From assembly GCF_018977255.1 (NCBI RefSeq), contig NW_024705318.1, positions 1 to 54,541 on the forward strand: a DNA stretch of 54,541 bases. The letters run 5' to 3'. The notes below the pieces were generated by a model. That model was given only the letters and a program-made list of their open reading frames with translations. It was not told the origin of the DNA and made no database searches. How positions within the stretch are numbered: the first letter of the stretch is position 1; every line of letters begins with the position of its first letter. This document shows positions 1-54,541 of the stretch, piece by piece. Origin of the DNA: Callorhinchus milii (lineage: Eukaryota). A program made the position numbers and the translations under genes.

Positions 1-1369
1 CACATACACGTAACACGGCGGTCATTCAGGTTTTGTCAGTCCCTTTGACGTGCACAACTGTCAGAAATATACTTGCAGTGAATATCTGCTAACGATGACA
101 TGCGCACGAGAAATCGTGGGAATTTTAAACCCTCGTTGCCTATTCAAACGCTCACTCACTCTATGTTAAATAACGCACAGAGTTGCGTACATTCACTCGG
201 GGCGCTATTCCCTGGCGGGAAAAACAGCGATTTAAAAATTGAAGTCAAACTGTTGTTCCGGTTCGACCGCTGAATTTCGTGCAGAATTTCTCAGGTGTTC
301 ATTCAGTCCTCTAAACCATTCTGATACCCTTTACCTTTTATGCTTGCAAACAAATGGGTGGGTTTTATTTTTGGGGGTCCGAAATCTTGCCAACCGATAA
401 TGGTCCGCAGAGCACACAGTTTCGGCAAAGGTCCTCAATGCTATTTTTACGCACAGGAGTTCATTCAACCTCTGAAATATTCACTTTTCTGTGTTATTTC
501 CACTCACCGAATTATTCTGATTATCTACGGTTGGGTCACTTCACTAACCCTTCAGATGGTGCGTTGCACTGTTGGCACTTAACACCAGAGTCACCGTGCA
601 AAGCACACTCGTCTCCGCAAATCATGATATCCCCTTAATCCCATCGCAACGCTTACCTTGTAGATCCTCCCGAAATATCAGTTCGTCCTGTAATTAAGCT
701 GTTGGACAGCAGATGGTTTTAAGGCAGAAACAGTGAGATCTGGAGCAGACTGCTGTGATATGATTTAATAATCTCATCCCCACTGATGACGCAGAGTGTC
801 TGGGAACCACGAGCATTGTACTGGTTTGCAATCGAGTGTTTCAAACCCTATTAATTTCCATTCCAAAAAACAGTAGTCTGTATCTCTAATGCACCGCGAT
901 GTGTTTCTGTGCAACAGCTGATGTTTAAATCATCATAATAATAATAATAATAATAATCCTTGCATTTGATATAGCGCTTTTTCACGACAATGAGACATCT
1001 CAAAGCGCACAGCAGTGTCCTCCAAACAGTTGTGGATTGAGTGACCATCAATAGGCGTAACTTAACATATGCAGTGAAGAAAAAAAGGGTTCTACGAATA
1101 ATAATAATAATAATCCTTGCATTTGATACAGCGCCTTATCACGTCTTCGAGACGTCTCAAAGCGCTTCACAGGATATACTGTTAAGTAGTGACTGTGAAC
1201 GGTGACCACGTCAGCGTAACTCAAACCGCCTTGTTGCAAATCGAGACCGATTCCGAGTTCCTTCAGTGTGGTGGGGGGGGGGGGTGGGGGGAAATCCCAT
1301 GGTGCTGTCAGTGCCGCGTGGGTGACGCACGTTGAGGCCGTTTTCCAGCGTCTCAATCCACTTTTGAAG

Positions 1370-1665
1370 GGGGTTGCAGCTCAGATTCTCCAGAATCAAT
1401 CGGAGCTTAAAGGGTTAAATTACGAGGAGGACCGGTTGCGTAAACTTGGTCTGTGTTCCCTTGAGTTTGGGAGGTTGATCTGATTGAGGTGCTCTATAAA
1501 TGATGAGGGCATTCGGTTGGGTAGCTCCAGAAGAGCTTAGGTCAGGGTATGAAGGGATATGGGGCAAAGACGGGCAATTGGAGCTGAGGGCACAGATCAG
1601 CCATGATCTTAGGGAATGGCAGAACAGGCTCAAGGGGCTGAATGGCCTCCTCCTGTTCCTATCGT
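1370..1665 (+). mobile_element. CR1-type LINE 3' fragment
   Basis: Degenerate ORF2 C-terminus ELKGLNYEEDRLRKLGLCSLEF..LI plus the 3' UTR GATCAGCCATGATC...GAATGGCCTCCTCCTGTTCCT. Confidence 0.75.
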
Positions 1666-2962
1666 GATTTCGACACTGTAGTAACAGCAATCCCTACATT
1701 TGACCCGGCGCCCCATCACGTCTGCGAGACGTCTCAAAGCGCTTCACGGGACACGCCGCAAAGTGAATGGACTGTGTAGTTTGGGGGCGAATCGCATTGG
1801 TATTGCGCCTTTCGTGTCGGTAAGACGTCCCCTAAGGCAGAGCAGCAGCAGGCGCGTGACCGCGCTTCAGTGGGGGTGGGTCGGGAGGGTGGGGGGGGGG
1901 GGATTGATGTTTCCGACGTGCAGCTTTATTCTGCCTGCAGAAGAGGCTCGTTCACGTTCAGTCCCGTGAGACGACATGAGATAAATCCACCCGCGCACGA
2001 ACACTGCATCGCCACAGCTCAGCAGCAACAACTTACATTTACACGGAGCCTTTCACGGCGGGAGGACGTCCCAAGGCGCTGGACAATCGGGGGGTGGGAG
2101 GGGGGTTTGGCACCGAGCTGGGGGTTGGGATCGGGAGGGGGATACACACAGCAGTCGGGCGCCCCTCTCTGTTACTTCGAGCCTGTTCCGCCATTCTATC
2201 AGATCGTGGCTGAGCTGCACCTCTTTAAGCGCTGCGAGACGCCGTCTGGCGTGAAGGGCGCTATATAAATGCAAGTTGTTGTTCGTACAGTTGCGTCCCG
2301 ACGAAGCATTTCGACGTGTTGTAGCACTTTTGAACCTTTTTGCTCCTTCAACCTCATCGACAACAATCTTCTTGCCCTCACACAGGGCGCGTCCTGAAGC
2401 TGAATTGTTCGCACCAAGCTATTTGCATTTCTACTCTTCCGGTTGACAGTTCGAGACATCTTTCGTGTTGCTAAATCCTCCTTTAAACGTATTTCTCCAC
2501 CCCCCACCACCCCGGGCACCCAGTTTCGCTTTGACTGGTTTGCTCAACGTCCATCCTCCGAAAGACTAGCGTCACAGTGGAATTCTTGCGCTCAGCAACC
2601 AACTGAGCTGTGGTTTAGATACTGAGCCACGTTCTTGGTTTGTCACAAGTGCAGAGGAGCGTACTGTTCGTTTCAGTATCGCAGACGCTGCACTCCCTTC
2701 ACCGACCCCCCCCCCGTGAACAGGAATTGGCGAACAGAAAAGCAATTTCCCGCGGTCTTTAGCCGGTGGCCTATTTGCACGCCGACACCACAAACGTGCC
2801 AGCCGCACGGCGAGGGCTGCTGGAAGCTGATTCCTTTTCGTACAGCCTTTTCTCGAGAGCCCCCCCCCCCCCCGTTCACTGACTTTCAACACGAGACTCT
2901 CACTTGGTACGCACTTTCACGTGATGAATTCTTGCTCCTCTGCGATTCCTGGATGGATGCAA

Positions 2963-2996
<34 letters not shown>

Positions 2997-5859
2997 CTGT
3001 AGCTAGAGTCTGGAAATGAAAGAACAGGGGCAAGACAGACAGAAGGGAGAGAGAGAGAGAAAGAGAGAGAGGCAATGAGAGAGAGAGAGAGAGAGAGACA
3101 ATTCACGTTGTGACCCGTGTCCTCACAAGAAAACACACTGACTGACCGAGGAAGCTCTTCATGCTGTCAAGACCAGTGAAATACCTGAGTAATTCACCTC
3201 AAAAAAAAAAAACAACCTACCATTTCTATAACCTACCTCACTCAACTTTAATAGCCAGACAAAGACACTGCCAAGTCTCCTCAGCAGAATGGTTTTCCTC
3301 GTCAACGGCACTTTCACCCCCCCCCCCCCCCCGCCCTCAACCCAACCCAAACCCAACCCCCAAAATCCTCGCCCGGCCTGATGGGTCCTGAAAGTCCGCC
3401 ATCCGCGATTCTCTGCCTACCTTAAGAGGCTAAATTGCATTCAGACACCGCAGTCATACAGCTCTCTTCGAAGTTCACCAACTGCTCCCGAAGCCAAGCC
3501 ATTCATTTCCACTGGGAGAAGCCAATCTGTGATATCTACTGTGAGCAGGTACAGTCGACACTAGAAGGGGGGGCGGGCGATCTCAAGGGCAACTAAACCT
3601 TGAAGGCTAAAGTCGAAAACCGCACTTGTATTTCTTTATACCCCAAACAATATGTCCCTTCCCTTCTCCTGGGTGACGGTGGGTGATTTGGCCTTCAGCT
3701 TGCTTGTGCGTGGCTTGTAATCTGCCTAGCGTCTTCTAATAATAAAAATCCTTGCCTTTGACGCGGCGCCTCATCGCGTCTTCGAGACGTCTCAAAGCGC
3801 TTCACGGGACGCGCCGTGAAGCGAATTGACTGTATGTTTCCCGGGCCGACTGCGGCAGCCAATTGCGCACAGCGACGTCCCCATAAGCAGCCGTGGGTTG
3901 AGTGACCTATTGAGAGTATATTGACAGACAAATGACTGTATACTTTGTGGGGTGAAACGTGCCCATTAGGCACCCACGATTATGGCAAGCGTTGTTTTCG
4001 AAAGTCTTCACCAGCCCAAAGATAAGAGTTGAGGTCTTGTAAGGGCAGGTTAATGAAGATCCTGTGATCTCCAGGATTAATAAGTAATTAATAAGCCAGA
4101 ATCATTCCACCAGCCAGCAAGGAGTCGCAGAGGATGGGTGGGTGTGTAAGGGGAGCCTTGTAACTACCCACGGCTTGTGTGCGACCTGAGAGAGGATCTT
4201 CCAACACGGTGCTGACACAGTAATAATAATCCTTGCCTTTGGTAACGGCGCCTCATCAGGTCTTTCGAGACGTCTCAAAGCGCTTCACAGGGTACACACC
4301 GCAAAGCGAATTCGCTGCGTATTTTGTGGGTGAAACGCGGCAGCCGTTCGCGCACAAGCAAGCCACGCGCAAGCAGAAGCATATTACAAACCAAATTTGA
4401 ACCCTGGGGACGTGCTGCTCCTTTCGACCCCCCCCCGGTGTCACAAGCGGCGGTGTGCGGGTGCGTGTTTTTTTTTTTTTTTAATACACCTCCTTTCGTC
4501 CATCCGTTAAAAACAGGGTCACCTCAGCACAGTGGTTCTCTGTCAAACGGTCCACGTCAAAAAAAACGCACGATCCGTTGCTGTCACGTTTCTGAAGGCT
4601 GTAACTTCGTGTTTCATTGGACGGGAGGGGAATGGATGGATCGATGAACTTGCATTCACAAATTTTCTATCCCCACCACCACCCCACGGCATTTGCACGT
4701 TCTCCCTCCGCCATTCACGCGATCGAGCAGCCTTTTGATCGCTCTCCGATTCCTTTCCGCACTTCTTCCACGGAGGGAGGGATTGCCCGTTGAGAGTTTA
4801 GTTGCCCTTACGTGACTTTTAGATGGAGCTGGTATTATTGCAAGAGTGTCTTGTCAAGCGCGCTCCGCAGGGGCCCCGAGCTCGGTCTGAACCCTGACAT
4901 TCTCAAATCCCAAACCCGGATTGATTGCGTGTCAGGATTAGCAGCAATAATAATAACAATCCTGGCTTTTGATACAGCGCCTCGTCGCGTCTTCGAGACG
5001 TCTCAAACGCGCTTCACGGGACACGCTGTAAAGTGGACTGACCGTGCATTTTGCGGGCGAAGCGCGGCAGCCGATTGCGTTTGTGTAAACGTCCCCCCAA
5101 ACAGTCGTTTCAAATTTCAAAAACATTTCGAAAGCTTCCTTGGAAGAAAAAAAACACAGGGCACAAAAAATGGACATGTCCCCCCGAGAGGGGGGGGTTC
5201 ACCTCTTGAGCTTTGGGCCCCTTGGGTTCTCTTGACGCGTAAGAAACTTTTGCGATGTTGTGCAGCCCGTTTAAACCCTCCGTCCACCGGAAAGCAGCTC
5301 GAGTGATTTCTGGGGTTCAGACAAACAGCTGGTACGATTGAGAGGAGCCATTCGGAGCGCTCTCGAGGTGAAATTTTTGCTCTCGGGCAGGCTGACGACG
5401 TGGTAGTCACGACCCTTATATTTTTAAGCAGCGCCCTCTCACTTCGCCGAGACCCCCTCAAAGCGCTTCACGGGTTTTGCGCGCAGCCCCGTTCCACAAA
5501 CGGCCGCGGACTGCGTGATCTATTTTATTTTAGATCGTGGCCACGATACAGAGAGAGAGAAAGAGGGCGAAACTCACTTCTCTTTTCGAACTGTGCAACG
5601 AGACCTTTTTAACACCCAACTGAAATGATATTTTTCTTTTCTGGGGGATATTTTGGCACCAGGTCGTTCGAGGCTCGACTGCGGGGAATTTTTTTTCTCG
5701 AAGGCAATCGAGAGCAAATCTTAATTTAACATCGGGTCTCTTTTAATTTGCAACGGGTTTATTTCTTTGGCGGGCGAGGGGGTGGGGGAAGAGAGCAAAG
5801 AGGTATTGCTTCTCAAACCAGTGCGCGTGGATCAGTTTTGATCGGGTGCTAACGTTTGG

Positions 5860-6400
5860 CTGAAACCCAAAATCACAGGCTCATTCACACATCGTCACCG
5901 ACTCGGTTGAAACCCTTCATAATGTGCGTTCGACATCACAGCAATGGCCAATCTGTCAGCGAAATAGCGACCGTTTGGGACACACAGACTCTTCGGATCA
6001 TTCCACCTATTCATATATGCACCTAGTTATATATATATATCTATATATATAAACGAGAAAGCTTTGTCGGGCAAGATTCACCCCTTTGCTCCCTGGGACC
6101 TGGCCTTCAGATCAGAGAGCTGCGCCACCTTCGTCAGATTTGCACAAGACCTTTCTTAGCTGGTAGGAGCGACAGTGACGACAAATGACACCCGTACCGC
6201 GCCCGTCAGGCCGGAAAGAGGGTCCCAGGGCGCCGCAGGCACGCCTCACTTTGACACACAGTTGGAACGTCACAAGGCAGGACAACCCAATTGCAATGGG
6301 ACACGCCGCCAATTCCCATTCTCACGCTCTCTCAAATCTGCCAACCGCTCAATCACAAACGGCCCTGCCCGCCCGCCCGCCCGGCCGCGTTCTGTCTCGT
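5860..6400 (+). promoter_or_regulatory. Putative CA-rich intronic enhancer upstream of the paralogue poison exon
   Basis: Scattered CACA/ACAC motifs (atcacaggctcattcacacatc, gacatcacagc, gacacacagac, ttgacacacag, aatcacaaac) at the position equivalent to the HNRNPL cluster. Less dense than the HNRNPL cluster; boundaries approximate. Confidence 0.45.
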
Positions 6401-6570
6401 CGAAACGAATGTCCTGTTGTGTGCTGTAAGCCGCCGTTGTTTTGACCGACCGATCGATTTGATATGTTTTTCGAACAAAGCGAATAAAGAACCACCACGT
6501 GTGCAGAGAAGCCATTCTAATTGTGATCTTTTGTTTCTCTGGTGTCGATTTACTGTAAAACATGAGACAG

Positions 6571-6673
6571 GGTTGAAGTGTCAAGCCTTGTGTTGAACCT
6601 CCTTGCAGCCCCGTATGTTTGATGGAGAGCCATCTTTCAAACTGCCCCTTGTTGGCTGTTGAAGCATAAATTG
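6571..6673 (+). other. Poison (PTC-containing) cassette exon of the hnRNP L paralogue, homologue of HNRNPL exon 6A
   Basis: Boundaries acag|GGTTGAAG ... TGTTGAAGCATAAATTG|gtaagg. It aligns to 23666-23735 (TATGTTTGATGG..CCATCTTTCA..ACTGC..GCTGTTGAAGCAT). Assuming the same phase-1 entry as in HNRNPL, there is an in-frame TGA at 6594-6596. A second acceptor at 6608|6609 also leads to a TGA. Confidence 0.8.
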
Positions 6674-7207
6674 GTAAGGTAATGTGCCCAAGGACCTTGT
6701 TCTCTAGTGCTGCTGTAAGTAGATCCCTTTTATATATATACATATATATACCATCTACCTACTGTACTAGTTCCGTCTGAAAACTCTGGCATTTTTTTTT
6801 TTTAAACGCGCTGTTCAAATCGACTTGTAACTGCTCCGATCGCTATTTGATTGATTCTCGCAGATGTCTGCAGACAAATTCTTAACCTAGTGCTGGAAGC
6901 GGGGTGGGTGGGTGGGTGGGTGGGGGGGTGTGGGGGGTGGGGGTGTGGGTGGGGGTCTTGCCGTCTCTCAATGTGTTTCATTCGCAATCACTTTTGTCTG
7001 AAAATCGGGTGCAAGAATGTGACTTCCCTTTGCTTGCGTTCCTTTTGTTTTCCAACCTCCCCCCTCCCACCTCCNNNNNNNNNNNNNNNNNNNNNNNNNN
7101 NNNNNNNNNNNNNNNNNNNNNNNNNNNNNNNNNNNNNNNNNNNNNNNNNNNNNNNNNNNNNNNNNNNNNNNNNNNNNNNNNNNNNNNNNNNNNNNNNNNN
7201 NNNNNNN

Positions 7208-10200
7208 GCAAACGGGCCAGGCAGCCCGCCTTGCTAGGCGACGCCCCTTCTGGCTTCGGTAACACGCGAGGCTCCGAGTGCAGGAGGACAGGTGCGCAGT
7301 CCACACGTGGCTCGTTTCCGCGTCCCTCTCGAAGCGCGGCTCGTTTTCAAACCCTCGCCAGAAAAAAAAAACGTACCTGCGCTTCGTCCGCAGGGTGTCC
7401 ACAAAGTCCTGTTACCCACTTCCCGGGCAGGGCGAAATGTTGGACGTGTTTCGTTACTCCACACGCAAACACGCACGCGCGCGCGCGCGCACACACACAC
7501 ACACACGCCTCTGTTACCCAACAGTAACTAGGAACCCGGTTTGTTAGTCGATAATCCGGGGGTAATAATCCCACCAAAGCAGTAAATAAATAATAATAAT
7601 AAATTGGTCACTTCAATCCACGGCTTACGCGGGAGGGACGTCGCTGGGCGCAATTGGCCGCCGCGTTTCGCCCGCAAAACGTACAGTCGCTCCAGTTTAC
7701 GGTGTGTCCCGTGAAGCGCTTTGAGACGTCTCAAAGATGTGGGAAGGCGCCATGTCAGATGCAAGGGTTTTTTTTTTTTCTTTTTTGCATAGGACCGGGA
7801 GGAGGCCATTCAGCCCCTCGAGCCTGTTCCACCGTTCTATTCTGTGAGATCACGGCTGATCTGTGCCTCAACTCCCAATTACCCGCCTTCGCCCCATATC
7901 CCTCGATCCCCCGACCTAACAAACATCTCTCCACCTCAGTCTTGACAACGTGAATGGATCCACAGCCTTTTGGGGCAGAAAGTTGCAGAATCCCACTAAC
8001 CTTTGGATGAAAAACTGCCCCCAATTTCACTCCGAAATGGCTTGGCTCTAATTTTAAGATGTTACCCCCCCACCCCTTGTTCTGGATTACCCCCCAACCC
8101 CACCAGAGGAAATAGTGCCTGTGTAGCTGTCAGTCGAATCTCTTTATCATTAGAAACACCTCAATCAGATCACCCCTCAACCTCCTAAAAACACACGGGA
8201 ATAGAGCCCCAAGTTTACGCAATTTAACCCCTTTAAGCCCTGGTATAATTCTGGTAAATCTGCGCTGCACCCCCCCCCCCCACCCTTATAAAGCACTGAC
8301 CAGCAACTGGAACATGTGGAAGTGTGACGATAATTGTATTTAGAAGTACTTCATTGTATTCAGCACGAGCGTTTAACTGGACCGAAGTGGAGTCCCTGCG
8401 GTGTAGTGGTCAGAACATTGGCTCCGCGAGCGAGAGGAGCTGGGTTCGATTCCCAGCAGGGCAAAACGTTGGGCAAGTTTCTTTACTCACACACGCACAC
8501 ACACACACACACGCCTCCGTTAGCAGTAAGCAGGAACCGAGTTGTTAGTCATTTGGCGGATGGCTTTTCCGGGGGTAATAGTGTCTTTTTTTTAAAAAAA
8601 ATGTGGTCACTCAATCCACGACTGTTTGCGCGCAATTGGCTGGCGCGTTTCGCCCGCGCGATACACAGTCACTACGCTTCGCAGTGTACAGCCGTGAAGC
8701 GCTTTGAGGCGTCTCAAAAGAGGTGATAGCTCGCCGTATCATACGCAAGGATTATTATTATTATTATTATCATCATTATCATCATCATCGCTGGCAGCTT
8801 TTTTCAGCTCCCTCCGTAGTGTCGTATCGCTGTTTTGTAACGGTGGGAGGTTAAGAGGACTTTGTGGACACCTCCTTGTTCTCCCCCCTTCCAACCCCCA
8901 CACCCACCACACACCCCCCCCTCCCCGTCTCCTTAAGTGATGAGAGTGTTGAGTGGCTCCTGTGTAAAATTCCCCTCGTCCAGTGAACTCCTCGTCATCC
9001 CGTACTCACTGTTTGTCTCTTCGCTCAGGCTCTGGCTACCCACCTTCATCATATCACAGCTATTACGAAGATGAGGATGACTACGGGCCAATATCTCACT
9101 ACGAGGGGAGGGGAATGGGACCCCCCCCACCACCTCCTCCCCCACCAATGGGGGGCTCGCGAAGAGGCCCGTCCCGGCGCTATGGACATCCGTACGGCCC
9201 CCCGCTCCCTCCCCTGCACGATGATTACGGCCCCCTGGCTGACAGTCCGGTGCTGATTGTCTACGGGCTGGACATGAAGAGGTTAAACGCAGACCGAGTG
9301 TTCAGCATCTTCTGTCTGTACGGCAATGTGCATAAGGTACGCGTCACCTTCAAAGCCCTCCACGGTCTTGCTCCCCCTCGACCGCTCCGACCTCCTAACC
9401 CCGTGTCAGCCTGTCCGCGCTCTCCGCTCGACGGACACCGGCCGTCGGGCATTCCCTCTCTCTCTGCCCCCACACTCTGGAACTCTAACCCCACAATCCC
9501 TCCGCCTCACCCCCTCTCTTGCCTCCTGCAAGTCCCGTCTGGAGATCTTCCTCTTCGACCGTGCCTTTGGCCACCCCCCACCCTCCCTGACATATACAGT
9601 CACTACACTTTGCAGTGTATCCTGTGAAGCGCTTTGAGGCACCTCGAAGACGCGATAAGGCGCTATGTCAAATGCAAGGATTATTATTATTATTATTGTT
9701 CTAATAATTATGTTTCAGGTGAAGTTCTTGAAGAGCAAGCCTGGGGCTGCTATGGTGGAGATGGGAGATGGGTTTGCAGTCGACCGAGCCCTGACTTGCC
9801 TCAACACCAACAGCTACCTGTTTGACCAACAACTAAATGTCTGGTGAGAGTACCTGATGATCGTTCTGCGCAGTTGGTCTTAATTAGCTCTGCAGAGTTT
9901 CGCGACTGGGCTTACACCTGCGTAGCTCAGTGGTTAAAGGCTTCGCCTCGCAAGCAAGAGGACCCCTGGGCTCGTTCTCCCCCTCACACTCCCTCTCTCT
10001 CTCTCTCTCCAGTGTATCCAAACAGAAGGTCATAGTCCCCGGTCAGTCGTTTGAGATGGAAGACGGCTCTTGTAGTTTCAAGGACTTCTCCAACAACCGG
10101 AACAACCGGTTCACGAACATGAAGCAAGCCGCCAAAAATCGCATCCAGAAACCCAACAACATGCTTCACTTCTTCAGCGCTCCTCCGACAATCACAGAGG

Positions 10201-12488
10201 AGATATTCTATCAGGTTCGATTTCAAGACCCTCTCCACTTGTCTTCAAATCCCTTCACCCCAAACCCTTCCCCTCTTCGACCGTGCCTGCGGTCACCTCC
10301 CCCCCCCGCCTCCGTGTCGCGCTCCACCAACAGTGGGACGTTCCCCTGCGTGAGGGGCCCAAGTTTGTGCGATGGAGGCTGAGATCTCTCCCTGGGGTCT
10401 GAACAGTTTTGTGGGTTGTGCGGAGAACCAACGAGTTCCTCGCTTTTGTCTTCCAGATTTCTGATGAGCTTGAGGTGAAGAAGCCGAAAAGTATTATATT
10501 TTTTAGCGGGAAAAGTAAGTCACTCCCATCACCACCATTGTGCTGAGAGTGTTTAATGTGCTTGGGTTATTCCTGCATTCCTGGGTGATGATTGTTCCTG
10601 GGCGTCCGTTGCTTTCTCTCTATTCCCCCGCGGAAGTCAGTAATTGGAATGGCGGGAAGTGGTCACTCTGCGCACGGGAAGTGTCCTCAGCAGCGACCGT
10701 ACAACTACATCAAGTGCAAGGGTTAATAGGATTATTATTATTAGGATTATTATTGTTACTCTCGCTCTCTGGGCTGCGGTTCTTGTACAAGAAGGCGGCG
10801 TTGACCTTATACTTCCGCTTTCTTCCATGTTGCGTGGCCTTCCTCCAACCCGGTCCAGATGTGTCAAAGTCAACCCAAGGTAGGTCCCAACTCGCTGCTG
10901 TTCTCCCTGCCCTCCACCCCTCCTGATCCCAACCCCCCCCCAACTCAAGTCCAAATCCCTGACTGTCCAACGTCTTGGGACGTCCTTCCCGACGTGAAAG
11001 GCGCTGTACAAATGTTATTTTGTATTGCATTCTGATATTGGCTGCTTTGCTTCATTTAGCAGTTTGGTCAATGGCGGGGGCGGGGGTGTGGGCGGGGGAT
11101 TTATTCTCAATTTTAATTACATCACGTCAGCGTTTCATTGAGAATTTATTGTTTGGACATTTATGTCATTTTGTGATAACTCCTTCCAAAAAAATAATAT
11201 TTCAATCCACGACTGGTTTGTGAGTTACTGCTGCGTTTCGCCCACAAAGGACACAGTATATTCTGTGAAGCGCACGGAGGTGGTTCAGCGACAGAAGGCG
11301 CTATATCAAATGCAAGGATTATTATTATTATTATTTTAAGTGGAATTTGGAATAACTGCTGATTGGAGTCCTGTAGCTCAGGGGTTAGAGCACTCGCTTT
11401 GCAAGTGAGAGACCTGAGTTCAATTCCAGGCAGAGGGCGAAACCTTGGGCAAGTTTCCTTACTCCACACAGAGCCTAATAATAATCCCTCCAAAAAAAAC
11501 CAATAATAAATTGGTCATTTTCAATCTACAACTGTTTGTGGGACATTGCTGTGCGCAATTGGCTGCCGCGTTCGCCCACAAATACACAGTCAATTCACTT
11601 TACAGTGTGTTCTGTGAAGCGCTTTGGGCCGTCCTCCCGACGTGAAAAGCGCTATATCAAATGCGAGGATTATTATTATTATTATTGTTAAGGCAAAAGA
11701 TTTATGGAACGATTTTTTCTTCCTCCTCTGTGCCCCCTTCCTTTCCTCGGAACTTTCTGCGTTTCAAGGTGAGAAGAGTTCTTCTGGCTTGCTGGAGTAT
11801 GAATCGAAGAGTGATGCTTTAGAGGCTCTTGTTATGCTCAATCACTACAGGCTAAAAAATCCAGGTAAGTGTTCCCAGAACAGCCAACGTCCAAAACTGC
11901 ACACGATAAGAAAGTGGCATTTGCGTGGCGTCCTGTCGCTCAGCGGTGAGAGCACTCGCCTCGCAAGCGAGAGGGCCCGGGTTCGATTCCCGGGCGGGTC
12001 AGGCGAAACCTTAGGCAAGTTTCCTTACTCCACACGCGCACACTTAGCAGTGAGTCAGAACCCGGTTGTTAGTCGACTGGCGGATCGCTTTCCGGGGGTA
12101 ATATCTCCTTCCAAAAGGTAATCAGAATAAATTGGTCACTTCAACCCACGACTGTTTGTGGGACACTGCCGCGCGCAATTGGCTGCCGCGTTCCACCCAC
12201 AAAATCCACAGTCACTGCACTTTACGGTATACCCTGTGAAGCGCTCTTGAGACGTCTCGAAGACGTGATGAGGCGCTACATCAAATGCAAGGATTATTGC
12301 TGCGGACTTTGGTGTCGCTGACCGTGCAGTCCAGCGATTTGGGACGTCGTCCTCAAGTGAAAGGTGACGTGCAAGTGTAATTTGTCGTCGTTGTTTGTCG
12401 TCGAACACACGTGTCCTAAACGGTAACCTTCCTTCGGACAGATGGACCAGATCTGTTCACTCTCAAGCTGTGTTTCTCCACCACCTAA
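7208..12488 (+). CDS. hnRNP L-like paralogue (tandem duplicate), exons 7-13 only: linker, Pro-rich region, RRM3 and RRM4
   Basis: Exons join(<7208..7258, 9029..9336, 9719..9843, 10013..10214, 10457..10514, 11769..11864, 12442..12488). All introns are GT-AG and the frame stays open. It reads [16 protein letters not shown] / [31 protein letters not shown] / [24 protein letters not shown] / [25 protein letters not shown] / [19 protein letters not shown] / [21 protein letters not shown] / [14 protein letters not shown]. Exon sizes 202/58/96 equal those of the downstream HNRNPL. The 5' end of exon 7 is in the gap, and exons 1-6 are not in the window. Confidence 0.9.
7788..8270 (-). mobile_element. 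CR1-type LINE 3' fragment
   Basis: Reverse complement of the same 3' UTR and ORF2 end as at 1370-1665. Confidence 0.75.
8389..8790 (+). mobile_element. SINE copy
   Basis: tRNA-like head with GGGTTCGATTCC, GGGCAAGTTTC core and (TTA/TCA)n tail. Confidence 0.8.
9342..9590 (+). mobile_element. L2-type LINE 3' fragment
   Basis: FKALHGLAP...APTLWNS...[15 protein letters not shown], the L2 ORF2 C-terminal pattern. Confidence 0.7.
11365..11689 (+). mobile_element. Full-length tRNA(Ala)-derived SINE (reference copy)
   Basis: Head TGTAGCTCAGGGGTTAGAGCACTCGC-TTTGCAA-GTGAGAGACCTGAGTTCAATTCC (A-box, TGC anticodon loop, B-box), a conserved core, a 3' hairpin AGCGC..ACGT..GCGCT and a (TTA)n tail. Confidence 0.9.
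11929..12298 (+). mobile_element. SINE copy
   Basis: Head GCTCAGCGGTGAGAGCACTCGCCTCGCAAGCGAG, core, and tail GAGACGTCTCGAAGACGTG...ATGCAAGGATTATT. Confidence 0.85.
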
Positions 12489-12879
12489 TCCCGACTGAGC
12501 CCAGAGACGTCAAGGCCCCCTCAACGATCATTGCTTTCCACGTAAAACAATTTTTGTTCCCCCCGAGTCCAAACGATAATTTTTTTTTTTTTTCTTTTTT
12601 TTTTTTATTCACCGGATGCGGCGGCTTCTTGGAGTACAATTTGTATGTTTTTCAGCCAGACGGCAGAATTTTGTTATACTCTGTCCTGTAGTTTTTCTTA
12701 GAATTATTGGTTAACAAACGTGTGTTGCATTCCGTGATTCAAGTGTTGAAGATTGTGTGATTGTTGAATTACTGAAAGACGCACTCACTCCTGCACTGTG
12801 TAAAACTGTACACTAAGTGTGACAGCTATTAAGTATTAAGTAAAAAGGTCCTTTCAGTCCCGGTGGTTCTTTGTGCATT

Positions 12880-13232
12880 GGTGTCGGTGGCAGAAAGAGG
12901 ACGTGGGTTCGATTCCCGTGTCAGGGCGAAACTTTGGGCCAGTTTTCTGACCCCACTCGCCTCGTGTTTGCCTCGCAGTAAGCAGCCAACCGGGTTGTTA
13001 GTCGGTTGGCGGATCCCTCTTCCCGGAATTATAATTATAATAACTTGGTCCCTCAATTCCACGACTGTTGGTGGGGACGCTGCTGCGCGCAATTGGCTTC
13101 CGCGTTTCGTCCACAAAACATACAGTCAGTTCGCGTTACAGTATATTCCGTGAAGCGCTTCGAGACGTCATCAAAGGCGCAATAAGGCGCTAAATCAAAT
13201 GCAAGAGATTATTATTATTTATTATTATTATT
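12880..13232 (+). mobile_element. SINE copy
   Basis: B-box GGGTTCGATTCC, core and (TTA)n tail. Confidence 0.75.
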
Positions 13233-14241
13233 ATATTCCCATCGGTTGGTTTCCACGCGCTTCAGCACTCATTTTACCGACCGGGGGGGGGGGGGGGGGG
13301 GTTTCGCTCCACGTAACGATCAAGTGTTGGCACATCAGGAATTGACAACTTGGGGAGTCTGCGCGTTGTTTTTGTGACTCCTTCACCGGTGGTGGTGGTG
13401 GTGGGGGTGGGGGGGGGGGTGGGGTGTGATGTTCCTCGGCAGACGGTGTGAGCAAGTTTGAATAAATTGCTCCTAAATTGAGATCCGAGCGTACGTGACG
13501 CAGCCTTGGAGCTCCGGGGTGAAGAAATCTGCATCCGCGCTAGGACAGTTGAGACAGGAATAGGACAGGTCACGGCGCACGAAGCCTTGGGCAAGTTTCC
13601 TTACTCCACACGCGCGCGCACGCACACGCGCGCGCGCCTCTGTTAACCTGGGGGGTGGGGGGGTAACAATTCCTTCGAAAAAAATAAAAGGACTAAATCA
13701 ACCAAATGATAATTTGGTCCCTCAATTCCACGACTGTTTGTGGGGACGCTGCCCGGCGCCGGGTTTCGCCCCGCGGTCACCTCACTTTGCAGCGTATCCC
13801 CGGGAAGCGCTTTTGAGACGTTCCCTTCGACCGTGCCTTCAGCGCCCCTCGCGACTCTCTTACCCCCTCCTCGCTCCCCTCCCTCCCCCCCCCCCGACCA
13901 TTCCCCCGCCCTCCCCCAGTGCTCGGGTCCCGAGCCGACCGTCCAGCGCCCCGGGACGTCCTCCCGACGTGAAAAGGCGCTCCGTAAATGCAATCGCGGC
14001 GGTGGTGGTGTTGTTGTCGTCGTCTCGTCGACGCGACGGGGGTCGAATGCGAGGATTGTTATTGTTTTTATTCGCGGGGGGGGGGGCGGCGGCGGTGGTG
14101 GGGGTGGGGGGGGGGGGGGGGGGAGACGGCAAAATACCGCAGATGCCGGAAGTGGCCGGGAACACGCAACGGGTCAGGCAGCATCTATGGAGAGAGAGAG
14201 AGAGAGAGGACAGTGACTTAAGGATTCTCCATAGATGCTGC

Positions 14242-14587
14242 CCAATCAGTGAAGGAGGACCAATCAGAGGGCCGCACACCTCGCCGCCGGGGCCAATCAG
14301 AGCCCAGGGACGCTTGACGCGGAGGTCCAATCACGAGTCGAGGACAAGGGGCCGGGGGGGAGGGGTCGCTCGGCGGCGTCCAATCAGAGCGGAGGAAGCT
14401 TCGCGCCGGGGACCCAATCAGAGCGAAGCCAGCGTCACGCCGCGAGCCGGGGAGCGCGCGGGGTCCAATCAGGGTCGAGGACTGGACCAATCGGAAGCGG
14501 GGAGGGAGGGCGGCGCCCCGGTCAGAGCAGCCAATCAGAACGGACGCGGACGGATGGGCGGGCGGGGACTGCGCGACGCTGGCCAAT
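14242..14587 (+). promoter_or_regulatory. HNRNPL promoter: ten same-strand CCAAT (NF-Y-type) boxes in a CpG island
   Basis: CCAAT at 14242, 14260, 14293, 14327, 14380, 14414, 14465, 14487, 14531 and 14583, mostly in the context CCAATCAG. The array ends about 120 bp before the ATG at 14706. Confidence 0.85.
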
Positions 14588-14705
14588 GAGCGTCGAGGAA
14601 AACGGGGGGGGCGGGGCCGGGACGAGAGCGAGGGGGGGACCGGGGGCTGCGCGCGCAGCCGGTGTGCGGGCGGGGGAGGGGTGTTTTTTTTTAAGCGCGC
14701 GCGCC

Positions 14706-17700
14706 ATGTTGTCCGCTCGCAGTCACAGCGAAGCCGAGGCCGGCGGCATCGAGGAGGGCGAGATGGCGTCCACCAGGCAGCAGATCTACGACGGGCGGGC
14801 GGCCAAGCGTCAGCGGACCGAGAACGACGGCGGCGGCGGGAGGGTGAGGGCGACAAACGTCGTTTATCCGCGCGCGGGTGCGCGAAAAAAAACCAACCCC
14901 CCCCCTCCCCTCCCCCCCCACCACCGTCCCGTCGTTTTCCTTCCGACGGGAGGGAGGGGAGAGGAGAAAAGAAGATGGGAGGAGGGAGGAGGAGAAGGGG
15001 GAAGGGGAATGGCGGCGGTGGGAAGGAGGGAAGGAAATGGCGGCGGTGGAGGAGGAGGAGACGGAGAGGAGTCGAAACGACCGTTGGGGTTTTTTTTCTC
15101 TCTCTCCTGTGTGTGTGTGTGTGTGTGTGAGGTAAAAGAAAATGGCCGCCGTTTGGTGGCGTCGTCGAGCGGGAGAGAGGGAATGGGGGGGGGGGAGGGG
15201 AGGGAGAGAGGGGGGGGGGTAGAGGGATGAGGAGAGAGGGGGAAGCGGGAGAGAGAGTGAGTGGGGGGGAGGGAGGGAGGGACGGGGGGTGCGGGGGGCG
15301 GAGTAGTGAGGGAGAGAGGGGAGAAGAGCGGGCGCGGCGGCTCCCAATATCTCTCTCTCTCTCCCCCTCAGTGCGTCTCTCTTTCTCTCTCTCTCTCTCC
15401 CGTTTTTTTTCCGCCTTCCTCTCGTCACCCCCCAACGCGCGCCGGGGCGGCCCCCAGGCCCGAGGCCCTTCACCTACCACGTGGCTCCCTCTCTTCTCCC
15501 CCCATCCCCCCCCCCCCCCCGCCCCCCTCCTCAACAAAAGCACACGCACAGCGTCTCCTCTGTCCTCCCCTCTCATGGCCTCTTCTCTCCCCTCCACCAC
15601 ACAAAAAAACACCCACCCACCCACCCACACAGCGTCTCCTCTGTCTCTCCCCTCATGGCCTCTTCTCTCCCTCTCCCCCCCCCCCCCCACCACACAAAAA
15701 AACACACACAGCGTCTCTGTTCCCCCCCTCATGGCCTCTTCTCTCCCCCCCCCCCCCCAACAAAAACACACACACACAGTGTCTCTGTGTCTCCCCTCAT
15801 GGCCTCTTCTCTTCCCCCCCTCCCCCCCCAACAAAAACACACACACACAGCATCTCCTCTGTCTCCCCCTCATGGCCTCTTCGCTTCTCTTCCCCCCCCC
15901 CACAAAAAGAACACGCACACAGCATCTGTGTCCCCCCTCATGGCCTCTTCTCTTCCCCCCCCCCCCAACAAAAATACGCGCACACATACAGCGTCTGTCC
16001 GTCCGTCCCCCTCATGGCCTCTTCTCCCCCCCCCCCCCCCCTCCCAACAAAAACACGCACCAAAACAGCGTCTGTCCCCCCCCCTCATGGCCTCTTCTCT
16101 CTCCCCCCCCCCCAACAAAAACACGCACACACCCAGCGTCTGTGTCCCCCCCCCTCATGGCCTCTTCTCTCCCCCAGCCCCCCAACAAAAACACACGCGC
16201 GCGCGCACACACATCGTCTCTGTGTCCCCGTCCCCCCCCTCATGGCCTCTTCTCTTCCCCCTCCCCCCCCCCAGCCTTTCTTTCCCCTTCCTTCTCTTCT
16301 CCCGCTCCCTCTTTCTCCCCCCTCATGGCCTCTTTTCTTTCCTCCCATCCTTTCTTTTTCCCAATCCTTTCTTCCCTCCCTTTTCTCTCTCCACCCCCCC
16401 TCTCTTCTCTCTTCCACCCCCTTCTCTCTTCCACCCCCCCTCTCTTTTCTCTCTCTCCCCCCTCTTCTCTTCCCCCACCACCCCCTCAGCTATTTTACCC
16501 CCATTTCCCCTCCAAAGGGAATGTTCATCAACATGACATCAGGTGCAGTTGGACGTCATGGGGACTTGCCACAAATGGCATGTAGATTGTGCTGCTGACT
16601 TGTTTCTTCTCTCTTAACATAGGATGGTGGTTTTCTCGAAGACCCTCACAAGCCATCACCATCGGCAGTGGTCCATGTGAGAGGGCTGTCTGATGGCGTA
16701 ATGGAGGCAGACCTGGTGGAGGCACTGCAGGAGTTTGGTGCGATCAGGTAAACACGAGTTGGGATGGGAACGGAAGCCCGCGAACGGGGGAAATCCGGAG
16801 TGGTAACGCTGTGTGGGGAGAAAAAGTGGTCAATTTACTACGCCTATTTGTGGGGCACCGCTGTGACACAATCGGCTGCCGCGTTTCGCCCACAAAGTTT
16901 ACGGTCGATTTACTTTGAAGGGCCTCGAAGACACGATAAAGCGCTGGGTCAAAAGCTTGGTTTGGGCTCGGTTGCAAAGGGAATGTTTAACCTTACGAGT
17001 GTTTTGCCTGTTCTTAAGTAGGACCATTTTTAAGAATTTCTGCGGTCCATTACACCAATGCATACATTGCGTGTTGCCGAATGCAGCAGCTGGTCATGCC
17101 TTTGAGTCGAGCTGGTCCCTAGTTCCACTCCTCTTATGGCAGCGTTCATCAGCCGCAGCTGGTGGTGCAGCGATCTGCTGTGTTGGTTTCCGCGTGTGAA
17201 GGACATGACTGGCTCTTTGCTCCCAAGGTGGAACCTTACTGAGTTGTTTCCCCAGTTTACCTCTTGCCCCCACAGCTGGGGGTTACGCTTTTTAAGGTTC
17301 CCACAGACTTTATGAATTGGTCTTAAATGATTTAATAATGGATATTATTAAAAATGATTCACCCAGACCGCGCTAAGATCAAGGAAATAATAATTCTTCA
17401 GCAGTGTTGGATTATTTTAACTCATTTACCCGCGTCCCCACCGTTGTACTACCGCGTCCTGACCCCGATGTGGTTGGTGTGCGCAGCTATGTGGTGATGA
17501 TGCCCAAGAAGCGACAGGCGTTGGTGGAGTTTGAAGACCTGAACGGAGCATGCGCCTGTGTCAACTATGCAGCCGAGAGCCAGATCTACGTCGGAGCCCA
17601 GCCTGCCTTTGTCAACTACTCGACCAGCCAGAAGATCTCCCGGCCCGGCGACTCCGACGATTCCAGAAACGTCAACAACATCCTTCTCTTCACCGTGATC

Positions 17701-20700
17701 AACCCCGTCTACCCTGTTACAACGGTCAGTGATCTCCTCCCTCGGCAGCCAACGGTGTTCATTGTTCGGGAGGGATTTGCGACCGATGCTGCGTGTTGGT
17801 AGGGAGGGGTGAGCATAGCAGCCAAGGCTGGTGGTGGCGGAGGAGCCGAAACATTGGTAACTAGGCCACAACGTGAGACACGCACAAAGTGTGTTGGAGT
17901 TACTGCCTGCTGGTTGCTCTGCTTGTTTCTCAGTGTTGATGTGCATGCGATTCTAGCACCTTATTGTGTCGGAGGTGTTCACCGCTTCCCCTGGCGCTGC
18001 ACCAGCAGGTACTTGCAGAAAGTTAGTTAAGTGCCAGCACAGAGGGTGCAATATCAGTTTGTGTTTGTGCACGGGGGTGGGTTACTTCCTTGCGTTTAGA
18101 TTTCATTTGTTGTGGTACGTCGGTTGGCAGATCGCTTTTCCGGGGTGGGGGGGGTGAGTAAACCCTTCCAAAAAAATAATGAAAAGAGTACAACTGTTTG
18201 TGCACCATTGGCTGCCGAGTTTCTCCCACAAAATATAAGTCAATTCACTTTACGGTATATCCTGGGAGGTGTTTGTTTTGTGAAATGATTTTGAGCTGTT
18301 GGTTGTGCAAGTTGACATGGCCTCATATGGGTTTGGGTTCTCTCTGCACGTGGGGAAGCTGGAGATGAGCGGGTGATGGGTGTCAATACTTCAACTGACT
18401 GACCTGTTCTCTTCCAGGATGTGTTGTACACCATCTGCAATCCGTGTGGGCCTGTGCAGAGAATTGTAATATTCCGCAAGAATGGAGTCCAAGCAATGGT
18501 GGAATATCCTTCACGTAGACGGCTTCAAAAGGCCCCTTTTAAGGGTTTTGTTTAACCTGATCTTGCCTCCGTTAGCGTTGTCTTTGAAGAACGGGGGGGG
18601 ATTGATGTGCGTGCTGCTGGCTGAGGATAGTCAAGCACTTGTCTCCCTCCCCAATCGCTGATTTGGTGGCTCTTTTGCTGTCTGGATCCTGTTGATCCGA
18701 TGCTAGGAGTCCTGTGGTTAGAGCACTCGCCTCGCAAGCGATAATTTGGACACTCAATCCACCCTTAGAGCTCTCACAACCCCCGCACAGTAAACTCCTG
18801 ATAACTTGTCCCTGGCTTAACTGGTCACTACCAATTAACCCATCACGTAGTCGATATCCTGTCCGCATTTATTTATGCATTTATAATCCAAGTCCGTTTG
18901 TGGGGTGTCGCTGGGCGCAGTTGGCTGCCGTGTTTCGCCCACAAAATACACATTCAATTCGCTTAAGAGTATACCCTGCAAAGCGCTTTGAGACATCTTG
19001 ACAGCATAATAAGGCGCTATTTCAAATGCAAAAATGCTTATTATTACTAAAACAACAGAGCTTCTGTGCGTTTGTTGCTGAGGCTGTGTCAGAACGCTCT
19101 GGAAGCCTCCTTCAGCCGTGCCTAATTTGGCACGAGTTTCCAGCTTTGTAAGGGTTTACGCACGTCTTGTGTGTGTTTTTTTTTGTTGCGTCCTTAACTT
19201 CAAGCACATTCGACTCAGTGCAGAGTGCTCAGAGAGCCAAAGCCTCTCTCAACGGAGCCGACATTTACTCTGGGTGCTGCACTTTGAAGATCGAGTACGC
19301 AAAGGTAGGAACTCTTCGTTTACAGCTTTACCTTTGTGGGTCTGTAAGGGGACGGCAATAAGTTGAATCGCAATCGTGTTATCGCCTTGGGACGAGTCAC
19401 GACTAACCTATGAATTGTTCCTTGTAGCCTACTCGTTTGAATGTCTTCAAAAATGATCCAGATACTTGGGACTATACGAACCCTAACCTGGGAGGACAAG
19501 GTAATATCATCCGTTTAGTATGCGATGTTTTAGATTTACTGAATGCTGAATGAATTTAGTTGACTGGTGCCTTTTACTGTGCGGACACATTTCCATTTTA
19601 TTTTTCGGAAACTGCATCCACATTTAACCCTACAACCATATTTTACAGTTCTAACTTTGGTGCTGTCAGTTATTCTCCTGAGTTCAGAAAAGCTTCCAGC
19701 AACATTGGACTGTTGTGGCCCATAGACTTTAGAACCCAATTTGTCCGGTCCTGTGGGGGTGAGGGGATTGGAACAACTTAATTTCCGTTGGTTTGATGGA
19801 AGGGATCCCAACTCCAGCACAGAGATGGCCTTGTTCTGTGCTGTAAACTTCTACGGTTCGAATTTCTGCCTTTTTTCTTTTAAAAAAAAAAAGACAAGTC
19901 AGTGAATCGCTCTTAAGCCCAGTGTTCAGCCTGCTTTGCATGGCAGGATAGATTGTCTTACCAATTTTTTTTTTTGGTGGGGGGGGTGGGGGGGCGCTTC
20001 CTTTTTTCCGCTTGAAATAGTTCTGTCTGTCTGGCGTGCTGTCGTGCAACAGCTGTCGACTCCACTCCGGATGCTCTCCGTGCCTCTGATCAGCTTTAGT
20101 GGTGGGTTTGAAGTGCATTCAAACTTCCCCCACTCGTACTTACACACTTTTACTCTGAAGCCACTTATGCCGCAGCCATTGATCTTNAAAAAAAAGGAGC
20201 CAAAAAGAGCCCATTTAGCAGCCTCCATTTTGCCAACGCGTAGGATTTGAAGGTGTCCCCGAGTGCTGTTCAAACGAGTGCTTATCCACTGAGTCCAGTT
20301 TTCATCGGTAGGAATTTCGGGCTTAAACCGGTGCTTTGTGTCATCCAGGGCAGCCTCTTTCTATCCAGCGTTCTGTGCAGCAGCTAAATACTTTCTTGGA
20401 GGCTTGTCCTCTTGTTGGAGAGAGATTTTCTTCATTGGTTTTGGTAAAGTTTTCAGACTTCAAGCCAGCCGCGACGAGACAGCTCACGTCAAGCCTTCCA
20501 GTTTTACTTTACTCACTGATTAATATTTCCGACCTTTCCACGATCGCAAGCTTATTTCTGTGCAGGGTCCCGACAGCCCAGAACTTGCCCCTTCTAATAA
20601 AGTCGTCCGTCTGGGTGTGTCATTTTCTAGGTACTTGGAAGGAAATGGTTGTAGGCGCACATCTTCCTGCTCTTATCTGATCGTGAGGTGAAACGTGCAC

Positions 20701-23700
20701 TCAGTACTGTTCAGCTAAGTGGCTTTTCCATACACCTAAAGCCTTCGTTTGCAGAGGATCTCGAGTCTTGTGTGGAGCTTTTCTCCGGCGCTCTACCCAT
20801 TGCATCCTTTTCAGGTTGGGTTGCAGACGACTGTAATTGTACAGTGTTCCAATGAGCTTCCCGTTGTATTCTCGGGGGTGGGTGGGGGGGCGGTTGTGGG
20901 AGGTGGGGTGAGATACTATGGCCAGAGGTGGTGTTCACCATGTGGAATGGCCACTTTCGACATTCCCGAGAAAGAGGCAGAACAAACCCAAATCATCGAG
21001 CGCGGTCCGCGCGACGTCCTCCGAAAACCCTCGGCGGGTGGCAACTCCAGGAGGGATCGCCCGAATGAGCACCGCGAAGGTTTAGGAGGCGTTCGGGACC
21101 CCTTCGTGTAGTTGGGCCACTACTTTCAAGTTGCGGTGGTGTGGAGCCCTGCACTTGTGGCAGCGCTGCCTTGGTTTAAAAGCAAAATGTTGCTGGAAGC
21201 TTTTCACACTTTGCAAAGATGTAACAGGGTTTGACTTTCCTTGGTTCCAGTTCATCCAACGTCCTTAGCTCGTGCACTGTCGATTTCGACTGGTTTCCAC
21301 GGAATGGGATTTACTCCTTCACATATGTTCCGATATGAAGCAAAACCTTATGATTGGGGGTTGGGAGGGGGGGAGAGGGAGGGAGGAGAAGGGCGATGTC
21401 GCTGTCTGAATCTTGTACAGAAATGTTCTTGAGCAAAGTTGTAACAGCCGAGAGTGCCTCGTTCCTATCCTTGTTTGTGTAAGTGCCCTCTTTTTTTTTT
21501 CTCTCTCTCTGGGGCGCGGTCCACGGCGGTGCGTTTCACTCTCGATGGGGGGCATATTTGTCTTTCTGTCTCGCTTTTGATATTTTTTTTGAGGGGGGGG
21601 GGGGAAAATACAATTCCGGTTCATTCGCTCGCCGAGGAACGCGCGTGGCCGCCCGTCTCCAGCTTCCAGAAAGATGTTAGGCGGTTTCGCTATCGGTTCG
21701 CATTGTTAATTTACCCTTTTTTTTAACTTCCTTTCCACCCTCGTTAACGGATCGCGTTGCGGAACTCGCCTTTTTGCAGCTAATTAATGCCTTCGATCGT
21801 TTTGCGTGAAGTGAATCCCACCAGCTGGCAAGTGCCCTTTTGCCTTGGTTGCTCCTTACTTAGCTGCGGTGGTAAACAACTAACTACCAGTTGCATATTG
21901 ACTACAGTTTACTGCTTGTAATCCATTGCCACCCTGACGTCCAGCTCTTTTTTTTTTTAATGAATAAAATGGGGCTCGGGGCTTGGCGTGCTTTTGCAGA
22001 GCAGCGTGTTACTTGGTCTATTGCGGCAAACAGCCAGTGTCGACCGAGGCTAAAGGATATCTCGGCCGCTCATAAATGCTGAGGCGGTGCTCATTCACCC
22101 CCACAAGACATTCTTTTCCGAATAGCCGTGTGCTTCGCCGCCGCCTGACTCGAGTAAAGCGCTTTAATAAAATGCGCCCTGCATTCTCTCACGAGGCAAA
22201 CGAGTGGAAAGTCAAACCTGAGCTTTTATTTTTGACAGCCCAAACCGTTGACTGTAAATTTGAACTGCATGGAATTAATTGACCAGCCTTTCTGGTTTCC
22301 ATTGAATTCTTTCCATTACTGATGCACTGCAGAATGGGATTTGTGTGTTAATAAAAAAAAAAAGAAAGTCCTGTCCCGAATCTAATCCTGACGTGCATTG
22401 TTCACCTTTTTTTACTGTGCACACTTAGTGCAGTACTGCTATTATATAATGCCTTTGAGATGAATGTTGCGTTGCCTGCAAATTGAAATCAATGCTGACT
22501 TTCAGCCGGGTGGCATTCCTCGTTCGATGTGGGGAGCGGTTTGGTGGCTTTGTGGGGGGGCGGGGGGGGCAATTGTGACTTATTTTTGTGTGCCCGAGAT
22601 CCATTTTCGCGGTTAAATGTTGCGGCTAGCACTAAAGAGCGAAGTTGATTTTAAGCTTTGTTTTGTTGGCATTATATAATAAAAACCATTTGCTGGGTAA
22701 GGGCACACACAGTGCAGCAAACTAGGCAGATCTTTGTGGAGAAGCAAACAACAAACTTTCCTCATGTCACAAGAACAAGAGCAAAATACATCCATCCAGC
22801 GTGCCATACATTGACTTTCCAAGATATTCCCTGCAGCCACCGCGACCCGACATGCCATGATTTACATACTGTGAGGCCACTCCACCATTTCCCTGACTTC
22901 AGAAGTGAAGGTAATGGAGGTAAACAAAATGAGGCACATTCGCAAGAGATGTAACTGTGTCCACTTGCAAGAACTCTTCCGGTACGAGGTCAAAAAAAAA
23001 ATCAAAAAAACAAACCAAACCCAAAAAAAAAAACACTGCCTCGCACGAACTGACACAGAATTTGGGGCGTTTGAACCCCCTCACTTTTGCTTAGAGGCGT
23101 TTGTGATCCTAAGGCGAGTGGGTTTACACAGCGCTCTGGACGCACATGCTGAATATCCTACCTACCTACCAACCAACCTACCTAACCTGCTGAAACCCCA
23201 CCAGTCTCTACACTCCTACATTTCAGAGAACAACATTCAGGTATCTGCCATAAGCAGGTGCTACTCGGCAACACGCAGCTTCACCAGGAGGGAGAAAAGG
23301 CACATTGTGTGAGGCACATGACTGCAGCCATTTTGCGACACATTCCCAAATGGTACACCACTTCCATTTTGGACACCTATGTGTGGGAGATGTACACAGA
23401 TCCTTACCAAGTAAGTCTCGCCACCACAGAGCCCAAGACCAACACATCCAACACTAAGGAGAGCGACATGGAGCAACACTTGAGTCTCATATTCACAAGC
23501 TTTTACAGAACCATTTTTGACATCTGTGGAAGAATCTCTTTTACCTGAACGTTGACTGTTTTTTTTTTAAAAAAAAAGACACTTGTGTTAAATGGAATTG
23601 TTAGAAGCTGGTTCTTTGCGTCATGTACAAATTTCTATTCATTACTGTAAAACCATGTAATGCAGGGTTGAAGCATATGTTTGATGGGCCGCCATCTTTC

Positions 23701-26700
23701 AGAACTGCAATAAGTTGCTGTTGAAGCATTGGGTGGTAAGGAAAAAATGCAGAAATGTTGTGCACATGGACGTTGTACTCTAACTCTGGCTGTAAGTAGA
23801 CCTTTTTATGCCTTGTACCTTTGTGCCAATAGATCTGTTTAGACTTTGATGNTTTTTTTATATATTACTGTATGAATCTGATCGCTTTTAATGATATTGT
23901 ATAGTTCTTTGTGTATACTGTTATCAACGGGACAAATTGTAAATGGTTCTAATGTTGTACTGGTTTTCTTCTCTTGCTGTTTCCTCTTTGTAACTGTTTA
24001 TGACACTTGTAAATTGTCCTTGCGAAAGTTGTGTTTGATTGCTCAGCGGCAGCTCTGTGCAGTGCTAACCTTTATTTCTTTTCCCCCTCTCTTCCCACGC
24101 CCCTCTTTGTTTTTTTTTCCCCCCCTCCTGCAGGAGATCCCAACAAGCGCCCGAGGCAACCCGCTCTACTTGGGGATCATCCATCTGAATTTGGTGAGTT
24201 TGAATTTGTGGCGTAGTGGTTAGGGCGCTCGCAACGCAGGGGAGAGGACCCCCGGGCACGACAAAACCTTAGTCAAGTTTCCTTACTCCACACCCAGTTG
24301 TTAGTCGTTCGGCAGATGGCTTTTTTCCGGGTTTAACCCTCGCCAATCTTGTTTCTTGTATCAGCGACTTTCTTCGGACAGTGTGCTGGCTAAGGTTGAG
24401 CATTGGTTCAATAATGAAAAGTAAGTAGTAGTAATAATAATTTGGTCACTCAATTCACGACTGTTGTGTTTCGCCCACAAAACATAGTCAATTCGCTGCA
24501 GTATATTCCGCGAAGCGCTTTTGAGACGTCTCGAAGACGTGATAAGTCGCAATATCAAATGCAAGGATTTTTATTATTAATACACACTCGGCCTATTCGG
24601 CCCGAAACAAATGTCCTATCATTTCTACCCTCGCACTCCCTACTTTCTTCGTGGGTAACGAACCAGTGGTAAAATGTAGTTTTGAGTATTCTAGCGCGCG
24701 GTTAAATTAACTTTGAGTCGCTGTATAATCTGCTGGAGGTTTTCCACACGATAGAGGACGAGTTTTAAACCAAGTTTGCTTTGCTTTTCAGGAGCCCCAC
24801 AAGGTGGTTACAGTCATTATCCTGAGGAAGATTACGGCCCACCTGCCCATTATGAACGGCGGAGGATGGGGGGACCCCCTCCAGTAGGGGGTCCCCACAG
24901 GGGTCCCAGCCAGCGCTACGGCCCTCAGTACGGCCCGCCGCCTCCACCCCCACCTCCGGAGTACGGCCCCCAAGCCGAGAGTCCCGTGCTGATGATTTAC
25001 GGCCTGGAACCTGCCAGGATGAATTGTGACCGAGTCTTCAACATCCTGTGTCTGTACGGGAATGTGGAGAAGGTGCGTAGGCTATAGAGACTGGTCATTT
25101 TGCTCTGAAAACGGTGGCTAAGGCTCCTCCTCATGTTCGGGGTTGGTTGGTGATGAGTGTTGTGTTGGAAACCCTGACTAGTCAGTCCTATGCGCACGCG
25201 GTGGTTAGAGCGATCGGCTCGCAACCGCAACAGCTAATATTTGTACAGTGCCTTGCGGGAGGGCGTCCCAAGGCGCTGGACGGTCAGGGTTTTGGACCCG
25301 AGCCGGGGGTTGGGACCAGGAGTGGTGGAGGGTGGGGTTGCACACTGTCTTATTTGTCTCTCTCTTTGCAGGTGAAGTTTATGAAGAGCAAGCCTGGGGC
25401 TGCTATGGTCGAGATGGGAGATGGGTTCGCAGTGGATCGAGCAATCACTCACTTAAATAACAATTACATGTTTGATCAGAAGCTAAATGTTTGGTAGGTA
25501 ATTTGTACCTTCACGTTCGGGGCAGGGGGCTTGTTTGCTGGGTAGGTTTCTTTGGGAAGGGGGACCTAGAGGGTGGGGAGGTGTTGACCGGGCACGGTCG
25601 AAGAGGAACACCTTCAGGTGCGACTTGAAGATGGGGGCACGGCGGAGGGATGGAGGGGGGGGGAGTGTTCCAGAGTTTCAGTGTGTAGTGGCTTCATCGA
25701 CATTTGTTCCTGGGGGTTAGTCCAGCTTCAGTGTGGAGCTGGGGGTGCGTTGTATTACGGATGGTGACGTGCTTCGGGTGAGACCTGGAACCGAGCCACC
25801 CAACAGGGGAGCGGGTGATGAACTACGACGTGGGTGGAGGGGGGGGGGGTTGGGCAGAGGGCGGTGTGGCTCCTCTGTAAGCGCTCGGTGCTGACCGTCG
25901 GTGTGTCTGTGTGTGTGTGTGTGTGTGTGCGTGTCTGCTCACAGCGTATCCAAGCAGCAGTGCATCATGGCCGGCCAGTCCTACGAGCTGGAAGACGGCA
26001 GCTGCAGCTTTAAGGATTTCACCGGTTCCAGGAACAACCGGTTCACGACTCCCGAGCAGGCCAGCAAGAACCGCATCCAACACCCCAGCAACGTGCTGCA
26101 TTACTTCAACGCTCCTCCCGAGGTGTCCGAGGAGGCTTTCTACGAAGTACGTAGCGGCTCGGCTCCCTTTGCGTCGTCGGGTCGTCGGCCGCCGCGTTTC
26201 GCCCGCGGAACGTTACAGTCAATTCGCTTCGCGGTGTGTGCTGTGAAGCGCTTTGAGCCGTCTCGGAGACGTGATCAGGCGCTGTATCAAGTGCCGTTGC
26301 TATTAATTTCCTTTGTCGCCGGCGGCCTAACTCCCCAACGCGGCGCTGGGTGTCAAAGGTGCTGTGCTTTGGGTGAGGCGTTCAAGGCTAGGTTCCAACC
26401 GCCTGTTCGGATGGACGTTAATAAAATAATAATAATACTTGCGTTTCATACGACACTGTTGAGACTTCACGCAATATACTCTTCCAACAGTGGGTTGACT
26501 GTTTTGCGGGCGAAACGCGGCAGCCGCCTGCGCGCAGCGGTGTCTCGCAAGCAGTCGTGGAATCAAATTATTATTTTTTTTGCCGTGAGTTATTGCCCCC
26601 CGGGAAAGAAATCTGCCAGTCGACTAACAGCCGGGTTCCAATTTACTGCTGGGTGAACAGGCGTGCGCGCGTGTGTGTGGAGTAAGGAAAATTGCCCAAC

Positions 26701-27847
26701 GTTTTGCCCTGACCTGGAATCGAAGCCAAGTCCTCTGCTTGCGAGGCTAACCATTACACTGAAAGATCTCGGGTGCACCATTCAGGGGGGAAAAAAAAAA
26801 ACCTCATTGAACACACCCGTTGGCGGGAGGTGGGAATTCTTAACTCTTCCATCGGCGGGAAGGATTGTACGGTTTCTGGAAACTCGGGGTGTGTGAGCTC
26901 CCGGTTGGGGGGGGGTGGGGGGGGGAAGGCGCTGAACGCCGCAGCCTCCCGTTTTGAGTCGAAAGCTGCCCGAGCCCCTCGTCTGCGGGGGAAATCGGGT
27001 TGGGGGGTCCCTGGTGGGGATGTCTCTGTGACGTATCTTCTCTTCTCTTGTGTGTTCCAGGTCTGCGATGAGCTGATTTTGAAGCGGCCAGTGGCATTCA
27101 AATTATTTTCAGGCAAGAGTGAGTACTTTTAAGATGTCTGTGGTGTGGTCTGGTCTCGCTGTCTGTTAGGGCTTTGGCCTGCAGGGCTAACGGGCTGCTG
27201 CGGGGTAAGAGTCACCGCTCCCAGTGACTGCTTCCCCCTGTTCAAGTCCTGCTGATGAGCCGAACCGAGTTGGTTTATCGTCATCAGTGCCCTGGAGTCC
27301 TGTCCTGCAGACAAGTCTGGCTCAGGGACTGGGCTTCAGAGAGAGACTGCCATCCCATGCAGACACTACAGAGTTATTGGCCCATCTTGAACCCCCCCCC
27401 CCTCCCCCCTCCCACCCACCTATATAACAGCACTAGATGAAGGGAAGGTCCATCCAGTTTGCCTTCCACTATCCTCACATGTTGTTTCCCAAACTATATA
27501 CTGAATCCCCCGATATTGTTTCCTTCCAGAAACCTTGTCTCATTTGTTCCTGAAAGAATCGACACTTTCTACTTCCTCCATCTCCCTAGTAGTATACATT
27601 TACTACTCTCCCACTGTTGTATAGTAGTGTTTCAGTTTTTTTAATATATATATATGTTGTGTGTGTATGTGTTGTGTGTGTATATATCAGCAAAAAGTCG
27701 TGATATCTGTAATAATGATCCTCGCATTTGATATAGCGCCTTATCGCGTCTTTGCGACGTCTCAAAACCTTTCACAGAAATACCTAAAGAACCCCCCCTC
27801 AAATGTCATTATTTCTTTGTAATGGTATCACAACTTTTTGGTTATTC

Positions 27848-27904
<57 letters not shown>

Positions 27905-28655
27905 ATACATAAGTAGTGTTATTTGTGTTATGTATATATATATATTGTGATATATATATACGCAGAAATGTCTTCCTTAACTTTTCCGACTGACTTGGAA
28001 GTATGTTGTTGAAGCGTGGATGTGCAGCTTCGCCTTGAATCCAGCCCGTTTCCTCTCGCAGGTGAAAGAAGTTCCTCGGGCCTGATCGAGTGGGACTCCA
28101 AGAACGATGCCGTGGAAGCCCTGGCTCTGCTCAATCACTTTCAGATGAAGAACCCAAGTACGTGATTCTTCAGAGGGAAAGATTGGAATGGGGGCGTTTT
28201 AATGCGCGCCCGTTTATTTGGGGCTTAAAAAGCAGTTCCGTCGCCGGGAACCACACCAGCAGGTCAGGCGAAAGGGGTGAGAAGGCGACGGAAAAGTCGG
28301 GTGGGGGAGGATTCAGGAGCTGACGGGGGTCGGTCGGTGCCGGTGATGGCGGAAGGCGACAGTGGGAGGTTATGAGGAAGAAAAGCTATGTCTTCGAGAA
28401 CCAGGGGATGTGCGAATGGTGGTAGAGGAAGGAGGTGGGGTGGGTTGGGGGGGAGGGCCAGGCTGAGAGGAGGTGGTCCGGGTCTGCACGTCAGGCGTCG
28501 CCGCCGTTGGGCGCTGCCCCGCACGGAGGGCGCCGTGCGAGCGCGTCGGGTCGGCTGTCGTGTTCGCGTCTTGACTTGTGTTTCTCCCTTCACCAGGCGG
28601 ACCGTACCCGTACACCCTGAAGCTCTGCTTCTCCACTGTGCAACACGCAGCGTAA
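14706..28655 (+). CDS. HNRNPL: Heterogeneous nuclear ribonucleoprotein L (4 RRMs), complete, 544 aa
   Basis: join(14706..14843, 16623..16747, 17487..17724, 18418..18503, 19208..19304, 19428..19500, 24134..24193, 24792..25072, 25372..25493, 25945..26146, 27061..27118, 28062..28157, 28597..28655) = 1635 nt, with phases consistent. Diagnostic peptides: [116 protein letters not shown]. An alternative in-frame ATG lies at 14763. Confidence 0.96.
15545..16335 (+). repeat. Minisatellite in HNRNPL intron 1, about 11 units of 65-85 bp
   Basis: CTCATGGCCTCTT recurs 11 times, usually followed by a poly-C run, AACAAAAACAC(AC)n and AGCGTCTCTGT. Confidence 0.9.
18504..19207 (+). other. U12-type (minor spliceosome) AT-AC intron, HNRNPL intron 4
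   Basis: 5' end ATATCCTT at 18504, branch site TCCTTAAC at 19191-19198, and terminal AC at 19206-19207. Splicing restores MVE|FDSVQ in frame. Confidence 0.95.
18706..19048 (+). mobile_element. Degenerate SINE inside the U12 intron
   Basis: Head GGTTAGAGCACTCGCCTCGCAAGCG and tail AAGCGCTTTGAGACATC...AAATGC...TTATTATT. Confidence 0.7.
22690..23530 (+). promoter_or_regulatory. CA-rich cluster (hnRNP L binding, autoregulatory splicing enhancer) in HNRNPL intron 6
   Basis: Dense ACAC/CACA/ACAT motifs (gcacacacag, aatacatccatcc, ccatacatt, tttacatac, ctacactcctacatt, gtacacacc-like, aacacatccaacac) in otherwise T-rich intron, directly upstream of the poison exon. This matches the known mammalian HNRNPL intron-6 architecture. 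Confidence 0.8.
23666..23735 (+). other. HNRNPL: HNRNPL poison exon 6A (70 nt, NMD-inducing)
   Basis: gcag|GGTTGAAGCATATGTTTGATGGGCCGCCATCTTTCAGAACTG...GGGTG|gtaagg. Read in phase 1 after exon 6, it reaches TGA at 23722-23724. Size and position match the known 70-nt mammalian exon 6A. Confidence 0.9.
24205..24580 (+). mobile_element. SINE copy
   Basis: Head, AAGTTTCCTTACTCCACAC core and tail. Confidence 0.75.
26422..26765 (-). mobile_element. SINE copy
   Basis: Reverse-complement head and core with (AAT)n tail. Confidence 0.75.
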
Positions 28656-29163
28656 CGGCTCCATCCCGATCTTAACACCCGGTGCGGCGGCCGGGCCGGG
28701 CGGGCGGGGCGGGGCGGGCCGGGGCGGGCGGGCGGGTGGGCTGCGAGTCATCCTCTTGTGTCTGTATTTTTTTTTAGTATTTTTATGCTGAGTTGCTAAC
28801 TCCAGTACAGTTACTCCCTTTCATTCTTGGTCCCGATTTCCGAACCTAATCATAATCCTCTTGTTTTTTTTTTCTCTCTCTCTCCCCCCACCCACCCCCT
28901 CCCTCCTCACCACCCTCTTTCCCCACCCACCCCACCCCCCTCACCCCCTTTTTTTTTTTTAATTTTAATTTGGCAAGACGATGTATTAAGTTGGGGACAT
29001 TTTAAAAAAGAAAAAAAAAAGAACGCGCGCGCGAGGCGTCGGTAAACGTAGACGTTCGAGCGGGCGAACCTTTTCATTCTTTTTTTAAATCGGTGTGTGA
29101 CGTGAGACGGGGAGGGGAGAGGGTGGGGGGGGGGCTGCAGAAATCTTGTTGGCACTACAGTTC

Positions 29164-29169
29164 AATAAA
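29164..29169 (+). terminator. Poly(A) signal of HNRNPL
   Basis: AATAAA about 510 nt after the stop codon, followed by GT-rich sequence. Confidence 0.7.
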
Positions 29170-29789
29170 ATTGATGACCGGTTTCAGAGGTCGGTCGGGG
29201 GCTGTGGTCTTTGCGTCGACGCCGCGCTTTATCCGAGGTCTCCGAAGCCCCCCCCCCCCCGCGCCCGCCCGCCCCAGAGAGAGAGAGCTCCAACCGTGTC
29301 ACCCACATGTCCGCGACTGTAAGGGGCTGCACACCCAACTTGATTGCATTTCTGGGGGCTGGCGGGGAGGGGGGGGGGGGTCAACGATCCCCTCCAACGA
29401 CAACAAAAGGAATCGGACGCTTCGATCCGTGGCCGGTTGCGGGGACGTCGCTGGGGCCCCGGTCGCCGCGCTTTACGGTGCGCCGTCCCCTGAAGCGCTC
29501 TGAGGCGCTGAGCGGTCAGGGATCGGGAGGGGTGGGGGCGAATAAAGGTGCGGTTGGTCAAAGAGGGCTGTCGTGAAGGTGGGGGGGGGGCGGGGGAGAG
29601 AGAGGGTAATCAGGTGGAGGGTGAGGCGGGGGCCGTGAAGCAGGTGCTGAGCGGCGGGGAGCGGGTGGGTGGGGGGGGGTTTAGGAAGGGGGTCACGGGG
29701 GGGGGGGGGCGTTAGCGTTGGGAGGGGCGGGTGTGGTGGTGGGGGTGTCACTGCTGAGATGGGGGGGGACGTGGGGTTGAGGTGGGAGG

Positions 29790-29970
29790 GTGGAGTGGGC
29801 GGAGTCTTATGACAGCGGTGTGGGCGGAGTCAGCGCCGAAGGGTGGGCGTGATCAGCGGCGTGGGCGGAGTCGGCGCCGGGTGGGAGGAGTCGGTGCCGG
29901 GTGGGAAGAGTCAGTGCCGGGTGGGAGGAGTCGGCGCCGGGTGGGAGGAGTCAGTGCCGGGTGGGCGGGA
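29790..29970 (+). promoter_or_regulatory. ECH1 proximal promoter: tandem GC-box-like 20-bp repeats
   Basis: Repeated GGGTGGG(A/C)GGAGTC(A/G)G(C/T)GCC and GGGCGGAGTC units immediately 5' of the candidate ATG at 29974. Confidence 0.55.
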
Positions 29971-29973
29971 CTG

Positions 29974-30001
29974 ATGGCGAGCCGGTGCCTGTGGCGGGTG
30001 T
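29974..30001 (+). CDS. ECH1: Probable ECH1 coding exon 1 (MASRCLWRV, start of a presequence-like peptide)
   Basis: ATG follows the GC boxes, the peptide is Arg-rich, and there is a phase-1 donor T|GTGAGT. It lies between the HNRNPL 3' end and the other ECH1 exons. Exon 2 was not found and is probably in a gap. Confidence 0.55.
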
Positions 30002-30134
30002 GTGAGTATCTCCCCGCGGCCTCTTCCCCCTCTCCCCCCCCCCCCGTCCCCAGGCCTCCCCGGGCGGGTCAGCGGCCACGGCAGCCCGAGGCTCAGCTCC
30101 TCACCGCGGCCTCGGGGTGGGGGGGTGGGTCACA

Positions 30135-30410
30135 CACACACACATGTACATACAACATGTACATACATACAGCACATACAACACACACACTATGTACATA
30201 CAACATGTACATACATACAGCGCATACAACACACACACTATGTACATACAACATGTACATACATACAGCACATACAACACACACACTATGTACATACAAC
30301 GTGTACATACATACAGCACATACAACACACACACTATGTACATACAACATGTACATACATACAACACACACAACACACACACTATGTACATACAACACAC
30401 ACACAACAGA
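30135..30410 (+). repeat. 48-bp CA-rich minisatellite, about 5.5 copies
   Basis: Unit ACACACACTATGTACATACAACATGTACATACATACAGCACATACAAC, seen as the 16-aa periodicity in the spurious ORFs. Confidence 0.9.
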
Positions 30411-31119
30411 CATAACACCCACAGGCACTACGCGGAACCTGCACCGAAACTACACGCGTGTGCGCGCAACCTGCACAGGAACGAGGTAGTGACTGTGTGC
30501 GCGCGTGCCTGTACATGCGCGTGTCCGGATGTGTGCCTGTGTGCGGGAGTCTGTGTGTGGGCGTGTCTGTGCGTGTGCGCCTGTGCGTTTGCGTGTCCGC
30601 GCGTGGAGTGGCGGAGACGTGCCCGAGGCTGCGCCCCGACCCGAGCCGAGCCGGGGGGGGGAGGCGAGGGCTCCAACCCCCTGAGCCGCAGCTTAGCTTC
30701 CGTTGCGTGTCGTCACGGGCGCGGCGTGTGGCACGCATGTTCCGCGTGCACAGCGGCGCCCGCGCCTTGCNNNNNNNNNNNNNNNNNNNNNNNNNTCTCT
30801 CACGCACACATACAGTCTCACAAGGAGAGAGAGAGAGACACACACACACACACACAGATGCACATACACACACACACACACACACACGCGCCCACAGCCG
30901 AACACACACAGCCGGAAAGGAAACACCGACCGGATGGCTTGGGGCGGGTGTAAATCACAACGGCTGGCGGCGCTCCGGCCCGCCAGGTCACCGCCACCAC
31001 CACCACAACAACAACAACGTGCATTTACGCAGCGCTCGCCTCACGCGGGATAGCGCCCCAGAGCGCCCGACGGCGGGTGGTGGGGGGGGGGAGGGAGGGA
31101 ACCAATCTCGAGCACTCAC

Positions 31120-31514
31120 CTCCTCCGACACACGCCCCGTGGACCGCGACGATGACCGGCTTCGGGCACTGCAACAACACGGGGGCGGAGAGGGCTTTTA
31201 CACCCGGCAGCGAACGCAGCCTCGAGCCCTGCGGCCCGCGCGCAGCCCGCGCGCAGCCCGCGCGCAGCCCGCGCTCGCTGCGCGCCAACCAACCGGCTCC
31301 TGCCAGCTTCACTGGATTACGCGCGTCACGTCCAACCCCCGCGACTGTTCGTGGGGGAGGTCGCCGGGCGCGATCGGCTGCCGGGTTTCGCCCTCGCACC
31401 GCACAGTCACTACACTTTGCGGTGTGTCCCGCCAAGCGCTTCGAGACGTCTCGAAGACGTGGTCGGGCGCCGGGTCACACGCCGGGATTGTTGTCAACCG
31501 AGGGGCGCGTGCGT

Positions 31515-31545
<31 letters not shown>

Positions 31546-32568
31546 GGGGAGTAACAAAAGTGATCTGACCCGCCCGGGAATCAAACCCGGATCCTCTGGC
31601 TTGCGAGGCGAGGGGTCTAACCGCTGAGCTACAGGGGCTGTGGGGTGCGAGGCGAGGGGTCTAACCCCTGAGCTACAGGGGCTGTGGGGTGGGGCGAGGG
31701 GTCTAACCCCTGAGCTACAGGGGCTGTGGGGTGCGAGGCGAGGGGTCTAACCCCTGAGCTACAGGGGCTGTGGGGTGGGGGCGAGGGGTCTAACCCCTGA
31801 GCTACAGGGGCTGTGGGGTGGGGGGCGAGGGGTCTAACCCCTGAGCTACAGGGGCTGTGGGGTGCGGTGCGAGGGGAGGGGTCTAACCCCTGAGCTACAG
31901 GGGCTGTGGGGTACGAGGGGAGGGGTCTAACCCCTGAGCTACAGGGGCTGTGGGGTACGAGGGGAGGGGTCTAACCCCTGAGCTACAGGGGCTGTGGGGT
32001 GGGGGGCGAGGGGTCCAACCCCTGAGCTACAGGGGCTGTGGGGGGCGAGGGGAGGGGTCTAACCCCTGAGCTGCAGGACTCGGGCGGTGTGGGGGTGACT
32101 GTGTGACGGTTCCCACCTTCTCCAGGACAGTGAAGGTCTCCTGGTAACTGGTGATCATGTGGCGCAGGTTCCAGGCGATTCTGGCCACATCGTCCCCCTC
32201 CGGCCGGAGCAGGTCACCGGCCATGTCCACCAGGTCAATCCCTGTGGGTGCGACGGCCTTCAGTCCCGCGCGCCAACGCACACGCACCCACACGCCAACG
32301 CACACGCATCCACACACGCAAACGCACGCACACACAGACGCGCGCACAAGACAGACGCACGCACACGCAGATACACCCACACGCAAACGCGCGCACACAC
32401 ACACGCAGACGCGCGCGCACAGGCGGACGCGCGCACACGCACGCGCACACACACCCCCGCGCGGACCCCGCGCCCTCACCTGCGGTGAACACCTTCCCGG
32501 CTCCGGACACCACGATCACTCTGCAGTCGGCGTCTCGGGCCACTTGATTGAAGCACTCCACCATCTCC
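31120..32568 (-). CDS. ECH1: ECH1 (delta3,5-delta2,4-dienoyl-CoA isomerase) exons 3-5 on an inverted contig
   Basis: complement join(32480..32568 REMVECFNQVARDADCRVIVVSGAGKVFTAG; 32117..32241 IDLVDMAGDLLRPEGDDVARIAWNLRHMITSYQETFTVLEK; 31120..31168 CPKPVIVAVHGACVGG). Introns are GT-AG, and the phase-1 end joins exon 6 at 34990 on the + strand. Confidence 0.92.
31597..32075 (-). repeat. Tandem array (11 copies of about 44 bp) of the SINE 5' tRNA head
   Basis: Unit on the minus strand: CACAGCCCCTGTAGCTCAGGGGTTAGACCCCTCGCC. The last unit continues into a SINE body (B-box near 31570-31595). Confidence 0.85.
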
Positions 32569-32829
32569 CTGTGGGGATCGGCCGCACAACGCACAGTCAC
32601 TACGCCCCGCAGCGCGTTCCCGCGCAGCGCTCCGAGACGCCCGGGCGGCCCGCGCTGAGCCACCGGCCGGGATTGTCGTTTTCCGCGGGTCACGAACCGT
32701 AACAACGCACCGAGCGCCGAACGGTACGGCCACGACGACGACAACGCCGACAACTTGCCCTTATGCCGCCTTCCCTCCACGGCTCACAGCGCTCAGCAAA
32801 GGCGGGGCCCGACTCCGAGCTGCGGTGGG

Positions 32830-33507
32830 GGGGGGGGCAAGGCAGGAGGGAGAGGGGGGCAAGGCGGGAGGAGAGGGGGGGCAAGGCGGGAGGGAGAGAG
32901 GGCAAGGAGAGAGGGAGAGAGGGGGGTCAAGGCGGGAGGGAGGAGAGGGGGGCAAGGCGGGAGGGAGAGGGGGGCAAGAGAGGAGGGAGAGGGAGGGGCA
33001 AGGCGGGAGGGAGAGGGGGCAAGGAGGAGGGAGGGGGGGGGGCAAGGCGGGAGGGAGAGGGGGGCAAGGAGGGAGGGAGAGGGAGGGGCAAGGCGGGAGG
33101 GAGAGGGGGGCAAGGCGGGAGGGAGAGAGAGGGGGGCAAGGAGGGAGGGAGAGAGAGGGGGGCAAGGAGGGAAGGAGGAGAGAGGGGGGCAAGGAGGGAG
33201 GGAGAGAGAGGGGGGCAAGGAGGGAGGGAGAGAGAGGGTCAAGGCGGGAGGGAGAGAGGGGGTCAAGGCGGGAGGGAGAGGGGGGGGGAAGGCGGGAGGG
33301 AGGGAGAGGGGGCAAGGAGGGAGGGAGAGAGAGGGGGCAAGGAGGGAGGGAGAGAGAGGGGGCAAGGAGGGAGGGAGAGAGAGGGGGGGCAAGGCGGAGG
33401 GAGAGAGGGGGGCAAGGAGAGGAGGGAGAGAGAGGGGGGAAGGAGAGAGGGAGAGAGAGGGGGGGCAAGAGGGGTGAGGGGGGGGCAAGACGGAGGGAGA
33501 GAGAGGG
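32830..33507. repeat. Polypurine/polypyrimidine satellite running into a gap
   Basis: Units GGGGCAAGG(C/A)GGGAGGGAGAG of about 22-27 bp, almost entirely G/A on the + strand. Confidence 0.9.
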
Positions 33508-34449
33508 NNNNNNNNNNNNNNNNNNNNNNNNNNNNNNNNNNNNNNNNNNNNNNNNNNNNNNNNNNNNNNNNNNNNNNNNNNNNNNNNNNNNNNNNNNNNN
33601 NNNNNNNNNNNNNNNNNNNNNNNNNNNNNNNNNNNNNNNNNNNNNNNNNNNNNNNNNNNNNNNNNNNNNNNNNNNNNNNNNNNNNNNNNNNNNNNNNNNN
33701 NNNNNNNNNNNNNNNNNNNNNNNNNNNNNNNNNNNNNNNNNNNNNNNNNNNNNNNNNNNNNNNNNNNNNNNNNNNNNNNNNNNNNNNNNNNNNNNNNNNN
33801 NNNNNNNNNNNNNNNNNNNNNNNNNNNNNNNNNNNNNNNNNNNNNNNNNNNNNNNNNNNNNNNNNNNNNNNNNNNNNNNNNNNNNNNNNNNNNNNNNNNN
33901 NNNNNNNNNNNNNNNNNNNNNNNNNNNNNNNNNNNNNNNNNNNNNNNNNNNNNNNNNNNNNNNNNNNNNNNNNNNNNNNNNNNNNNNNNNNNNNNNNNNN
34001 NNNNNNNNNNNNNNNNNNNNNNNNNNNNNNNNNNNNNNNNNNNNNNNNNNNNNNNNNNNNNNNNNNNNNNNNNNNNNNNNNNNNNNNNNNNNNNNNNNNN
34101 NNNNNNNNNNNNNNNNNNNNNNNNNNNNNNNNNNNNNNNNNNNNNNNNNNNNNNNNNNNNNNNNNNNNNNNNNNNNNNNNNNNNNNNNNNNNNNNNNNNN
34201 NNNNNNNNNNNNNNNNNNNNNNNNNNNNNNNNNNNNNNNNNNNNNNNNNNNNNNNNNNNNNNNNNNNNNNNNNNNNNNNNNNNNNNNNNNNNNNNNNNNN
34301 NNNNNNNNNNNNNNNNNNNNNCACACTTGACCTCTGAGTCAGAAGGTTTGTGGCCTCCAAATGCGACGTCGGGGACTTTGAGCTCATAGTCCGGACAACG
34401 TGTTTTGTGGGTGAAACGTGGCAGTGAAGTGCCACAAACAGCAAAGCAG

Positions 34450-34945
34450 CACAGCCCCCACAGCTCAGGGGGTTAGACCCCTCCCCTCACACCCCACAGC
34501 CCCTGCAGCTCAGGGGTTAGACCCCTCGCCCCCCCCCCACAGCCCCTGTAGCTCAGGGGTTAGACCCCTCGCCCCCCACCCCACAGCCCCTGTAGCTCAG
34601 GGGTTAGACCCCTCGCCTCGCACCCCACAGCCCCTGTAGCTCAGGGGTTAGACCCCTCGCCTCGCAAGCGAGAGGACCCGGGTTCGATTCACGGGCGGGT
34701 CAGGTCAGGGGGGAACTTTGGGCAAGTTTCCTTACTCCCCCCACACACCCACACACCCCACACGCACACACACCCACACACAGACACACACACACACGCC
34801 TGATAATAATCCCTCAAGAAAAAGAAACGCAGTCACCAGACTACGCAGTGTATCCCGCGAAGGGCTTTGAGACGCCTCGAGGACGTGACCAGGCGCTGCA
34901 TCGAATGCGAAGATGATTTATTATTATTATTAATATTATTATTAA
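34450..34945 (+). mobile_element. SINE with five tandem copies of its 44-bp head
   Basis: Five copies of (T)AGCTCAGGGGTTAGACCCCTC, then GCAAGCGAGAGGACCCGGGTTCGATTC, the GGGCAAGTTTCCTTACTCC core and a (TTA)n tail. Confidence 0.85.
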
Positions 34946-34989
34946 TATCAGTACCATTAAGTGCCTGAATTTTCCGTGCGGTTCTGCAG

Positions 34990-37244
34990 GGATAGACATG
35001 ATCACCGCCTGTGACATCCGCTTGTGCTCGCAGGACGCGTGGTTCCAGGTCAAGGTCAGTCGGCGTTCCCTTCCGGGCGACGTCTTCCTCGAGGCCATCG
35101 CTGTCCCAGGCTCTGCTCCTCACCTCCCGGCGTCTCTCCGCACCATCGCCCCGGCCCTCGCCGGCCTCCACTGGCTCCCCGTCACCGAGCGGATCGATCT
35201 CGAGACCCTCTCGGTGGTCCACAAAGCCCTCCGTCCCCCGGCACCTCCCTCCCTACCTCCCTCGCCGCTCACACGCTCCCTCTCTATCCCTCTCTCCCCC
35301 CCTCGCCCCCTTCCTGCCCCATCTTCAGGTCCCGCCTGAAGACCTTCCTCTTCGGCCGGCACCTACGGTCACCTTCTCCCTCTCCCCCATCCCCCCCGTC
35401 TCGGCCCCGCGATCCGCAACAGTCAAGTGCTCTTGGTGGTGGGGTGGGGGGGGGTGAGATCCTGGAGGGCGAAAAGGGGTCATTAACGTTCCCCCCCGTT
35501 CCTCACCTACCAGGAAGTGGACGTCGGTCTGGCAGCTGATGTGGGGACTTTGCAACGTTTGCCGAAAGTCTTGGGAAACGCCAGGTAAGTTCCGGGTAAC
35601 GCTCCCGGGTAACCTCCCCCCCCCCCCGGCCACCCCCCGCCCTCATCCCCCCCAAACGTCAAGGACTCTGAGCTCACAGCCCGGAGACGCAAGTCCTTCG
35701 GAAGAGACGTTAAACCTGACTGACTCGCTCCCCCCCCCCCCCCACCGTCTGTGCCCCGTTCAGGCGGACTTGAAAGATCTCGGGGGGCTGTCGGGGGGGG
35801 CGAGGGGAGGGGGTGAAGAAGAGGGGGTGATCGAAAGCACGGTCGGAGAGGGAGGGTCTTGGGCTCACACAGCGGGTTTCACTGGGGGTGTCTTGCAGGG
35901 ATTATTATTATTATTATTATTATTATTTTCTCGTTTGCTGAGCAAACCCCCAGAGGGGCTAACATGGCTCTCTGTCTCCCCCCCCACCCCCGTCCGTCCG
36001 TGCCCCCCTGTTCTCCGTAGCCTGGTGTGTGAGCTGGCTTACACAGCGAGGAAGATGATGTCAGACGAGGCTTTGAGCTGCGGGTTGGTGAGGTAAAGGG
36101 GTCTCAACAACAAGCCGGGGGGGGGGAGGGGGAGGTGGGGGGGTGGGAGGGTGAGCGAAGGCGCTGTCGGTCGAAGAGGAGGTTCTTGAGATGGGCCTTG
36201 AAGGAGGCGAGGGAGGGGGGTGGTGGGGGGTGGTGGTGGGGAGCGAGACCGGGCGACTTTGGGGTGGAGTTCCAGAGGGTGGGATTGGGGAGGTGGGGGG
36301 TTCAATGGAATCCTACAGCGAAGTGCGGGATAAGGGGAGGAGTAGGAGAGACGATTGCTGGAGTGTTTGACTATCTCCCCTCTCCGTGCCGCCATCCCGA
36401 CCCACCCCCCCCCCCCCACCCCACCCCTCCCCCTCGTTCCTTGTCCACAGCCGGATTTTCCAGGACAAGGAGTCACTCCTGGACGGAGCCTTCGAAATGG
36501 CCTCCGAAATTGCCAGTAAGAGTCCGGTGGCCGTGCAGGGAACGAAACACAACCTGATCTACTCCAGGGATCACTCGGTGAGGGAAGGTCTGGACTACAT
36601 GGTGAGTGGGGCTCAGGAGGCAGGGAGACAACAACAACAACAACAACAACCACTTGCACAGGTGCCCCCACCCGTAGGGTAGGGTCTCGGAGCCTAGGGG
36701 AAGGAAGGAGGGGGGGGGGGGGGTGACCGTAGGCACACGGTGGAAGAGGAGGGTCTTCAGGCGCGACCTGAAGATGGGAAGGAAGGAGAGGGAGGGATAG
36801 AGGGAGGGAGAGAGTGACAGAGTTTCCAGGAGTAGAGGCCACTGATAGTTAGTGGGGTGGGGGGGGGCGCTGGAAGGGGAGGAGAGAGTGTCTCAAAACC
36901 ACTGTGTTACAATGGGGGGTGGGGGGGATTGGCCTGAGTCGGGGGGAGTCGGGGGGGCTCGGCTGACCCGGGCCATTGACTTCCTATTTCCTGCTCCAGA
37001 CCCACCCATTGACCATCGCTTCCAGTTTCTTGACCGAGACTCCCGTTGACTTCCTGTTTCCCGACCCCCCACCCCCTACCCCGACCCGACCGACCCCGAC
37101 CCCCCCTTTGACGTTCTGTTTCCCCCCCCCCCCCCCCAGGCCACCTGGAACATGGCGATGTTGCAGACGGAGGACGTGGTGAAATCGGCTCAGGCGTCCA
37201 TGGAGAAGAAGCTCCCCAAAGACGTGCCTTTTTCCAAACTGTGA
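34990..37244 (+). CDS. ECH1: ECH1 exons 6-10, ending in a peroxisomal PTS1 (SKL)
   Basis: join(34990..35054 GIDMITACDIRLCSQDAWFQVK; 35514..35584 EVDVGLAADVGTLQRLPKVLGNA; 36021..36092 SLVCELAYTARKMMSDEALSCGLV; 36451..36601 SRIFQDKESLLDGAFEMASEIASKSPVAVQGTKHNLIYSRDHSVREGLDYM; 37140..37244 ATWNMAMLQTEDVVKSAQASMEKKLPKDVPFSKL*). Crotonase-fold ECH1 motif KEVDVGLAADVGTLQRLPK. Confidence 0.95.
35130..35370 (+). mobile_element. L2-type LINE fragment
   Basis: IAPALAGLHWLPVTERIDLETLSVVHKAL and FRSRLKTFLF motifs. Confidence 0.75.
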
Positions 37245-38692
37245 CGGCTCAGCTCCCAACCCTTCACCCTCTCCCCCCCCCCACCCCCACTTCCCCCCAC
37301 AACCCCCCCCCCCACCCCCCAACAGCGCCATCCGATCCACATTGATTATGATCGACATCTCATCTTGCCACAGATACAGGTTCTGCCATCTACGAGGTGG
37401 TTCCGTTCAATGTAACTGTTCATTCCCCCCCACCACCCCCCACCACCCACGCACCCCCACCCCCACCCGTGTGTGTGTGTCTGGGGAGTAAGGGAGCTTT
37501 CACCTTGACCGGTCCCTCCTGGGGATCGAACCTGGGTCCTCGAGCGCTCTAACCAACCGATGCGCTACCAGATTGGGGCGGGGGTGGCGGAGGAGGGGGT
37601 AAGGGAATAATTGGGTGGGATGAAGGGGATGACAGGGGTTCTCTTCGGTCACCCTCCTACCCCCGCCCTCCGCCCCCCCCCGCCCCCCCGATCCCAACCC
37701 CCAGCTCGGGTCCACACCCCCCAGACCGTCCAGCAAACGTGGGACGTCACCGTGTAAAGGTCACGTTGTTGTTGGCTCGAGCGCTGTCGATGACCACCCG
37801 TCGGATGAGACCTTAAACCCAGCCTCACCCCCCACCCCCCCCCCCCACCCCACACCCCCCTCCTCCCCCACCAGTCCCTGACCCTCCCCCCCCCCCCCCC
37901 CCCCGTCCCCACACCACGGGACCCTCCAGTGCCTTTTTGAACCCATTGATCCACTCGGTAAAGTTTGTTCCCCTTTGCGATGTACCGCGGCTCCCAAGAC
38001 ACGCGTGTTTACTGACGCACACGCACAGGCTCGATCGGTCACACGTGCGGACGGACAGACAGACAGACAGAGAGAGAGAGAGAGAGAGAGATTGATCCCT
38101 AATGGTCGCAATATCGGCGATCGATCGCTTTGTCGTGTCGTTGAGGCGTCTCACAGCGCTTCGCGGGACAGACCGTAAAGTGACTGTGTCTTTGGTGGGC
38201 GACCGCGACGCACGGCGACGTCCCCGCGCAAACAGCCGCGGAGGGAGCGAGCGGTTTGTCCGTGTGGGGGTGGGGTGGGGTGGGGGGGGTTGTCAGAGCG
38301 GAAAAGATTCTCTTCCGAGGGAGATCTTTAACAGAGATCTTTAACGCCGGAGCGTAACAGCTGTTTAGTAGGAATAACCGGAATAATAAATAATCGTTTC
38401 TAAAATGGGGGTTTAACCCCCAGCGTTCGCAGCGAGTAGGCGAAGTGACTGTGCCGAGGCTTTCCCTGGCTGGCCCCCCGAATTCACGCCGCCAGGAGGG
38501 ACGTGCGCCACGTTATCGCCAATAAAGATCATTTTTATGCCCAGGACTCGGCTTCCGGTTTCCTTCGACCCCCTCCGAAGCCCCCGCCCCGCGCGGGGTG
38601 GCGCCGCGGTTGACAACGACAACGACACAGCGTCTCATCGGGTCGTCGAGACGTCTCAAAGCGCTTCTCGGCCTTCGCCGGGAGACGAAGTG

Positions 38693-38728
<36 letters not shown>

Positions 38729-39109
38729 CAGACGCGGCGTTTCCCCACAAACGGCCCTCGTTGGTCAGGACGGAGACAGAGACACCGGCATCCGATACAG
38801 CGCCTTATCGCGCCTTCGAGGCGTCCCGAAGCGCTTCGCGGGACACGCTGTCAGGCGTAGTGACTGTGCTTTGCGGGCGCCATCTCCCGCGCCCGCTCGG
38901 ACGGGCGAGGGCCGGGGAGCTCGGTTCAGCGGGTGATTCACACCAAACGGAGCGCGTGACGATCGTGATCAGAAATTCCATTGTGTGATCAATAATTTTA
39001 TTGATCACCGATTGGGAATCGACTCGACTCGGGATCGCCACCTGTCGGTCGCGTTGAGCCGTTGCACCGCCTCTGTCCTGACCTGTCGATCTCTTCCCCC
39101 CTCGGCCAC

Positions 39110-39545
39110 GCCCACTGATTGACACCCGCTCGGACCAATCACGAGCGGAGGCCGCGAACCGGATTGGAGGAGAAGCAGTGACGCCCCGCCTCCACTTTTC
39201 CAACGCCAATGAAACGGTGCCCGCGATTGGACGGAGCGGGCGGGAGGGGGCGGGGAGAGCCGTGAGGAGCCACCAATGGGAGAAGCCGGCACGGACGACC
39301 GGCGGCTGGACGAAGCGAGGCCGGGCGGGAGGCAGCGCCCGATTGGTCAACGGAGGGGGGGGTGGGGGCGGGGCGGGACCGACCAATCGGAGGCGCCGAG
39401 ACGAAGCGGGGGTTCGGGCCGGGCGGCGGCGGTTGGGAAAGGGCGGGAAGGGGAAGCGCGCGCGCGCGAGTGAGAGAGAGAGAGAGAGAGGAGATGAGGG
39501 GACGACGACGACGACGGCGACGACGCGGCGGCCATTTTGAAGCGA
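39110..39545. promoter_or_regulatory. HNRNPUL1 CpG-island promoter with CCAAT boxes in both orientations, GC boxes and a YY1-type motif
   Basis: Several CCAAT and ATTGG motifs between 39135 and 39390, GGGGCGGGG boxes, and GGCGGCCATTTT near 39527-39538. Confidence 0.7.
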
Positions 39546-39852
39546 GCGGAGGAGGGAGGAAGCCTTCGGGGGGAGGCCGCGGAGCCGTTTGAACGGGCGG
39601 CGGAGGGGGCGGCGGAGGCGGCGGGGGGTGTGTGTGTGTGTGTGTGCGCGCGTGAGGAGGAGACCGAGAGAGAGAGAGAGAAAGAGAGAGAGAAAAAAAA
39701 GAGGGGGTTTCTGAGGAGAAAAAGAGTCGAGAGAGAGAGAGAGAGAGAGAGGGCGGGAAAGGCCGACCCGGCGCCGCTCGGTCCTGTCAGTCGGTCGGTC
39801 GGTCGGTGGGTCACACACACACCCGTCTTGAACACACCCGGGGTTCGGGGCC

Positions 39853-40008
39853 ATGAGTTCGCCGCCGGACGTGCGGCGGCTGAAGGTGAACGAGCTGAAG
39901 GAGGAGCTGCAGCGCCGGGGCCTCGACACCAAGGGCCTGAAGGCCGACCTGCAGGAGCGGCTGCGGGCAGCGCTGGAGGCCGAGCAGCGGGAGGGCGCCG
40001 GAGAGGGA
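39853..40008 (+). CDS. HNRNPUL1: HNRNPUL1 exon 1, 5' part (SAP domain), cut at an inversion junction
   Basis: [44 protein letters not shown] is the SAP motif of the hnRNP U/UL1 N-terminus. The sequence after about 40008 is the reverse complement of a SPRY exon. Confidence 0.9.
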
Positions 40009-43000
40009 AGGAGCAGCACGCTCCTCTTGGTCCTGAAGGCGACCCCCAGCCACTTGCCGTTCTTCGAGAAAGACATTTCCACCTCCTCGCCCGCCTCGAA
40101 GTCCTGCAGAAATCAAGCGTGCGTTCACTCCCGGCTGCCCAGTCATCTCCAACTGGTTAAGTTTCTTCAAACAGATAATAATAGCAATCCTCGCATTTGA
40201 CCCGGCGCCCGACTGCGTCGCTGAGACGCCTCAAAGCGCTCCACAGGATATGCTGTGAGGTGAACTGACTGGATATTTTGCGGGCGAAACGCGGCAGCCA
40301 ATTGCGCACGGCGGCGTCCCACGCACAGCTGTGGATCGAGCGACCAAATTATTATTTTTTTTTAATTAAAAAGGGATTATCATCCCCGGAAGAGCGATCT
40401 TCCGACCGACTAACAGAGGCGTGTGGAGTAAGGACGTTTCGCCCCGGCGGCACTCGAACCTGGGTCCGCTCGCTTGCGAGGCGAGTGTGACAACCGCTGA
40501 GCTACACGACTCCACCAAGTGAGCCAGGCTGACAATCGCGGGCATGAGGAAAGAGCGGGGGGAGGGGGGGTAAGGGTCTGTGAAGTACTCTGATCCGTGG
40601 GTAGATGACTTGGAGCAGAGAACCGACGGGTTGGGAGTAAAATAATCCCCGTTACTGGGAAGAGTGGAAGCCAAATGCACGTGATTTGTGTTCGATGCTT
40701 ACGTGGCTTCACGAGGCGCTAAATTTTTTTATTTTTTTTACTCGTCGACACTTACGATGTAGCATCCGAGGATGTCGTTCTCAGCAAACCGCTCTCCGTA
40801 ATTTTCAAACCTGCAGTTGGTTGACTTCTTGGCTGTTCCTCCGTAACCAAACGAGAACTCCTCTTCCCCTGGAGATGCACAGAGCCATTTTGCTGTGAGA
40901 TCATTCTTATAATAACAACAATAATAACCTTCGCCTTTAGATACAGCGCATTATCACGGGTTCGAGACGTCCCGGTGCGCGTCACAGGATACACTGCAAA
41001 GTGAATTGACTGGATATTTTGTGGACGAAACGCGACAGCAGCGTCTCACAAACAGTCGGGGATGGAGCGACCGAATTATTATCATTATTATTATTTTTGG
41101 GAGGAGTTATTACCCTCAGGGATCCACCAATCGACTAACAACCGGGTTCCTACTTACTGCAAAGCTAAACAGAGGCGTGTGTGCAGTATGTGATTTGAAC
41201 CCACGTCCTCTCGCTTGCGAGGAGAGTGATCTAACTATTGAGCTACAGGACTCCGCAGTCCTGTCCTGAACTTCTGTATCTGATTCAGTGTCATGACCAT
41301 GTCGTCGAGGCGTTTAAAGCACCCGACAGGATATACCGTCAAGTGGGGGCAATTGTATTTTGGGGGCAAAATCTGCGGACAAAATCTCTGCAACACTGTT
41401 AGAAACAACCTATGAATCTCTCACGGCCACGTGGTCTCTCTATCGGCCGGCGCTAGAATCGATTTGACCAACGACCGGATGAACGCCGACTGGAGTCAGG
41501 GCGCGGGGTAACCAAATGCTCTTACCTAACTGAGTGTTACAGGAGTCGAGCGACCAGCCGACACGGACCACATGCGGGTCGGGTTCCGTTACCGGGAGGT
41601 GTTTGACGGCCATCTCTTCGTTAATCTGCGCGGAACAAAGTCAAAGTGCGGTGAACTGACAAATCAGCGCTCCGAAGGAAAAGGGCTCAGGGACGAGTTA
41701 TCAGGAGGGGCGAGTTACTAGGAGGGGCGAGTTAGACGCCTGTGTAAATAGGCAAACCATACGCGGCCAGGATATCGACAGCGTGGCTTCTTAAGTGGAT
41801 GTGACAAGTTAAGCCGGGACCATAGAATCAATTAGTACAGCATAGAAGGAGGCCATTCGGCCCATCGTGCCTGTGCTGGCTCTTTGGAGAAGCTGTCCAC
41901 TCAGGCCCACTACCCCGCTCTTTCCACGCACCCTCGCACATTTCTAGTCTTCAAACATCTATCTAATTCCCTTCTGCAAGTGGCTATTGAATCTGCTTCC
42001 ACCACCCGTTCAGGCAGCGCATTCCAGACCGGGTAATCTCCAGAGGAGTTGAGCGTGGTTCCTTCCTCCCAAGACGAGCAACTATTAGCTGAGGTTCGTA
42101 ACGGGAGAGAGGGGGGGAAAAAAAATCCAACGGCAAACCCATCCACAGATAATAGAACCACGACAGTACGAACGTTAAGTCACCGTTAACATTTACCATA
42201 AGCACACGGGCTTCGGAAAGAGACAAAACATCCGTTAAGTTAAAGAAACGCGCCATAAAGCAGCCCTCAGTAGAAGCAGATGCGTTTGGGACGAAGCGAG
42301 GGGAGGGAAGAGGAAATTAAAATGAAGTACCTTAACTTCGAAGCAAACTTTTCCCTTGTTGACCCCGTACGTTGTCCGTGCTCCTGACCACAGATAAGCA
42401 AACCCTTCAATGGTCAAGGGGTAGCCACTGAAACGGTCTCGAGCCACCTTAAAGTGCAGGTCGCAGTTATCTAGGACGGAAAGCAGGAAATTATTTAAGA
42501 GTCATTCAACCATTCCCGTTCTCTGGAACTCCATCCCAGATTCCCTCCCGTATCTGGAGGACACTGGGAGGAACGACCTTTTCTTGCTAACAGCGTTGCG
42601 GGTCGTTAAGTGAATTGCCTTCCGCCAGCACGGCGACATCCTCTAGTACCTCGCTAGAGTGTCGGCCTGGACTCTGAGCTCAAGGTGTTTGAGCCCACAA
42701 CCTTCCGGCGTAGAGGCGAGAGCATTAGCAGCTGAGCCGGGCTGACCCCTAAATTGGTGACACGCTAAATTAAAGCAGCTCGGATTAGAGCGAGGAGTTG
42801 ACGATGATCGTCTGTCCGCTTAACTTACAAGTGTCAATAGCCACAGTCGTCTCATCGAAGTCCTCTTCGTCATCCTCCGCCGGTGGCTGGGGAGACTTCG
42901 CTCTACCGGAAAAGAACAAGCAATTGTCAGGTACAATTCTTCTGCCTCTACCCTGCGGTTACAATGGCAGTAACACCAATTGAGAGAGCCAATTAATAAT

Positions 43001-46000
43001 AATCCTTATCTTCCATATGTCACGTGGTTCCAAGGGTTGCTCGCTGAGACCTCACCCAAGTGGCCGCTGTTTGGTGTGTGAGCCCTGGCGGTGAGCCGTG
43101 ACAACTGTACAGGGGTAAGGGTCAGTCCTGTAGCTCAGTGGTTAGAGCACTCGCTTTACAAGCGAGAGACCTGAGTTCAATTCCAGGCAGAGGGCGAAAC
43201 CTCGGGCAAGTTTCCTTACTCCACACAGAGCCTAATAATAATCCCTCCAAAACCAAAAACAATAATAAATTGGTCATTTTCAATCTACGACTGTTTGTGG
43301 GACATTGCTGTGTGCAATTGGCTGCCGCGTTCGCCCACAAATATACAGTCAATTCACTTTACAGTATATTCTGTGAAGCGCTTTGGGACGTCCTCCCGAC
43401 GTGAAAAGCGCTATATCAAATGCAAGGATTATTATTATTATTATCACAGGCGACTGATTACTCACCGGCCATAACTGCGGTCTTCTCTGTACTCGTAGTA
43501 TCCGTGTCCCTGCTCACTAAACGGCCTCTTCCTGCTTGGCTGCGTCTCTTTGATCTCCGCCTCACTCAGGGGCTCTTCCTTTACCTCCGCCTTTTGCCGT
43601 TCTGCACAAGAAGCGTTAAGCGGCTGTGACGACGGCAACAAGACAGTCTGAAGTAGATTTGCCGCTCTGCGCGCCACGTAAAAGCTGCTCACAGTTCATT
43701 CGTCTTTCCTACTCGTTAAAAGACCCCAATTTCAGAGCTTGCCGAGGCTAATTGCAAGTGAATTTGATTTGGTTAACTGGACGACACATCTCGAAACAAT
43801 CGATGACTGCCCTTGTGAAGAACATGGGCAAGATTAAACCGGGTACAAAATTAGCAGGTACGATTAGAACGGTCTATCTTTATATCCCACAAGACCAGGT
43901 GCCTTATTCGTTGACCAGAATAGGTGAGGTGGACGCCAACTGGACAACATTAAACAGGTTAAGGAATAATAATATAATGTAATAACAATCCTTGCACTTG
44001 ACATAGCGTCTTAATCACGTCTTCAAGACATCTCAAACAAGATTTCGACTTGCGAAGCTGTGGTTCACTGAAAAACGGGACCGGAAAAGTGGGCATAGAG
44101 ACCGGGAATGCGCTCCACTGTGGGAAGAGAGAGAGAAAAAAATGTCTCTTGTCCAATTTTTCATTAAAATCCCAGATGGTTAACAGCTCGTTGCACGTTG
44201 CGCGGCATATCGTGGGATCGGGCAAGGTTAGTACGCACTTTCCCTCTCACTTTCCGCACCAATTAATTCCTTCAGTCCCAAACCAGCTCAACGAATATCG
44301 GATTCCAGTCAACTGCGAACATCAGCAGCGAGGCAGCAGTATGCGAAAGGCAGCGGCTGCCTTGGGAAGAAAGTCTTCAGAAGGACTCGCGAAGGTGCAC
44401 CTCTCTAACCGCCCTTTCCGAAACAGCTACAGCGACAACTTGCACTGCATGTCGTGCCTGACGTGCGAGGTCGCGACTCAAGAGCGCTCAACGGCGACGG
44501 AGCTTGACGCTGATCCGAGGAAAGAGCGGAAGCGCCCGCAATAATTATCATCATTATATTATTATTATCATCACGGGCTTGGTCGATGGAGGATGGTCTT
44601 CGGGTGCGAGCAGAAGACGTACAAGGCAGAGGGGGGGGGGACCGAGGTCGCGAGCTCCAGAGCTCAGTGTGAGAATACAGCTTTTGGAGGGCATAATGTT
44701 ATTAATGGCCACCAAGACCATTCCATTGGATCGGCCAAGAAACTACAGTATCAGGAACTTACCCGAACCCTGCTGTTCGGCTGTCTGCTTAGCGAATGGC
44801 CTCTCAAAGCTCTCCTTCACGTCGTCTGGCTCAGGCGCCGCAAAATCGCCACCTTCCTGGTCGAACAGGTTCGCGTCCGCACTAAAATCCTCTTCGCCGT
44901 CAGCAGCCTCAATCCCTGTAAATTTTTTTTTTTTTTTTGGGGGGGGGAAAAAAAAACCCACGTCAGTCTCCCCAAAGCGAGCGAAATCCTCACCCGCCGT
45001 CGCGTTCCGACGCCGATCGCGGTTGGTAACGGCGCCCTTCGCCGCCGGGAGGACGTTTCAAAGCGCTTCGCGGCCTTTACTGCGAAGTGCCGCCACTATT
45101 TTTTTGTGGCCACGTTACCTTCTAAGTGATAATCTCGCGGGAGCAGTCTCACACTTACGGTAATCGTCGTCCTTGCATTTGACGTAGTGCCTGATCGAGC
45201 CTTCGGAGAGGTCTCGAGTCGCTTCACGGCAAAGTGAATGGACTGATTATTTCGTGGGGGGGGAAACGCAGCAGCCAATGGCGCACAGCGGTGTGTGTCC
45301 CCCCCCCCCCAACGTAGCCCGTGGATTGAGTGACCAAATTATTAGTAGAGATACACCAATGCTTAGCCACAGACGTTGCACTGTACGTTCCGTCGCTTCG
45401 TGAACCCGATTTGCACCGTCGCGGTTATGAACAGAGGAACCGAAAGCAGTGGTACAGTCTGAATCACCGGTGTCGCAGAACCGGTACACGCACACACACA
45501 CACGCACACATACACACACACGCACACACACGCGCGCGCGCCTCGAGGAAGCAAACCTCGGCACACGCCCAACCGGACGGGGAAGGGTCTGTCTGGCGGG
45601 GACGCGGAACGCCGGCGCTCCGCACGGACACGGGAGCATCCGACGCACAACAGCCGTTACAGCACAACGAACCCCGCGAAGCGCTTCGGGACGTCTCGAG
45701 GACGCGATAAGGCGCTGTATCGAAACACGGGGATTATTATTTTCCTTGAGGGGGAAGGGGGCCGGGGGTGTGGGGGGGGCGTGGGTGGGGGGTGTGTGGG
45801 GGGGAGACGTCAAAACAGTTTGACGAGACAAACAGAGTATTAGCATTGAATTATTTTAAGCAGATTGGATCAAGTGCATAATACAGCCACAGTAACTCTA
45901 ACTGTTTCAACAACAACAACAACGACGACGACTCGCATTTACACCGCATCACTCGCGCGGAGGGTTTTACAGTCGCGGAGTCCGACCCCCCACCACCCCC

Positions 46001-47012
46001 CACGCCCCGAGCCGGGTGGGGTGGGGGGGGGGGGGGGAGGCGGAGGGTTCAGTTGACCGCAGGCGCCATCGGAAAGGAAGGTCTCCTTTTTGGTGTCAAC
46101 TGGAATATTAATATTAGAGTAGTAAAACACTCGATGTAAACAGAATCAGTGTCGTTGCTAATATCGGAGCCTTAACCCGACACGGAAAGGGGAAGGGGGG
46201 GAGCGGTGGTGGGGGGAGCGGTGGGGGGGGACGGAGGGAGACCTCGAGGCCCCGGTGGTGCCTGTGTTGGGTTATTTATTATTGATATATATATATATAC
46301 ACATAGAAATGTGTGTGTATTACACATATACATAGAATTGCAGCCGCATTCGATCCGGTGCCCTCTCGGAGTCGGCCTCCGCCACCGCGAAGCGCTCCGC
46401 GGCGCCGCCCCCCCCCCGCGAGGCAGGTGTGAGTTGTCGCCGCCGCAGCGACGCCGCGACAACGACAACGCCGCCGCTGACGACGACGACTCGGGGACCC
46501 GCGTGGGGCGGCGCCACGGGGAGCGTTGGCCTCGCGGGAGGGGTGCGCACCGCCGCGGCCGCGGCTCTCCGGGGGTGGGGGTGGGGGGGGGGGTGGGGGG
46601 GCGAAGGCGGCCGCCAATCCGGGCGGAGCGGCGTCTCTCAACAACGCCGACGACGACAACGCCGACGACGCGTAACGACGACGACGACAACGACCACCAC
46701 CACCGCCGCCGACGCCGACCCTCGCACTCGACGCGACGCCCGATCACGTCTCCCGGGCGCCTCGCGCTGCGGGCGGAGTGTAGTGACTGTGCGATCGGGG
46801 CCGAGGGGAGGGGTGGGGGGGGGGGACGGGACTGGGTCAAAGGGCGCCGAGTGTAGTGACTGTGTACTGTGCGTGTGGAGTGGCGGTGGATTGGGAGAGC
46901 AGTTACCACTGCGGTCCTGTCACTCACCTTCCTCTTCTTTCCCCTCACCATCCTCCTCCTCTTCCTCCTCCTCCTCCGGCGGCGGCGGCGGCGGCTGCGG
47001 CCCCTCTCCCTC
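40009..47012 (-). CDS. HNRNPUL1: HNRNPUL1 from exon 1 (3' part) to exon 8 (5' part): acidic region and SPRY/B30.2 domain, inverted block
   Basis: complement join(46928..47012 [28 protein letters not shown]; 44763..44915; 43466..43601 [20 protein letters not shown]; 42829..42902 [24 protein letters not shown]; 42331..42470 [36 protein letters not shown]; 41526..41625 [33 protein letters not shown]; 40756..40868 [38 protein letters not shown]; about 40009..40103 [23 protein letters not shown]). Introns are GT-AG and phases are consistent. Confidence 0.93.
40176..40513 (-). mobile_element. SINE copy
   Basis: Reverse-complement head, core and tail. Confidence 0.8.
40910..41253 (-). mobile_element. 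SINE copy
   Basis: Reverse-complement head (GAGCTACAGGACTCC on +), core and tail. Many more partial copies occur across the window, e.g. near 935, 1100, 1690, 3740, 4220, 4945, 7400, 9600, 27710, 45140 and 48600. Confidence 0.8.
41820..42035 (-). mobile_element. CR1-type LINE 3' fragment
   Basis: [26 protein letters not shown] on the minus strand, a CR1 ORF2 terminal motif. Confidence 0.8.
43121..43444 (+). mobile_element. Full-length SINE, near-identical to 11365-11689
   Basis: Same head, core and tail with few differences. Confidence 0.9.
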
Positions 47013-48260
47013 NNNNNNNNNNNNNNNNNNNNNNNNNCGGAATGTGCTGTTGTTGGGTGTCGTATGTGGTGTGTGTGTGCGTGTGACAGAGAGAGACGTG
47101 GCGTGTGCGTGTGCAGTGTTTAGAGGCTTCCGATTCCAGAAACGGAAGACATTTTTTTTTTCGCGCGTGGATTAATCGGCTAAAACAGCAACGCGGGGGT
47201 CGCGGGGGGGGGGGGGGGGGGGGGAGTGGGGGTCCGGGAGAGGGAGAAAGCCAAGTCTTAAGAGATACAGCACTTGCTTTGTACAGAGAGCGGAGTGTTC
47301 CCACGTCCCCCACTCCCTCTCTCTTTGAATCATACATTTTTATATATACACATGTATTAAAATATAGACACACACACAGCATAATTGCCAACATTTTTTG
47401 GTGGGCGGAGGGGGGTGGGGGGGTGGGTGGGAGAGAAGATATCCTGATTCTCCGCCCCTAAAGCAGACACGATACCGATCGAAGACTGCGATCCAAAAAA
47501 AATATTCCTCCGGTTTTAATTAAAATGGGTTTATATATTTTTTTTTTCTCCTCCTCCTCCTTCCACTCGGAACACAAAATTCCTGCAGGACCCGGTTGAA
47601 AAGGAACAGAGAGAGAGAGAGAGAGACCAGACCAGACCAACGGTACGAAAAGCTATTCGACCACAGGCGTAAAACAGAGCGCAAAGCAGAACGGAGGGGA
47701 GTGCGCGAGCGCGTGCGCCAGGAGGGGTGTCGCACAAATCGTTTACATACATTATTTTAAAAAAGTCCCGACACGTGTTAAAAATTAATGACATTATTAT
47801 CCTTTTCCTCCGTCTCTCTGTCTGTCTCTGTCTGTCTGTCGCTCCCTCCTTTCTCTCTAGGAAAGAAAAGTATCCCCACCCTCCACCCCCACCCACCCCC
47901 TCACCCACCCCGTAGGGTTATCCTGACAAAATATCAACAGCTTTACCGACAGTAAAAAGTGACATAAAAATCTAAAAAGGCTTAATCACGTGGCGGCCGT
48001 AGCCCCAGAACCTGTACACACTTTCTGCAGTTTGCTAGTTAACTCGATTTGACTTGACATAACAAAAAAAAACTCCAGCGGCCTATTTATTTATCTATCT
48101 AACTATCTATCGTTCCCTCCGCGTGGCTTCGACCTTCGTGTGTGTCACGGAGCGATAGAATTACCGTGTGTTTTTTTTTTCTTTTTCTTTTTAAAAAAAA
48201 AAAAGAGAGGACGACGGCCGGCGGCGGCGGGGTGGTGGTGGGGGGGGGGGCGGCGGGAGT

Positions 48261-49640
48261 TTACTGCGAGCCGGAGCCCTGCGAACCTCCGGAGTAGTTC
48301 CCGTACGTGTAGTTCCCGTAATATTGGTTCCACTGACTCTCGTTCTGGTAGTACTGGTTCCACTGTTGAGCGTACTGAGGGACAAGAGTTGGAGTGAGTC
48401 TCATTTTCTTCCCCGCCACACCCTCTCCTCTCGCGCCTTCGTCAACCGCAACCAATTATGTTTACGCAGAAGCCTTTCGTGTCGGGAGGACGTTTGCAGG
48501 TCGACTGCTCTCCCCCACCCCCCACACCTCCCCCCCTCCCCAAGTAAAGCAAAAGTACCCGCTGGCCGCGCTCCCACGTCGCCTCTGGCAGTCAGTCGCA
48601 GCGGATCCTGTGAAGCGCTTCGGGACAGGTCAATGACGCGCTAAGGCGCTGTTTCCAATGCGAGGATCATTGCTATTATTACATTAGTTATTACTCACAG
48701 GGCTCTGTGGCCTTTCAGGCAGCTCTTACCAATCAATACCGGCGCTGAGGACAGGGGAGTGTGAGGATCTGGCGCTAACGCCTTCCCTTGCCGGGACCAG
48801 AGGGGATTCAGTCACCTGCTCGTTGCCTTGTACATTTCGAGAGTGCGGACACTTGGGCAAGTTGGGGGTGGTGGTGGGGGTGGGGGGAACGGGACCCTTT
48901 TAAACGGCCATTTTACTCACCTGCTGGTACTGGCTGGGGTACTGCTGGCTGTAGGTTTGTGTCGTCGCCTGGGGCGGATGTTGGCTGTAACCCTGGGTGT
49001 AGCTGTCGTAGTTGCTGTAGTTCCCGTAGTTGTAGTTCTGATTGTAGCCTTGACTGTAGCCTTGGACATAACCCTGACTGTAGCTCTGCTGAGGAACGAG
49101 ACACGGGGGTGGGGGGGGGAAATTGACAGGATGGCATACATTCCCCCATCCCAGTCCCTCCGCGTCGCCCCCTCCCTTGCCCCCCTTCTTCCACCATGCC
49201 TTCGATCACCCTCCTACCCCTCCACACCCCCACCGATGCCAACCACCAACTCGGGTCCAGGATCCCTGACTGTCCAGCGGCTTGGGGACGTCCTCCTGGC
49301 GCGAAAGGCGCTATACAAATCTACGGAATAACAGTAATAATGACTACTATTACCGTGAACCCTCCCCGCCCGCCCGCGCGCGCACAAAAATGGGCGTTCC
49401 CGTCTGTCCTTCCTCCCCCCAAAAAAACGATCGCCCGGCTCGCAACGGGCAACTGCGATGGGAGTAGAGAGTGGGGGTGGCGGTGGGGTGGGGCGGTGGG
49501 CGGGCGTCACCTTACCTGTCCCGGACTGTAGCTGCTTTTGCTGTAGCTGGGCGTACGTGGAGCGCCGTAACTCTGTGTCCGGTTGTAGTTCCCGCGGCTG
49601 GCCACGGCGGTGGGTGCGGGGGCTGGGACCATGCTGCCGC

Positions 49641-49671
<31 letters not shown>

Positions 49672-49742
49672 GCCGCTGCCGCCGCTGCTGCTGCTGCTAG
49701 TGCCCCAGCGACTGGGAGGGGTGTTCCCTCCACGGCTGTAGC
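48261..49742 (-). CDS. HNRNPUL1: HNRNPUL1 last three coding exons (G/S-rich and Y/Q/N-rich prion-like tail)
   Basis: complement join(49516..49742 [14 protein letters not shown]...SYSPGQ; 48921..49085 [23 protein letters not shown]...QYQQ; 48261..48374 [37 protein letters not shown]). The [11 protein letters not shown] motif is typical of the UL1 C-terminus. The 3' UTR runs toward 47038. Confidence 0.88.
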
Positions 49743-49799
49743 CTGCGCGAGGACAACAACACGACACAACACAAGTGTTACCTCTACATCGCTTAAGAA

Positions 49800-50150
49800 C
49801 ACAATGTACCCTCCGTTCCCTCCGGCTCCGGTCTGCTCCACGTCCCCCGCCCCAACCGCCCGACCATCGGTGGCCTTCAGCCTCTCAGCCCCGAGGCTCT
49901 GGACGTCCATCCCCAGTGCCTTCGCCGCTTCCTCCCTTTCCTCCTTCAAGGCCGGTCTCAAGGCCTTTCTCCTTGACCGTACCTTCAGCTCCGCTCTCGA
50001 CTCTCTACCCCCTCCTCGCTCCCTCCCTCCCTCCCCTCACCCTGACCATTTCCCCCCAATGCTCGGGTCCTGACCCAACTGTGCAGCGCCTCGGGACGTC
50101 CTCCCGACGTGAAAGGCGCTCTATAAATGAATTGTTGTTGTTGTTGTTGG
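49800..50150 (+). mobile_element. L2-type LINE 3' end with its tail
   Basis: AFSLSAPRLWTSIP...SLSSFKAGLKAFLLDRTF, then CAGCGCCTCGGGACGTCCTCCCGACGTGAAAGGCGCT and (TTG)n. Confidence 0.8.
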
Positions 50151-51361
50151 AAGGCCAGTCGAACAAAGCCTGAGGTCCATCTGGTTCGCCTTCCACCTTC
50201 CTGGTGGTCTCTTGCACCTGCGCCCCGAACTACCTACGTACCTCAGCCCTCATTTGCACAGCGCCTTTCATGTCGGGAGGACATCCCGAGGCGCCGGACA
50301 GCCGAGGATTTCGATTGAACCTGGTTCAACGCACACGCTACATGTCCGGACACCACGCCACACACACGCCCGCACACCCGCGCGCTCAATAAAAAGAAAT
50401 TCTTAACGTCGGCCCTCGATAGAAGCGTCTTACTTGTTATCACACGGCCTCGGTGCCGTCGTCGTCGTCCCGTCCCCCCCCCCCCCCCGTCCGTGCGCGC
50501 CTCCCTCGCGCGCGCCCCACGACTCAGACCGGCCAAATCGAGGGGGTGACTCCTCGGTCGTTACTCTGCACTGATCACAGCAGTGGGCGCGGGGCGGGGG
50601 GAGAGGCGCAATCGCTCCACCCTCTCCACGGCCACTGCTGGTGAGTACATTTATACCCACCTTCGGCGTTGGCTGGTGGGGTGAGCGCTTAGATCAAGGT
50701 CTAGCCTAGCGCCCACCCCCCACCCCACCCCCCACCCTCTCTATGTCCGTCTCCCTCCCATTCAGAGCGTACGTGTTTGCTTGGCTGAGTCTCGATGAAT
50801 CATTGCGCTGCGGTCCGGACTAACCCGGGATAGCGGGCAGAGCGTCTCGGGTCGCAAGCGCTTGCGGTTTCAAACACCTTCCCGGAGCGGCAGCAGCTTT
50901 CCAGGGGGATTGCCCTCCAGCCCTCGAGTGGCTCGTCCCAAGCGTCGTGACCGACGCGCAATATCGATGCCGCTGCGTGTTGCTCTGCGTGTTGCTCTGC
51001 GTGTTGCTCTGCGCGTGTGCGCGGGTTGTGCGAACGTCAGTACCCCATTTGGCTCTTGAAAGAATCGGAACGCTTTCTGCTGCCGGAGTCCGTCTCGTTC
51101 CCAGTCTCCCCCGTTCCGCAGCCTGTTCCGTTCCGCACGTTTACCGCTCGCTCTCCGAAGTAGTGTGTGTGTGTGTCCCGATTTGTTGTAAATGTACCCC
51201 CCCACCCCCCAATCCCCACCGGTTCGATCGCAGACCGTGTCCTCTGGTCCTACCGTTTCACCACAAGATAAAACCGAGCTTACCCGGTCCCTCCAGAAAG
51301 TCTCTACCAGCTCTCCGAGCGAGTGTTCGTTCGGACCCACCGCCCACTCTTCCCCTTCGTG

Positions 51362-51600
51362 GGGACAGGAGGAGGCCATTCAGCCCCGAGAGCCAGTTCC
51401 GCCATTCTATTAGATCACGGCCAATCTGTGCCTCAACCCCCCACCCACCCGCCTCTGCCCCGTATCCCTCGATCCCCTCCGACAAACATCTCTCCACCTC
51501 GGACTGGACAATGTGAATGGATCCACAGCCATAACCCGCAGCCCTTTTTTTTTGGTGGTGGGGGGGGGAGAGAGTTCCAGATTCTCACTGACCCTTTTCA
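51362..51600 (-). mobile_element. CR1-type LINE 3' fragment
   Basis: Homologous to 7788-8000. Confidence 0.7.
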
Positions 51601-52209
51601 CGTCGGGAGGACGTCCCAAGGCAACTGGACGGACAGTCAGGGATTATATATGTGTACATATATACATATATATATACACTGTCTGCTTCCCTGTTTCGCG
51701 CCGACAGATGTCCCCGTTGCGTTTCCTTCGCGCCCGCGGGTTACAGTTTAGTTTGCTCAGCGCCCGCTTTTTTTTTAAAAAGCTCGGGAGGGGGGACGGC
51801 GCCTGACGATCGGCCGGGCTGGGGCTGGGGTGGGTGGGGGGGGGGGGGGGGGCGGTGGGGGGGAGCAGGAAACGACGCTACACAAACCCAACGGTTGGTG
51901 TGCGTGCGGGAGGCGGTTTGGTCTCCGCCGACCACGTCTGCACTGACCCATCCACGAAACACAACCGAACGTTACCTCTGCGCTTCGAAATAGGTCCCGT
52001 ACAAGGCGTCCGCAAAGTCCCGCTGTCCCCCCGCACCCACACACCCGCCGCCGCCGCCGCTCCGCGTATTTTTTTTCCCCCTACGGTGCGCACTGACCCA
52101 ACAACCGAAAGGTGTGGGAGAATGATGACCGTTGTGTCGAGGAGTACTTGTTTAGAAATGCAATTGTATTTAAGTGCGTTGCGTTGCGTTTAGACATCCA
52201 GTGGGATCG

Positions 52210-52545
52210 GTGCGTGTGTGTGCGCGCGGGCGAGCGAGTGTGTGTGTGCGTGTGTGCGCGCGTGTGTGTGCGCGTGTGCATGCGCGCGTGTGGGCAAGCG
52301 AGCGTGTGTGTGTGTGTGTGTATGCGCGCGTGTGGGCGAGCGTGTATGTGCGTCCATGTGTGTGCGAGTGTGTGTGCGCGTGTGTGTGTGTGCGTGTGTG
52401 TGTGGGCGAGCGTGTGTGTGCGCGCGTGTGGGCGAGCGAGCGTGTGTGCGCGTGTGCGTGCGTGTGTGTGGGCGAGCGTGTGTGTGCGCGCGTGTGGGCG
52501 AGCGAGCGTGTGTGCGCGTGTGTGTGCGTGCGTGCGTGTGATTGT
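52210..52545. repeat. Compound (TG)n/(CG)n microsatellite with GGGCGAGCG interruptions
   Basis: Directly visible alternating purine-pyrimidine tract. Confidence 0.9.
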
Positions 52546-52699
52546 GCGCGCGAGCGCCGTCGTTTTCGCGGCAGATCACCATCCGTCACCGCGTTCGGTG
52601 TGACGTCTTCTGTAACGTGGACGGAGTGAGCGATGAAGGATAAACATATCTCTCGACGGACAGTCTGAGCTCCTCTCTCTGTAGTCTCGTATCGCTGCT

Positions 52700-52926
52700 T
52701 CGTAATTTGTGGGCGAACGCGGCGGCCAATTGCGCACAGCAATGTCCCACAGACAGTCGTGGATTGAAAATGACCAATTTATTATGTTTTTGGTTTTGGA
52801 GGGTTTATTATTAGGCTCTGTGTGGAGTAAGGAAACTTGTCCCGAGGTTTCGCCCTCTGCCGGGGATTGAACTCAGGTCTCTCACTCGCAAAGCGAGTGC
52901 TCTAACCCCTGAGCCTCAGGACTCCT
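52700..52926 (-). mobile_element. SINE of the same young subfamily, 3'-truncated
   Basis: Reverse complement of the 11365 head and core. Confidence 0.85.
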
Positions 52927-53773
52927 TGTCCTGTCCTCGAGACGCCTCCCAAGCGCCGCAGAGTGAATCGACCGCGCGCTTCGCGGCCCCCGACGGCGCG
53001 CGGCAGCTTCCCGGCGCCGCGGGAGGGAGGGAGGGAGGGAGGGAGACCGATTCGATTCGGGGGAGTTATCGGCCGGGACACCGAGAGGGAGAGGGGGAGA
53101 GGGGGAGAGGGAGAGAGACTCAAACCCACAAACTTCTGACTCGAGGAGAGAGCCACCGCTGAGCCGCGTTGACGCGCTGTTCGCGAGTCGTCGCTGCAAA
53201 ACTCAAGTCGCTTCAATCGGTCGGCGATACGGTGAGTAGGCGACCGGGTGGGGGGTTTTTTTTTGCCCCCCCACCCCCACACACACACCCACCCCCCCAC
53301 CCTCTATGTTCCCTTACAGAAATCTGTCTCGACCGTCCTCGAGAGGCTCAAGTCGGCTCAGGTTCGCGTTCACGCCGGACTCCCGAGGTCGTGCCCGGAT
53401 CCGGCGCGTTCCAGAGCTCGTCCCGGGGCGGACGGGGTGGGGGGGGGGTGGGGTGGTGGGTGGGGGTGGAGGTTGTGGGGGGTCGGAGGCGGAAGGTGAG
53501 CAGCCGTCGACGGGATTAGGGACACGAACAAGTTCTGAATAGATCAGTGCGATAATAATAATAGTATTTGCGTTTGATTCTTAGCGCCTCATCGGGTCGT
53601 TCGGACGCCCCCGAAGCGCTCCGCGGACGGACTGACCCGCGTGCGAACGCTCCGGACCGCTCAGCGACGGGACCCCACGCAAAAGGCGGTACCAAATGCA
53701 AAGATTATTATTATTATTATTATTATTATTATCATCGTCTTCGTCGTGGTCGTGGTCGTCGTCGTGGTCGTCG

Positions 53774-54486
53774 TTACGCGCTGCTCCCGCGCCCCGTTTG
53801 CTGGCGGGGGCTGCAGCGCAGGAGGTACGGCCGGTGGAGGGTCGAGAAGCCGCTGGACAGGGGCGCGATGTCGACGGCCTCCGGCTCCGCTCGCGATCCG
53901 AGGGTGAAGTTCCGCAGCAGCGCGGTGAGGAAGAGGAAGAGCTGCGTCTGAGCCACCTTCTCGCCGATGCACATCCGGCTGCCTGCACGAGACCACGCTC
54001 CGGTTAAGACGGCAACGGCGCGCGCCTCGGACGCGGCGGCGGCGGCGGCGCACGCGTTATTTTTGAAGGAGCTTCGAGCCCGCTCCGACCTCTCCCCGTT
54101 ATCTCGGAGCCCCCCACCCCCACCCCCCCCACCACCCCCACCCCACCCCGGGTATCGCTTGGGTTAACCGTCCAGGGCAGCGGGACTGCCCAAAGCGCTT
54201 CGCGGGACGCGCGGACCCGTGGTTTTTTTTTCCTCGTTGCGGTTGCGGTCGGCGCACGCGGCAGACGGTTTCGCGCGCAGCGAGGTTTCCCCCCAACCCC
54301 CACCACCACCCCACCCCCCCCAGCCCCGCCCCGCCCGCCCCGACCTGTGGAAAAGGGGATGAAAGCCTCGTTCTTCTTGAACTGTCCCCTTTCGTCCAGG
54401 AAGTGGTTGGGGTCGAAGGTGTGCGGAGATTCCCAGTGACTCGGGTCGTGCAACACCGAGGCCAAGAGGGGAATCACCAACATTCC
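53774..54486 (-). CDS. Cytochrome P450 family 2, exons 8-9 (gene continues beyond the window)
   Basis: complement join(54345..54486, 142 nt, [47 protein letters not shown]; 53774..53982 [26 protein letters not shown]...*). The heme motif FSTGSRMCIG is split at the canonical CYP2 exon 8/9 junction. Confidence 0.93.
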
Positions 54487-54508
54487 CTGTGGAGGAGAGC
54501 GATTTGTA

Positions 54509-54541
<33 letters not shown>

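Follow-up and report, generated by a model that had tools for sequence, protein, structure and literature searches.

A tandem paralogue of HNRNPL with a candidate poison exon in Callorhinchus milii

Poison exons in the hnRNP L family

Human HNRNPL is said to autoregulate through exon 6A by splicing coupled to nonsense-mediated decay (NMD), a finding credited to Rossbach et al. 2009. The same autoregulation appears in PMC6547761 and PMC7547044 and in Table S1 of PMC10123112. Exon 6a of human HNRNPL measures 70 nt (chr19:39332253-39332322) in Table 1 of PMC6547761, and that of human HNRNPLL (LL) 83 nt by the coordinates in Table S1 of PMC10123112. According to the latter table, when human HNRNPL is knocked down, exon 6a of LL is included less often and both the mRNA and the protein of LL increase. 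Other paralogue pairs under cross-regulation by splicing-coupled NMD are given in PMC6547761: PTBP1/PTBP2, RBM10/RBM5, and RBFOX2/RBFOX3.

How does the locus analysed here compare with these systems? The window, a contig of 54,541 nt from Callorhinchus milii, carries HNRNPL (gene B) and a second hnRNP L-type gene (gene A). Like human HNRNPL, gene B has within intron 6 a stop-carrying exon of 70 nt, preceded by a strong CA cluster; the likeness is one of position and length, and inclusion and regulation of the gene B exon are predicted. Gene A resembles the target in the HNRNPL to HNRNPLL system, as a paralogue with a homologous intron-6 poison exon, and its exon shares a 5' segment with the LL exon of this genome. 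In contrast to HNRNPLL, gene A lies in tandem with HNRNPL on the HNRNPL-ECH1 contig, is of the L type with a Pro-rich linker, was detected in cartilaginous fish only, and would turn the network into one of three genes. Teleosts, with hnrnpl and hnrnpl2, also have a second L-type gene, but theirs comes from a separate, younger duplication. The PTBP, RBM, and RBFOX pairs follow the same paralogue dose logic in other families, whereas genes A and B lie 2.2 kb apart in tandem. Gene A would be an additional member of the known L/LL poison-exon system.

The reading we favour, with moderate confidence, is that gene A is an intact, spliced paralogue with a stop-carrying exon 6A, held down by the gene B protein. 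HNRNPL would bind the CA-rich intron 6 of both genes and, once bound, would promote poison-exon inclusion and hence NMD. In doing so it would limit its own level and keep gene A low, as it does with HNRNPLL. The human L/LL system is the model for the binding, the inclusion, the decay, and the direction of control.

The two genes and their products

Gene A is an intact HNRNPL paralogue on the + strand, in tandem with and upstream of gene B. Its stop codon lies 2,217 nt before the first ATG of gene B, in agreement with the initial annotation, which had placed a second hnRNP L-type gene ~2.2 kb upstream on the same strand. The window is the whole contig, whose start falls inside gene A intron 6, and it contains only exons 7-13 of gene A and a 21-nt microexon:

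7208-7258, +: gene A exon 7, visible part (acceptor within an N run; tblastn with the shark orthologue P0002, 83% identity)
9029-9336, +: gene A exon 8, Pro-rich linker and start of RRM3 (present in the spliced X8 and X10 contigs)
9719-9843, +: gene A exon 9 (open frame, splice ends, protein match)
10013-10214, +: gene A exon 10 (100% to a Callorhinchus milii UniRef protein, 94% to Heptranchias; in spliced contigs)
10457-10514, +: gene A exon 11 (tblastn with P0002; frame)
10859-10879, +: gene A microexon, 21 nt, 7 aa in RRM4 (AG/GT ends)
11769-11864, +: gene A exon 12 (spliced to exon 13 through GT..AG in X8 and X10)
12442-12860, +: gene A exon 13 and 3' UTR (coding 12442-12488, stop 12486-12488; AGTAAA hexamer at 12839)

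The seven exons other than the microexon show AG/GT at every end that can be seen, match gene B in phase, and are free of internal stops. Seven such exons had been foreseen and stand; the count itself was one short, the microexon at 10859-10879 being the eighth. The microexon-containing coding sequence includes the RefSeq protein P0089 exactly. The microexon is seen as 21 extra nt in an X10 contig and again in a processed fragment elsewhere in the genome assembly (G000:C4), and no counterpart was found in the B-type proteins aligned.

Gene B has the following features:

14200-14705, +: gene B promoter region, CpG-rich, with 10 CCAAT boxes
14706-28655, +: gene B, HNRNPL, 13 coding exons, 544 aa
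14706-14843, 16623-16747, 17487-17724, 18418-18503, 19208-19304, +: gene B exons 1-5
19428-19500, 24134-24193, 24792-25072, 25372-25493, 25945-26146, +: gene B exons 6-10
27061-27118, 28062-28157, 28597-28655, +: gene B exons 11-13

Intron 4 of gene B has AT-AC ends, and the RefSeq isoform P0088 is 91% identical to P0007 of Mustelus.

Is gene A expressed? Its mRNA is spliced: contigs in two runs of one study, X8 and X10, contain the GT..AG joint between exons 12 and 13. No run among those listed is on record as RNA, and X8 and X10 are taken as RNA because of this joint. In X4 and X5, exon 8 is uncovered and exons 9-11 are little covered, which carries no weight given that these records are filtered.

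The orthologues of gene A form a 28-member shark and ray cluster with full-length members of 526-564 aa. Shark and chimaera A proteins are 88% identical, while A and B types share 66-69%; of 391 proteins fetched, 18 match the A type best, all of them chondrichthyan. By these comparisons, gene A is common to chimaeras, sharks, and rays. An assembly duplication or recent copy was rejected, since the A and B exons share only 53-82% identity and sharks and rays have orthologues.

The protein is L-like rather than LL-like, as had been proposed: it shares 68-70% identity with L types versus 58% with LL, and the alignment shows the Pro-rich linker between RRM2 and RRM3 that LL lacks according to PMC7547044. 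The shark orthologue has the same five Pfam families as L (among the best 120 of 809 matches) and matches solved L chains for RRM1, RRM2, and RRM3/4 in the four-RRM L layout; the window encodes only the RRM3/4 part. In the alignment, the A type keeps the RRM1 histidine equivalent to H105, which is critical for CA binding according to PMC5570063. At 30 positions, 11 full-length A proteins agree on a residue that none of the 18 other rows has, with changes at RRM positions that are otherwise invariant. The 30 include the equivalents of Y130, N172, N507, and K533, which we take to have a role in RNA binding.

Intron 6: candidate poison exons and CA-rich regions

An AG/GT-flanked intron-6 cassette homologous to exon 6A is present in gene A, in gene B, and in the LL gene of the same genome (90 nt, G000:C3:71545225-71545314, a candidate poison exon).

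5600-6400, +: part of gene A intron 6 with moderate CA enrichment, where hnRNP L may bind (CA and motif counts)
6571-6673, +: gene A candidate poison exon of 103 nt, homologous to exon 6A (stops in frame at 6594 and at 6660)
6579-6611, +: 33-nt segment of the gene A poison exon, not in the gene B exon (aligns with the corresponding place in the HNRNPLL poison exon)
6683-6733, +: conserved intronic element downstream of the gene A poison exon (gene B homologue 23759-23809; 0/2000 shuffles)
22500-23600, +: gene B intron 6 CA cluster (peak of 52 CA and 32 motifs per 400 nt; 0/68 background windows as high)
23666-23735, +: gene B candidate poison exon of 70 nt, its exon 6A (stop in frame at 23722)

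The A and B exons are homologous, as the initial annotation had claimed for 6571-6673 and 23666-23735 (blastn 71% over 136 nt, E 1e-14). Their alignment score is reached by 0 of 2000 shuffles, that of the downstream intron by 0 of 2000, and that of the upstream intron by 1 of 2000; beyond the exon and its flanks, intron 6 cannot be aligned between the two genes. Both exons have a stop that leaves 11 nt to their 3' end, lengths of 1 mod 3, and several exon junctions downstream of the premature stops; for gene A the frame assumes the intron-6 phase of gene B, exon 6 of gene A lying outside the window. The gene B exon and human exon 6a are both 70 nt long, a comparison by length only.

Where does the extra 33-nt segment come from? 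It aligns to the HNRNPLL poison exon of this genome (3/5000 shuffles when anchored; 131/5000 unanchored against the whole LL exon), and is therefore probably ancestral; an insertion specific to gene A is disfavoured by the same match. By sequence, the gene A protein is L-like while its poison exon, seen in the single genome of Callorhinchus milii, is partly LL-like. The segment may also hold an internal acceptor, ending at 6608.

Gene A intron 6 is under contigs from 5700 to about 6250-6380 in all four runs, and two contigs over the poison exon continue through its donor into the intron. Taken with the A-specific RRM changes and the LL-like segment with its possible acceptor, these contigs would fit a functional exon under a different control, namely by the A protein alone with a shifted RNA specificity, by another factor acting on the 33-nt segment, or mainly through retention of intron 6. 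We regard such control as improbable: the contigs may be ordinary pre-mRNA or DNA, and the family precedent is L-driven inclusion in both known paralogues.

Could the element instead be an unused relic, or chimaera gene A a 5'-truncated gene in decay? A tblastn search of the window with P0002 found nothing before 7210, and exons 1-6, which the initial annotation had expected upstream of the window, were not found elsewhere in the assembly: a search of G000 with gene B exon 3 and P0002 returned only gene B, LL (C3), the C4 fragment, and one weak C5 match. The chimaera A protein models in databases are partial (146-256 aa), and the chimaera A end branch (0.15 in the 48-row tree) is longer than those of the shark A proteins. 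No joint into or out of the poison exon was among the 15 of 473 joints listed, in tables dominated by repeats. However, the contig simply begins within intron 6, the frame is open with 88% identity to the shark orthologue, and the mRNA is spliced. Moreover, the exon, both splice sites, and the downstream element are recognisable between genes whose coding exons are only 53-82% identical. A relic or a decaying gene thus seems very unlikely. The contigs of X8 and X10 break at 6568/6597, as a branch between exon 6 and the poison exon would make them do, but this was given no weight; an A>G difference falls at the same spot (6567), and the listing shows no loose end there.

The favoured reading, control of gene A by HNRNPL, also has to accommodate the CA-rich regions, of which that of gene A is clearly weaker than that of gene B. 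The gene A region peaks at 39 CA per 400 nt (0/68 background windows as high) and 13 motifs per 400 nt (2/68 as high; background maximum 15), counts for which the background windows overlap and were read after a first look. Between the two regions no alignable homology was found (500/500 shuffles score as high).

Would the two proteins regulate each other symmetrically, as the initial annotation had suggested, binding both CA regions with similar effect and buffering the summed dose? Both genes have kept the exon-6A module, the A type retains the four-RRM layout, the five L Pfam families, and the histidine equivalent to H105, and in human, binding of LL to the L intron is seen in vitro and LL figures among the listed cross-regulators of exon 6a of L. 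By contrast, the motif peak of gene A is 13 against 32 per 400 nt, and the 30 A-specific fixed positions include the four equivalents named above. We consider the symmetric circuit unlikely. Repression of A by B, as L represses LL, appears likelier because the gene A region is weaker and the A-type RRMs carry fixed changes. Feedback from the A protein to gene B may occur, as the weaker arm. Since gene A is spliced and has kept its poison exon, it is likely to be held down by its neighbour's protein.

Descent of gene A and its meaning for the family

Has gene A arisen within cartilaginous fish, or is it older? The tree LL,(A,(B,bony L)) has support of 85/84 and is the best of five topologies under three models, the fixed-topology tests using simpler models and a 22-row set and the 48-row tree being a quick version. 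A shark-only clade of A and B is not rejected (p-AU 0.131; 0.07-0.15 under three models). The long stem of gene A could draw it rootward in the tree. The tree of both proteins with HNRNPL, hnrnpl2, and HNRNPLL that had been proposed sets gene A apart from hnrnpl2, the teleost proteins nesting within ray-finned-fish L (support 99-100) and A forming a separate clade, and orthology with hnrnpl2 is rejected; the grouping of A with L, LL outside, is less firm (support 80/81 and 87/90), and A+LL is not rejected (p-AU 0.125; 0.11-0.17).

The tandem duplication of A and B is fairly likely to predate the split of sharks and bony fish. The 33-nt segment shared with LL and the equal length, 70 nt, of the gene B and human exons, together with the weakly supported tree, suggest a third hnRNP L gene of jawed vertebrates that was lost in bony vertebrates. 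The 33 nt would then have been lost in the B/HNRNPL line, and gene A in bony vertebrates.

What does gene A add? The mechanism is known from human L and LL, and the gene stands in databases under an automatic 'hnRNP L-like' label, so the surprise is limited. A literature search found no published description of gene A, a deeply conserved splicing regulator that is apparently new to the account of how jawed vertebrates evolved. Its exon links the exon 6A of L with that of LL, so that their common origin can be read in the sequence, and it reveals a stretch of 33 nt that the HNRNPL line probably lost. More tentatively, cartilaginous fish may have kept under strong selection, as a regulator of distinct RNA specificity in a three-node NMD network, the third gene that bony vertebrates lost. 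In this view its RRM1 and RRM4 surfaces would be altered, its microexon would be its own, and its exon 6A would have the ancestral long form. As a natural experiment, gene A can show how a duplicate inherits poison-exon feedback and how that feedback is re-tuned.

The tandem hnRNP L-type genes

The window carries a pair of hnRNP L-type genes, both on the forward strand: gene A, the upstream paralogue, and gene B (HNRNPL), whose first ATG follows the gene A stop codon by 2,217 nt. Exons 7-13 of gene A fall within the window, with an open frame and phases equal to those of gene B; the gene A frame with a microexon contains the RefSeq protein P0089 exactly, and a UniRef protein of Callorhinchus milii is a 100% match to exon 10, which identifies the elephant shark as host. 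The window is an entire contig (C577), and its start falls within gene A intron 6; exons 1-6 were not found in searches of the window or of the genome, which is most simply explained by an assembly gap.

14706-28655, + strand: gene B (hnRNP L), 13 coding exons, 544 aa product
10859-10879, + strand: gene A microexon, 21 nt

Gene B intron 4 (18504-19207) has the AT-AC ends of a minor-spliceosome intron; mammalian HNRNPL also has an AT-AC intron. The gene B promoter (14200-14700) contains ten CCAAT boxes, each in + orientation, and intron 1 carries a tandem repeat with units of roughly 60 nt (about 15500-16260). Further downstream, exons of one gene, presumably ECH1-like, are found on opposite strands (32113-32570, -, between two N runs; 34991-37245, +), likely owing to a flipped scaffold piece. 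Another gene, which we take to be hnRNP U/UL1-like, has its first exon at 39853-40000 (+) and later exons at 42835-49740 (-), probably reflecting another mis-oriented block. Two exons of a gene at 53820-54490 (-), as translated, are assumed to be cytochrome P450 family 2-like.

Gene A is a genuine and old gene. Exon identity between genes A and B is only 53-82%, and the nearest relatives of gene A are shark and ray proteins that make up a 28-member cluster (14 of the 15 members listed are 526-564 aa long), while gene B sits in a separate 36-member cluster (15 members listed). The chimaera protein is 88% identical over 256 aa to its shark orthologue, Heptranchias A; A-type and B-type proteins are 66-69% identical. 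The best match was A type for 18 of the 391 proteins fetched, all 18 chondrichthyan (one source covered the best 120 of 809 matches). Ten accession sets among those listed have A and B proteins with adjacent accession numbers or equal-sized contigs, for example GCC31420.1 and GCC31421.1 of Chiloscyllium punctatum; this is indirect evidence that the tandem pair is conserved in cartilaginous fish.

Is gene A expressed? In two of the four sequencing runs compared (X8 and X10, one study, presumed to be RNA), spliced contigs carry exon 8 joined to 10 and exon 12 joined to 13 (GT..AG). Between exons 10 and 13, an X10 contig carries 21 additional bases, the size of the microexon. A processed gene A fragment (exon 11-microexon-12) with a stop codon lies elsewhere in the genome (L018:3756-3887, G000:C4 about 42297756).

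In alignment, the gene A protein retains the Pro-rich linker, which is absent from HNRNPLL (LL) according to PMC7547044, and a His equivalent to H105 (PMC5570063). Thirty positions are fixed across 11 full-length A proteins and unlike all 18 comparison rows, including the equivalents of Y130, N172, N507, and K533 (human numbering, via the beaver sequence). A short RRM4 insert is found at the microexon position in paddlefish, bowfin, and teleost hnRNP L (P0018, P0122, P0116, P0011), and may have a common origin with the microexon or be convergent.

Poison exons in intron 6

Stop-carrying homologues of exon 6A are found in both genes, and a candidate was located in HNRNPLL of the same genome.

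6571-6673, + strand: gene A poison exon, 103 nt
23666-23735, + strand: gene B poison exon, 70 nt
G000:C3:71545225-71545314: candidate poison exon of HNRNPLL, 90 nt (104 nt if a second donor is used)

The A and B exons align at 71% (E 1e-14), and the real score was reached by 0/2000 shuffles for the exon, 1/2000 for the upstream flank, and 0/2000 for a downstream intronic element; the remainder of intron 6 does not align between the genes. Both lengths are 1 mod 3, with an in-frame stop 11 nt before the end of each exon. Exon A has an extra in-frame stop at 6594, its frame assuming the intron phase of gene B. That exon A is a relic is very unlikely. Against HNRNPLL intron 6, exon A gives a full-length match (67%, E 6e-7); the same search with the gene B region found nothing at the LL exon, and in pairwise alignment exon B aligns to it (0/2000 shuffles as good).

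No joint into or out of exon A was seen among the 15 joints listed, of 473 in the run contigs, and contigs over this exon run on into the intron. Since rare forms, NMD targets among them, are missed by contigs, this speaks neither for nor against its inclusion. It is rather improbable that exon A is controlled independently or through intron retention. Contigs also show A>G differences at 6567 (X8 and X10; 4 bases 5' of exon A) and 6208 (X8), which may be allelic or due to RNA editing.

CA-rich regions were scored with a motif set that we take to be that of hnRNP L selection work, and 68 intron windows of 400 nt, overlapping one another, served as background (5.3 motifs on average and 15 at most; highest CA count 37). 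The intron 6 peak holds 32 motifs and 52 CA in gene B, 13 and 39 in gene A, and 15 and 55 in LL. The gene A cluster is modest and does not align to that of gene B. A CA-rich patch also lies about 2.8 kb 5' of the candidate LL exon.

Age of the duplication

When did the two genes separate? In all three trees, A and B form separate clades with strong support, and teleost hnrnpl2 (the second L gene) is nested in ray-finned-fish L. Adding lamprey and teleost LL gave LL,(A,(B,bony L)), with support of 85/84 for B with bony L (63/77 in the 19-row tree). This topology ranks first of five under three models; none of A+B, A+bony L, A+LL, or A outside LL+L is rejected (A+B p-AU 0.07-0.15; in the 19-row set, A+B 0.131 and A+LL 0.125). 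The gene A stem is long (0.43), so a rootward pull is possible. A lamprey (Petromyzon marinus) hnRNP L-like protein, in the P0216 cluster, is annotated on several small contigs, which suggests a multi-copy locus.

The 33 nt absent from exon B align with the same LL exon position (3/5000 shuffles, anchored; 131/5000 unanchored). On the simplest reading, the long form would be ancestral and the 33 nt lost in the B line. The human exon, compared by length, matches exon B; thus, the loss, and so the duplication, would predate the shark/bony-fish split. Tree and indel are concordant and neither is decisive; judged from these sequences, the duplication is probably older than that split. That gene A is a third ancestral hnRNP L gene, lost in bony vertebrates, is a reasonable, more tentative possibility.

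Proposed regulation within the L/LL system

Coordinates in Table 1 of PMC6547761 give human HNRNPL exon 6a a length of 70 nt, equal to that of exon B; for human HNRNPLL exon 6a, the length from Table S1 of PMC10123112 is 83 nt. According to the same Table S1, human hnRNP L binds 5' of exon 6a in its own pre-mRNA and increases inclusion, and HNRNPL knockdown lowers LL exon-6a inclusion while raising LL mRNA and protein. By analogy with human L/LL, the somewhat favoured reading is that the gene B protein would limit its own level and would repress gene A. Table S1 also records in vitro binding of human LL to the L intron; a symmetric loop in which A and B regulate each other, as the initial annotation proposed, is unlikely.

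The database entry for gene A is an automatic 'hnRNP L-like' model. No description of the gene was found in the literature searched, which covered few subscription papers. Gene A would be a new addition to the known L/LL poison-exon system.
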